From contig JACPSR010000142.1 in NCBI GenBank assembly GCA_016193175.1, positions 1 to 52,331 of the forward strand: a stretch of DNA of 52,331 nt, read 5' to 3'. A program made the translations under genes and the position numbers. Of this stretch, positions 1 through 52,331 are shown piece by piece. The notes below the pieces were generated by a model. The model worked only from the letters and a program-made list of their open reading frames with translations. It made no database searches and was not told the origin of the DNA. How positions within the stretch are numbered: position 1 is the stretch's first letter; every line of letters begins with the position of its first letter. This DNA is from Candidatus Omnitrophota bacterium (GTDB lineage: Bacteria; Omnitrophota; Gorgyraeia; Aquiviventales; Aquiviventaceae).

Positions 1-2
1 CC

Positions 3-437
3 AACAGCCGCCTCGACGAGCTGCAAGCCGCCGTCCTCCGCGTCAAGCTCCGGCATCTGAACCGATGGAACGAAGCCCGTCGGCGCAACGCGCGCCGCTA
101 TGCCGATGCGTTCCGTCGGTGCAGGATCGGCGGGATCATCCTCCCCCGGGAGCAGCCGGGCTGCCGGCACGTCTACCACCTCTATGCGATCCGGACCCGC
201 CGCCGCAGCCGTGTCTGTGCCGCATTGACGAGAGCGGGCATCGACGCCCAGGTCGCCTATCCCTCGACGCTGCCAACCCAGCCGGCGCTGCGGCCGTACG
301 TGCGAGGCGCCGGACGGTTTCCCATCGCGGAAGCGGTCAGCCGCGAGATCCTCGCGCTGCCGATGTACCCAGAGCTGACCCCATCGCAGATCGAGCGCGT
401 GGTTGCGACGATCGCGGAGGCGCTTGCCGGCGCGTGA
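3..437 (+). CDS. DegT/DnrJ/EryC1/StrS aminotransferase, C-terminal part (truncated by window start)
   Basis: Frame from base 3 reads NSRLDELQAAVLRVKL...HVYHLY...FPIAEAVSREILALPMYPEL, a typical DegT C-terminus. Confidence 0.9.
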   Translation, partial: NSRLDELQAAVLRVKLRHLNRWNEARRRNARRYADAFRRCRIGGIILPREQPGCRHVYHLYAIRTRRRSRVCAALTRAGIDAQVAYPSTLPTQPALRPYVRGAGRFPIAEAVSREILALPMYPELTPSQIERVVATIAEALAGA

Positions 438-441
438 GGGC

Positions 442-1677
442 ATGCCTGTCTATGATGTCGCGGTGATCGGCGGCGGGATCGTCGGGTTGGCCACGGCCAT
501 GGAGTGGCTCACCCGCGTCCCGGGATCGAGGCTGGTCGTGGTGGAGAAAGAAACACACCTCGGCGCCCATCAGACCGGACACAATAGCGGGGTGATTCAC
601 TCCGGGATCTACTATCGGCCCGGTTCGGTCAAAGCCAGAACATGCGTTGAGGGAGCCCGGCTCCTCGTCGAGTTTTGCCGCGCGCACCGAATCCCCTACC
701 TCCTCTGCGGCAAGCTGGTGGTCGCGACCGAGCCGTCTGAGCTGCCGGCGCTCGAAACGCTGTATCAGCGGGGATGCGCCAACGGCGTGCCGGGACTGAG
801 GCTCCTCAGTCCAGAGGAGTTCCGAGAGATCGAGCCGCACGCCCGGGGGATCAAAGCGCTCCATGTCCCGCAGGCCGGCGTCGTTGATTATGGAGAGGTG
901 GCTCGGGCCTTTGCCGAGGTGATCCGGCAGCGCGGCGGGGAGATTCGCACCTCGGCGCGGGTGCAGCACCTCGAGCGACGAAACGGCGTCTGGGTGCTCG
1001 AGACCGCCGCGGGCGATCTCCAGGCTACGTTCCTGGTGACCTGCGGAGGGCTTCAGGCCGACCGGGTGGCGGTCATGGCTGGTGCCTCATCCGACGTGCG
1101 GATTGTCCCGTTCCGGGGGGAGTACTACGAGGTGGTGCCCGAGCGGCGATGCCTCGTGAAGGGGATGATTTACCCGGTGCCGGATCCCGCCCTGCCGTTT
1201 CTCGGCGTCCATTTCACCCGGACGGTGGATGGGCGCGTCCACGCCGGGCCAAACGCCGTGCTCGCGCTCAAGCGGGAAGGGTATCGCAAGAGCGACGTCA
1301 GCGTCACGGACACATGGGACCTGGTGAGCTACAGCGGGTTCTGGAAGATGGCGGGGCGATACTGGGTGACCGGCCTCGGCGAGCTCTATCGCTCGTGGAG
1401 CAGGCGAGCGTTCGTCAGGGCGCTGCAGCAACTCGTTCCTGAGGTGCGGCCAAACGATCTCTCGCCTGGGGGGAGCGGCGTGCGCGCTCAAGCCGTCGAT
1501 CCCCATGGCTCACTGTTGGACGATTTCGATATTGTCCAAGGACACCACGCGATCTATGTCCACAACGTCCCCTCGCCGGCCGCGACCGCCTCCATCGCTG
1601 TTGGACGCCGGATCGCCGACATGGCCGCCTCAGCATTTGATGAGAAACGGCTTGACCCTCTCGAGCGGCTGCGATAA
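442..1677 (+). CDS. lhgO: L-2-hydroxyglutarate oxidase (FAD-dependent)
   Basis: GGGIVG, HQTGHNSGVIHSGIYY, IVPFRGEYY, PFLGVHFT, GVRAQA and NVPSPAATAS motifs. Confidence 0.9.
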   Translation: MPVYDVAVIGGGIVGLATAMEWLTRVPGSRLVVVEKETHLGAHQTGHNSGVIHSGIYYRPGSVKARTCVEGARLLVEFCRAHRIPYLLCGKLVVATEPSELPALETLYQRGCANGVPGLRLLSPEEFREIEPHARGIKALHVPQAGVVDYGEVARAFAEVIRQRGGEIRTSARVQHLERRNGVWVLETAAGDLQATFLVTCGGLQADRVAVMAGASSDVRIVPFRGEYYEVVPERRCLVKGMIYPVPDPALPFLGVHFTRTVDGRVHAGPNAVLALKREGYRKSDVSVTDTWDLVSYSGFWKMAGRYWVTGLGELYRSWSRRAFVRALQQLVPEVRPNDLSPGGSGVRAQAVDPHGSLLDDFDIVQGHHAIYVHNVPSPAATASIAVGRRIADMAASAFDEKRLDPLERLR

Positions 1678-1680
1678 AGT
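1652..1680 (+). promoter_or_regulatory. Putative sigma70 promoter for the LexA-like/UXS genes
   Basis: TTGACC-N17-TAAAGT. Confidence 0.5.
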
Positions 1681-1732
1681 GATAGCGCCTTTTCTGACGC
1701 TTGTATTGTAATTTTTGACTGGAGGATCCGGA

Positions 1733-2020
1733 ATGGCGAAGCTTACCCTCACGCAAAAGCAGCAGACGGTCTTCGAGTTTCTTCAACGCTACGTTAGCGA
1801 GCACCAGGGATCCCCGCTGATTCGGGAAATCCAGCAGGGGTGCCAGATCACCTCTTACAAATCCGCCATCGACCGCCTCAACGCCTTGGAGCGCAAAGGG
1901 TACATCAAACGGGCTCCCAATAAGCACCGCGGCATCACCCTCATCCAACGGGCGGTTCAAGAGCCTCAGCAGGCAGTCCACGTTGAGCAGGAGGCGGTCC
2001 AGGTTCAGGGCGCGCTCTAA
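1733..2020 (+). CDS. LexA-type winged-helix DNA-binding-domain-only protein
   Basis: [12 protein letters not shown]...PLIREI...[18 protein letters not shown] resembles the LexA N-terminal domain; no S24 peptidase domain; GGAGGA RBS. Confidence 0.8.
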
Positions 2021-2976
2021 TGCGTGTCCTGATCACGGGTGGTGCGGGGTTCATCGGCTCGCACCTGTGCGATCGTTTCCTGGAGGAAGGGCACACTGTC
2101 CTGTGCGTGGACAACTTCATCACGGGCAGCGAGTCCAACATCGCGCACCTTCTCTCCAAGCCGGCCTTCCAGTTGCTCCGTCACGATATCACCAAACCCC
2201 TTGAGCTCTCCGGCCCCATCGACTACGTCCTCCATTTCGCTTCCCCCGCCAGTCCTGTCGATTACCTTCGGTATCCCATCCAAACGCTCAAGGTGGGTTC
2301 GCTAGGGACGCTCAACAGCCTCGGGATTGCCAAGGCCAAGCAGGCCAAGTTCCTCCTTGCGTCAACCTCGGAGGTGTACGGCGATCCCCGCGTCCATCCC
2401 CAACTGGAGGACTACTGGGGGTATGTCAACCCCGTGGGCCCCCGTGGGGTCTACGACGAGGCGAAACGCTTCGCCGAAGCCCTCACCGTGGCTTATCACC
2501 GCGAGCACGGCGTCGACACGCGTATCGCGCGCATCTTCAATACGTACGGGCCCCGGATGAGGCTGGATGACGGCCGGGCGATCCCCACGTTCATCCGTCA
2601 GGCACTGAAGGGTGAGCCGCTGACGGTGTTTGGTCAGGGAAGCCAGACCCGTAGCTTCTGCTACATCGATGACCTGGTCGAAGGGATTCGTCGCCTCATG
2701 GACAGCTCAATCCATGATCCGGTGAACCTCGGCAATCCCGATGAGCGCTCCATCCTCGAGATCGCCAAGAAAGTCCTGACGCATTTCAACAAGGAGACGG
2801 CGGCCAGCCAGATCGAGTTCCGTCCGCTGCCGCAGGACGACCCCAAGCAGCGTTGCCCTGATATTACGAAGGCGCGCCGACTCCTGGGATGGCAACCGAC
2901 CATCACCCTGGACTTAGGTCTGCAGCGGACCGTCGTATGGTTCGCCCAAGATCTCCCGGTCAGGCCGTCCCGATGA
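2020..2976 (+). CDS. UDP-glucuronate decarboxylase (UXS-like SDR)
   Basis: [57 protein letters not shown]. Confidence 0.92.
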
Positions 2977-2986
2977 TTCAGCCGCC

Positions 2987-3015
2987 TTGACCGATGGAGT
3001 GAAACACGGTAACAT
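2987..3015 (+). promoter_or_regulatory. Putative sigma70 promoter
   Basis: TTGACC-N17-TAACAT upstream of the GAGGAGG RBS of the 3044 gene. Confidence 0.5.
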
Positions 3016-3043
3016 TTCCCAAAAAGAGGAGGAGGGATCGGGC

Positions 3044-4855
3044 ATGAGATCGTGGAGAGGGCCTCTTGCCCTCGGAGCATGGCTCAGCGTGGCGGCCGTC
3101 TGGCCAACCGTGTGGCTGCCGATTGGCAGAACGAAGTTACTGTGGCCACCCCTCCTCATTGCGACATTGACCGTTCTCACCCTGATCCGTGGCCAGCGGC
3201 AGGGGTGGAGGGTCGCAGTCGGGCGCTCGTTATGGTTGTTTGCCGTGCTGACCATCGCGGCGTGGCTTCCATTCCTCCGCGGGACCCCGACCGGTCTGTC
3301 GTATCCCAAGGTCTACCAAGTCTACCTGCTCGCCTACGAACTCGGTCTCGCGACGCTCATCGGCTGGCAGGCGGCGCTGTCGGTGAGCTCGAGTCGGCAC
3401 TCGTGGTGGACCGTCGATGGCTGGAGCAGGCCGCTGGTCGTGGCTCCACTGCTGTTGGTGTTCCAGGGCCTACGGATCGGCCACTGGGTCATGCCTGTCT
3501 TGGGCCTGGGATGTGGCGCGATCCTGGGGGCCTGGCAGGGCTACCGAGGGTGGGCCATTCGGCTGTCACCCAAGGCCTGGCGACTCGTACCAGTTGGCCT
3601 CTTCGTTGGCGCCGCGCTCCTCGTCTGGGCTGCAGGCCTGCGGATCTACACCTTGACCGGACCGGGCCAACCCGGAGCTCAAGTCGGCTTTCCCTCAGGG
3701 AGTGATGACGGCCCGGCCTACTATTCCTTAGCGGTCGACTTCGCGAAAGACCCAAGCCGCTTCTTCACCTCCAAGATGGGGGACCAGGTCTTCTTCACGG
3801 GCTACTATCTCCTCATGGGGCTCTGGTTTTGGTTGGTTGGTGGACCGCATATTCCGTCTTGGCTGGTGTGGCAAGGGATGGCAGGAGGCTTACTGGCCGT
3901 CGCGGTCTACTGGATCGGCCGGAAGCTGACCGGCCAGGCCGTCTTCGGCGTGGTGGCCGGGCTGTTGGTGGTGGCGGATCACGTCATGCTCCACCTGCTC
4001 GCGACGATGAACCAGGAGACGTTCTTCTTTGCGTGGGTCTATTTGGCCCTGCTGTTGTGGTCGCTGGCGGCTGACCCGAACGCGCGCCTGCGTGTCGGGC
4101 TCTTCGCAGGGTTGGCGCTGGGGGTGTCTGTCATCTTTCGGACGACCTCGCTCATGCTGCCGCTGGTGTGGTATCTGTGCATGCTCTGGGAACGGCCTCG
4201 GCCTGGTGCGTGGACCGCGAGAAGACAAGCGGGTCTGCTGTGGCTGGGGGTATGCGTCCCCGTGGCACTGATGGTGATACGTCACCGGATGGCCTGGGGA
4301 TACTGGACCTTGAGCGGAGCCCACGCAGAATACAAAATTATCCAATGGAACTACGCCTTGCAGCTGCCCGGCGCCCACCTCTATGATATCGGTCTGGTCG
4401 AATGGCTGCGGCGATTGGCGGCTGAGCCCCACCTGCTCTGGCAGCATGTCATCCCAAGCTGGTGGAAGCAGGGGGTAGATCTGTGGACGCATCGTGGATT
4501 CGGTCAGATGGACTTGGTGCAGGGACTGAACGACGGGGGCCCCTATCAAACGGCCCTCGCCACGGTCCTCTCAGTCAGCGCGCTGGTGGGGATCGTCGCG
4601 GCGATTCGACGTCGTACGAGGCTGGATTTGGCGCTGCTGTCGTTGCCGTTGTGTTTCACGAGCTTGGTACTGATATTCTACGTGTTGAACTCCCGCTACC
4701 GCTCACCCTTCATTCCGGCCCTCTATCTCTTCTCGTGTTTGGGGTTCTCGCTCGCCGGGCCCCCCGCGCGGTCGCCCCGTGCCGCAGGAGGGTCGGGTGA
4801 TTCGACATCACAGATGCCTCGCAACGTACCTCTCCAGTTGGCACCGTCTCGATGA
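3044..4855 (+). CDS. Polytopic membrane protein, probable GT-C (ArnT/PMT-like) glycosyltransferase
   Basis: Many hydrophobic segments, acidic loop SDDGPAYY, later QETFF and RYRSPFIP; adjacent to a GT2. Confidence 0.65.
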   Translation: MRSWRGPLALGAWLSVAAVWPTVWLPIGRTKLLWPPLLIATLTVLTLIRGQRQGWRVAVGRSLWLFAVLTIAAWLPFLRGTPTGLSYPKVYQVYLLAYELGLATLIGWQAALSVSSSRHSWWTVDGWSRPLVVAPLLLVFQGLRIGHWVMPVLGLGCGAILGAWQGYRGWAIRLSPKAWRLVPVGLFVGAALLVWAAGLRIYTLTGPGQPGAQVGFPSGSDDGPAYYSLAVDFAKDPSRFFTSKMGDQVFFTGYYLLMGLWFWLVGGPHIPSWLVWQGMAGGLLAVAVYWIGRKLTGQAVFGVVAGLLVVADHVMLHLLATMNQETFFFAWVYLALLLWSLAADPNARLRVGLFAGLALGVSVIFRTTSLMLPLVWYLCMLWERPRPGAWTARRQAGLLWLGVCVPVALMVIRHRMAWGYWTLSGAHAEYKIIQWNYALQLPGAHLYDIGLVEWLRRLAAEPHLLWQHVIPSWWKQGVDLWTHRGFGQMDLVQGLNDGGPYQTALATVLSVSALVGIVAAIRRRTRLDLALLSLPLCFTSLVLIFYVLNSRYRSPFIPALYLFSCLGFSLAGPPARSPRAAGGSGDSTSQMPRNVPLQLAPSR

Positions 4856-5907
4856 GTGGCAGCAACACCCCCATGACGGGGTTGTTCGAGGTGGAGGTGG
4901 CCCACGGCCCACGGCCGACCCTGTCTGTGATCATCCCGGTCTTCAATGAGGAACAGATCCTGCCGGAGCTCTACCAGCGGCTCACCCGCTGCCTACAAGC
5001 GCTGGGGTTGTCCTACGAGATCATCGTGATTGACGACGGCAGCACCGACCGTTCCGGTGAGCTGCTGGAGCGCTTGGTCGCCACCGACTCCCGCGTACGC
5101 CTCATCCAGCTCTCGAGGAATTTCGGTCAGGCGGTGGCGGTGACCGCAGGTCTGGATGTCGCCGCCGGCGAGCTCGTGGCGCTGATGGATGGTGATCTCC
5201 AGGACCCACCGGAAGATGTGCCAAAGTTGGTGGCGACAGTGCAGGCGGGCTATGAGGTCGCGTATGCGATTCGCGTGAAACGCAAGGAATCGGTGCTCAA
5301 ACGCGCGGCGGTCTTCCTCTTCTATCGGCTGCTCAACCGGATCGCGTCCACGCCGCTGCCGGTTGATTCAGGGCTCTTCTGTGTGATGACGCGCCAAGTC
5401 GTGGAGGTGCTGAAGCAACTGCCCGAACGATCGCGCTATGTCAGCGGTCTACGGGCCTGGGTGGGATTCAAGCAGTGTGGCGTTCCGCTGGAGCGCACAG
5501 CCAGGCGCGCGGGTCGGCCAAAGTCGCTCGCAACACTCCTCCGGATGGCGGTCGATGGCCTGGTGTCGTTTTCCTATGTGCCCCTGCGTCTGGCGACGGT
5601 TGTGGGGGTGAGCACGGCGCTCCTGTCGATCGGAGGCATGGTCTGGGCGCTGTATCTGCGTTTGTTTACCACTGATCCCCCCTCGGGGTGGGCCTCGACC
5701 GTGTTGTTCATCTTGTTCATTGGCAGCATCCAGTTGCTGGCGCTTGGGGTGATCGGCGAGTACATCGGGCGGGTGCTTGACGAGGTCAAAGGACGTCCGC
5801 TCTATGTCGTCAGACGTCACGTGGGTTTTGAACGGGAGGCAGAACGCCATGGCGGGGCGGGGTCGTATGCGGATCGCGCTCGTCGAAGTCCGATCCAGGC
5901 GGCGTGA
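4852..5907 (+). CDS. GT2 polyprenyl-phosphate glycosyltransferase (GtrB/ArnC-like)
   Basis: IPVFNEE, DDGSTD, SRNFGQ, MDGDLQDPPE, two C-terminal TM helices, GEYIGRV..EVKGRPLY. Confidence 0.9.
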   Translation: MSGSNTPMTGLFEVEVAHGPRPTLSVIIPVFNEEQILPELYQRLTRCLQALGLSYEIIVIDDGSTDRSGELLERLVATDSRVRLIQLSRNFGQAVAVTAGLDVAAGELVALMDGDLQDPPEDVPKLVATVQAGYEVAYAIRVKRKESVLKRAAVFLFYRLLNRIASTPLPVDSGLFCVMTRQVVEVLKQLPERSRYVSGLRAWVGFKQCGVPLERTARRAGRPKSLATLLRMAVDGLVSFSYVPLRLATVVGVSTALLSIGGMVWALYLRLFTTDPPSGWASTVLFILFIGSIQLLALGVIGEYIGRVLDEVKGRPLYVVRRHVGFEREAERHGGAGSYADRARRSPIQAA

Positions 5908-7183
5908 GTGCATCAATCGAGATTTCATGGCCGGTTACGGCTGGGCGTTTCACGTCGGCCGTTCCTGGCCCGCCAGGCTCATCGAGACCGCCAAGTGGCT
6001 GGGCGAGCGCGTCCCGCTGATGTCGTACGGGTATCTGTCGGCATTCTTCCGTCGCGCGGGGCACGAGGTCGTGGTCGACCCGACCGCCTTTACGGATGTG
6101 GATCTGGCGATCATCCATTCCTCGATGGTGGAGCATCGGGCGGAGCTGCACGCGGCCGACGAGATTCGACGCAGGAGCCGTGCGAAGATCGGGTTCATCG
6201 GGCCGTTTGCCGGGGCGCAACCAGAGCTCTACGAAGCCCGGGCCGATTTCATCATTCGCGGAGAGCCGGAGACGTGGGGAGCGCGACTGGCGAACGGCGA
6301 GTTTCCGTCTGGCGTCGTGAGCGAGAACGGGCGGTTCAACGCGGACGACTTGCCGTTTCCTGACTGGTCACCCTTTCCGGTCCGCGCCTACTCCTACCTC
6401 CCTGCGCTGCGCGATCGGCCGTTTCTGCCGGTGCTGGCCAGTCGAGGGTGCACGTTTTCGTGCAGCTACTGTCCCTATCCGGTCTTTTATCAGTGGAACA
6501 AGCGGAGCGCGGGGAATGTGGTCGCAGAGCTTCAGGAGCTCGTCGACCGATACCGAATTCGAGGGTTTCTCTTCCGCGATCCTTTGTTCACGGCCGATCG
6601 CAAGCGGGTGACCGCCATCTGCGAGGGGTTGTTGGCACGCCGCCTTCGCCTTCGGTGGGCTTGCGAAACGCGCCTCGATCTGCTCGATGAGCGGCTGCTG
6701 GACACGATGTATCAGGCCGGCCTGCGGGTGCTCAACGTGGCCGTGGAATCATCGGATGAGGCGGTGCTTGCCGGGGTCAAGCGCAAGAATGCGGCAGTCA
6801 GCCACCAGGAAGCCATGATTCGATACTGCGATCGAAAAGGCATCCGAGTGTCCGTCTTCTACGTGCTGGGTCTGCCAGAGGATAGCGAGGAGACGATTCG
6901 CCGAACCGTGCAGTACGCCAAGCGGTTGAACACGCACGTCGCCCAATTCTTCGTCTGCACGCCGTTTCCAGGGACCGCCTTCTATGAATCGCTGAAAGAT
7001 CGGATCTTCGAAACCAACTGGGAGCGCTTCGACTGCTACACCCCGACCTTTCGACACGATCACCTGGAACCCGCGCAGATCCTCCGGCTGAAGGAGTGGG
7101 CCTACTGTTCGTATTACTACCGTCCACGCTGGTTGCTGGCATTGGCCCGTCGCGCGACACGGGCGTTCATCGACTCGTCGTGA
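5849..7183 (+). CDS. B12-binding radical SAM protein (start 5849 or 5867)
   Basis: SRGCTFSCSYC, WACETRLD, GLPED, TPFPGT. Confidence 0.85.
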   Translation: MAGRGRMRIALVEVRSRRRECINRDFMAGYGWAFHVGRSWPARLIETAKWLGERVPLMSYGYLSAFFRRAGHEVVVDPTAFTDVDLAIIHSSMVEHRAELHAADEIRRRSRAKIGFIGPFAGAQPELYEARADFIIRGEPETWGARLANGEFPSGVVSENGRFNADDLPFPDWSPFPVRAYSYLPALRDRPFLPVLASRGCTFSCSYCPYPVFYQWNKRSAGNVVAELQELVDRYRIRGFLFRDPLFTADRKRVTAICEGLLARRLRLRWACETRLDLLDERLLDTMYQAGLRVLNVAVESSDEAVLAGVKRKNAAVSHQEAMIRYCDRKGIRVSVFYVLGLPEDSEETIRRTVQYAKRLNTHVAQFFVCTPFPGTAFYESLKDRIFETNWERFDCYTPTFRHDHLEPAQILRLKEWAYCSYYYRPRWLLALARRATRAFIDSS

Positions 7184-7982
7184 CAGCCCTTCGGCTTTCT
7201 TGAACGGTTCTGGCCAGTCGGACTCCGAGATTCCGGGGCAACAGCCGCAGGGTCCAGACACTGAGGTGGTTTTTCCACCCCGGAACGACAACCGCCTGCT
7301 TCCGCATGAGTCCCCGGTATCCAAGCCACGCGATGGTCTCCGCACGCATCAGGTTGCCTTGAGTCAACCTTGACAACCCCATGCCCGCCCGCTGCTGAAA
7401 ACCTGTGGGCGTCGGCCCTGGACAGAGCGCGGTCACCGAGACTCCCAACTCACGCACCTCATTCGCCAACGCCTCAGAGAACGAGAGCACGTACGCTTTC
7501 GTCGCTGCGTAGACCGCCATGAGCGGCGTCGGCTGGAAGGCGGCGATGGACGCCACGTTGAGAATTTTCCCATGCGTCTGCACTAGATCGGGCAGCAACA
7601 GTTTTGTCAGGTGGGTGAGCGTCGCGACATGGACTTGGATCATGGCGAGTTCGGTGGTCAGGTCCGTCTTCATGAACGACCCGTGGAGGCCAAATCCCGC
7701 ATTGTTCACCAGCGCGTGGACCTGGAGGTGTTGACGCTTCAACTCGGTCACAATCTCTTCCGGAGCGTCGCGTCGTGACAGATCCGCGGCCAACGTCGTG
7801 ACGGTGGCCCCGGAGATTTGCGTCAGTGTTCGAGCCGCGTTGCGGAGCGCGTCGGCCGATCGCGCAATGAGGACCACATGGGAGCCGTCGCGCGCAAAAA
7901 GCTTCGAGAGCTCATAGCCGATCCCACTGGACGCACCAGTGATGACGGCCACGGGTGAGGGTGCTGTCTTCGGCTGAAGCAT
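7167..7982 (-). CDS. Short-chain dehydrogenase/reductase (DltE-like)
   Basis: TGASSGIG, NNAGFG, YAATK, LCPGPT. Confidence 0.92.
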   Translation of the reverse strand: MLQPKTAPSPVAVITGASSGIGYELSKLFARDGSHVVLIARSADALRNAARTLTQISGATVTTLAADLSRRDAPEEIVTELKRQHLQVHALVNNAGFGLHGSFMKTDLTTELAMIQVHVATLTHLTKLLLPDLVQTHGKILNVASIAAFQPTPLMAVYAATKAYVLSFSEALANEVRELGVSVTALCPGPTPTGFQQRAGMGLSRLTQGNLMRAETIAWLGYRGLMRKQAVVVPGWKNHLSVWTLRLLPRNLGVRLARTVQESRRAVTTSR

Positions 7983-7987
7983 CACCC

Positions 7988-8000
7988 TGCTATCATAGCA
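7988..8000. promoter_or_regulatory. Palindromic bidirectional extended -10 element
   Basis: TGCTATCATAGCA gives TGnTATCAT on + and TGnTATGAT on -, between divergent genes. Confidence 0.45.
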
Positions 8001-8055
8001 TACATGGGACGGGGGAGGGCGATGAGACCCCGTCCGATCTAGGGAAGCCACATCG

Positions 8056-9024
8056 ATGCCAACGAAGACCCATCAGTCGCCGCAGGGCATCACGGTCGAT
8101 TCAGAAGGGAATGAGTTCGAACTCCGTGAGAGATCGTGTCCCACCTGCGGTTCCTCGGCTCAACGAGTGCTTGGATACCGGGGTGGGAAGTGGCATCGTT
8201 ATGGCCTGGGGGTGGCCACGCGCATTGTCCAATGTCAGGCCTGCGGGCTCCTGTTTCCCAATCCCTTCCCCTACCCACGCGCTCCGCAACAACTGTACGG
8301 TGACCCGTCCACATACTTCCAGGGTCATGATGAAGTCGGTGGTCATGATGAACGCGGGAGAATCGCAGGGTTTTGTCGGCTCATTCAGGACATCAGACGA
8401 GCCACGGGGCAGGCGGTGCCTTCGATACTCGATGTGGGGAGCGGTCGAGGTGAGCTGCTCGAAGCGGCACGGCGTGAGGGACTGGACGACGTGGTCGGAC
8501 TTGAGTTTGCTCACGCGATGATCGAGCACGTGCGAGGGCGGTATGGGATATCCCTTGTGCCTCAAACCATTGAGCACTATGCCGCGACGAATTCGAGGAT
8601 CTTTGACGCGATTGTCCTGAATGCGGTCCTGGAACACGTGCATGATCCTGATGCCATGATGGCCGCGTGTGCAGCGCTGACAAGGCCAGGGGGCCTCGTG
8701 TACATCAACACCCCTAATGAGCCAAACCTCCTGACGATCCTGGGCAATGTGTTCAATCGACTACGAGGCAACCTCGCGGTGTTGAACCTCTCGCCCACGT
8801 GGATTCCATATCATGTGTACGGGTTTAACCCTCGTGCGCTGCGGGTCCTCCTGCACAAGCATGGGTTCGAGATGACCAGCCTGCGGATTTACGCCATCCC
8901 GACCATTCCATCGACCTCGGCATTTGCCGATCGACTCCAAGCGTTCGTCGCCACGCAAATCTGCCGCGTCGCCAACCTGACAGGGACCGCTGGCAATCTG
9001 TACGTCTGGGCACGACGGTATTAA
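8056..9024 (+). CDS. Class I SAM-dependent methyltransferase with N-terminal Cys cluster
   Basis: CPTC...CQAC, LDVGSGRG, VLEHVHDP, PGGLVYINTPN. Confidence 0.88.
   Translation: MPTKTHQSPQGITVDSEGNEFELRERSCPTCGSSAQRVLGYRGGKWHRYGLGVATRIVQCQACGLLFPNPFPYPRAPQQLYGDPSTYFQGHDEVGGHDERGRIAGFCRLIQDIRRATGQAVPSILDVGSGRGELLEAARREGLDDVVGLEFAHAMIEHVRGRYGISLVPQTIEHYAATNSRIFDAIVLNAVLEHVHDPDAMMAACAALTRPGGLVYINTPNEPNLLTILGNVFNRLRGNLAVLNLSPTWIPYHVYGFNPRALRVLLHKHGFEMTSLRIYAIPTIPSTSAFADRLQAFVATQICRVANLTGTAGNLYVWARRY
8776..9024 (+). repeat. Direct repeat, copy 1 (3' end of the methyltransferase gene)
   Basis: Aligns without gaps to 11917-12165; 25 mismatches over the 246 coding nt by hand count. Confidence 0.95.
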
Positions 9025-9032
9025 CGAACGAG

Positions 9033-9132
9033 CCGAGTGGCTGCCCATCGGAAAAACGCAGTTGCTGTGGTTACCTCTCCTCGTTGCGACGCTGACCGTC
9101 CTCACCCTCGTGCGCGGCCGTCGGCAAGGATG
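9033..9132 (+). pseudogene. Fragment paralogous to the N-terminal region of the 3044 membrane protein gene
   Basis: EWLPIGKTQLLWLPLLVATLTVLTLVRGRRQG versus VWLPIGRTKLLWPPLLIATLTVLTLIRGQRQG (3108-3207); about 22 mismatches per 100 nt. Confidence 0.85.
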
Positions 9133-9167
9133 TGGCAGTTCGTGACCATCGGCCTCTCTTGAAAGAG

Positions 9168-9212
9168 TGGAGCCGGCGAGAGGATTTGAACCTCCGACCC
9201 GCAGTTTACGAA
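9168..9212 (-). tRNA. 3' half of tRNA-Thr(CGT); att-site-like remnant, not a functional tRNA
   Basis: Minus strand reads TT-CGT-AA ACTGC GGGTC GGAGG TTCAAAT CCTCT CGCCGGC T CCA; 5' acceptor strand, D arm and 5' anticodon stem are absent. Confidence 0.85.
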
Positions 9213-9501
9213 GGCTCCAAATCACCTCCACCGTAATTGGCCTTCGTGCCTCGTATCGCACCGGCCTAGGACTTCCGTCAACGTTCTTTCGGCCTGACGA
9301 AACCTCATGATCCCTCATTTCGGGCTCTTCTGTTTGCGTCCCGTGCTGTCCATTTCCATGTCATCTGGCTCTCAGTCCCGAAGACGACAAACGCCGACGT
9401 GTCAGGAGCCCGATATCGCTTGCCTGCACCAGGCGGAGTCAAAAAATCGCTTGCGTACTGCTACGCTATCTGGTAGCCTGCACCGGGTAATAGGAGGGGC
9501 G

Positions 9502-11580
9502 ATGGCTTTAAAGGTGTACCTGGGTGACCTTGTCCATAACGTCACGGCGGGCGGGAATGTGATGAGCGGGAACATAGATTTCACCGTTCCCTTGAACGTC
9601 GGGTGTATCGCCGCCAACCTTAAGAAAGAGCTGGGGGGCCAGGTAGATGTACGCCTCTTTAAGTATGCGAGCGACCTGCTTGCGGCCGTTGACCGGACGC
9701 CACCCGCCGTCCTGGGGGTTTCGAACTACGCGTGGAATAATGACTTGAATGACCAAATCGGCCAATACGTCAAGAAGTATTATCCTAACGTGTTCATCGT
9801 CATGGGAGGGCCGGCGATCCGCTCAACCCCTGGTGACATCGAGCAGTTTCTCAAAGCGCGGCGATGGCTCGATGCCTACGTAATGTACGAGGGGGAACAA
9901 CCCTGCCTTGATCTCATCCGGCATGTTCTGGATCGCGGGCCTGTGTTGGAGCACGCCCCCGGCCACCCCTTGAGAAATATCGCCTATCTCGCGAACGGTC
10001 AGTTCTATTATGCCCATGTCTCCATCACGGACCTCGGCGACGTCAATGAGTTTCCATCCCCGTATCTCACCGGATTGATGGACGAATTTTTGGAACAGCA
10101 ACTGATCCCCCTGTTTGAAACGAATCGTGGTTGCCCGTTCACGTGCACGTTCTGTGATTGGGGAATGGCGGCGATGAATAAGGTCAGGAAGTTCACCACG
10201 GAACGCGTATTTGGTGAATTCGAATACGTCGCGACGCGTTTCCCGAACTTTCCCGTTTGGATTTTTGCTGACGCCAACTTTGGGATCCTGCCGCGTGACG
10301 TCGACATCGCCAGGAAAATTCGTGAGGTTAAGGAGCGAACGGCCCTGACGCGCGTGATGACGTTTGACAGCAAGAATACGCACGACCGCAATACCGAAAT
10401 TTCCGAGATCCTTGGTCGGTATGAGCAGGTCCAGCAAATTTCAAACACCGGGATGGCTTACATGGCTCTTCAACATCTGTCCCCGAAGGTGTTGAGCCAC
10501 ATCAAGCGAACCAATATCAAGCTGGGAGATATCCCCAAGGTCGTGGACCGGTATCACAGCAATGGCGTCCGAGTCTCGACGGATATCTTGTTCGGCCTCC
10601 CGAGTGAGACCCTGGAAGACGCCTTTGAGTGTATGCGCCAAGTTTTCCGCCTCAAGTTTGATTACATTAACCTCAACCCCATCCTGATGTTGCCAGGAAG
10701 CGAAATGGAAACGGACGCATCACGTGAGCGGTATGCGTTAAAGACGAAATTTCTCATACGGCGCGGATCCTATGGGGAGTATGCGGGGCGCCATGAGACC
10801 ATCCGGGCCATGGAATTTGACGAAGTCGTCTGTGCAACCGATACGTTTCCCGAGAACGACCTCCTCACCTTTTACATCATTCGATGGCTCGTGTACTTCA
10901 GCTGGAACCATGGCCGCTTCGCACCGCTCTTGAAATATTTGGTGTCCTCGGACACGATCAATCCCATTGATGCGTTGGTCAGCGTCATGGAAACTACGAA
11001 CGTCCACATCAGGGAATTCTTCGACAATCTCCGGCGAGACCTCGCCGCCGTCATGTTCGAGACACCGCAGACGATGCGGGAGCACTTTTACCAGGAAGAC
11101 AACTGGAATGAGTTGTTATCCTACGTCAAGATTGAATTACGATACAATGCGCTCCTGTACAGGGATGCGCGGTTACATCACGAGTTATGCGACGTGATCG
11201 GTGAGGCCGTACGGGGCGTGGGAGACGAGCGGGTGGCCAGGGAGCTCCTCACGTACCTCAAGGAAAATTATGTCGACCTGCACGCAATCGCCAATAACGA
11301 GCCGTGTCCCGAGAAACGGTTCACGATGGTGGGAGAGGCGCTCTCGTACATCAACAACAAAAATCTGAATGGCCACGCCCTTGACAGCAACAAGGAGTAT
11401 GAGGTCGTCCTATCTCAATCAGCCGCCGAGCAGTCCGTCACACGTGACCTGTTGCACAAGCATGGATATACCACGGATCCCATCAATGCGATTGAGCGGT
11501 TGCTCGGCGCCCGCTATGCCTCCGCGAACTACACGTGTCACGTTGCGGGTGCAGGCACGCACGTTCTGGTTGCCTCATAG
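9502..11580 (+). CDS. B12-binding radical SAM protein (large)
   Basis: AGGAGG RBS; GVSNYAWN, VMGGP, YEGE, ETNRGCPFTCTFCDW, FADANFG, GLPSET, MLPGSEM. Confidence 0.88.
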   Translation: MALKVYLGDLVHNVTAGGNVMSGNIDFTVPLNVGCIAANLKKELGGQVDVRLFKYASDLLAAVDRTPPAVLGVSNYAWNNDLNDQIGQYVKKYYPNVFIVMGGPAIRSTPGDIEQFLKARRWLDAYVMYEGEQPCLDLIRHVLDRGPVLEHAPGHPLRNIAYLANGQFYYAHVSITDLGDVNEFPSPYLTGLMDEFLEQQLIPLFETNRGCPFTCTFCDWGMAAMNKVRKFTTERVFGEFEYVATRFPNFPVWIFADANFGILPRDVDIARKIREVKERTALTRVMTFDSKNTHDRNTEISEILGRYEQVQQISNTGMAYMALQHLSPKVLSHIKRTNIKLGDIPKVVDRYHSNGVRVSTDILFGLPSETLEDAFECMRQVFRLKFDYINLNPILMLPGSEMETDASRERYALKTKFLIRRGSYGEYAGRHETIRAMEFDEVVCATDTFPENDLLTFYIIRWLVYFSWNHGRFAPLLKYLVSSDTINPIDALVSVMETTNVHIREFFDNLRRDLAAVMFETPQTMREHFYQEDNWNELLSYVKIELRYNALLYRDARLHHELCDVIGEAVRGVGDERVARELLTYLKENYVDLHAIANNEPCPEKRFTMVGEALSYINNKNLNGHALDSNKEYEVVLSQSAAEQSVTRDLLHKHGYTTDPINAIERLLGARYASANYTCHVAGAGTHVLVAS

Positions 11581-11704
11581 ATGGTGGCGCCGTGTCGAGT
11601 GAGCGGAATCTGACGGCTCACGTAGATCCCTCCTGACCATACCCCTGCTCCCGACATCTCGTTCATAGATCGTTGACACGCTCGCACGATTTCCCAGGTG
11701 ACGG

Positions 11705-11833
11705 TCAAGCAGCCAGGAGTTCGGCAGCCCCGGCCAGCTCCTCCTTGGTGATGTGCGTGGAGATCCGGGTCGTGGCAATATCCGCGTGGCCCAGGTAGTC
11801 CTGCGCCAGCGTAGCATTGTTCTCACTGCCCAT
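11705..11833 (-). pseudogene. Tyrosine recombinase/integrase C-terminal remnant
   Basis: MGSENNATLAQDYLGHADIATTRISTHITKEELAGAAELLAA*: Box II LGH..I.TT.I(Y)TH with the catalytic Tyr position as Ser (TCC). Confidence 0.8.
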
Positions 11834-11916
11834 CAAATCTACTGAGCGCGTTTCATGGTGCTAACGTCCCTACTATGGTTTGAAGCCGTACCCCTTGAAA
11901 AGATTGGGGTCACCCT

Positions 11917-12165
11917 GCGGTGTTGAACCTCTCGCCCACCTGGATTCCGTATCATCTGTATGGGTTTAACCCTCGCGCGTTGCGGGTCCTCCTGCACAAG
12001 CATGGCTTCGAGATGACCAGCGTGCGGATTTACGCCATCCCGACCATTCCAGCGACCTCGGCGTTCGAGGATCGCTTCAACGCGTCTGTCGCCACGCAAA
12101 TCTGCCGCGTCGCCAACCTGACAGGGACCGCCAGCAATCTGTACGTCTGGGCACGACGCTCGTAG
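11917..12165 (+). pseudogene. Direct repeat, copy 2: orphan 3' fragment of a methyltransferase paralog
   Basis: About 90% identical to 8776-9024; no 5' part of the gene. Confidence 0.92.
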
Positions 12166-12191
12166 GGAAGATTGCCGTGGTGCGTTTGTTG

Positions 12192-12219
12192 TTGACAAGC
12201 AGACTCTAAAGGGTACAAT
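12192..12219 (+). promoter_or_regulatory. Sigma70 promoter of the large operon
   Basis: TTGACA-N16-TACAAT. Confidence 0.7.
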
Positions 12220-12227
12220 AGCGCATG

Positions 12228-12248
12228 GTTGTTCACGGCGCGAACAAC
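12228..12248. promoter_or_regulatory. Palindromic operator 1
   Basis: GTTGTTC-ACGGCGC-GAACAAC just downstream of the -10. Confidence 0.7.
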
Positions 12249-12354
12249 GGGCTTGGCGATCAGGGCTCGTGGCGTGTCGTCAACCGTCTTGTCGTGGTTC
12301 CTCATCCGTAGTTGACATTTCATGCGCCTCCCAGGGATGAAGTGGTATGTCTAT

Positions 12355-12377
12355 GGCTGTTCATGGCGTGAACAGCC
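12355..12377. promoter_or_regulatory. Palindromic operator 2
   Basis: GGCTGTTCA-TGGCG-TGAACAGCC, same core as operator 1. Confidence 0.7.
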
Positions 12378-12416
12378 GACCTGCGTGATCGCCAGTTCTC
12401 TCCCTCCGCTCTCAAG

Positions 12417-13097
12417 ATGAACTCCAGTACCTACCGGGACATGCATCTCTTGAACGAGCTGACCTCCAGTCCCGGGGTGACCCAGCGAGAGCTCTCCAAG
12501 CGCATCGGCGTGGCCTTGGGGCTCACCAACCTCATGCTGCGCCGACTGGCCAAAAAAGGCTACATCAAGATCACGGGGACCAAACGCAGCCGCATCCGCT
12601 ATCTCATCACGCCGCAGGGCATCCTCGAGAAGACCCGCCTGACGTACGAGTTTATCCACTACTCCATGCAATTGTACGGTGGCGTGCGCCGCTTCCTGCG
12701 CGAGCGGCTGGCGATCTTGGCACGAGCCGGCGACCGACGGATTCTGCTTTACGGGACCGATGAGCTGGCCGAGATCGCTTTTCTCATCACTCAGGAGATG
12801 GGACTCGAATTGGTGGGCATCGTCGAAGAGCCTCCCACATGGCAGCGATTTCTTGGTCATTCGGTCCTCACGATCGGGGCGGTGTCCTCGCTGAGCTATG
12901 ATCGGATCATTGTGGCCTCGTTACGGGATCGGCGCGCACAGATCCAACAGTTGGTGGCGCTGGGGGTGAGTCCGGAGCGGATGATCATTCTGCCGATCCC
13001 CGGCATGCCGCTCGATCTGGAGGGGATCGTCGCAGCGCCGGCCACGGCGACGTGGGTTCCGGCAGACCTGGCGTTGACTCCGGGAGGCGCACCGTGA
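12417..13097 (+). CDS. Winged-helix (MarR-like, EPS-cluster-associated) transcriptional regulator with C-terminal Rossmann-like domain
   Basis: TQRELSKRIGVALGLTN...KKGYIK...YLITPQGILEK; ILLYGTDELAEI. Confidence 0.88.
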   Translation: MNSSTYRDMHLLNELTSSPGVTQRELSKRIGVALGLTNLMLRRLAKKGYIKITGTKRSRIRYLITPQGILEKTRLTYEFIHYSMQLYGGVRRFLRERLAILARAGDRRILLYGTDELAEIAFLITQEMGLELVGIVEEPPTWQRFLGHSVLTIGAVSSLSYDRIIVASLRDRRAQIQQLVALGVSPERMIILPIPGMPLDLEGIVAAPATATWVPADLALTPGGAP

Positions 13098-13237
13098 TCC
13101 CACGCCCTGGCTGTCCCGCCGAAGGCGGGGCCAAACACCACGTGACGTACGACCAAAGGCAACTAGCCTCTGTGAATGCAGACTCCGAGAGTTTGGCGGG
13201 TTCGCCATGGGCGAACCCCAGCCAGGGCGTGGGATGA
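13094..13237. repeat. Junction element 1 (MITE/REP-like, 17-bp terminal inverted repeats)
   Basis: ATCCCACGCCCTGGCTG (13097-13113) / CAGCCAGGGCGTGGGAT (13219-13235), perfect; internal hairpins CCCGCC-GAA-GGCGGG and GGGTTCGCC-ATG-GGCGAACCC. Confidence 0.85.
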
Positions 13238-14256
13238 AGCGCGTCCTGATCACGGGCGGTGCCGGCTACGTCGGCTGCATGGTGGTCCCCAAGTTACTGG
13301 AAGCCGGCTACGCCGTCGTGGTCTACGACCTGATGCTGTTTGGCTCACATGGCTTGCCCACCCACCCGCACCTGCGCGTTGTCGAAGCAGACATCCGAGA
13401 TACGGCGCGGTTCTCTTCAGCCCTCGACGGCGTGCACAGTGTGATCCACTTGGCGTGCATTTCCAACGATCCAAGTTTTGAATTGGATTCGGCGTTGGGC
13501 AAGTCGATTAACTTTGACTGCTTTGACTCCTTGGTGGCTGCCTGCCGGTCGGCCGGGGTACGACGTTTCATCTACGCCTCGACCAGTTCCGTGTATGGGC
13601 TCAGCGACGCTCCGGAGGTGAGCGAGGAGCATCCCCTGGCCCCGCTGACGGACTACAGCCGGTACAAAGCCTTGTGTGAACCGATCCTGCTGCGTTACCA
13701 ATCCCCTGAGTTCACCACGGTGGTGCTCAGACCGGCGACGGTCTGCGGCTACTCACCGCGCATGCGCTTTGACTTGACGGTCAACATCCTGACGAATCAC
13801 GCGGTGAACCGTCGCGTCATCACGATCTTTGGAGGATCCCAGCGGCGCCCCAACATGCACATTGACGATCTGGCGGAACTGTATGTGCAGCTCCTGCAGG
13901 TTCCTGATGACCTCGTGGCCGGAGAGGTGTTTAACGCCGGCTACCAGAACCGCACGGTGGCGGACCTTGCGGAGATGGTTCGCCGTGTCGTTGAACGCGA
14001 GATTCCTGAGACAATCCCCATCCAGATTCAGACGAGCCCGACGGATGATCTCCGGTCGTACCATATTTCGTCCAAGAAGATCGCTCAGCGACTCAGGTTT
14101 ATTCCCAAGCGGACGATCGAGGATGCCATCCGTGATCTCTGCCGCGCCTTCAAGGCAGGGAAACTCCCGAACAGCCTCACGGACGAGCGGTACGTGAACG
14201 TGAAGACGGTCAAACAGCTTGCCGCGCGCTTGCGCCTGGAGCCGGTTGGGTCATGA
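13234..14256 (+). CDS. NAD-dependent epimerase/dehydratase
   Basis: GGAGYVG, HLACISNDP, YSRYK, RPATVCGYSPRMRFDL. Confidence 0.9.
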   Translation: MKRVLITGGAGYVGCMVVPKLLEAGYAVVVYDLMLFGSHGLPTHPHLRVVEADIRDTARFSSALDGVHSVIHLACISNDPSFELDSALGKSINFDCFDSLVAACRSAGVRRFIYASTSSVYGLSDAPEVSEEHPLAPLTDYSRYKALCEPILLRYQSPEFTTVVLRPATVCGYSPRMRFDLTVNILTNHAVNRRVITIFGGSQRRPNMHIDDLAELYVQLLQVPDDLVAGEVFNAGYQNRTVADLAEMVRRVVEREIPETIPIQIQTSPTDDLRSYHISSKKIAQRLRFIPKRTIEDAIRDLCRAFKAGKLPNSLTDERYVNVKTVKQLAARLRLEPVGS

Positions 14257-14387
14257 TCCCCCCACCTACGGCGGGCTGTCAAAGACAGCCCATGCCACCT
14301 GAGCGCAGGACAAGCTGGCTCCCTCCCTACCGGAATGATGGGTGCATTGCCACGCCAAAGGCGTGGCAGCCGCAGGTGGGGGGATGA
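14253..14387. repeat. Junction element 2
   Basis: ATCCCCCCACCTACGGC / GCCGCAGGTGGGGGGAT (1 mismatch); hairpins GGGCTGTC-AAA-GACAGCCC and TGCCACGCC-AAA-GGCGTGGCA. Confidence 0.85.
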
Positions 14388-15382
14388 GTCCGATGCCCCC
14401 CTGTGCCGTGGTAACCGGAGGGGCAGGGTTCATCGGCAGCCACATGGTCGACCTGTTGCTCGATCAGGGCTATCAGGTCCGCGCGGTGGACAACCTCTCC
14501 TGCGGCCGCTGGGACAACCTCGCTCATCATGCCGACAATCCCCGCATGACGTTTGAGCAGCGGGACATCCGGACGCTGCGGCCTGATGAGACGCTCTTCC
14601 AGGGGGTGGAGTCCGTCTTTCATTTCGCCGGGGTCGCCGATATCGTCCCCTCCATTGAGCGGCCCGCCGACTACCTCTTGAACAATGTGATGGGAACCGT
14701 GTGTGTCCTGGAAGCCGCGCGGCACGCGAGGGCGCAGAAAGTGGTGTACGCCGCGTCCTCATCCTGCTACGGCCTTGCGACAGAACTTCCGACGACGGAG
14801 CACGCCCCGATCAGTCCGGAGTATCCGTACGCCCTGAGTAAGTTCTTAGGCGAGCAGGCGGTCCTGCACTGGGGCAAGGTGTACGGGATGCCTGTCGTGT
14901 CCCTTCGAATCTTCAACGCCTATGGCCCGCGCTCGCGCACCACCGGCGCCTATGGGGCGGTCTTTGGTGTGTTTCTGGCCCAGAAACTTGCCGGAAAGCC
15001 CTTCACGGTGGTCGGGGACGGAACCCAACGGCGGGACTTCGCGTTCGTGACGGATGTGGCGCGGGCGTTCTTCCTGGCCGCGGTATCTGACGTGGATCAC
15101 GGGGTCTTTAACGTGGGCACGGGCGCACCCCAATCGATCAACCGTCTCGTGGAGTTGCTCGGCGGCGAGGTGGTGCACATCCCAAAACGGCCCGGGGAGC
15201 CCGACTGTACGTGGGCTGACATCACGACGATCAAGCGACGTCTGGGTTGGGAATCCCACGTGTCGTTTGAAGAGGGGGTGAGGACCATGCTGGAGCGGAT
15301 CGAGGCCTGGCGCGATGCCCCCGTGTGGACGCCTGAGTCGATCGCCGAAGCCACCCAAGAATGGTTCGCATGCCTGAGATAA
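14384..15382 (+). CDS. NAD-dependent epimerase/dehydratase
   Basis: [39 protein letters not shown]. Confidence 0.9.
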   Translation: MSPMPPCAVVTGGAGFIGSHMVDLLLDQGYQVRAVDNLSCGRWDNLAHHADNPRMTFEQRDIRTLRPDETLFQGVESVFHFAGVADIVPSIERPADYLLNNVMGTVCVLEAARHARAQKVVYAASSSCYGLATELPTTEHAPISPEYPYALSKFLGEQAVLHWGKVYGMPVVSLRIFNAYGPRSRTTGAYGAVFGVFLAQKLAGKPFTVVGDGTQRRDFAFVTDVARAFFLAAVSDVDHGVFNVGTGAPQSINRLVELLGGEVVHIPKRPGEPDCTWADITTIKRRLGWESHVSFEEGVRTMLERIEAWRDAPVWTPESIAEATQEWFACLR

Positions 15383-16947
15383 TTGCGCCCGCGTCACCGC
15401 TTCCTTCATCCCCGGCGACTCCAAGGACGACGGAGAAAATCAAACCCCTGGCTGAACTGGCTGCCATCATGACTGGCCTCAAGGCGCAGGGCCAGCGCGT
15501 CGTCCACTGTCATGGCGTGTTCGATCTGCTCCATGTGGGACACATCCGCCATTTCGAGATGGCCAAACGAGAGGGTGATGTCTTGGTGGTGACGGTGACG
15601 CCGGATGCGTTCGTGAACAAGGGGCCTGGGCGACCGCTCTTCAATCAACACCTGCGCGCGGAATCGCTGGCCGCGTTGGAGTGTGTCGCCTACGTGGCCA
15701 TCAACGAGTGGCCCACCGCCGTCGAGACGATTCGCCTCTTGCGGCCCGATGTGTATGCCAAAGGGAAGGAATACGCCGACGCGACCCAGGACGTGACGGG
15801 AAAGATCCGTGAGGAAACGCAGGCCGTCCAGGACGTGGGGGGACGCATCTGCTTCACGGACGACATCACCTTCAGCTCATCCCAGTTGATCAACGATGGC
15901 TTCAGCGTGTTCCCTCCGAAGACTGCGCAGTGGCTGCGGTCCTTCAAGCAGCGCTATTCGGTGGGCGATGTGACGGAGGCGTTGGACCGCACGACGACGC
16001 TCAAGGCCCTGGTTGTGGGGGAGGCGATCATCGATGAGTACGTCTTCTGTGACGGCTTGGGCAAATCCTCGAAAGATCCTGTCTTAGCCTTCCAGTACCG
16101 CTCCACAGAGACGTTTGCCGGCGGGAGCCTGGCAGTTGCGAACCACCTGGCTGGCTTCTGCCGCGAGGTGAGCCTGATCACGGCGCTCGGGGCTTCGGAT
16201 CGCAGCGAGGAGTTCGTGCGCCAGGCGCTGCGCTCGAACGTCCAGTCGCACTTCGTGACGTGGCATGGAGCGCCGACCATCCACAAGCGCCGCTTCGTCG
16301 ACACGCATACCAGCGCAAGGATGTTCGAGCTGTACCTGATGGTTGATGAGCCGCTGGCCAGGGCAACGCAAGCCGACATTCTCCGCGCCCTGCGGCGCGA
16401 GGTGGATCGCTATGATGTGGTCATTGTGGCGGATTACGGGCACGGGATGCTCACGCCGCCCGTGATCAAGCTGCTGTGCGACCGTGCGCGGTTCCTCGCG
16501 GTCAACACCCAGGCCAACGCCGGCAATCGAGGGTTCAACACGATCTCGAGGTACCCCCGCGCTGACTACGTGTGTCTCGCGGGGCATGAGGTGGCGCTGG
16601 AGACCCGCCTGCGGCACGCCGATCAGCGCGAGCTCATCCTGGAAGTCACCAAGCGGATCACCTGTCCGCGGTTCACGGTGACCCAGGGGAGAGGTGGGGT
16701 CCTCCATTACGAGTCAGGTGTGGGGTTCACCGAAGTCCCGGCCTTGGCGACCAAGGTGATCGATCGTGTGGGCGCGGGTGATGCGGTCTTGGCGGTGACC
16801 TCGCTGTTGGTGGCGCAGGGGATTCCCTGGGAGATCGTTGGGTTTGTGGGCAACGTCGCCGGTGCCCAGATGGTGGCGGAGCTTGGCAACCAGGTGACGA
16901 TCGATCGTGTCTCAATGACCAAGGGTGCCGTGGCGCTCATGAAGTGA
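15370..16947 (+). CDS. Bifunctional cytidylyltransferase-like / PfkB sugar kinase (HldE-like, reversed domain order)
   Basis: N-terminal HGVFDLLHVGHIRH; C-terminal DRVGAGDA PfkB signature. Confidence 0.88.
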   Translation: MPEIIAPASPLPSSPATPRTTEKIKPLAELAAIMTGLKAQGQRVVHCHGVFDLLHVGHIRHFEMAKREGDVLVVTVTPDAFVNKGPGRPLFNQHLRAESLAALECVAYVAINEWPTAVETIRLLRPDVYAKGKEYADATQDVTGKIREETQAVQDVGGRICFTDDITFSSSQLINDGFSVFPPKTAQWLRSFKQRYSVGDVTEALDRTTTLKALVVGEAIIDEYVFCDGLGKSSKDPVLAFQYRSTETFAGGSLAVANHLAGFCREVSLITALGASDRSEEFVRQALRSNVQSHFVTWHGAPTIHKRRFVDTHTSARMFELYLMVDEPLARATQADILRALRREVDRYDVVIVADYGHGMLTPPVIKLLCDRARFLAVNTQANAGNRGFNTISRYPRADYVCLAGHEVALETRLRHADQRELILEVTKRITCPRFTVTQGRGGVLHYESGVGFTEVPALATKVIDRVGAGDAVLAVTSLLVAQGIPWEIVGFVGNVAGAQMVAELGNQVTIDRVSMTKGAVALMK

Positions 16948-17591
16948 GCTGGCCGCGGCAGAGCGCGAGGATGATCGGCGTCGATTTCGATAACACCGTC
17001 GTCCGCTACGATGACGTGATGTACCGCGAGGCGCGATCCAGAAGATTGATCGATCCCTCGACGGTTTCCTCGAAGCGCGCCATCCGCGATCAGATTCGGC
17101 GGCTGCCGGATGGTGAGCGGGAGTGGCAACAGCTGCAGGCCATCGTGTATGGGCCCGAAATCCATGAGGCGTCCCTCACCGACGGAGTCGAGGCATTCTT
17201 CCGGACCTGTCGGGAACACGACATCCGCGTGGTCATCATCAGTCACAAGACGACCTACGCCAGTGTCGATGAGACGCAGACGAATCTCCGGATCGCCGCC
17301 TTGGCGTGGATGCGCCGGCATCGAGTGTTCGACCGGAGTGGGTTCGGGTTGTCGAGCGCCGATGTGTATTTTGCCTCCAGTCGACAAGAGAAGATCGCGT
17401 GGATTTCCCGACTTGGGTGTACGGCCTTCATTGATGATCTGGAGGAGACGTTTGCTGAACCGGATTTTCCATCCGATGTCGACAAGATCCTGTACGCTCC
17501 CCACGGACCAATCTCGACGTTGCCGGCGGTGAAGACCATGACCAGTTGGCAGGAAATCCGCGATGCCCTCTTCGCTCCTGTTCAATCCTGA
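16944..17591 (+). CDS. HAD-superfamily hydrolase-like protein
   Basis: IGVDFDNTV, ISHKT, FIDDL. Confidence 0.8.
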   Translation: MSWPRQSARMIGVDFDNTVVRYDDVMYREARSRRLIDPSTVSSKRAIRDQIRRLPDGEREWQQLQAIVYGPEIHEASLTDGVEAFFRTCREHDIRVVIISHKTTYASVDETQTNLRIAALAWMRRHRVFDRSGFGLSSADVYFASSRQEKIAWISRLGCTAFIDDLEETFAEPDFPSDVDKILYAPHGPISTLPAVKTMTSWQEIRDALFAPVQS

Positions 17592-17601
17592 GGTGAAGCC
17601 G

Positions 17602-18642
17602 ATGGACCTGGCCGGAACGCTCGGCCATCTCCTCGGTGCGTCGGTGACGGACCTCGAGGCGATCGGGAATGGACGGAACAGCCAGGTGTATCGCGTGCGC
17701 TGCAGCGATCAACGCCTCTACGCGGCCAAGCGCTACCCCCGCCATCCGTCGGATGCGCGTGATCGATTGGCCACCGAGTTTGATAGCCTACAGTTTCTCT
17801 GGGATGCCGGAATCAGGACGATTCCCCAGCCGGTGGTCGAGGATCGGAGGGCAGGGATGGCCGTGTATGCGTTCATCGATGGAGCGCGGATCCATTCGGA
17901 GCACGTCACGCCTCACGACGTGGACGCGGCGGTTGAGTTTCTGGCAGCCCTGAGGGCGCTGCGAGACCACCCCGAGAGTCATCGGCTGCCGGCGGCTTCT
18001 GAAGCCTGTTTTACTCTTGGAGCCATCGGTGACACCATCGAGGCAAGACTCGGCCGACTGGCCGCGACGGATGCTGAGGGTCCACTGCGTGGGGCCCTTG
18101 AGGACTTCCTCCATCAGGAGTTCAGGCCGGCGTTCCATCGAGTCATGCGGTGGTGTGTGGAGTTGGCTGAACAGGCAGGCCAGTCGGTAACCGAAGAGCT
18201 GCCACAGACATTCAGGACGTTGAGTCCATCCGACGTTGGCTTCCATAACGCTTTGCGCTGTCCGGAAGGCCGGATCGTGTTTGTGGATTTTGAGCATTTC
18301 GGGTGGGACGACCCGGCGAAGATGATCGCCGACTTTCTTCTGCATCCCGCAATGGCGCTCTCCGAGGACCTCAAGCGGTATGTGGTGAGTCGGCTGCTCG
18401 CATGTTTCAAGGAGCAGGTGGCTCTCGGCCTTCGCCTCAGGCTGGTCTACCCCCTCTTTGGGTTGAAGTGGTGCATGATTTTGTTGAATGAGTTCGTCCC
18501 ACAGGATCGGCGGCGACGAGACTTCGCGACGTTTCCATTGCGCGTCCCTGAGGCACTTCAGGCCGAGCAGTTGGCCAAGGCTCGATGGAAACTCCAAAAG
18601 ATCCTTCAGACCTATGAGCGGTTCCCCTACGCTGATCACTGA
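17602..18642 (+). CDS. Aminoglycoside-phosphotransferase-like kinase
   Basis: GRNSQVY, AKRY, SPSDVGFHN, FVDFEHFGWDDP; GAGGTG RBS. Confidence 0.8.
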   Translation: MDLAGTLGHLLGASVTDLEAIGNGRNSQVYRVRCSDQRLYAAKRYPRHPSDARDRLATEFDSLQFLWDAGIRTIPQPVVEDRRAGMAVYAFIDGARIHSEHVTPHDVDAAVEFLAALRALRDHPESHRLPAASEACFTLGAIGDTIEARLGRLAATDAEGPLRGALEDFLHQEFRPAFHRVMRWCVELAEQAGQSVTEELPQTFRTLSPSDVGFHNALRCPEGRIVFVDFEHFGWDDPAKMIADFLLHPAMALSEDLKRYVVSRLLACFKEQVALGLRLRLVYPLFGLKWCMILLNEFVPQDRRRRDFATFPLRVPEALQAEQLAKARWKLQKILQTYERFPYADH

Positions 18643-19492
18643 CACTCAACCGCAGACGCGCTCGGCAACAAGGCTCGATGAGCGGTCACTCGCCTTGCGG
18701 CGGACGATCGTCCGGATGATGGCGGCAGGCTCGCGAGGCCATCTCGGCTCCGCCTGCTCGCTCGTCGAGATCCTGCGGGTCCTCTACGATGAGATCCTGC
18801 GGTATGACCCGCAGCAGCCCCGCTGGCCGTTGCGGGATCGTTGCATCCTCAGCAAGGGGCATGGCTGTCTTGCGCTCTACGCCATCCTGGCCGACAAGGG
18901 GTTTTTCCCCGTGGAGGAACTCGACAAATTTTGTCACGCCGATGGGATTCTGGGAGGCCATCCAGAGCATGGCAAGGTGCCTGGGGTGGAGGCATCAACG
19001 GGAAGCCTGGGACATGGCCTGGCCATCGGGATTGGGTTTGCCCTGGCGGCTGGGCATGACCGCTTGGGACATCGGGTGTTCGTGATCATGAGCGATGGGG
19101 AATGCAACGAAGGGTCGGTCTGGGAAGCCGCGCTGTATGCGAGCAAACACCAACTGAGCCGCCTGACCGTCCTCATTGACTACAACAAGCAACAGTCCTA
19201 CGGCAGCACGTTCGAGGTCTGCGACCTGGAGCCGCTGGCCGACAAGTGGGCCGCGTTCGGTTTTGCGGTTGAAGACGTTGACGGTCATTCCCTCAGCGCC
19301 CTGCGGTCGGTCTTGACGCGAATGCCGCTGCAGTCCTCCAAACCCAGCGCGATCATCTGCCACACGATTAAGGGTAAGGGGATCCCCTACGCGGAAAGCA
19401 ACCCTGAGTGGCACCACAAGAGCAAGATCAGCGATGACGAGGTGCAGCAACTGCTCGCCGTGTTAGCGTCCCCTCCGGGAGTTTCCAGCTGA
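18614..19492 (+). CDS. Transketolase N-terminal (TPP-binding) subunit
   Basis: GHLGS, LSKGH, GHP, STGSLGHGL, SDGECNEGSVWEA, TIKGKG. Confidence 0.92.
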   Translation: MSGSPTLITDTQPQTRSATRLDERSLALRRTIVRMMAAGSRGHLGSACSLVEILRVLYDEILRYDPQQPRWPLRDRCILSKGHGCLALYAILADKGFFPVEELDKFCHADGILGGHPEHGKVPGVEASTGSLGHGLAIGIGFALAAGHDRLGHRVFVIMSDGECNEGSVWEAALYASKHQLSRLTVLIDYNKQQSYGSTFEVCDLEPLADKWAAFGFAVEDVDGHSLSALRSVLTRMPLQSSKPSAIICHTIKGKGIPYAESNPEWHHKSKISDDEVQQLLAVLASPPGVSS

Positions 19493-20439
19493 TGCGCAAG
19501 GCATGTCTCGAAACCGTCTACGAACTCGCCAAGCAGGATCCTCGGGTCTTTTTCATCGGCTCGGACCTTGGCGCCGGGACCTTGGAGCAGTTCAAGCGGG
19601 AGATGCCGGAGCGCTTCTTCATGGAGGGTGTCAGCGAGGCGACCGTCATCGGCGTGGCGGCCGGCCTGGCGATGGAAGGGAAGATCGCCTATGTCAACAC
19701 CATCGCCACGTTTCTCACCCGACGATGCTTCGAGCAGATCGTCGTCGATCTGTGCCTCCACAACGCCAACGTCCGCCTGATCGGCAATGGGGGAGGGCTG
19801 GTGTACGCGCCGCTGGGGCCCACGCACCTGGCCATTGACGACATCGCGATCCTCCGCGCGCTCCCCAACATGACCATCGTGGCCCCTGCCGATGCCAACG
19901 AGATGCGCCGGTTCATGCTCGCGACACTCGCCCATGAGGGACCCATCTACATTCGACTCGCCAAGGGGGGCGATCCGATCGTGACCTCTGACCAGACGCC
20001 GTTCGAGATCGGCAAGGCCGTGCCGATGCGGGAAGGTGCTGACGCGCTGATCGTCACCACCGGCATCACCCTGAAGCCCGCTCTCGATGCGGCCGCGGCG
20101 CTCAGCCAGCACGGGATTGACGCCGCCGTCCTCCATTGCCCGACGGTCAAGCCGCTCGATGTCGAGGCCCTCAGGCAGGCCGCCTCGCCTGTCTGCGCCA
20201 TTGTCACCATTGAAGAGCACACCCTGATGGGCGGGCTGGGCAGCGCCGTTGCGGAGGTGGTGGCCGAGGCGGGCTTCAATCCCGCCAAGCGGTTCACGCG
20301 AATCGGGATCCCGGATGTTTTCCCGGATCAGTACGGCTCCCAAGCAAGCCTGATGCGGCGGTATGCGATCACCGCGGAGCAGCTTGTCTCCACCGTCACC
20401 AGCCTCTTGAGCGGCGCGATGCAAGCAACCCGTTCGTGA
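19492..20439 (+). CDS. Transketolase C-terminal subunit
   Basis: SDLG, EGVSE, GPTHLAIDD, YIRL, VTIEEH..MGGLG. Confidence 0.92.
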   Translation: MRKACLETVYELAKQDPRVFFIGSDLGAGTLEQFKREMPERFFMEGVSEATVIGVAAGLAMEGKIAYVNTIATFLTRRCFEQIVVDLCLHNANVRLIGNGGGLVYAPLGPTHLAIDDIAILRALPNMTIVAPADANEMRRFMLATLAHEGPIYIRLAKGGDPIVTSDQTPFEIGKAVPMREGADALIVTTGITLKPALDAAAALSQHGIDAAVLHCPTVKPLDVEALRQAASPVCAIVTIEEHTLMGGLGSAVAEVVAEAGFNPAKRFTRIGIPDVFPDQYGSQASLMRRYAITAEQLVSTVTSLLSGAMQATRS

Positions 20440-20447
20440 GGATCCCC

Positions 20448-21110
20448 ATGGCCTACGTTGATTTCGTGATGAAGCTGCACAAGAGCACCACGCGCGACTA
20501 CCTCGCGCGCGTCGTGAGCCATGACAAAGCCGCGTGCGCTGAGGTGGCGATTCAATACGGCCAGGACTACTGGGATGGAGATCGTCAGTACGGATACGGC
20601 GGCTACCGATACGATGGGCGCTGGCGCGCGATCGCTGAGGACATGGCGCGCCACTACCGGTTGCAATCGGGGGACAAGATTCTTGATGTGGGATGCGGCA
20701 AGGGATTTCTGCTGTATGAGTTCACGCAGGTCATTCCTGGTGTTGAGGTGGCCGGCATTGACATCTCGCAGTACGCCATTGATCACGCCAAGGAAGAGGT
20801 CAAGCCGTTCCTTCGGGTCGGCAGTGCGGTGAGCCTGCCGTGGCCTGACCGCACCTTTGATTTCGTCATCTCGATCACCACGCTGCACAACCTGTACAAC
20901 TACGAGCTCCGCAGCGCCCTGAAAGAGATCGGGCGGGTGGGGAAGACCAAGAAGCACGTCATCGTGGAAAGCTACCGCAACGAGCGGGAAAAGGCGAATC
21001 TGCTGTACTGGCAGCTCACCTGCCGATCCTTCTACACCCCGAAGGAATGGGAATGGATGTTCATGGAAAGCGGTTACACGGGCGACTACTCCTATATCGT
21101 GTTTGAATGA
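20448..21110 (+). CDS. Class I SAM-dependent methyltransferase
   Basis: YWDGDRQYGYGGY, ILDVGCGKGFL. Confidence 0.88.
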   Translation: MAYVDFVMKLHKSTTRDYLARVVSHDKAACAEVAIQYGQDYWDGDRQYGYGGYRYDGRWRAIAEDMARHYRLQSGDKILDVGCGKGFLLYEFTQVIPGVEVAGIDISQYAIDHAKEEVKPFLRVGSAVSLPWPDRTFDFVISITTLHNLYNYELRSALKEIGRVGKTKKHVIVESYRNEREKANLLYWQLTCRSFYTPKEWEWMFMESGYTGDYSYIVFE

Positions 21111-22159
21111 TGAACGCAAACGCTTCCTTAATGACGGCGGCGATCCTTGTCAGGCAGCGCGCCCCCCTGGAGGTAACCCAGGTCGAGATCCCTGAGTTGG
21201 GCGTCGGGCAGGTGCTGGTGCAGGTGAAAGCCAGCGGGATCTGCGGCAAGCAGCTCGATGAGATCAGCGGTCGGCGGGGGGATGACGCATTTCTCCCCCA
21301 CCTCTTGGGACATGAGGGTGCTGGGATCGTCGTGGAAGTTGGGCCAGGGGTACGGAAGGTGAAGCCTGGAGACCATGTGGTGTTGCACTGGATGAAAGGC
21401 GCTGGCATTGACTGCCTGCCTCCCCGGTTTACGCGCAACGGGACCATGATCAGCGCAGGCTGGGTGACCACGTTCAGTGAGTACACGATCGCCTCGGAGA
21501 ACCGCATGACCCCCATCCCGGATGATATCCCCTTCGACCTGGCGTTCCTGCTGGGGTGTGCGGTGACCACGGGGCTGGGGATTGTGTTCAATGACGCCGC
21601 TCTCATGCCGGGGCAGTCGATCGCCGTGTTCGGTGTCGGCGGTGTGGGCATCAACGTGATTCAGGGTGCTTCGCTCGTCAACGCCTACCCCATCGTGGCC
21701 ATTGATCTCCACGACACCAAACTCAAGCAGGCTGCCGCCTTCGGGGCGACGCATACCATCAATGCGAACCGCACCGATTCAGTGCAGGCGCTGATGGAGT
21801 TGTCTGATCGTCGGGGCGTGGATGTGGCGGTCGATCTCACCGGGCTGAGGGCGGTTCGGGAGACGGCCTACCGGGTCACGACGGCAACAGGGAAGACCAT
21901 CTTCGCCGGCGTTCCCTCCCATGGGGAACCCATGACGATTGACTCCTTTCCGCTCCACTTTGGGCGCCTGGTGACCGGTGTCCACGGCGGAGGCACGAGG
22001 CCGGACACCGACATCCCGCGCTATCTTCAGTTGTTTCGGTTGGGAAAGCTGAAGCTCGCCGAACAAGTGACGCATCGGTTTGCCCTTGAGGGGGTCAACG
22101 ACGCCATCGAGGTGGTGCGACAGGGCAAGGCCGGTCGATGTGTCCTGCAGATGTCGTGA
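21107..22159 (+). CDS. Zinc-binding alcohol dehydrogenase (MDR family)
   Basis: GICGKQ, GHEGAG, LGCAVTTG, GVGGVG. Confidence 0.9.
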   Translation: MMNANASLMTAAILVRQRAPLEVTQVEIPELGVGQVLVQVKASGICGKQLDEISGRRGDDAFLPHLLGHEGAGIVVEVGPGVRKVKPGDHVVLHWMKGAGIDCLPPRFTRNGTMISAGWVTTFSEYTIASENRMTPIPDDIPFDLAFLLGCAVTTGLGIVFNDAALMPGQSIAVFGVGGVGINVIQGASLVNAYPIVAIDLHDTKLKQAAAFGATHTINANRTDSVQALMELSDRRGVDVAVDLTGLRAVRETAYRVTTATGKTIFAGVPSHGEPMTIDSFPLHFGRLVTGVHGGGTRPDTDIPRYLQLFRLGKLKLAEQVTHRFALEGVNDAIEVVRQGKAGRCVLQMS

Positions 22160-22177
22160 AAGGAAGGAGAGTTGGCG

Positions 22178-23278
22178 ATGAGTTCCACAGTGACTGACCG
22201 GATGGTGAAGTTGCCAAGGCCCTATCCCGACCCTGAGTTCTTCAAGGCGACGCTGGCGGAAGGGTTTTCGGCTTTTCCAAAACGCCGGGACAATTACGAA
22301 CGATACAAAGCTGCTCAACGCGGGGAGGTCGTGGACTACCTGCCGATCCGTTTGGATATCGAGAATGTCAGCCGCTGCAACTATCACTGTACCATGTGCC
22401 AGGTCAGCGATTGGCCCGGCATGAAGCGGGCCGACGACATGACCTTTGACGACTACAAGGCGTTGATCGAAAGCCAAGAAGGGCTGGTTGAAATCAAGCT
22501 CCAGGGTATGGGCGAGCCGCTGATGGGGAAGTGCTACGTTGACATGATCCGCTTTGCCCGAGCGCGGCATCTCTGGGTGCGTTCCGTGACGAACGGGTCG
22601 CTGTTGCACCTCGCGAACAACTACCAACAGGTGATCGACGCGGATGTCTGTGAGTTCCACGTCTCAATCGATGGAGCGACTCAACAAACGTATGAGAAGA
22701 TTCGACGGGGTGGACAGTTTGAGAGGGTGATGGAGAACTGTCGACGCCTGAACCGGTACTGCCGGCAGATCAACCGCCGGCGGACGCGGATGTGGACGCT
22801 CGTGCAGAAGGACAATGTCTATGAGGTCGAGCAACTGCCTCTCCTGGCCGCTGAGCTGGGGTTTGATCGCCTCACCCTCTCGTTGGACATCAACGACTGG
22901 GGACAGGATCGCTGGCGAGCGATGAATGATCGAGTGGATGTGCACCGCAGCTTTGACCTCTCGCTGGTGGAGCGTCTGGTTGAGTTGGGCAAGGCGCGTG
23001 GAGTCGAGGTGACATTCTGGTTTATCGATGAGAAATACGACACAGATGATCCCGCCCACCTGTGCCAGTGGCCGTTTGAGCGCTTGTACATCTCCTCCGA
23101 TATGCGGATGGTCCCCTGCTGCATGATGGCCAATCCCGAGATCATGGATCTTGGGGATGCGCACGCCCTCACCACGGAATGGAATGGGGCGAAGATGGTC
23201 GCCTTCCGGCGGATGCACCTGAGCGGGCGGATTCCGAAGCCGTGTCAGTCGTGTTATAAGGCCCCTGCCCAAGGATGA
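22178..23278 (+). CDS. Radical SAM protein with SPASM/Twitch domain
   Basis: CNYHCTMC, GMGEPL, SIDG; C-terminal CQWPF...PCC...CQSC. Confidence 0.88.
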   Translation: MSSTVTDRMVKLPRPYPDPEFFKATLAEGFSAFPKRRDNYERYKAAQRGEVVDYLPIRLDIENVSRCNYHCTMCQVSDWPGMKRADDMTFDDYKALIESQEGLVEIKLQGMGEPLMGKCYVDMIRFARARHLWVRSVTNGSLLHLANNYQQVIDADVCEFHVSIDGATQQTYEKIRRGGQFERVMENCRRLNRYCRQINRRRTRMWTLVQKDNVYEVEQLPLLAAELGFDRLTLSLDINDWGQDRWRAMNDRVDVHRSFDLSLVERLVELGKARGVEVTFWFIDEKYDTDDPAHLCQWPFERLYISSDMRMVPCCMMANPEIMDLGDAHALTTEWNGAKMVAFRRMHLSGRIPKPCQSCYKAPAQG

Positions 23279-23301
23279 GCCGCCAGCAGGTGGTGGGATG
23301 A
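23275..23301. repeat. Junction element 3 (solo right arm)
   Basis: ATGA-GCCGCCAGCAGGTGGTGGG-ATGA; 20/21 match to the reverse complement of the element 4 left arm. Confidence 0.8.
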
Positions 23302-24464
23302 TCGAAACCTGTCCCGTGTGTGACACGGTGTTGCAAGAGCCGGTCTGGGTGCTCGAGCGCGTGCCCATCCTCCCGATGCTACGGCTTGACGAGTTGCCAC
23401 AGGCGGACCATTTCGCCACGCTCGAGGTGGTCCGGTGCCAGATGTGCGGCCATCTGTACAACCGGGCATACCATGCGGCCCTGGCCGACCGCATGTATCG
23501 CGGCGAGCTCTTGAGTAATGTGCCGGTGCATGTGACCATGACGAAGAACCTCGAGCAGATAGCGGACTGGATCGGTCGGTCCCAGTACGCGGACAAGCGG
23601 GTAATCGAGATCGGCGCAGGGAGCGGGCATCTGGCCCGCATCCTGGCACAGGTGGCCACGCAGGTACAGATCTTTGAGCCGTGCCGGGGTCTGCGAGCCG
23701 AGATGCTGCCGGAAGCGAACATCACCGTGATCCACGAGCCCTTTTCGTCGTCCGCCGTCGATCGGCCAGCGGACCTCATCGTCTGCCGCCAGGTGTTGGA
23801 GCATGTCGCGGATCCATTGGCGATGCTGCGGGACATCCGCGCGGCGCTCTCGGCGACGGGGTCGATCTATCTGGAAGTCCCTCGCGCAGAGTACATCGAA
23901 GAGCACGCCGCATTATTTGATCTCCATTACGCCCACGTCCAGTACTTTCACGAGCCGAACCTATTGAGATTGGCGGCCCGGGCCGGGTTCCAGGTCGTAC
24001 AGTCCTGGTGCCTCAAACAGGGGCATGACATGGGGGTCTTGTTGCGTCCACAACATTCTGTGACCGCGCAGGGGTTGGGCTTGGTCACGCACGACGCGGA
24101 GGGATTGCGTAGAGGTCTTGAGGGTCGTCGGGCTCTGGGCCACGCCTGGTTGAACTCGTTGGAGGGGACAGTCAGTCTCTACGGTGCTACGGCACAAGGC
24201 GTGGCGTTCCTTCACGTCTTCCAGTCTCATCGTCGATTTACGGCCGTCGCCGACGATAACCCTGCCTACGCGGGGTACGCGCTCTACACCACTGGACAAT
24301 CCGTTCCAATCGTGGATCCAACCCATGAGGCCATTCGCCGTTCCGATCATCTCATTATCACGGCCTACCTCCATGATGAGATCATTGCGGAGCGGTTGAG
24401 AGCCATCGGGTTCTCGGGCCGGATCTTCAGTATCAGGGAAGAAGCGCTGGCTCCTGCAGCATGA
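23298..24464 (+). CDS. Sugar C-methyltransferase-like class I methyltransferase
   Basis: CPVC..CQMC, EIGAGSG, RQVLEHV, LEVP, C-terminal YGA/DDNP domain. Confidence 0.8.
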   Translation: MIETCPVCDTVLQEPVWVLERVPILPMLRLDELPQADHFATLEVVRCQMCGHLYNRAYHAALADRMYRGELLSNVPVHVTMTKNLEQIADWIGRSQYADKRVIEIGAGSGHLARILAQVATQVQIFEPCRGLRAEMLPEANITVIHEPFSSSAVDRPADLIVCRQVLEHVADPLAMLRDIRAALSATGSIYLEVPRAEYIEEHAALFDLHYAHVQYFHEPNLLRLAARAGFQVVQSWCLKQGHDMGVLLRPQHSVTAQGLGLVTHDAEGLRRGLEGRRALGHAWLNSLEGTVSLYGATAQGVAFLHVFQSHRRFTAVADDNPAYAGYALYTTGQSVPIVDPTHEAIRRSDHLIITAYLHDEIIAERLRAIGFSGRIFSIREEALAPAA

Positions 24465-24528
24465 GCCTCCCCATGAGGGGTCTTGCGGCCAGATGCAGTC
24501 GGTCGGCTATTGGGGTGTTCGCATTGGT

Positions 24529-25713
24529 ATGGGCGCCGCGGTGGAATTGAACGCAACGAGAGGAGCACCCCATGGGGCATCTGAGGTCCCGTGGTGGAGA
24601 ACCTCATTCGGTCAGGAAGAAATTCAGAGATTGCAAGAGGCCATTCGGGCTGAACACATTAGCCAGGGACCCGTGACCGCGCAGTTTGAGACGCGGATGG
24701 CGGAGGCTCTCCACGTGCCGTACGCTGTGGCAACGACCAGTGGGAGCGTCGCCCTCCTGATGGCCCTCATGGCCCTTGGTGTGGGGCGCGATGATGAAGT
24801 GATCCTCCCTAATCGGACGTTCATCGCGACGGCTCACGCTGTGCTGCTTGCCGGAGCCAGTGTGGTCTTGGTCGATGTGCGGCCGGATATCCCTGTCATG
24901 GACATCTCACGACTCAGGCAGAAGATTACGCCACGGACCAAAGCCATCATCCCCGTGCATCTCAATGGACGAGCGGTTGATCTGGAGGCGGTCCAGAGCG
25001 TCGCGAGGGAATACCACCTGCACGTGATCGAGGATGCTTGCCAGGCACTCTTTTCGAGAAGTGCCGCTGGATTCTTGGGGACTCAGTCGGACGCCGGCTG
25101 CTTCTCACTGGGGATGAACAAGCTGATGTCAACAGGTCAAGGTGGCCTCATCGTCACGAGGAATCCAGAGACGTATGAACGGTTGAAGCTCATCCGCAGT
25201 CATGGCGTGACGGACACCTTCGTCGCGACGTATCGCCAGATTGGGTGCAATTTCAAATTCACGGATTTGATGGCTTCTGTCGGTTTGGTCCAGCTCACCC
25301 GCGTACCAGCCCGAATCGCTCACGTGACCGCGATCTACTCGAAGTACACGGCGGCGGAGATGCCCTTTCTCCGATGGATCCCCGTAGAGGTATCGAAGGG
25401 CGAGCTGCCTCTCTATGCCGAGGCCCGTTGTCGTGACAGGAAGGACCTCGTGGAGTTTCTCGGTTCGCAGGGCATTCAGACGCGGCCATTCCTTCCAGAC
25501 TTGCATCTCTCACCCCATTTGCACAACGGCGGGGTCTTTCCAAACTCGAAGCCCTTCGGGGAGGAGGGATTGTATCTCCCATGCGGACCTGAGCAGCCGC
25601 TGGAGAATATCGACCGTGTCATCGAAGCCTTACGCTTGTATGGGAGGCGTTCATGCGGTTCGTCGTCTTGGGGGCGTCAGAATTCGCCCTCCGCTGTGCC
25701 GGTGCCATTATAG
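24529..25713 (+). CDS. DegT-family PLP aminotransferase (start uncertain)
   Basis: TFIATA, PVHLNG, EDACQA, SLGMNKLMSTGQGG with the catalytic Lys. Confidence 0.88.
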   Translation: MGAAVELNATRGAPHGASEVPWWRTSFGQEEIQRLQEAIRAEHISQGPVTAQFETRMAEALHVPYAVATTSGSVALLMALMALGVGRDDEVILPNRTFIATAHAVLLAGASVVLVDVRPDIPVMDISRLRQKITPRTKAIIPVHLNGRAVDLEAVQSVAREYHLHVIEDACQALFSRSAAGFLGTQSDAGCFSLGMNKLMSTGQGGLIVTRNPETYERLKLIRSHGVTDTFVATYRQIGCNFKFTDLMASVGLVQLTRVPARIAHVTAIYSKYTAAEMPFLRWIPVEVSKGELPLYAEARCRDRKDLVEFLGSQGIQTRPFLPDLHLSPHLHNGGVFPNSKPFGEEGLYLPCGPEQPLENIDRVIEALRLYGRRSCGSSSWGRQNSPSAVPVPL

Positions 25714-26606
25714 ATAGCCGCGCGGAGGTCCGTGCGCTGATTTCGACCCCACCGCACGCACGACCCAACAATTCAACCGACGTGAGCGCATTCGCGAGTG
25801 AGCGGCGCATCCCCTACTACGAGATGGAGGACGTGAACGTGCCTGACAGTGCCAACCTCATCAGGGAGCTGTCACCGGACTATATCTTGTCGGCCTGGCA
25901 TAAGATCCTGAAGCGTGAGATTTTGGGGATTCCTCGGTTCGGCTGTATCGGGACCCACCCGACGGAACTTCCCTTCAACCGCGGGAGGCATCCGCTCCAT
26001 TGGCTCATCGCATTGGGTATCTCGAACACGACGCTGACGTTCTTCCGGATGGATGAGGGCGTTGATTCGGGGAACGTGCTCCTGCAAATCCCCTTTCAGA
26101 TCGCTCCTGACGACTGCATCGACGACGCGGTGTCAGCCATGAACGAGGCGGCGTACGAGGGGACGAAATCCCTCTGTGCGCGTCTCCTCCGCGACCCTGA
26201 CTACGCGGGGACCAAACAGGACCACACCGTGGCAAACTCTTGGCGGAAGCGGACACCCCACGATGTCACGATCGACCTGCGGATGTCGGCGGACATAATT
26301 CGGAGGACCATCCAATCCTTCGCACCGCCCTACCCGTGCGCAAACCTCCTCTTCGAGGGCCACATGATCAAAGTCTCCAGGGCGTCCATTGCCGCGCTCA
26401 CGACGGAACTCGCTCCTGATCAACTTCGTCGCCTGGAACCAGGACGGGTTATCGCTGTTGCAGGGAATACCGTGAGAGTCAAAGTGGATGACGCCATTAT
26501 GGATCTTGAATGCCGGGGGCCCCTGCCCTCACGTGTGTTCGAGGCAAAGTATATTCACCCCCCTTCGAAATATCTCGCCGAATGGCCTCGGGTGTTGGCC
26601 GCATAG
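25653..26606 (+). CDS. Formyltransferase (Fmt-like, probable sugar N-formyltransferase)
   Basis: GTHPTELPFNRGRHP, MDEGVDSG, APPYPCA. Confidence 0.85.
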   Translation: MRFVVLGASEFALRCAGAIIDSRAEVRALISTPPHARPNNSTDVSAFASERRIPYYEMEDVNVPDSANLIRELSPDYILSAWHKILKREILGIPRFGCIGTHPTELPFNRGRHPLHWLIALGISNTTLTFFRMDEGVDSGNVLLQIPFQIAPDDCIDDAVSAMNEAAYEGTKSLCARLLRDPDYAGTKQDHTVANSWRKRTPHDVTIDLRMSADIIRRTIQSFAPPYPCANLLFEGHMIKVSRASIAALTTELAPDQLRRLEPGRVIAVAGNTVRVKVDDAIMDLECRGPLPSRVFEAKYIHPPSKYLAEWPRVLAA

Positions 26607-26621
26607 GAGGGAGGCCCGCCC

Positions 26622-27956
26622 ATGGGTGGAGAGACGCACATCGAGCCGTCGAAATCCCTGGAGACTGTGATGCCTCGCGCCTCCCTGGTTGTTGAGGCGA
26701 GTACGATCATCTCCCGTCGCGAGAACTGCCGCTTGTGCGGCGAGCCAAATCCGGAACGCGTGTGGCGGCTCGCACCGACGCCAATCGGCGATGCCTACAT
26801 CCCAACCGAGGGGCTTGGGGAAACTCAGGGGGTGTACCCCCTCGAGCTCTTCTTATGCCGACGGTGCGGCCATGCCCAATTGCTTGACGTCGTCAGCCCA
26901 GAGGTGCTCTATGGCAACTTCCTGTACGTGACGTCGATTTCACTCGGTTTAGTCGATCACTTTCACCGGTACGCGGACGACGTGCTTCAGCACGTCCATC
27001 TTGCGGAAGGGGCCCTCGCGGTTGACATTGGCAGCAACGACGGCACGTTATTGCGGTCCTTCCAGGAGCGCGGTCTGCGCGTGCTGGGTGTCGACCCAGC
27101 CCGAGAGATCTCCCGCAAAGCGACGCTGTCAGGCGTCGAAACGCTGGCTGCGCTCTTCACCGCTGAGCTGGCGCGACAGATCACGCGTGAACGCGGGCCG
27201 GCGACCATCGTGACAGCGAACAACACGTTTGCCAATGTTGATGATGTGGCCGATTTTGCCGAGGGCATCCGAAACCTCTTGGCTCCCGATGGGGTCTTCG
27301 TCTGCGAGACCGGCTACCTCGCCGATCTCATTCATGAGGGCCTGATCGACAACATCTATCATGAGCACCTGGGCTACTTCTCCGTGAAGCCGCTTGATGC
27401 GTTCTTCCGCCGTCATCATCTGGAATTGATCAACGCCCAGCACGTCTCGACCAAAGGCGGGTCCTTGCGCGTCATCGTGCAGCGAGCCGGTGGCCCGCGG
27501 CCGGTGTCCCCCTCTGTCAGGCACCTGATCGATGCTGAGATCCACCGTGGCATCGATCGGCCTGATGCCTTCAAGGAGCTAGCAGCTCGAATCGATCGCG
27601 TCAAGGACAGGCTGACCGGCCTGCTGCGCGACCTCAAGGTGCACGGAAAGATGCTCGCAGGATACGGGGCCTCGGTCGGCGTCACGACCCTGCTGTACTA
27701 CTTCGGTCTCGGTGACTCGCTGGACTTTCTTATCGATGATAATCCGGCGAAGCATGGCCGGTTTAGCCCAGGCTATCACCTCCCGGTACTGCCCCCAGCG
27801 GTCCTCTACCACCGGAAGCCGGACTACCTCCTCCTCCTCGCGTGGCGGTACGCCGAGCCCATCATGAAGAGGCATCAGGCGTATCTGGACCATGGCGGGC
27901 GTTTCATCATCCCTCTGCCCGAACTCCAGGTGGTGGGACCACGAGGTGAGCCGTGA
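26622..27956 (+). CDS. NDP-sugar C-methyltransferase (NovU/TcaB9-like)
   Basis: CRLC...CRRC, DIGSNDG, ANNTFAN, IYHEH, GGSLR, AWRY, GGRFIIPLP. Confidence 0.9.
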   Translation: MGGETHIEPSKSLETVMPRASLVVEASTIISRRENCRLCGEPNPERVWRLAPTPIGDAYIPTEGLGETQGVYPLELFLCRRCGHAQLLDVVSPEVLYGNFLYVTSISLGLVDHFHRYADDVLQHVHLAEGALAVDIGSNDGTLLRSFQERGLRVLGVDPAREISRKATLSGVETLAALFTAELARQITRERGPATIVTANNTFANVDDVADFAEGIRNLLAPDGVFVCETGYLADLIHEGLIDNIYHEHLGYFSVKPLDAFFRRHHLELINAQHVSTKGGSLRVIVQRAGGPRPVSPSVRHLIDAEIHRGIDRPDAFKELAARIDRVKDRLTGLLRDLKVHGKMLAGYGASVGVTTLLYYFGLGDSLDFLIDDNPAKHGRFSPGYHLPVLPPAVLYHRKPDYLLLLAWRYAEPIMKRHQAYLDHGGRFIIPLPELQVVGPRGEP

Positions 27957-28381
27957 CGATGGTCAAGCGACTCTCCCACGTCTGTCTGAGCACGCCTGAC
28001 TTGCGTCAGACGATACAATTTTACTGCGGCCTCCTCGGTTGTACCGTGATCCATGAGTTCAGGAATCATGAGGGGGAGTTATACGGCGTGTTCCTCCTGG
28101 TGAAGAACGGGACGTTCCTGGAATTCTTTAAGACCCAGGAGCGACGGCAGACAGGTGGGGCGTTCCGACATCTCTGTTTCGAAGTGGAGGATATCCACCG
28201 GTGTGCAGACAGGGTCAGGGAAGCGGGGTTCGCGGTAGAGATCCAGAGAGGGAAAACCGACAGGGCACTCCAGTTCTGCATCGACGACCCTGACGGGAAC
28301 AGAGTCGAGTTCCATCAATACGATCCGCAGGCGGTCCAGTATAAGTACGCCGAGTTGCTCAGCCGCGTTATGTGCAGCTGA
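27953..28381 (+). CDS. VOC/glyoxalase family protein
   Basis: HVCL, FLEFF, HLCFEV, DPDGNRVEF. Confidence 0.88.
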   Translation: MTMVKRLSHVCLSTPDLRQTIQFYCGLLGCTVIHEFRNHEGELYGVFLLVKNGTFLEFFKTQERRQTGGAFRHLCFEVEDIHRCADRVREAGFAVEIQRGKTDRALQFCIDDPDGNRVEFHQYDPQAVQYKYAELLSRVMCS

Positions 28382-28411
28382 GCCGTTCGCTTCACATAGG
28401 GGGAGAACGTC

Positions 28412-29515
28412 ATGATAAAGGTGCTCGTCATCGGCGGGGGATTTGCGGGCTGCTGCGCGTCCCACCTGCTTTCGCAAAAGGGCTGGCACGTCACGCTGAT
28501 TGAAACGGCGCCGTTCCTAGGGGGCGGCTGTAAAACCTTCTTTTACGGGGGGCACCCCTTTACGTACGGACCGCGGCACTTCCTGACCAAGGACGAACGG
28601 CTCTTTGAGTTTCTCAACCAATACGTCCCGATGCGACGCTTTCCAGGACACGAGTTTCTGACGTACGTTGAGCGGGACCCCGGGTTCTATCACTTCCCGA
28701 TCCACCGGGACGACATCGAGCTGATGCCGGATCGCGACAAGATCCTCGGGGAGCTCCAGGGGCTCGACGGCGTGGAGGGAGCCCGGAATCTGGAGGAGTT
28801 CTGGCTGCGCTCGGTGGGATCGACCCTCTACAGCAAGTTCGTGGAAACCTACTCCAAGAAGATGTGGGACATCCCATCGAACACCGAGATCACCGACTTC
28901 GTCTTCACGACCAAAGGTGTGGCCCTCAAGACCGGCCCGAAGGCGGCATGGACGGAAGCGATCTCAGCCTTTCCGATGAAGATCAACGGCTACGATGACT
29001 ATTTCGAGATTGCGACGCGCGACGTTAGCGTCCACCTGAAGACAACGATCGACGCCTTCGACGTTGAGCACCATCGGGTGAACATTGAGGGGGTCTGGCA
29101 GACCTACGACCTCATCGTCAGCAGCATCTCACCGGAGATCATCCTCAACAATGCGTTCGGACCGCTGCGCTGGATCGGGCGCGACTTCTTCAAGATCGTC
29201 CTCCCGGTACCAGAGGTGTTCCCCCCGAACGTCTTCTTCCTCTACTATGCCAACCAGGAGCCCTTCACGCGGATCGTGGAGTACAAGAAGTTCTACCAGT
29301 ACGAGGCGCCGACCACCCTGCTGGGCCTGGAGATCCCGTCGTTCAACAACAAACTCTATCCCTATCCGGCGCGCCAGGATCAGGAGCGGGCCCAGCGGTA
29401 CCTGGACGCCCTGCCTCCGAAGGTCTTTTCCATCGGGCGGGCCGGGGTCTACCGGTATATCGACATTGACGACATCATTGCCCAATGCCTGGACCTGGCC
29501 AAACGAGTCTCGTAG
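28412..29515 (+). CDS. FAD-dependent NDP-pyranose mutase-like (Glf/UGM family)
   Basis: GGGFAG, GPRHF, YSKKMW, FTRIVEYK, YPY, GRAGVYRYIDID. Confidence 0.8.
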   Translation: MIKVLVIGGGFAGCCASHLLSQKGWHVTLIETAPFLGGGCKTFFYGGHPFTYGPRHFLTKDERLFEFLNQYVPMRRFPGHEFLTYVERDPGFYHFPIHRDDIELMPDRDKILGELQGLDGVEGARNLEEFWLRSVGSTLYSKFVETYSKKMWDIPSNTEITDFVFTTKGVALKTGPKAAWTEAISAFPMKINGYDDYFEIATRDVSVHLKTTIDAFDVEHHRVNIEGVWQTYDLIVSSISPEIILNNAFGPLRWIGRDFFKIVLPVPEVFPPNVFFLYYANQEPFTRIVEYKKFYQYEAPTTLLGLEIPSFNNKLYPYPARQDQERAQRYLDALPPKVFSIGRAGVYRYIDIDDIIAQCLDLAKRVS

Positions 29516-29532
29516 ACGCACGCCTCGGTGAG

Positions 29533-30723
29533 TTGAGCGTGGCCGAGTACGATCAGGCTGAGCAAGAGGCCATGGTGCAAACGCCCAATCGGGCCATCAT
29601 GGCGTTCCAGCCGGTCGTCTTCCACCAGTATGGTTATCCCGCGCGCGTCCGAATGGGAGCCGAGTTGTTCAAGTATATCGATGTGATGCATGACCTGCGG
29701 TTTGAAGAGGACTTTCATCAGCTGTTGGGTGGGCTGACGAGGGAGGAGTTTGATCTGCTGCAGCGGCTCACAACGCTCATCTGCCGGTTCAGCGAGGCGC
29801 GGTTTGGGCGCAAGGCGCTGGCGCGCTCAAGCGTGTTGCGCCACCTGTACGTCTTGCGCCACATTCGTTACCTCTCCGGCGGCCGCCCCCTTCGGGTGTT
29901 GGAGATCGGGCCTGGGTGCGGGTACCTGGGTGCCATGCTCATGCTGGAGGGCTATTCCTATGCGGCCATGGATGTCACTCAGGCGTTCTATCTCTACCAG
30001 AACTGGTTTTGGAATTTCATTTCTGATGGACAAGTGACCGAGCTCGCCCGCGACAGCGGCTTAGCACCACGCGAGATGACAGCACCTCAGCCCGGCGGTA
30101 TCCTCCATGTGCCCTGGTGGGAGTTCGTCAGGTCGGCCCTCCGTTCAGGCGCGCCGTTCGATCTAGTGGTCTGCAATCACGCCTTGTGCGAGATGCACCG
30201 TGATAGCCTGGCGTTCATCCTGAAGAGTGCGCGCCGGTTGCTCGATGCCCAAGATGGAAGACCCAAGGCCTTCGTCCTCGAGGGATGGGGGGCGCGCTAC
30301 ATCAGTCTTTCCGAAGCCACCAAGAGTTTCTACCGTGCCGGATTCACCATGGTCCATAATGACGGAGGGATCATCGTCTTCGCGCCCACCGGAACATCGT
30401 GGGCCACCAATGGCCTCCGGTTGCCGCACCACACGCCGTTGAAGCGGCGGTACGTGCGGGGAGTACGGCGCCTGTTGCGACGAGGGATCAATGTGGTGCG
30501 ACGGGCGATGTGGGAGTCGCCGCTGCCCGATATGTCGTACGAGCCTTGCGAGTACCGCGCCTCTGGCAACCCGTTCTCGCGAGCCATTCATGAGGGTCGG
30601 TCGGCTGAGCGTGGCACCAAGACGGTTGGTCTGGAGCAGGTGAACCGGTTCTACACCGAGCTGCTCGGGAGCGAAAATCACCTCAATCCTGATGAGCGGT
30701 TTCTGACGGAGCTGAGACCCTAA
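29533..30723 (+). CDS. Putative sugar O-methyltransferase-like protein (start approximate)
   Basis: VLEIGPGCGYLG, NHALCEM. Confidence 0.7.
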   Translation: MSVAEYDQAEQEAMVQTPNRAIMAFQPVVFHQYGYPARVRMGAELFKYIDVMHDLRFEEDFHQLLGGLTREEFDLLQRLTTLICRFSEARFGRKALARSSVLRHLYVLRHIRYLSGGRPLRVLEIGPGCGYLGAMLMLEGYSYAAMDVTQAFYLYQNWFWNFISDGQVTELARDSGLAPREMTAPQPGGILHVPWWEFVRSALRSGAPFDLVVCNHALCEMHRDSLAFILKSARRLLDAQDGRPKAFVLEGWGARYISLSEATKSFYRAGFTMVHNDGGIIVFAPTGTSWATNGLRLPHHTPLKRRYVRGVRRLLRRGINVVRRAMWESPLPDMSYEPCEYRASGNPFSRAIHEGRSAERGTKTVGLEQVNRFYTELLGSENHLNPDERFLTELRP

Positions 30724-30728
30724 AGAGG

Positions 30729-31712
30729 ATGTCCAGTCAGCGGTACGATCCCTCGGCGGTTGGCTCAGACATTCCACGTTCTTGGCGGCAGTACATGGCC
30801 CGGCGGTACGCCTCCTGGGTCATCGCGGCCCTGGGCCTGAACCGACAGGGGTTCCTCTCGACGGAGATCGTGCAGCAAATCCGCCCAATCTGCACGACCC
30901 CAACCCGCAGCGGTCCGCTGCGCTGTGTCGCCGGCCACGGGCGGTTGCGCTGGAGAGCACTGACGTTCTACACCGAGGAGCCGCAGACCATCACGTGGCT
31001 GGACAGCCTGAAAGAGCACGATCTGCTGTGGGATGTGGGAGCGAATGTCGGCCTCTACGCGATCTACGCCGCCAAGGTCGCCCGCTGCAAGGTGGTGGCG
31101 TTTGAGCCGGAGGCGCAGAACTACGCGCTCCTGTTGGAGAACATCGTGCTCAATGGGGTGCAGGCGTTGGTGGACGCCACGAACCTCCCGGTGACGCGGC
31201 AAACGGGTTTCGGCCGGCTCCACGTCCACGCCCTGACGAAGGGAGGAGCCTACAACCAGTTCGAGCTCTCTGGCTCGGCTGCGTCCGGTGGTGATGGAGA
31301 TCGCCTTCCATCGTCGATTCCTGTGACGCAGGTGCAGCTCGGGGTGTCATTGGACGATCTGATCACCACGTTTCAGTTCCCGTGCCCGACACACATCAAA
31401 GTGGATGTGGATGGCAATGAGCCCGACATCATTGCGGGGGCCCAACGTGTGCTGGCGCACCCGAGGTGCCGGAGCGTGCTCGTGGAGGTGCGCCAGGACG
31501 ACGCGGCACACCAGCGGATCATCAAAGTGCTCCAAGGGCTGGGCTACCGCTGCGTCTCGCAGCAGAACAACTGGGATTTCCGCGCGAATCGCGAGCGGGA
31601 GCACCAGCATCCTGCGCTCAATATGATCTTCACAAAGGGTGCTGGTCACGAGGAGAGGGATTGCGCTGCCGTGAGCGGACAAGGAATCTCCAATGGTGAG
31701 GCGTCACACTGA
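30729..31712 (+). CDS. FkbM family methyltransferase
   Basis: WDVGANVG, AFEPE, HIKVDVDGNE. Confidence 0.9.
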   Translation: MSSQRYDPSAVGSDIPRSWRQYMARRYASWVIAALGLNRQGFLSTEIVQQIRPICTTPTRSGPLRCVAGHGRLRWRALTFYTEEPQTITWLDSLKEHDLLWDVGANVGLYAIYAAKVARCKVVAFEPEAQNYALLLENIVLNGVQALVDATNLPVTRQTGFGRLHVHALTKGGAYNQFELSGSAASGGDGDRLPSSIPVTQVQLGVSLDDLITTFQFPCPTHIKVDVDGNEPDIIAGAQRVLAHPRCRSVLVEVRQDDAAHQRIIKVLQGLGYRCVSQQNNWDFRANREREHQHPALNMIFTKGAGHEERDCAAVSGQGISNGEASH

Positions 31713-31713
31713 G

Positions 31714-33000
31714 ATGGATGTCGCACAACGGTGGAGAAGAGTTGTGGCGTTCGTGCGACGCCAGCCCCGAGACATTTGGGAGGGCGGTTGGCACGCGCTG
31801 CTTCGGAAAATTCTCATGACGCTGGACATCATCCTGGCCGTTCCGTTGGTCTTCGCCGCCAGGCTGCTGCGTCCGTTCGTGCTCATCCGGTTCGCCGGCT
31901 TGCCGATGCAGGGGATCGGACACCTGGCCACTGATATGGAGCTGGTGCTGTGCCGGCGGGACGCCGGCCTCTATGGGCGGACACTTGACCTGTTCTGCAT
32001 CGGCATGCCGGTGTGCAACCAGCAACTCACGCGCATGTGGCAGCGGACGGTGCATGTCAGCCGGTTCGCCCGCACGGCGGAGCGGGTCAATCGATGGCTC
32101 CCAGGTGGATGGCGCAACCGCATCCCCTTCGATGGGGAACCCAGCGACACGCACGGCCTCTTCGCAATGACGACGCCCCACCTATCCTTCATCCCTGAGG
32201 AGCAACGCCAAGGAACCGACGCGTTGCGGCGGCTCAGTGTGCCTGAGGGCCAACCATTTATATGCTTCCACGCCCGCGACTTGGCCTACTATGTGGAGAA
32301 GTCGAGGCGTCTCGATCTCTACCTTAATTCAGACATCCAGACGTATCGGCTTGCCGTTGAAGCCCTGGCGCAACGAGGCTACGTCCTGTTCCGGATGGGT
32401 GCTGTGGTGCAGCGGCCGCTGGTGACCCACAACCCCCGGATCATTGATTATGCCAGCATCGCCCGCACCGATTTCTTGGACATCTTCCTGCCGGCGCACT
32501 GCCGGTTCTACCTGGGCGACGCGAGCGGGTTGCATAACGTCCCACTGATCTTCCGAAGACCGATCGCGATCGTCAACCACAGTTCGTTGGAGTACACGGT
32601 CAGTTGGAACCCCTACGACCTCTTCATCCCCAAGAAGTTGTGGCTGCGGTTGGAGCGACGGCTGATGACATTCCGAGAGATCCTGGGGTCCGGTGCCGGG
32701 CGATTTGCGAGAGACCACCAGTATGCTGAGATGGGCCTTGAGCTGATCAACAACACCCCGGAGGAGATCGCCGCGCTGGCCCTGGAGATGGACGCCAGGC
32801 TCAACGGCACATGGCAGCCGACAGCGGAAGACGAAGAGCTGCAGCGACGCTTTTGGGAGATCTTCCGGTCCTGCACGAGGGTATATGCTTCCGCCCCCTG
32901 GCGGGTCCACCGGCGCATTGGCGCGGAGTTCCTGCGGCAACACCAGGCGTTATTGGAAGAGCGCACGACACCACAGCCGACATTGGTATGCGCGAGTTAA
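31714..33000 (+). CDS. Putative glycosyltransferase (TIGR04372-like)
   Basis: IGHLA, CFHARD, FRMG, DFLDIFL, FIPKK, NTPEEI, IGAEFL. Confidence 0.75.
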   Translation: MDVAQRWRRVVAFVRRQPRDIWEGGWHALLRKILMTLDIILAVPLVFAARLLRPFVLIRFAGLPMQGIGHLATDMELVLCRRDAGLYGRTLDLFCIGMPVCNQQLTRMWQRTVHVSRFARTAERVNRWLPGGWRNRIPFDGEPSDTHGLFAMTTPHLSFIPEEQRQGTDALRRLSVPEGQPFICFHARDLAYYVEKSRRLDLYLNSDIQTYRLAVEALAQRGYVLFRMGAVVQRPLVTHNPRIIDYASIARTDFLDIFLPAHCRFYLGDASGLHNVPLIFRRPIAIVNHSSLEYTVSWNPYDLFIPKKLWLRLERRLMTFREILGSGAGRFARDHQYAEMGLELINNTPEEIAALALEMDARLNGTWQPTAEDEELQRRFWEIFRSCTRVYASAPWRVHRRIGAEFLRQHQALLEERTTPQPTLVCAS

Positions 33001-33029
33001 GCCATCGAACGGAAGAACTCATTCCACGG

Positions 33030-33749
33030 ATGACAGATGTCGTGATCCTATGCGGGGGCAGGGGCACGCGGTTGGGGAGGCTCACGGCGGACACGCCGAA
33101 ACCGCTGTTGCCGGTCGGGGGGGGTCCGTTTCTGTTGCGCCGCTTGACGGCCCTCAGGAGGGAAGGTTTCTCGCGCTTCCTGCTGGCGGCACACTATCTG
33201 GCCGGCCAGTTCCATGTGTTTGCAGAGCACTACGGGCGTGTGGTGCCTGGCCTCGAGGTGATCGAGGAGCCCAAGCCGCTCGGGACCGGCGGGGCCCTGC
33301 GTCACGCCGCCTCGCTCGTCCGCTCGCCGGTCTTCGTCGCCTTGAACGGCGACTCATGGATGGCGCAGCCGGCGGCCCCGGTCCTCGCGGCGCATGGGCA
33401 GGGCAGCCGGCTGATGAGCATGGTCGTCGTGCGCGCCGGGCGCGTGGTAGGCAGCCGCAGCGCGAAGGGGGTCGTGACATTCAGTCCTGAGGGACGGCTT
33501 CTGGGATTCTCGACAGGCGAAGCAGGCATGGACGCATGGGTGAACAGCGGCCTGTATGTCCTGGATCGGGCCATGGTGCAGGGCTGGCCTGAGGGGTCGT
33601 ATGATCTCGAGTCGCATGTGAGCGACCTCGTGCCGTCCGGCGGCTTCGTGTTTCCGTCGGAGGGAACATTCCTCGACATCGGCACCCCGGAGTGCTACGC
33701 GCGCGCCCAGCAGGTCTGGGAGGGATCGGAGGCGGTGGCGAGGCGATGA
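33030..33749 (+). CDS. Sugar-1-phosphate nucleotidyltransferase (HddC-like)
   Basis: LCGGRGTRL, PKPL, EPKPLGTGGA, NGDS, FLDIGTPE. Confidence 0.88.
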   Translation: MTDVVILCGGRGTRLGRLTADTPKPLLPVGGGPFLLRRLTALRREGFSRFLLAAHYLAGQFHVFAEHYGRVVPGLEVIEEPKPLGTGGALRHAASLVRSPVFVALNGDSWMAQPAAPVLAAHGQGSRLMSMVVVRAGRVVGSRSAKGVVTFSPEGRLLGFSTGEAGMDAWVNSGLYVLDRAMVQGWPEGSYDLESHVSDLVPSGGFVFPSEGTFLDIGTPECYARAQQVWEGSEAVARR

Positions 33750-34945
33750 GTGCGCACACCACAGCCGCAAGACCAGACGCCGCGCAGCCGTCGTACCGGA
33801 TCACCTTCGGCCATATCGAAATTGGCGAGGCAGGCCGCCGATTCCTCTCGGAGGCGTTGAGCCGCAACTGGGTCTCCGAGGGCCCGAACGTCCGGCGATT
33901 TGAAGCCGGCTTCGCCAGGAAGTTCGGCTACGGCCATGCCGTGGCGACCAGCTCCGGGACCGATGCGGGGATCGTGGCGATGAGCGCCCTGTTGGAACGG
34001 GGGGCCAAGCGTGGAGAGGAAGTGATCACGCCAGCGCTCGCCTTCGTCTCGACGGCGAACTGCATCCTCGCCGCCGGATTGGTCCCACGGTTCGTCGACG
34101 TGGAGCTTGAGACGCTGAACATCGATCCCGCGAAGATGGAGGCGGCGATGACATCCAAGACGCGGGCGATCCAGGTCGTCCACACGATGGGCAAGCCCTG
34201 CGCGATGGGCGAGATCCTTGCGATCGCGAAGCGCCATCATCTGCTCGTCATCGAGGATTGCTGCGAGGCTCATGGGGCGACGCTCAACGGCCAGGTGATC
34301 GGGTCCTTCGGCGCGATGGGGCTCTTCAGCTTCTACGCCGCCCATCTCATCTGCAGCGGCGAGGGCGGGATGATCTCCACCAACGACGCGGAGCTGGCGG
34401 GGTTGTGCCGCTCGATCCGGTCGCACGGTCGGCGGGGCGGGCAACCGTACTTTCACTTCGACCAGGTCGGCTTCAACTCCAAGATGAACGATCTGGAAGC
34501 CGCCATCGGCCTCGAGGGGCTTGAGCTGTTTGACCAGACCTTCGCCATCCGTCGGCGGCATCTCGCCCGCCTGAGGGAGCTGCTGTCGCCGCTGGAGGAC
34601 AGGGTGATCCTCTATCCCGATGGGCGCGGGGAGGTCATCAGTCCGCATGCGATGCCGTTGGTCCTGCGGGACGAGCGGGCATCCATTGAGCCGCTCTATC
34701 GGCATCTCGAGCACGCTGGCATTCAGTGCAAGACGCTCTTTGGCTCACTCCCCACTCAGCACCGGGCATTTGCGTTTCTCGGCTACCGGCCAGGGGACTT
34801 CCCGGTCGCAGAGCGGATCGGCCGAACGGGTCTCCATTTTGGGGTGCACCAGTATTTGACGGAGGACGACGTGGAGTATGCGGCTGATACCGTGCGGTCA
34901 TACTTCACCAGGAGCAACGCGATGAGTCACTCCCGGAGCCGATGA
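33746..34945 (+). CDS. DegT-fold PLP enzyme with His at the catalytic position (ColD-like 3-dehydratase candidate)
   Basis: EDCCEAHGA, SFYAAHLICSGEGG. Confidence 0.8.
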   Translation: MSAHTTAARPDAAQPSYRITFGHIEIGEAGRRFLSEALSRNWVSEGPNVRRFEAGFARKFGYGHAVATSSGTDAGIVAMSALLERGAKRGEEVITPALAFVSTANCILAAGLVPRFVDVELETLNIDPAKMEAAMTSKTRAIQVVHTMGKPCAMGEILAIAKRHHLLVIEDCCEAHGATLNGQVIGSFGAMGLFSFYAAHLICSGEGGMISTNDAELAGLCRSIRSHGRRGGQPYFHFDQVGFNSKMNDLEAAIGLEGLELFDQTFAIRRRHLARLRELLSPLEDRVILYPDGRGEVISPHAMPLVLRDERASIEPLYRHLEHAGIQCKTLFGSLPTQHRAFAFLGYRPGDFPVAERIGRTGLHFGVHQYLTEDDVEYAADTVRSYFTRSNAMSHSRSR

Positions 34946-35778
34946 ACAACGCGCCAGTCTTGGTAACCGGAGCCCATGGATTTTTGGGCCGCAATGTTGT
35001 TGAAGCGCTGAACGATTTCAAGGTCTTTGCCCCTCCTCGCAGCGAACTGGATTGCCGTGATGTTGGGGAGCTATCCGATTATGTCGCTCGTCACGCCATT
35101 CGATTCGTGGTGCATTGCGCCGGGCCGGGCACGCAGCCAAAGCGCGACGAGCCCGGCTGTTTCGACAACATCGTCGGTATGTTTTTCAATCTCGTGCGGC
35201 TGCGAGAGCGGTTTGACAAGGTCATTTGCGTAGGAACGGGCCATGAGTTTCTCGCGCAAGGCCGTCTGAGTGATCTGCCCTGCGTGAAGAGCTACCGGCT
35301 TCTGCCTGAGAATCTGTATGGCTTCGCCAAGCTGATCTGCAACAACTTCATCCATGACCATGGGCTGCAGAACTTCATCAATGTGCGCATCTTCTACGCG
35401 TTTGGCAAGCATGAGGATCCCGACGCGCGTCTCATGCCGCGTGCAATCAGCCATCTGCTGGACAACACAGACGTCTTCATCGATCACGATGCGTTGTTGA
35501 GCTTCATCTACGCCACGGATTTCGCGCGGTTCATCGCCACGCTGCTCACGGCTGAGCGGTATCGCGCGAGCTATCACGCCTGCTACCGGCAGCCGATGCG
35601 CCTGAGCGCCCTCTTGGCGCAAGCGAAGGATCTGTGCGGTTCACGCTCCAAGATCGTCATGCAAGATCGCCGTTGCGAGGTCTACACGTCAGCGGCTTAC
35701 TTGCCAGGCTTTCAGCACAGCGAGAAGAATGTGGTTGAACTCCTTGAGCATTACACGCAACCGGCGGTCGCGGCATGA
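34942..35778 (+). CDS. NAD-dependent epimerase/reductase
   Basis: TGAHGFLG, YGFAK. Confidence 0.82.
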   Translation: MNNAPVLVTGAHGFLGRNVVEALNDFKVFAPPRSELDCRDVGELSDYVARHAIRFVVHCAGPGTQPKRDEPGCFDNIVGMFFNLVRLRERFDKVICVGTGHEFLAQGRLSDLPCVKSYRLLPENLYGFAKLICNNFIHDHGLQNFINVRIFYAFGKHEDPDARLMPRAISHLLDNTDVFIDHDALLSFIYATDFARFIATLLTAERYRASYHACYRQPMRLSALLAQAKDLCGSRSKIVMQDRRCEVYTSAAYLPGFQHSEKNVVELLEHYTQPAVAA

Positions 35779-36158
35779 TGCATCCCATCGAATCGTTTGC
35801 CGATGATCGCGTGCGCCGGTATTTCGACGTCTTTCCTCAACTCAGTCCCGAGCAGGTCACGGTGTCCAAAATCTCCAAAGCTGGCACGATTAACGCGTGG
35901 CATCGGCATAAGCGCCAGACCGATTGGTTCGTCGTCATCGAGGGCCGGCTGGAAGCCTTCATTCTCACCAAAGAGAAACACCTGACCCGGCATATGTTGG
36001 ACGGGGCCAGTCCGCAATGCTTGGAGATTCAGCCAGGACTCTACCACGGCTGGAAATCGCTTCAAGATAACACCATCCTGGTCTATTGCCTGAGTCACAA
36101 GCACGACGAGAAGGATGAGGAACGGGTGCCCTACGAGACGATGGGGGTGCCGCTGTGA
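35775..36158 (+). CDS. RmlC-like cupin (3,5-epimerase family)
   Basis: F.DDR, AWHRH..QTDWF, IQPGLYHG. Confidence 0.8.
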   Translation: MMHPIESFADDRVRRYFDVFPQLSPEQVTVSKISKAGTINAWHRHKRQTDWFVVIEGRLEAFILTKEKHLTRHMLDGASPQCLEIQPGLYHGWKSLQDNTILVYCLSHKHDEKDEERVPYETMGVPL

Positions 36159-36302
36159 TCCCCCCACCTGCTGGCGGCAGTGCCGCCAACAACAAGAAAC
36201 AGCGAGTTGGCACTGCCGGGGTTGGCTGGCAGGTGCCCGTTACGGAGGGATGCCAACCCACGGCTCCGCCGCTGGCGGAGCCTCCAGCAGGTGGGGGGAT
36301 GA
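36155..36302. repeat. Junction element 4
   Basis: ATCCCCCCACCTGCTGG (36158-36174) / CCAGCAGGTGGGGGGAT (36284-36300), perfect; three internal stems including GGCTCCGCC-GCT-GGCGGAGCC. Confidence 0.88.
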
Positions 36303-37534
36303 AGCTGCGCCGCTGCCGCATGTGCCATGGCTCAAGGCTTGAAACCTATCTTGATTTGGGAGCGACTCCGCTCGCGGACGGTTTTTTGAGGGCGGATCAG
36401 CTACACGAACCTGAAGCTGTCTATCCGCTGGCGGTGGCGCTGTGCAAAAATTGTGGCCTGTCCCAATTAACCCATGTGGTCAGCCCGGAAATTCTCTACT
36501 GCCGTAATTATCCCTACGAATCCTCCACTACCGTGACCGGTCGCCAACACTGGGCCGAATTCGCAGCCACCGTGACGCGCAAATTGTCGCTTCAACGTAA
36601 GGATCTTGTCGTGGATATCGGCAGCAACGTCGGCGTGCTGTTGGCGATGTTTCGCAAGCAGGGGGTGCGCGTGGTGGGGGTTGACCCGGCTTCCAATATT
36701 GTGGCCATCGCGCGCCGGCGCGGTATCCCCACCGAGTGCGGGTTTTTTGATGTCGCGATCGCCCGCACGATCGTGACGGCATGGGGTCGAGCGGCTCTGG
36801 CGACAGCGACCAACACCTTCGCCCATATCAATGATTTGGATCGGGTTGCCCAAGCCCTCAAGATTTTGTTACAAGAAGACGGGGTGTTCGTGCTGGAAGC
36901 CCCCCATTTCTTGAGGCTGCTTCAACACCTGGAGTATGACACGATTTACCATGAGCATCTGTCGTATCTGACGGTCAAATCGCTCGCGCGATTTTTTCAT
37001 CGGTTTCGCATGGAAGTCTTTGACGTCGAAGAGCGTCCGATTCACGGAGGGTCCATCAGGGTGTACGTCCAAATGCCCAAGGGCAGGCGCCGGGTTCAAG
37101 GCATCGTCGGTCGCTTGATACGCGAGGAGGAGCGTCACGGAGCGTTCAGCCTTCAGAGGCTCAGGAAATTTGCCGCAGCCGTTCGGCAACACCGCGACGC
37201 GCTTCAGAGGCGTCTGCAATGGCTCAAACGCCAAGGCAACGTCATCGCGGGCGTCAGCGCTCCGGCCAAAGGCATGACGCTGCTGAATTACTGCCGCCTG
37301 GGCCCTGACGTGCTCGATTTCATCAGTGAAAAGTCGACACTCAAGATCGGCCGGTTTACGCCGGGGGTCCATGTCCCCGTGGTGAGCGACGAGAAGCTCC
37401 TCAAACGCCAACCAGATTACGCGCTGATTCTGGCATGGAATTTCGCACCCGAGATCATGGGCAATCTGGAATCATACCGGCGCCGCGGGGGAAAGTTTAT
37501 CATCCCGATCCCCAGGCCGCGTATCATCGCCTGA
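36299..37534 (+). CDS. NDP-sugar C-methyltransferase
   Basis: CRMC..CKNC, DIGSNVG, NTFAH, YDTIYHEH, HGGSIR, APAKG, AWNF. Confidence 0.9.
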   Translation: MKLRRCRMCHGSRLETYLDLGATPLADGFLRADQLHEPEAVYPLAVALCKNCGLSQLTHVVSPEILYCRNYPYESSTTVTGRQHWAEFAATVTRKLSLQRKDLVVDIGSNVGVLLAMFRKQGVRVVGVDPASNIVAIARRRGIPTECGFFDVAIARTIVTAWGRAALATATNTFAHINDLDRVAQALKILLQEDGVFVLEAPHFLRLLQHLEYDTIYHEHLSYLTVKSLARFFHRFRMEVFDVEERPIHGGSIRVYVQMPKGRRRVQGIVGRLIREEERHGAFSLQRLRKFAAAVRQHRDALQRRLQWLKRQGNVIAGVSAPAKGMTLLNYCRLGPDVLDFISEKSTLKIGRFTPGVHVPVVSDEKLLKRQPDYALILAWNFAPEIMGNLESYRRRGGKFIIPIPRPRIIA

Positions 37535-37548
37535 CATGTGCTGGATGC

Positions 37549-38265
37549 ATGATTTCCATTGTCACGCCGACGTATAACGAGGCGGAGAATGTTGAGGCGT
37601 TTACGGAAGGCATCGCCGGCATTGTCGAGGACATCCCCGAGCCGGTGGAGCTGCTCTTTGTCGATGCCGAGAGTCCCGATGGCACAGCCGGCGTCATCCG
37701 GCGACTGCAGGCGACGTATCCTTTCGTGCGGCTGCTGGAACGGCCCAAGCAAAGTTTTGGGCACGCCCTGTTGGCGGGATGTGATCAGGCGAAGGGTGAC
37801 TACTTGACGGTGATGGACGCGGACCGGTGTCAAGACCCTCATGACCTGGTCCGGTTGTACGCCAAGCTGCAGGAGGGCTCCGCGGACATGGTGATCGGTT
37901 CTCGCTACGCGAAGGGCAGCCGCACGATCGGGAAATCCTGGTGGCGGGTGTTGGGCAGCCGGATCCTCAATCGCGTGAGCATTATCGCCTTGAAGCTTCC
38001 ACTGTCCGATGCGACGCATCCCTTCCGGCTGTTTCGCCGCCGTGTCTATGAGCAGGTCAGAAACCACATTCATGTCACGGGACATCCCTCCCTGATCGTT
38101 GAGTTGACCTACCGGGCGTATCGGGCGGGTTTTACGTTCGACGAAATTCCCGTGGTGTACCGAGAGAGAAACACCGGGCGTTCCAAGCTGAACCTGCTGC
38201 CCGAAACCTGGAATTTTCTTCGGTATCTCGTGGACTTGAAAAACGAGAGGCGCGCCTCGCAATGA
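37549..38265 (+). CDS. GT2 glycosyltransferase (DPM1-like)
   Basis: [26 protein letters not shown]. Confidence 0.88.
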
Positions 38266-39305
38266 ACAAGGCCCTGATTACCGGCGTCACCGGTCAAGAC
38301 GGCTCGTATTTGGCGGAATTGCTGTTACGCAAGGGATATGAGGTGCATGGCGTGATCCGCCGCTCAAGCGCGATTGCGATCCCGCGAGTCATTCATCTCT
38401 ATCAGGATCCCCACGAGGTTCTCGACGTGCGTTTTCACATGCATTATGGGGATATGTCGGATGGCAGTGTCATCAATCAGCTGATTAAGACCATCAGGCC
38501 CGATGAAGTGTATCACTTGGCCGCGCAAAGCCATGTGCGCGTGAGTTTCGACATTCCGGAATATACGGGAGATATCACGGCCCTCGGCGCCACGCGCGTG
38601 TTGGATGCCATCCGCAACTGCGGGTATCCGATCAAGTTTTACCAAGCCTCCTCATCGGAGATGTTCGGGCAGGCCGTGGAAACTCCCCAAACGGAGACCA
38701 CGCCCTTGCGCCCGCGCAGCCCCTACGCCTGCGCCAAGGCGTACGCCTATTGGTTGACGGTCAATTATCGGGAAGCGTATGGCATGTTTGCGGTCAACGG
38801 GATTCTGTTTAATCACGAGTCTCCTCGGCGCGGCGAGACCTTTGTAAGCCGCAAAATCACGCGCGGCATTGCCCGAATCAAGGCGGGCCTGGACAAAAAA
38901 ATCTATTTGGGCAATGTGAAGGCGAGGAGAGACTGGGGTTACGCTCCCGATTACGTGGAGGCCATGTGGAGGATGCTGCAACAGGACACACCCGATGATT
39001 ATGTGATCGCAACGGGAGAGTCCCATTCCGTTGAAGAGTTTCTGACCGAGGCGTTCAAGCACGCCGGCCTCGGTGACTGGCGGCCGTATGTGGAGATTGA
39101 TCCCCGGTATTTTCGTCCCACCGAAGTGGATCATCTGGTCGGCGATGCCTCCAAAGCTGAGCGGATGTTGGGCTGGAAGCCCACCGTCACCTTTCAGGAA
39201 TTGGTGGCGATCATGGTGGACGCTGATCTGAAGGCCCATGGGGTGTTGCGCAGACCTCGCAGGAGGCCCGCGCGTGTGAAGCCCCTGGAGACGGCGGTCC
39301 GATGA
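38262..39305 (+). CDS. gmd: GDP-mannose 4,6-dehydratase
   Basis: [48 protein letters not shown]. Confidence 0.95.
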
Positions 39306-41431
39306 GGCGAGGGCTCGGGGCAACGGTCGAGGAAGATCGGCCTAAGGGATCGTCGGCAACCTCTTCCGGCAGCCTGGAGAAGCCCGAGGTCCTGAGACTG
39401 TACCGGAAGCTGATGCTGGCGCGTCGGGCAGAAGAGCGGATCCGGCAGGAGTACGGGAAGGACGAGATGAAGACGCCGGTCCACCTCGGGATTGGCCAGG
39501 AGGCGATCCCCGCGGGGGTCTGCTCTGCCGTACCGCCAGGGACGACCTTCTTCGGCACCTACCGCAACCACGCGTTGTTCCTCGCACTGACCGAGGATAG
39601 CGACAGGTTGTTTGGCGAGCTCTACGGCAAGGTCACCGGGACAGCCAAGGGCAAGGCGGGATCCATGCACTTGGGGGCTCCTGCGGATGGTCTGATGGCC
39701 ACGTCGGCGGTGGTTGGGACGACGATCCCGGTGGCTGTGGGCGTGGCCTTGGCGAATCAGTATCGGCAGTCGGATGCGCTGGTGGTGAGCTTCTTTGGTG
39801 ATGGAGCCGTGGAGGAAGGCGTCTTCTGGGAGAGCTTCAACTTTGCGTGTCTCAAGAAGCTGCGGCTCTTGTTCGTGTGCGAGGATAATGGACTGGCGAT
39901 TCATACCCCGGCCGACCAGCGACAGGGGTTTCGATCTCTTCCTGAAGCGGCGAGGGGATTTCACTGCCATGTCGCCAGTGGTGATGGAAGCGACCTGTTG
40001 AGTGTCGTGGCTCTGACGCGGCAGATGCTTGAACGGATGGCGAAGGAGGTGCGTCCAGGACTGCTGCATTTCACCTATTTCCGATTCCTTGAGCACGTGG
40101 GTCCTCGCGAGGATTTCGATGCGGGCTACCGTCCGCGGCCCTCTGATGAAGAACGCCAGCGGCTCGATCCGGTCACCCGCCTGGAGCGCGCCTTATGCCA
40201 GAGCGGATGCCGCCCTGAGGAGTTGGCTGTTATTCGAAAGGCCGTGGAGGAACAGCTTGAGCGTAGTGTCCGTTCAGCCCGCGCAGCCCCGTTTGCTCCC
40301 GAGGAGGAGCTCATCCGCGATGTGTTTTCCGTCGACGGCCAGCCATCTGCCACGGACATCCGACCGCCCAGATGTCCTGGCCGTGGCGAGCCGAAGCAGG
40401 TCCTGTCGTTTCGCCGCGCCATTAACCTTGCGCTGGAGCACGAGATGGACGACGATCCCACCGTCTTCGTGTTTGGACTGGATGTGCCTGACCACAAGCG
40501 GATCTACGGCAGTACGAGAGGGCTTGTGGAGCGCTTCGGCCCCAGGCGCTGCTTCGGCACGCCGCTGTCTGAGGACGCGATGACCGGTGTCGCGTTGGGT
40601 GCGGCGATCTCCGGGCTGCGTCCGGTGCACGTCCACATCCGGGTGGACTTCCTGCTGTTAGCCATGAACCAGATTGCGAACATGGTGTCCACCTTGCGCT
40701 ATATGAGCGGCGGAACCCTGCGGATTCCGTTGGTGATCCGCGCGGTGATCGGGCGCGGCTGGGGTCAATCCGCGCAGCATAGCAAATCGCTGCACAGTGT
40801 CTTTGCGCATCTGCCCGGCTTAAAAGTCGTCATGCCGGCCTCTCCTCAAGATGCGTATAGCCTCTTGCGGGCGTCAATTCGTGACGACAATCCCGTCATC
40901 TTCCTCGAACACCGGTGGCTCTACGATGTCGAGGGGGAGGTGGATGAGGGGCACGTCGCGCCGCTTGAATCCTCGCTCGTTCGGCGCGCGGGCAAGGACG
41001 TGACCGCCGTCTGTACGTCGTGGATGGTGATTGAGGCGATGAAAGCCGCTGAGGTGCTTGCGAGGCGAGGCATTGAGCTTGAGGTCATCGATGTGCGGAC
41101 CATTACGCCCCTCGATGAGCAGACGATTGTCGACTCCGTGAAGAAGACCCGACGCTGCGTGGTCGCGGACTACGACTGGGTCTTCTGCGGCTTCAGCGCC
41201 GAGATCGCCGCGCTCGTCGGCGCCCGATGTTTTGGGGAGCTGGCGCAACCGATTGAGCGGCTCGGATTTGCCCATGTGCCATGCCCGACGACGCGCCCGC
41301 TGGAGAATCTGTTTTACCCCTCGGCCGTGACCATCATCCGCACGGTCGAGCGGATGCTTGAATTGGAGGAAGCCGATGTCACGGGCGAGTCGTTCTACAG
41401 CTACGAGCAGCGGTTCAAGGGGCCGTTTTGA
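39302..41431 (+). CDS. Fused TPP-dependent 2-oxoacid dehydrogenase E1 alpha/beta-like protein
   Basis: [24 protein letters not shown]; then [21 protein letters not shown]. Confidence 0.9.
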
Positions 41432-41480
41432 GGAGTCGGGATCATGACGGGTGAAGCGTTCATCCAGGAGCCGTTGACCG

Positions 41481-42497
41481 ATGGCTAAGCGGGACAAGAT
41501 TCGCCGCGCGCTGATCACGGGCATGGCTGGATCGGGCGGCAGTTACTTGGCTGAGCACATCGTGGAAGATCATCCTGAGGTTGAGATCCATGGGATTTCC
41601 CGCTGGCACAGTACGACGGCAGCTCAGAATTTGGCACGGGTGCGGGATCGGGTGGTACTCCATGAGTGTGATCTGACCGATTTTAGTTCGGTGTTTTCGA
41701 TCCTCCGCTCCGTCCAGCCCGACGTGGTCTTCCATCTGGCCTCGCACGCGAACGTTCGGGCCTCGTTCCTCACACCGCTCTCCGTCATACAGAACAACGT
41801 CTTGGGCACCGCCAATCTCTTGGAAGCAGTTCGCCTGGCTGGCACGAATCCGGTCATTCAAATCTGCAGCACTTCGGAAGTCTATGGCCAAGTCGATCCA
41901 AAGGACGTGCCCATTGCAGAGGAGGCGCCCTTCAGACCGGCGAGCCCTTATGCGGTCTCCAAAGCGGTACAGGATCTGTTGGGGATGGCGTACTTTAGGA
42001 GCTACCGGATGCCGATCGTCGTCACGCGGATGTTTGCCTATTTGAATCCCCGACGAACCGACTTGTTCGCGACCTCGTTTGCCAAACAGATCGCGATGAT
42101 TGAATGCGGCCTCCAGGATGAGCTCGTCCATGGCAATTTGGACTCGATCCGGACGTTGATTGATGTCCGGGATGCGATGGTGGCCTACTGGGAAGCGGTG
42201 GTCCATTGTGAACCAGGCGAGGCGTACAACATCGGCGGGACGACGACGATCAGCGTCGGGAAGTTTTTGGAGCTGCTCGTCAAGCGGAGTCGCGTGCCCA
42301 TTCGCACGCGGCTTGACCCAAACCTCCTGCGCCCGGCCGATGTCACGCTCCAAATCCCTCGAGTGGACAAGTTCACGCGGGCCACGGGATGGGCCCCTCG
42401 GTATTCGTTCGAGGAGAGTGTGGAGTTCCTGCTCTCCTACTGGCGGAGCCAGGTGGAACAGTTCGTGCATGAGACCCGCACGGTGTTGAGTCCATAA
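41481..42497 (+). CDS. GDP-sugar 4,6-dehydratase/reductase (DmhA/WcbK- or Rmd-like)
   Basis: TSEVYG, SPYAVSK, SFAKQIAMIE.G, GNLDSIRT..DVRD. Confidence 0.8.
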   Translation: MAKRDKIRRALITGMAGSGGSYLAEHIVEDHPEVEIHGISRWHSTTAAQNLARVRDRVVLHECDLTDFSSVFSILRSVQPDVVFHLASHANVRASFLTPLSVIQNNVLGTANLLEAVRLAGTNPVIQICSTSEVYGQVDPKDVPIAEEAPFRPASPYAVSKAVQDLLGMAYFRSYRMPIVVTRMFAYLNPRRTDLFATSFAKQIAMIECGLQDELVHGNLDSIRTLIDVRDAMVAYWEAVVHCEPGEAYNIGGTTTISVGKFLELLVKRSRVPIRTRLDPNLLRPADVTLQIPRVDKFTRATGWAPRYSFEESVEFLLSYWRSQVEQFVHETRTVLSP

Positions 42498-42741
42498 TGC
42501 GTATTTTCGTGACCGGGGGGGCAGGGTCCACCCCGCCCCTCATTCGACCCCGCCGTCGGGCCACGGCCTGCGGCCGTGGGCCCGTCGCTTCAGCGAGCGG
42601 GTGGGCGCGGGATGTCGCCCCACGCGGGGCGTGGTCTCGGGTGCCACGGGCTCTGCCCGTGGGGCTCCACTCGGTGGTAAGGTGGCGGTGTGTATTTCAG
42701 CACGTGGGCCTCATCGCATTGTCGTGAAGGAGCTCGCATGA
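42497..42741 (+). pseudogene. Truncated SDR epimerase 5' remnant interrupted by a hairpin repeat
   Basis: MRIFVTGGAG before the insert and LGGKVAVCISARGPHRIVV after it rebuild a Rossmann beta-alpha-beta start. Confidence 0.6.
42526..42670. repeat. Hairpin-rich REP / IS200-IS605-end-like element
   Basis: Stems CCACGGCC-TGC-GGCCGTGG, CGCCCC-ACGC-GGGGCG, CCACGGGC-TCT-GCCCGTGG; TCCAC at both ends. Confidence 0.65.
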
Positions 42742-43670
42742 AGATTCTCGTCACTGGAGGGGCGGGGTACATCGGCTCAGTGCTCGTGCCGACACTGTTG
42801 GCGCAGGGGCATGACGTCACCGTAGTCGACAATTTTCTGTATGAGCAAAGCGCGCTGTTGGACTGCTGCCATTACCCGACGCTATCGATCGTCAGGGGCG
42901 ATGCCCGCGACCGCAGCGTGATCGCCGAGTGCCTGCGGTCGGCCGATGCGATTCTTCCGCTGGCGTGTCTGACCGGAGCGCCGCTGTGCGATCGAGATCC
43001 CTTGGAAGCGAAAAGCGTGAATCTCGATGCCATCCAGATGCTCCTGGAGCTGCGCAGCCGCACCCAGCGCATTATCTTCCCCACGACCAACAGCGGCTAC
43101 GGCATCGGGCAGGAGGGCATCTATTGCACGGAGACGACACCGCTGCGCCCCGTCTCGACGTACGGACGATTAAAGGTGGACGCTGAGCGCATGATCCTTG
43201 AGGCCGGCAACAGCGTGACCTTGCGGTTGGCAACGGTCTTCGGCGTCAGCCCGCGGATGCGCCTGGATCTCTTGGTCAACGATTTCGTTTACCGAGCCGT
43301 GACGGATGGCTTCGTCGTGCTGTTCCAGGGGCATTTCAAGCGCAACTACATCCATGTGCGTGACGTAGCACGAGTCTTCCTCCATGTCCTGACGAAGTTC
43401 GATGCGATGCAGGGTCAGCCGTACAACGTCGGCCTCAGCGATGCCAACCTCTCGAAGCGGGAGCTGTGCGAAGAGATTAAGAAGCAAGTTCCGCACTTCT
43501 ATTTCACCGAGGCCGAGATCGGCGAAGACCCGGATCAACGCAACTATCTCGTCAGCAATGAGAAGATCGAGCGGACCGGCTTCACCCCGCAGATTGCTCT
43601 GCAGGAGGGGATTGCGGAGCTGATCAAGGGCTACCAGGTCGTGCGGCGGTATGGCTATGCCAACGTGTGA
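42738..43670 (+). CDS. NAD-dependent epimerase/dehydratase
   Basis: GGAGYIGS, PTTNSGYG, YGRLK, RLATVFG.SPRMRLDLLVNDF. Confidence 0.9.
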   Translation: MKILVTGGAGYIGSVLVPTLLAQGHDVTVVDNFLYEQSALLDCCHYPTLSIVRGDARDRSVIAECLRSADAILPLACLTGAPLCDRDPLEAKSVNLDAIQMLLELRSRTQRIIFPTTNSGYGIGQEGIYCTETTPLRPVSTYGRLKVDAERMILEAGNSVTLRLATVFGVSPRMRLDLLVNDFVYRAVTDGFVVLFQGHFKRNYIHVRDVARVFLHVLTKFDAMQGQPYNVGLSDANLSKRELCEEIKKQVPHFYFTEAEIGEDPDQRNYLVSNEKIERTGFTPQIALQEGIAELIKGYQVVRRYGYANV

Positions 43671-43676
43671 AATGAC

Positions 43677-43791
43677 ATTGCGGATTGCGAATTGCGTCCA
43701 CCAAACTGATTGGCGGATCCGCCATGCACGGTGGCGGAGACTGCGGATTGAAAAACCCCAAATCCGAAATCCGCAATCCGAAATCCGAAAT
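43677..43791. repeat. Inverted heptamer tandem arrays with nested hairpins
   Basis: ATTGCGG/ATTGCGA units on the left, AATCCGA/AATCCGC units on the right, with TTGGCGGA-TCCGCCA...TGGCGGA inside. Confidence 0.8.
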
Positions 43792-43802
43792 GAGAGGATG
43801 GC

Positions 43803-45323
43803 ATGAGTCAAGCGAAGCTCGACGCGGTTCTGATCAATCCGGGTGGTCGGTCACGAATCTACCAAGCCCTCGGCTTGGCACTCACCGCCATCGAGCCGCC
43901 CGTGTGGGCGGGTCTGATGGCGACGTTCGTGCGGCGGCGCGGCCACTCCGTGACCATCATTGATGCTGAAGCCGAAGAGCTGACGCCGGAGGAGGTCGCC
44001 GCGCGGATCGAAGCGCTCTCGCCGCTGTTGGCCGCCGTGGTCGTCTATGGCCATCAGCCCTCCGCCTCGACGCAGAACATGACCGGGGCAAGCGCCATCT
44101 GCATGGCGATCAAGCAGCGCACGCCCACCCAACACGTGTTGCTCGTCGGCGGCCACGTGGCGGCACTGCCTGAGCGCACGCTGCGAGAGGAAGCTGTGGA
44201 CTTCGTGTGCAGCGGAGAAGGGCCGGTCACGCTCCTCGAACTCCTCGAGGCGCTCAAGGCCAACGGCTGCGGAGACCTCAGCAAGGTTCGTGGACTGTGG
44301 TATCGGAAGGACGGCGAGATTCAGTGGAATCCGGCCGCTCCATTGGTGAAGGATCTGGATGGCGAAATGCCCGGCATGGCATGGGACCTGCTGCCCATGG
44401 AGAAGTACCGGGCGCACAACTGGCACGCGCTCGACGGCCTGCAGCGTCAGCCCTACGCCAGCCTCTATACGACTATTGGGTGCCCGTTCCACTGCCAATT
44501 CTGCTGCATTCAAGCTCCGTTCAAGAGCGGCGAGAAGGAACTCGGCTACAAGGCGAGCACGAACAGCTACCGCTTCTGGAGTCCCCAGACGGTCATCGCG
44601 CAGCTCGATACGCTGGTGACCCGCTACGGTGTCCGGAATATCAAAATCGCCGATGAGATGTTCGTGCTCCACCCCAAGCATGTCCTCGGCATCTGCGAAG
44701 CGATCATCGAGCGCGGCTATGACCTGAACATCTGGGCGTACGCACGCGTGGATACCGTGCGGGATGACATGGTGGACAAGCTGAAGCGGGCCGGCTTCAA
44801 TTGGCTGGCGTTCGGCATCGAGGCCGCGAACGAGCGCGTCCGCAACGATGTCCAAAAAGGCTTCGACCAAGACGATATCTTCCGGACGATCAGCCGGGTA
44901 CGCGAGGCAGGCATCAACGTGATCGGCAACTACATCTTCGGGTTGCCGGAGGACGACCTGCAGACGATGCAGGAAACGCTGGATCTGGCCCTGGAGCTCA
45001 ACTGCGAGTTCGCCAACCTGTATAGCACCATGGCCTATCCGGGCAGCGCGTTGTATGAACTGGCGCTCAAAGAGGGCTGGCCGCTGCCCGAACGATGGTC
45101 CGGCTACTCCCAGCATGCGGTGGACACCCTGCCGCTGCCGACGAAGCACATTTCTGGCGCCGAGGTGCTGCGCTTCCGCGACCACGCCTTCCAGATCTAC
45201 TTCAGCAGCCCGCGGTATCTCGAGATGGTCGAGCGGAAGTTCGGCCCTGAGACGGTAGCTCATGTGAAGGAGATGGCGTCTCACAAGCTTGAGCGACAGT
45301 ACGCCGAGGAATCACGGACATGA
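43803..45323 (+). CDS. B12-binding radical SAM protein
   Basis: EPPVW, VGGH, GEGP, GCPFHCQFC, ADEMF, GIE, GLPED, YPGS. Confidence 0.9.
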   Translation: MSQAKLDAVLINPGGRSRIYQALGLALTAIEPPVWAGLMATFVRRRGHSVTIIDAEAEELTPEEVAARIEALSPLLAAVVVYGHQPSASTQNMTGASAICMAIKQRTPTQHVLLVGGHVAALPERTLREEAVDFVCSGEGPVTLLELLEALKANGCGDLSKVRGLWYRKDGEIQWNPAAPLVKDLDGEMPGMAWDLLPMEKYRAHNWHALDGLQRQPYASLYTTIGCPFHCQFCCIQAPFKSGEKELGYKASTNSYRFWSPQTVIAQLDTLVTRYGVRNIKIADEMFVLHPKHVLGICEAIIERGYDLNIWAYARVDTVRDDMVDKLKRAGFNWLAFGIEAANERVRNDVQKGFDQDDIFRTISRVREAGINVIGNYIFGLPEDDLQTMQETLDLALELNCEFANLYSTMAYPGSALYELALKEGWPLPERWSGYSQHAVDTLPLPTKHISGAEVLRFRDHAFQIYFSSPRYLEMVERKFGPETVAHVKEMASHKLERQYAEESRT

Positions 45324-46366
45324 TCATTAGTCGAACGCCATTCCGTATCTCGTTTTTTGGCGGGGGGACGGACTACCCGGTGTGGTATCGAGAACACGGC
45401 GGGGCGGTGCTGGCCACGACCATCAACAAGTACTGCTACATCACGTGCCGCTGGTTGCCGCCGTTCTTTGAGCATCGGAGTCGCATCGTGTACTCCAAGG
45501 TGGAAACGGTGGCCTCCAACGGCCAGATCGAGCACCCCGCCGTGCGGGGCGTCCTGCAGTTCCTCCAGATCGAGCGGGGGGTGGAGGTCCATCACGACGG
45601 GGACCTCCCGGCGCGGACGGGCCTTGGATCCAGCTCGTCCTTCACCGTCGGGCTGCTGCATGCCCTGTACGGGCTGAAGGGGATCATGCCCAGCAAGCCT
45701 CAGTTGGCCCGTGATGCGACCTACATGGAACAGGAGCTCCTCAAAGAGCATGTCGGATCGCAGGACCAGATCATGGCGGCATTCGGCGGGTTCAACCGGA
45801 TCGATTTCTCCACTGATGGATCGTTTCGCGTCTCGCCTGTCATCCTTGACGAGGAGCGCCTCGCCCTGTTGGAGGATCACCTGATGCTGGTCTTCACGGG
45901 GCTCTCCCGCACCGCCTCGGAGATCGCGGCGGCCCAGGTGGAGGCCATCCCCGAGAAGCGACGGCAGCTGCATGCCATGTGCGGGATGGTCGAGGAAGCG
46001 ATGCGTCTCCTCCAAGGCCGAGACGATCTGGAGCGGTTCGGCCGGCTCCTCCATGAGGGGTGGCTGCTCAAACGGAGCCTCACGAACCGGATTTCCACGC
46101 CGTTGATCGATGAGCTCTATGAGGCCTCGCGGCGTGCGGGCGCTCTCGGCGGTAAACTCCTGGGGGCAGGCGGTGGGGGATTCCTGTTACTCTTCGTCAG
46201 ACCGGAGGAGCAGGCGCAGGTGAGGCAGGCTCTCGGCGGTCTGTTGCATGTTCCGTTTCGTGTTGAGCACTCCGGCAGCCGGGTGATCTTCTACGAGCCG
46301 GAAGCGGTTCCCACACCTCCTCCGAAGGAAGCACGACTGATGAGCGTGGCGGTCAACCGGACCTAA
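45320..46366 (+). CDS. hddA: D-glycero-alpha-D-manno-heptose-7-phosphate kinase (GHMP family)
   Basis: RTPFRISFFGGGTD, PARTGLGSSS, GSQDQ, GKLLGAGGGGF. Confidence 0.85.
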   Translation: MIISRTPFRISFFGGGTDYPVWYREHGGAVLATTINKYCYITCRWLPPFFEHRSRIVYSKVETVASNGQIEHPAVRGVLQFLQIERGVEVHHDGDLPARTGLGSSSSFTVGLLHALYGLKGIMPSKPQLARDATYMEQELLKEHVGSQDQIMAAFGGFNRIDFSTDGSFRVSPVILDEERLALLEDHLMLVFTGLSRTASEIAAAQVEAIPEKRRQLHAMCGMVEEAMRLLQGRDDLERFGRLLHEGWLLKRSLTNRISTPLIDELYEASRRAGALGGKLLGAGGGGFLLLFVRPEEQAQVRQALGGLLHVPFRVEHSGSRVIFYEPEAVPTPPPKEARLMSVAVNRT

Positions 46367-46370
46367 CCCC

Positions 46371-48230
46371 ATGGATGAAACGGCTTCTGATCAGCTCGCG
46401 TTGAAAGAGTTCGGCACGATTCGGTTCTGCTGGCGGATGGCCGCCCGGCGTTACCCAAAGGAGTTGGCGACCCTCTTGTGTCTGGTGGTGGGAGGAGCCC
46501 TGCTGGAAGTCGTGACGGTGGGCCTGACGGTGCCGCTGTTGGATTCGGTGACGCATGCGGAGGGTGCCGCGCAGCCGGGTGCCATCGTAGCCTTTGTCAG
46601 CAGGACGTTGCAGGCGGCGGGGGTGGTCCCGACGAGCGGGGTCGTGGCCTTTGCCCTGCTGGGGATTGCGGGCGTGTTCTTTGTGGTCTGGGGCATCGTG
46701 ACGCTGCTGAACCTGCACTACACGGCAGCGATTGCCGTGAAGCTGAGGCGGATCGCCAAGGCCGACCTCTTTGGGCAATTTCTGCATGCGCGGTATGAGC
46801 CGATGTCCCGGCGGGCGCGCGGCACGGTGGTCAACGATATCAATGCGCCAGGGGACTCCTTGGCCGGTGTGATGACGCAACTCGGCAGCCTGCTGACGAA
46901 TGTGTTCAACAGCCTTCTGCTCCTGGGGTTACTCATGTATCTGTCGTGGGGCGCTACGCTCCTCATCGGCATCCTGGCCATCGGAGGTGTCCACGGGTGG
47001 CGGCGGTACGCCGACCATCGGGCGGCGGTCCACGGTCGCGCCCTGTACGACTTACGGGGCGCGCAACATCAACTGCAGGTCGATGCCATTGATGGACTCA
47101 AGGTCGTCAAGGCCCATGGCCTTGAGGACCGGATGGTCAAGCGGCAAGACGATTTGCTGGCTCGGGAGCTGAGACCCGAGTTGCAGCTCGTGTGGTTCAG
47201 GAACGGGCCGACCTTGATGAATGAATTGATTGCCGTCACGATTGTGCTGGGACTTGGCGCTGCCACGTTTCTCTGGCCGTCACTCGGCATTCGCTTCTCG
47301 ATGCTTGGCGCCTTCCTGTTCGCGATCCGTCGGCTGGCCCCCTCGCTGGCCGCCATCAACAAAGCCAGCGTTGAGCTGAGCCGGTACCGGCGGACTCTCG
47401 AGGTGATCGAGGATGTCTTGGAACGACTCCCTCGAGAGCGACGCGGCGGGAAGGGCATTCACGAGGTGAGGGATATCCAGCTTGCCCGCGTGGGCTTTGC
47501 CTACGCCGCACGGCCCGATCATCGCGTTCTGGAGGACGTGACGGCGACGTTCCATCGGGGGATGGTCACGGCCATCGTCGGCTCAACAGGATCAGGGAAG
47601 AGCACGGTCGCCCATCTCTTGCTGGGGCTCTACGCGCCCTCGACCGGCTCCCTCCTGATCAATGGCATCGATCTGGGGCAGGTGGACCTGCGGGCGTGGA
47701 GGCAGCGGGTCGGCTATGTGCCGCAGGACATCTTCGTCTTCAATACCACCATCAGGGAGAACATCGCGCTCGGAGACGACGCGGTCTCTCTGGCTCAGGT
47801 TGAAGGGGCGGCGCGTCTGGCGCAGGTGCACGACTTTGTCATTTCGCTGCCTGATGGCTATGACACGGTGGTGGGGGATCGTGGGCTTCGGTTGTCGGGA
47901 GGCCAGTGCCAGCGTCTCGCGATTGCGCGGGCGATCCTCAGGCGGCCGGAGGTCCTGATCTTCGATGAAGCCACCAGTGCGTTGGACAACCTGACCGAGC
48001 GGGCCGTCTATGATGCGATGAGCACCCTGCAGGGTCATGCGACCATCATCGTCATCGCCCATCGACTGAGCACGATCCGGAGCGCCAGCCAGATCGTGTT
48101 CCTGGAGGGGGGACGAATCGTTGAAGTCGGCACCCATGACGCGCTGATGGGTCAGCGTGGGAAATACGCCAGGTTGTATGAGCAGGACGTGCGGACGCGG
48201 GTCGACGAGCCCGCGGCGTTGGGGTCGTAA
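46371..48230 (+). CDS. ABC half-transporter (MsbA/PglK-like), candidate glycolipid flippase
   Basis: N-terminal TM domain; GSTGSGKS, LSGGQCQR, DEATSALD, AHRLST. Confidence 0.92.
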   Translation: MDETASDQLALKEFGTIRFCWRMAARRYPKELATLLCLVVGGALLEVVTVGLTVPLLDSVTHAEGAAQPGAIVAFVSRTLQAAGVVPTSGVVAFALLGIAGVFFVVWGIVTLLNLHYTAAIAVKLRRIAKADLFGQFLHARYEPMSRRARGTVVNDINAPGDSLAGVMTQLGSLLTNVFNSLLLLGLLMYLSWGATLLIGILAIGGVHGWRRYADHRAAVHGRALYDLRGAQHQLQVDAIDGLKVVKAHGLEDRMVKRQDDLLARELRPELQLVWFRNGPTLMNELIAVTIVLGLGAATFLWPSLGIRFSMLGAFLFAIRRLAPSLAAINKASVELSRYRRTLEVIEDVLERLPRERRGGKGIHEVRDIQLARVGFAYAARPDHRVLEDVTATFHRGMVTAIVGSTGSGKSTVAHLLLGLYAPSTGSLLINGIDLGQVDLRAWRQRVGYVPQDIFVFNTTIRENIALGDDAVSLAQVEGAARLAQVHDFVISLPDGYDTVVGDRGLRLSGGQCQRLAIARAILRRPEVLIFDEATSALDNLTERAVYDAMSTLQGHATIIVIAHRLSTIRSASQIVFLEGGRIVEVGTHDALMGQRGKYARLYEQDVRTRVDEPAALGS

Positions 48231-48233
48231 CCG

Positions 48234-48932
48234 ATGGCGAGCGCTGGGACAAGCTCCATCCGAACACGACGGCCTTCCCGTGTGGCGGCCGGCCAGGCTT
48301 CGGCAACGACGACAGGAGAGGAACGCACATTCCTTCAGCAGTATGCGGCGCAATTTCAACGCCTCTGCCAGGGGTCCGAGCACTGGATGTCCGCGTTGAT
48401 CAGGGTGAAGGCCGTTCTGCTGGAAGCCTCACGCGCTGGGAAGAAGATCATCCTGGCCGGCAACGGGGGGAGTGCTGCCATCGCCAGTCACGTCGCGGTG
48501 GACTTAACCAAGAACGCGGGCATCCGGGCCGTGAACTTTAACGAGGCGGACCTCATTACCTGCTTCGCCAACGACTACGGCTATGAGCACTGGCTGGCCA
48601 AGGCCATTGAGTGCTACGGCGAGCCGGGTGATGTGCTGATCGCGGTGTCGTCCAGCGGACGGTCCCAAAACATGCTCGAGGCGTGCCATGCGGCCAGGCG
48701 GCGAGGCTTTGCGTCGATCGTGACCCTTTCCGGCTTCTCGTCGGAGAATCCGTTGCGCCAATTGGGCGATCATAACTTGTGGGTCGAGAGCAAGGCGTAC
48801 AATCTGGTGGAGTTGACACATCTCTTTTGGCTGCTGGCCCTCGTGGATCTGATCATCGGTCGAACCGAATATTCGGCCTCTCCTGGGAGCGCGGTCTCGT
48901 CATGCAGCGACCCACGCAGGCCGTCATCCTAG
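48234..48932 (+). CDS. gmhA: SIS-domain phosphoheptose isomerase
   Basis: GNGGSAAIASH, ANDYGY, SSSGRSQN. Confidence 0.8.
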   Translation: MASAGTSSIRTRRPSRVAAGQASATTTGEERTFLQQYAAQFQRLCQGSEHWMSALIRVKAVLLEASRAGKKIILAGNGGSAAIASHVAVDLTKNAGIRAVNFNEADLITCFANDYGYEHWLAKAIECYGEPGDVLIAVSSSGRSQNMLEACHAARRRGFASIVTLSGFSSENPLRQLGDHNLWVESKAYNLVELTHLFWLLALVDLIIGRTEYSASPGSAVSSCSDPRRPSS

Positions 48933-50125
48933 CTGGCGGGCGAGGCGTGCGGTTGCGTCCGCTCACCGACACGGTGCCGAAGTCGATGATCGAGTTCCAT
49001 GGAAAGCCGTTCCTGGCCTATCTCTTGGAGCTGCTCAAGGAGCAAGGCTTCGAGCGGGTCCTGCTGTTGCTGGGCTACCTGCCGGAGGCCATTCAGGCCT
49101 ATGTGGGCGATGGGTGGAGGTGGGGCCTGTCGGTCGAGTATGCGGTGTCCTCGGTGGAGGATGACACCGGACGCCGCCTGAAGCAGGCGGCCGGACGGAT
49201 CGACCCGGTCTTCTTCTTGCTCTACTGCGACAACTACTGGCCCATGGACATGGCGCGAATGTGGCGGCAGTACACGAGCTCCGGGGCGGCGGCCCTCCTG
49301 ACGATCTATCGCAATGCGGATGGCTACAGCCGGGACAACGTGCGCGTGGACGCGGAGGGCTTCGTCGCGGCCTACGACAAGCACCGCGCCACAGCAGGCC
49401 TGTCCGGCGTGGAGATCGGCTTTGCCATCCTGCGCCGCGAGGCGCTGGAGCGGCTGCCGGAGGAGAACGTGTCGTTTGAGCGCGTCGTCTATCCTGAGCT
49501 GGCCGCGGAGCGTCGGCTGGCCGCGTTTGTCACCGACCACCGCTATTACAGCGTCAGCACCCCGGGGCGTCTGCCGCTGACTGAGCAGTTCTTGGCGCGT
49601 CGTCCCGCCGTGATCCTGGACCGCGACGGCGTGCTGAATCGACGGCCTCCGCGCGCCCAGTATGTCCGTCACTGGGAAGAGTGGGAGTGGCTCCCTGGAG
49701 CGAAAGAGGCGCTACGGCTTCTGAAGGAGGCCGGCTACCGCGTGATTGTCGTGTCCAATCAAGCGGGGATTGCCCGCGGGCTGATGACTGTGGGAGAGGT
49801 GGAACGGATCCACGAGAACATGAAAGCCGATCTCCGGCAGGCCGGGGGTGAGATCGACGCCGTGTACTACTGCCCGCATGGGTGGGACTCTCCGTGTGAA
49901 TGTCGCAAGCCGAAGCCTGGCATGCTCTTCCAGGCGCAGCGGGATTTTCACCTCGATTTGAGCCGCACACCCTTCATTGGAGATGACGACCGGGATGGGC
50001 AGGCGGCTGAGGCGGCAGGTTGTCCATGGATCCAGGTGACTGACCAGCGCAGCCTGCTCAATGTCGTCCGAGAACTCCTCAGTGGCCGGCGCGAGAGGCT
50101 CCGTCAGGAGCTCGCGCATGCCTAA
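48902..50125 (+). CDS. Fusion of nucleotidyltransferase (HddC-like) and HAD-IIIA heptose-bisphosphate phosphatase (GmhB-like)
   Basis: LAGGRGVRL..PK; then LDRDGVLN, SNQAG, CPH...CECRKPKPGM, GD. Confidence 0.88.
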   Translation: MQRPTQAVILAGGRGVRLRPLTDTVPKSMIEFHGKPFLAYLLELLKEQGFERVLLLLGYLPEAIQAYVGDGWRWGLSVEYAVSSVEDDTGRRLKQAAGRIDPVFFLLYCDNYWPMDMARMWRQYTSSGAAALLTIYRNADGYSRDNVRVDAEGFVAAYDKHRATAGLSGVEIGFAILRREALERLPEENVSFERVVYPELAAERRLAAFVTDHRYYSVSTPGRLPLTEQFLARRPAVILDRDGVLNRRPPRAQYVRHWEEWEWLPGAKEALRLLKEAGYRVIVVSNQAGIARGLMTVGEVERIHENMKADLRQAGGEIDAVYYCPHGWDSPCECRKPKPGMLFQAQRDFHLDLSRTPFIGDDDRDGQAAEAAGCPWIQVTDQRSLLNVVRELLSGRRERLRQELAHA

Positions 50126-50981
50126 GCCGGCCATGAAAGTCGTCATTCTCTGCGGGGGGCTGGGAACGCGCTTGCGGGAGGAGACCGAGTATCGGCCGAA
50201 ACCCATGGTGCCCATCGGGGGCCGGCCGATCCTCTGGCACATCATGAACCGCTATGCGGCCTACGGCTTTCACGAGTTCATCTTGTGCCTTGGCTACAAG
50301 GGCGAGATGATTAAAGATTACTTCCTGCGCTATCGAACGCACACAAGCGATTTCACGCTCAAGCTGGGATTGGACGGGGAAGCGGCCGTCGAGTACCACA
50401 GCCCCTCCCGCGAGCGGGAGTGGTCCGTTACCTTCGTCGACACCGGTGAGCGGGCGATGACCGGGGCCCGGATCAAGCGGATTGAACGCTTCATCGATGG
50501 AGAAACCTTCCTGCTGACGTACGGCGACGGCCTGGCGGACATCAATCTCTCGGCCCTGCTGGCGTTTCACCGTCGCCACGGCCGGATCGCCACTGTCACG
50601 GGCGTTCATCCGGGGTCCAGCCGGTTTGGCGAGCTCGCGCTGGACGGGGACCGGATTGTCCAATTCGTGGAAAAGCCCGAGGCGCACGATGGGTACATCA
50701 GCGGAGGGTTTTTCGTCTTCCAGCGGGAGTTCTTCCGGTATGTGAGCGAGGATGACGACTGCGTGTTGGAGCGGAAGCCGCTGCAGCAGCTGACGAAGGA
50801 CGGCCAGCTCATGGCCTACCGCCACCACGGCTACTGGCAGTGCATGGATACCTATCGTGATTACCAGCAATTGAATGAGGTGTGGGAGCGCGGCCAGGCG
50901 CCGTGGACGGTGGTGGTGGCACCGCCGGCGACGCGCAGGAAACGTTCCCGGTCGTTCGCACAGACATCTCGCGCCGCATGA
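50118..50981 (+). CDS. rfbF: Glucose-1-phosphate cytidylyltransferase
   Basis: LCGGLGTRLREETE.RPKPM, VDTG, TYGDG, F.EKP, WQCMDT. Confidence 0.92.
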   Translation: MPKPAMKVVILCGGLGTRLREETEYRPKPMVPIGGRPILWHIMNRYAAYGFHEFILCLGYKGEMIKDYFLRYRTHTSDFTLKLGLDGEAAVEYHSPSREREWSVTFVDTGERAMTGARIKRIERFIDGETFLLTYGDGLADINLSALLAFHRRHGRIATVTGVHPGSSRFGELALDGDRIVQFVEKPEAHDGYISGGFFVFQREFFRYVSEDDDCVLERKPLQQLTKDGQLMAYRHHGYWQCMDTYRDYQQLNEVWERGQAPWTVVVAPPATRRKRSRSFAQTSRAA

Positions 50982-52324
50982 GCCACGACAAGATGGCACG
51001 ACTGAGGGACGAGATTTCGACGAGGGTCCGCGAGTATTACGAGCTGGCGCACGCCCCCAAGCGGTTCGTGCCGTTTGAGAGCAAGGTGCCCTACGCGGGC
51101 CGTCATTTTGGTCCCGAAGAGATGCAAAGCCTGATGGGCGCAACGCTCGACTTCTGGCTGACGCTGGGACCCTACGGCCATCGGTTTGAGCGCGCGCTGA
51201 AGGCCTGCTTCGACGCCCGCGATGCCATCTTCGTGAACTCGGGCTCATCCGCGAACCTTTTGGCGATTGCCACGCTCTGCTGCCCGACCCTGGAAGGGCA
51301 TCTGCGGCCGGGCGATGAGGTGATCACGCCGGCGGTGACGTTCCCAACAACCGTAGCCCCGCTGGTGCAGCATCAACTCGTCCCGGTCTTCGTGGATTGC
51401 GAGCTGGGGACGTACAACCTGGATCCGGAATTGGTCGCGCAGGCCATCTCGCCTAGGACGCGCGCCATCGTGGTGCCGCACACCCTCGGCAACCCCTGCG
51501 ATCTCGACGCGCTGACGCAGCTGGCCCAACAGCACGGGCTGTGGTTGATGGAGGACTGCTGCGATGCGCTCGGCTCGACCTTCGCGGGCAAGCGCGTGGG
51601 CACGTTCGGGGATCTGGCCACCCTCAGTTTCTATCCGGCCCACCACATCACCACCGGCGAGGGCGGCGGGCTCATCGTCAACCGGCAGCGGTTCATGAAG
51701 ATCGCCCGCTCGATCCGCGACTGGGGGCGGGATTGCTGGTGCGAGCCGGGGGTGAGCAACACGTGCGGCCAGCGCTTCGGCTGGCAGCTCGGCGATCTCC
51801 CCCTCGGCTATGACCACAAGTACATCTATTCGCGGATCGGCTACAACCTCAAACCGACCGACCTGCAGGCGGCGATTGGGTGCGCCCAGCTCGCCAAGCT
51901 CGATGCGTTCATCGCTGCACGGCGGCGGAACTTCCAGCGCCTTCGCGAGGGGCTGGCGCCGTGTGAAGAGTTCCTGATCTTTCCGCAGGCGCATCCCAAG
52001 GCCGAGCCGTCCTGGTTCGGATTCCCGCTGACCGTCCGCGCCGGCGTGCGCCGCGCGGAGCTCGTGCGCTGGCTTGAGGAGGCGAAGATCGAGACGCGGA
52101 TGATCTTCGCCGGCAACCTGCTCAGGCAGCCCGCGTTCCAGGAGATCGCGCACCGGGTCGCAGGATCGCTGGCACAGACGGATCGGGTGATGCAGGACAC
52201 GTTCTTCATCGGGGTGTATCCGGGGCTGACCGACGAGATGATCGATTTCATCGTGGAGCGCTTCAGGCAGTTTTTTCAGCGGGCGGCGAGGTCACGGCCG
52301 CAGACCGCGGCTGTCGGCTTCTAA
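50978..52324 (+). CDS. rfbH: CDP-4-keto-6-deoxyglucose 3-dehydrase (E1/DdhC)
   Basis: NSGSSANL, EDCCDALG, SFYPAHHITTGEGG, RDWGRDCWC...C, YDHKY. Confidence 0.92.
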   Translation: MSHDKMARLRDEISTRVREYYELAHAPKRFVPFESKVPYAGRHFGPEEMQSLMGATLDFWLTLGPYGHRFERALKACFDARDAIFVNSGSSANLLAIATLCCPTLEGHLRPGDEVITPAVTFPTTVAPLVQHQLVPVFVDCELGTYNLDPELVAQAISPRTRAIVVPHTLGNPCDLDALTQLAQQHGLWLMEDCCDALGSTFAGKRVGTFGDLATLSFYPAHHITTGEGGGLIVNRQRFMKIARSIRDWGRDCWCEPGVSNTCGQRFGWQLGDLPLGYDHKYIYSRIGYNLKPTDLQAAIGCAQLAKLDAFIAARRRNFQRLREGLAPCEEFLIFPQAHPKAEPSWFGFPLTVRAGVRRAELVRWLEEAKIETRMIFAGNLLRQPAFQEIAHRVAGSLAQTDRVMQDTFFIGVYPGLTDEMIDFIVERFRQFFQRAARSRPQTAAVGF

Positions 52325-52331
52325 CAATGCC

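Follow-up and report, generated by a model that had tools for sequence, protein, structure and literature searches.

A probable MITE-like repeat family of Candidatus Omnitrophota at stop/start overlaps, whose mini-ORF seems to relay translational coupling

The palindromic repeats that interrupt four stop/start junctions in the window (the whole stretch of 52,331 nucleotides analyzed here) probably belong to a non-autonomous DNA transposon family of Candidatus Omnitrophota that is MITE-like and relays translational coupling across its own insertions. The evidence comes from the junctions themselves, from the target duplication and the empty sites in relatives, and from the length and openness of a mini-ORF crossing each element.

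The four junctions of the window

The four junctions were re-read and all of them showed the layout RTGA-[element]-ATGA of the first-pass annotation, including the mini-ORFs, the in-frame extension and the terminal inverted repeats listed below (all features on the + strand). At the first junction, the left copy of a TGA duplication (13095..13097) is the stop of the upstream gene (12417-13097). Element 1 proper, TCCC...GGGA, follows at 13098..13234, with perfect 17-nt terminal inverted repeats and internal GC hairpins, and the right TGA copy (13235..13237) forms a new ATGA with the last A of the element (13234). The inverted repeat, extending over 13097-13235, is paired at 17 of 17 bases. The new ATGA is both the start of an epimerase gene and the stop of a 47-aa mini-ORF (13094-13237), which is now opened by the orphaned former start codon, GTG 13094-13096. 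Element 2 with both TGA copies occupies 14254..14387 (TGAs at 14254-14256 and 14385-14387); its 17-nt inverted repeat (14256-14385) contains one mismatch, the new ATG is at 14384 and the mini-ORF (14253-14387) encodes 44 aa. The third site is a deletion derivative (23276..23301) in which a lone 20-nt right arm (23279-23298), flanked by two TGAs, provides the AGGTG and the ATG (23298) of a methyltransferase gene, and where the mini-ORF has 8 aa (23275-23301). These three mini-ORFs, read from the RTG on the upstream stop, all close in the TGA overlapping the next ATG. Element 4, at 36156..36302 when its two TGAs (36156-36158 and 36300-36302) are included, has a 21-nt inverted repeat with one mismatch (36158-36300). 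Its length mod 3 of 2 brings GTG 36155 into frame with ATG 36299, so that the downstream gene gains an N-terminal extension of 48 codons; counted from ATG 36299, the Pfam zinc-binding domain begins at residue 6.

Pfam searches indicated that the ORFs around the elements are genuine genes (epimerases, a radical SAM/SPASM protein and methyltransferases), with domains beginning in the window at residues 4-10 counted from the proposed ATGs. The left arm of the window elements contains CACCT and the right arm AGGTG. No Rfam family matched at its gathering score across the whole window; the sole sub-threshold match was epsC (22.4 bits, threshold 42).

Repeat family, target sites and mobilization

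A genome-wide search with the arms identified a repeat family. The arm motif was found in 31 of the 35 genomes of the window's own family, with up to 93 matches per genome and 0-1 matches for the reversed-pattern control, and its distribution in the rest of Candidatus Omnitrophota was patchy. Both the dominant arm variant and the copy number depend on the lineage, and one interior subfamily occurs with three different arm variants in different genomes. The copies are 80-163 bp long and their interiors are not conserved, the only ORFs being relay frames of 27-55 aa. The terminal inverted repeats, which enclose nested GC hairpins, are conserved over 12-17 nt: the 12-nt arms are identical in 135/147 copies, and the perfect repeat has a median of 17 nt and exactly this length in 94/147. 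Stem positions 13-17 differ between copies and remain complementary, by changes from one Watson-Crick pair to another without one-sided intermediates. Whole elements were also found in tandem arrays of palindromic units (L077, 233-555; contig C112 of G000, the genome of the window).

Insertion is MITE-like and duplicates a TNA target. Of 166 copies, 149 have the same 3-nt flank on both sides (17/21 in G000 and 132/145 in other genomes), mostly as TGA (TGA/TCA) and also as TAA/TTA, TGG or CTT. Empty sites were sought by comparing four occupied junctions of G000 with two or three relatives each, and 10 of these 11 comparisons showed an uninterrupted stop/start overlap, which was ATGA or GTGA in seven, TGATG in two and TAATG in one; the eleventh site had another sequence. 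For example, the junction orthologous to that of element 1 is a plain ATGA in G001 and a plain GTGA in G025, and that of element 2 is TGATG in G001 and ATGA in G025. The earlier proposal of a non-autonomous, translationally neutral mobile repeat at coupled junctions is thus upheld by the duplication, the empty sites, the lineage-specific copies and arms, and the sense-only frame preservation described below.

Regarding the choice of target, an A precedes the flank in 109/131 copies of the TGA set (background ~25%), T at +1 reaches ~41% over all copies (background ~25%), and 10 of 15 TAA-flanked copies have A at -1 and T at +1. The target context is therefore the palindrome A-TNA-T, of which ATGA(T) stop/start overlaps are natural instances, and the targeting of junctions is largely explained by this intrinsic preference, visible at non-coding TAA sites too, together with purifying selection. 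The frame of the left TGA had the highest third-position GC in 68/96 copies (random TGAs, 128/960), and that of the right ATG in 82/96 (random ATGAs, 485/953).

Because of the TNA duplication, the mobilizing enzyme is probably a DDE transposase of the IS5 type. The first-pass annotation had seen no cognate transposase in the window, and none of the four families Y1_Tnp, DDE_Tnp_1, DDE_Tnp_4 and DDE_Tnp_1_2 had a match on the window contig of G000 (C110). Genes of Y1/HUH or DDE type bearing the same ends were sought and did not appear among the loci examined: the arms were absent from 29 transposase loci (six Y1_Tnp among the matches listed, 12 DDE_Tnp_1, two DDE_Tnp_4, seven DDE_Tnp_1_2, one rve and one DDE_3) and from the two Y1_Tnp matches of G000. 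In addition, no pair of arms 300-4000 bp apart enclosed a transposase in the sequences searched, which belong to fragmented MAGs. As far as these incomplete MAGs can tell, DDE_Tnp_1 (PF01609) is present in 10/35 family genomes and was not found in G000, PF13359 is present in 1/35, and DDE_Tnp_1_2 (PF13586) in 7 of a sample of 251 genomes that left out G019, none of the seven being element-rich. Element-rich genomes such as G019, a fragmented MAG which is 90% complete and has 46 arm matches, gave no match for Y1_Tnp, DDE_Tnp_1, DDE_Tnp_4, rve or DDE_3.

The lack of a DDE partner among the loci examined would also be expected if the copies were REPIN-like or otherwise hairpin-recognized repeats which an HUH/Y1 enzyme (RAYT, IS200/IS605-like) or another structure-specific recombinase would mobilize in single-stranded form. 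The nested GC-rich hairpins with fully compensated changes, the stem of conserved length and variable sequence, and the presence of Y1_Tnp genes in 25/35 family genomes point in the same direction. However, HUH transposition makes no target duplication, whereas the identical flanks vary by copy (TGA, TAA, TGG, CTT), as target duplications do. Moreover, all the Y1_Tnp loci examined lacked the arms, G016, G019, G021 and G047 are element-rich without Y1_Tnp, and G044, G008 and G007 carry Y1_Tnp and are free of arms. A mobilization of this kind is consequently quite improbable.

A covarying inner stem of fixed length is unusual for a plain DDE-type MITE. The fixed 17-bp covarying stem, its fully compensated changes and the lack of a partner enzyme in genomes that are 90-93% complete hint at a structure-templated or hairpin-recognizing process with a staggered TNA cut. 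We entertain as a minor possibility that the family goes beyond a parasite that hosts tolerate. Its ends would have been shaped so that they restore stop, Shine-Dalgarno-like stretch and start, it would colonize the sole type of site left in streamlined, overlap-rich genomes through a mechanism outside the known transposase families, and in some operons hosts may depend on its copies for obligate coupling.

The relay reading frame and the predicted RNA structure

The length of the elements was analyzed in 147 oriented copies, which were also used for the frame-openness counts. Length mod 3 was 1 in 113 copies, 2 in 20 and 0 in 14, class 1 being the one in which the frame opened by the orphaned RTG closes at the new TGA. 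When one representative per interior cluster was taken (n=113), classes 1, 2 and 0 contained 84, 18 and 11 copies (chi-square, p 2e-19, a value that overstates independence owing to the kinship of the copies despite the clustering), and when the set was restricted to copies in which an R precedes the TGA and the upstream ORF is long, the counts were 70, 3 and 5. The TAA-flanked copies, which serve as an internal control, were distributed as 4, 5 and 5, with no frame bias. The RTG frame was free of stops in 127/147 copies, and the two remaining frames in 81 and 80. Within the TGA set (n=132), sense frame 1 was open in 120 copies, the other sense frames in 75 and 70, the antisense frames in 81, 84 and 78, and shuffled interiors in about 64; in low-GC genomes the relay frame was open in 18/24 copies versus 6 and 10. 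Chance preservation of the frame, which four cases had left possible in the first-pass annotation, is excluded by the 147 copies, the clustering and the antisense and TAA controls. The bias, absent from the antisense strand and from TAA-flanked copies, indicates that the relay mini-ORF is under selection. Judged by these signatures, the mini-ORF seems to relay ribosomes on to the next gene.

The predicted RNA folds of elements 1, 2 and 4 have energies of -85.3, -83.3 and -97.2 kcal/mol (z -8.5, -7.4 and -7.1), and for the full elements 0/200 shuffles folded equally well. The solo arm showed no structure (z 0.35). The closing stem reaches from the last base of the upstream UGA to the first two of the downstream AUG and covers the G-rich stretch, in agreement with the earlier description of the Shine-Dalgarno-like region and the AT of the start codon as paired with the left arm. 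Since a single very stable stem has the stop at one side of its base and the start at the other, ribosomes might in principle shunt or hop directly between the two, from the 5' stop to the 3' AUG, leaving the interior untranslated. Such a bypass would make a conserved frame unnecessary, yet length mod 3 and openness of the sense frame are strongly selected, and we consider it highly improbable.

Three features can be read directly at the junctions: the left TGA keeps stopping the upstream gene after insertion, the terminal A of the element and the right TGA rebuild ATGA as a start of the downstream gene, and the G-rich right arm occupies the Shine-Dalgarno position. In the mechanism that we propose, the old RTG, whose ribosome-binding site lies within the upstream gene, would be orphaned at the left end and open the mini-ORF. 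Ribosomes ending the upstream gene, or initiating at the old RTG, could then translate across the element and melt the very stable stem that otherwise would bury the new AUG. Termination on the new AUGA followed by re-initiation there would relay coupling over the insertion, and copies breaking the relay would be purged by selection.

The same structures could be read as RNA devices beneficial to the host and kept by positive selection, in which the stem hides the downstream ribosome-binding site and acts as an obligate coupling switch, an insulator or an mRNA stabilizer. The great stability of the folds, the closing stem over the AUG and the Shine-Dalgarno-like stretch, and the CACCT and AGGTG motifs of the two arms agree with this. 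Element 2 also has a relative at a different locus in another genus (G009) which is 87% identical, versus only ~67-73% for neighboring genes. Exact right arms outnumber left ones (28 vs 16), and the four true solo arms of G000 are all right arms adjoining ATGA; the asymmetry, however, is not significant (p 0.096). Against such a device, the stems carry no RNA-strand signature: mismatches are G:T in 14 cases and A:C in 15, the sense fold is better than the antisense fold in just 74/147 copies, and no G-U intermediates were seen among the covarying pairs. The palindromes therefore seem to belong to the element as DNA rather than to an RNA device that the host maintains. In addition, plain overlaps suffice at the same junctions in close relatives, and copies at TAA sites lack the frame bias. 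A host-kept device is accordingly unlikely. As for the ribosome-opened switch suggested at first, the fold is compatible with it, but the palindromes lack the signature that RNA function would leave.

Comparison with known elements

The closest known analogue of the Omnitrophota element is the mycobacterial MIRU. MIRUs measure 40-100 bp, are present in tens of copies per genome between the genes of polycistronic operons, are described with short direct repeats at filled and empty sites, and contain GC-rich internal inverted repeats; their ORF overlaps at its two ends with the neighboring stop and start codons (-4 nt spacing), which was read as insertion with minimal effect on expression (Supply et al., 1997, as described in PMC12548453 and PMC3184786). 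Both elements are short, multi-copy, located within operons and provided with empty sites, GC-rich internal inverted repeats and an ORF overlapping the flanking stop and start. The Omnitrophota element, in contrast, belongs to another phylum and consists of one unit whose 17-nt inverted repeats are near-perfect, with a 3-bp TNA duplication and a start-burying stem. MIRUs are described mainly as tandem direct repeat units with imperfect terminal repeats.

Being short and free of transposase, and having inverted ends, target duplications and empty sites, the Omnitrophota element has the features of a MITE. The IS1031 subgroup of the IS5 family prefers a TNA target (PMC1676026), and MITEs derived from it resemble our element in the inverted ends, 3-bp TNA duplication, small size, absence of transposase, many copies and filled and empty sites. 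However, the search gave no IS bounded by these ends, DDE_Tnp_1 occurs in just 10/35 of the incomplete MAGs of the family and its loci examined do not share the ends, and the inner repeat covaries rather than being conserved. The MITE Chunjie of Geobacter uraniireducens is A+T-rich and 178-235 bp long, with 21-bp repeats and 9-bp direct repeats, and is inserted in an operon with highly stable RNA folds, the operon structure being undisturbed according to the title of Chen et al. (2008) (PMC10969869, PMC3184786). It thus shares with the Omnitrophota element the insertion in operons and the highly stable fold, whereas regeneration of stop and start or a relay ORF is not among the features that these sources were seen to describe. 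Rickettsia palindromic elements (RPE) are likewise palindromic and keep the reading frame on insertion so that the host gene product survives (PMC10969869). They are in-frame peptide insertions inside ORFs, whereas Omnitrophota elements lie between ORFs with a separate relay ORF, and just 20/147 copies belong to the length class joining the old RTG to the frame of the next gene. The sequences of REP/REPIN-RAYT systems (PMC2817692) are GC-rich extragenic palindromes, vertically persistent and with lineage-specific variants, traits shared by the Omnitrophota family. The target duplication, the Y1 genes examined without flanking repeats and the uncorrelated presence of Y1 and repeats speak against assigning the family to REPIN/REP-RAYT.

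These results suggest a way for a mobile element to spread through small genomes with densely packed operons and yet cause no polar effects: the stop comes back with the target duplication, the start with the end of the element, and ribosomes are handed on by a throw-away ORF. They would represent a second, independent case of what was proposed for the MIRUs of mycobacteria, and one in which far more copies can be analyzed. With nothing but sequence from an uncultivated phylum, the 3-nt periodicity in length and the sense-only open frame give a clean sign that non-functional mini-ORFs probably undergo translation and matter. Such junctions may also offer natural parts for synthetic bicistronic designs. 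Finally, annotated Omnitrophota 'genes' of 30-50 aa which start with MIP(P/R)P and end with Q(V/G)(V/G)G are relay frames of the element.

Elements in the sugar-modification cluster

The contig that carries the window (C110) belongs to a 1.75-Mb metagenome-assembled genome (MAG), G000, which is 87% complete. The first-pass annotation had claimed that four junctions of adjoining genes, located at 13094-36302, read RTGA-[element]-ATGA, and the sequence matches this exactly. The full copies, named elements 1, 2 and 4 after their junctions, have inverted repeats (ATCCC.../...GGGAT) at both ends. The length of 17 bp that had been attributed to all three held for element 1 (17 nt, perfect) and element 2 (17 nt, one mismatch), but the repeat of element 4 has 21 nt with one mismatch. 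The third junction (23275-23301) contains, as described, a solo right arm at 23279-23298, between two TGAs. The frames said to open at the RTG overlapping the upstream stop were also found: three of them run without a stop over 47, 44 and 8 codons to the TGA shared with the next ATG, and that of element 4 enters the next gene and adds 48 codons to it.

The flanking ORFs are genuine genes of a long co-directional sugar-modification cluster, including two NAD-dependent epimerases, a radical SAM/SPASM protein and C-methyltransferases, and their Pfam domains start 4-10 residues past the proposed ATGs. About 25 co-directional sugar-nucleotide and methyltransferase genes form this single cluster (window 12417-38265). 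According to the ORF list, plain 4-nt overlaps are present at six more of its junctions (16944, 20436, 21107, 27953, 34942 and 35775), which are potential empty targets beside the four filled ones.

Insertion at stop/start overlaps

With no flank imposed, the triplets directly outside TCCC...GGGA were the same left and right in 17 of 21 G000 copies and in 132 of 145 copies at other loci. The duplicated triplet was TGA or its complement TCA in 131 copies, TAA/TTA in 15, TGG in 2 and CTT in 1. On these repeats, the copies are best described as insertions with a TNA target duplication. A 2-bp AT duplication was also considered, and it was rejected because it leaves unexplained both the purine before the left TGA and the TAA, TGG and CTT pairs.

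The context of the target is itself a palindrome, A-TNA-T. Among the TAA-flanked copies, which lie away from start/stop overlaps, A at -1 together with T at +1 was found in 10 of 15; A at -1 was found in 109 of the 131 copies of the TGA set, and T at +1 in about 41% of all copies, the background being about 25% for each of these two bases. This intrinsic preference accounts for the targeting of junctions that read ATGA(T). The IS1031 subgroup of the IS5 family is described as preferring a 3-bp TNA target (PMC1676026). As a separate observation, 9 of the 15 TAA-flanked copies in the fetched loci L019-L136 lie within TA-TAA-T, that is TATAAT, which resembles the -10 promoter hexamer.

For four filled junctions of G000, a comparison with relatives, other Omnitrophota genomes, was possible. 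Junction 1 reads ATGA in G001, GTGA in G025 and TAATG in G019, and junction 2 reads TGATG in G001 and ATGA in G025, with another spacer in G019. At C110:90220 the relatives G019 and G001 both have ATGA, and at C110:96938 TGATG is found in G019 and ATGA in G002 and G001. The plain overlaps of the relatives at these four junctions indicate that the ancestral state was an uninterrupted stop/start overlap. No usable orthologous junction was found for junctions 3 and 4 in G001, G019, G025, G002 and G011. In contig C12 of G019 (L003, about 2470-2580), the locus orthologous to the element 2 junction has short tandem repeats with GGCTCGA and CCACGAG units, and neither overlap nor element. A contig from a second study (X5, record 9) spans both sides of element 1 and is about 140 letters shorter between them than the window, the intervening part being unaligned, which is only a hint that it is an empty allele of element 1. 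Integron attC sites, which are palindromes situated after cassette ORFs, were set aside as an explanation, since relatives have the flanking genes next to each other and the elements carry a target duplication.

Proposed translation through the element and role of the palindrome

After insertion, the left TGA copy stays as the stop of the upstream gene, and the last A of the element with the right TGA copy forms ATGA, giving the downstream gene a new ATG even if its old start was GTG. The old start codon would be stranded at the left end of the element. A stood before the left TGA in 121 of 147 copies, G in 17, T in 5 and C in 4, and the 12 nt ahead of the old start are G-rich. The new ATG is preceded, at a distance of 4-10 nt, by the right arm (CAGGTGG... 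or CAGGGCG...); the 3' end of the 16S rRNA was not found in the G000 MAG and the anti-SD sequence was assumed. A count of plain RTGA junctions of G000, for which each of the two flanking ORFs had to reach 100 codons, was discarded as unspecific in this GC-rich genome (399 for the CTGA control vs 363 for ATGA), and third-position GC took the place of this criterion. The frame ending at the left TGA had the top third-position GC in 68 of 96 high-GC copies vs 128 of 960 random TGAs, and the frame of the right ATG in 82 of 96 vs 485 of 953 random ATGAs; from this excess, the flanks of the elements are really genes. Recoding of TGA was rejected because the two TGAs of the element are in different frames.

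The frame from the old RTG through the element to the new TGA is called here the relay ORF. The length of each element, from the A of the left TGA to the T of the right TGA, was taken modulo 3. In class 1, a ribosome starting at the old RTG stops exactly on the new ATGA; in class 2 it is fused to the next gene, and in class 0 it enters the next gene out of frame. The 147 oriented copies were distributed as 113, 20 and 14 over classes 1, 2 and 0, and the length histogram goes in steps of three (88, 91, 94, 97, 100, 103, 106, 109, 112, 115 and so on). Because copies share descent, interiors were clustered, and with one copy for each of the 113 clusters the classes were 84, 18 and 11 (p 2e-19). 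Among copies in which a purine precedes the TGA and the upstream ORF has 100 codons or more, the classes were 70, 3 and 5, and the TAA-flanked copies, an internal control, gave 4, 5 and 5.

In addition, the relay frame was stop-free in 120 of the 132 copies of the TGA set. The corresponding numbers were 75 and 70 for the other two sense frames, 81, 84 and 78 for the three antisense frames and about 64 for shuffled interiors. Open frames are less common in low-GC genomes, and there the relay frame was stop-free in 18 of 24 copies vs 6 and 10. We read this open frame, restricted to the sense strand, as the trace of a host-level filter. The predicted relay peptides are alike only at their arm-encoded ends, IP(P/R)P... 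and ...Q(V/G)(V/G)G, and their interiors are unrelated; the conserved feature appears to be the act of translation and no particular product. The main reading of the first-pass annotation, a non-autonomous and translationally neutral mobile repeat at coupled junctions, is supported by the TNA duplication, the empty sites and the bias of the relay frame.

RNA folding of full elements 1, 2 and 4 gave -85.3, -83.3 and -97.2 kcal/mol (z of -8.5, -7.4 and -7.1), and the solo arm of junction 3 was without structure. In the predicted closing stem, the A of the upstream UGA is paired with the U of the downstream AUG. As a consequence in the mRNA, the new AUG would be buried until a ribosome passes, so that coupling would be enforced. 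Stable structures just past stop codons govern re-initiation (PMC7518266). The palindrome shows no sign of selection for its structure as sense-strand RNA. The closing stem had 14 G:T and 15 A:C mismatches, and the sense fold beat the antisense fold in 74 of 147 copies. In a 10-member subfamily, double changes were found at 8 of 38 pairs and one-sided (G-U) changes at none. In 94 of 147 copies the perfect repeat has a length of exactly 17 nt, despite 92 different hexamers at positions 13-18, and the same subfamily was found in both orientations relative to genes. The absence of RNA-strand bias, the paired changes, the fixed 17 nt and both orientations led us to attribute the palindrome to the mobile element at the level of DNA. 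The window had no Rfam match at threshold; a sub-threshold match of element 2 (window 14248-14399) to the epsC RNA (22.4 bits, gathering score 42, E 0.34) is probably a chance likeness of GC-rich multi-hairpin folds.

Distribution, activity and possible origin of the family

A scan of G000 for inverted repeats gave 25 pairs, 19 of which are family members. A search with an nhmmer profile built on the 16-nt arm lacked power and failed to detect CCCACC variants, so exact patterns were used instead. The 13-nt arm pattern was present in 31 of the 35 genomes of the GTDB family of the window, with a maximum of 93 per genome; the reversed pattern, used as a control, was found 0-1 times per genome. 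In an even sample of the phylum, just 9 of 251 genomes had at least 10 arm matches: the window's own, one from another family of its class, six from a single family of a different class and one from a fourth family. Lineages rich in the element include those of G016, G023 and G048, within the family of the window, and that of G111, in another. The titles of public contigs with arm matches name Candidatus Omnitrophota from groundwater, some Planctomycetales and one Chloroflexota. The last of these (L076, titled Chloroflexota bacterium) carries one complete element at 516-609, which could be due to a binning error or to transfer beyond Omnitrophota. The dominant arm variant differs by lineage, low-GC members have the same arms with AT-rich interiors, and one interior subfamily occurs with three arm variants, both arms being altered together. 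Whole elements were also seen in tandem with single TGAs in common (...GGGATGATCCC...), at L077:233-555 and G000 C112:166-669, and their relay ORFs are therefore chained; every insertion makes a new ATGAT target for the following one.

The family has likely been active recently, as its copies suggest: many of those in G016 have the same spacing of 148 or 151 nt, near-identical pairs exist in G000 (e.g., C110:125931 and C110:71268) and a relative of element 2 in G009 is 87% identical and lies at a different locus. Decay was also observed. The left arm is damaged and the right one intact at C48, C70, C129, C132 and C110:71268, and the four true solo arms of G000 are all right arms adjoining ATGA. 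This retention is consistent with selection for the arm from which the start now comes; over all exact arms, the difference between 28 right and 16 left was not significant. One solo right arm (G000 C66, about 12525) occupies the boundary between two ribosomal-protein genes, read as S17 and L14 without Pfam confirmation; the upstream protein has apparently gained a C-terminal extension through the arm to ATGA.

A mobilising enzyme was sought with Y1_Tnp, DDE_Tnp_1 and DDE_Tnp_4 in the 35 genomes of the family, with DDE_Tnp_1_2 in the 251 genomes of the phylum and with rve and DDE_3 in five element-rich genomes. The arms were absent from every transposase locus fetched in these searches, and the presence of Y1_Tnp or DDE_Tnp_1 in the 35 genomes does not track arm counts. 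G019, which is 90% complete, lies outside the DDE_Tnp_1_2 sample and has 46 arm matches, yielded no hit to the other five domains. The genomes examined are all fragmented MAGs, from which multi-copy IS are often absent. Arm pairs 300-4000 bp apart in the sequence analysed, considered as autonomous elements, turned out to be separate neighbouring elements around ordinary genes.

The literature search, supplementary files being outside its scope, found neither this family nor a comparable element described in Omnitrophota. The principle proposed for mycobacterial MIRUs, operon repeats with an ORF that overlaps the stop and start of the adjacent genes (PMC12548453, a 2025 review; Delihas 2011, PMC3184786), is the same as here; RPEs preserve frames within genes, and Chunjie is located in an operon. 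The architecture of terminal inverted repeats and TNA duplication rebuilding both codons, the ATNAT target, the host phylum and the quantitative evidence pointing to selection on the relay frame are new here.

Finally, the scan for small hairpins revealed a second, unrelated repeat family in G000, with about 60 nt conserved around a CCCGCC-loop-GGCG(A/G)G hairpin. This conserved stretch is bordered by 'tttctcgctc' at one end and by 'gagcgcggcctctgt' or 'gcccgctcgaaa' at the other, and copies are located at C20:1963, C26:4155, C65:10078, C93:1869, C103:24407, C108:14075 and C140:9953 and 11138.
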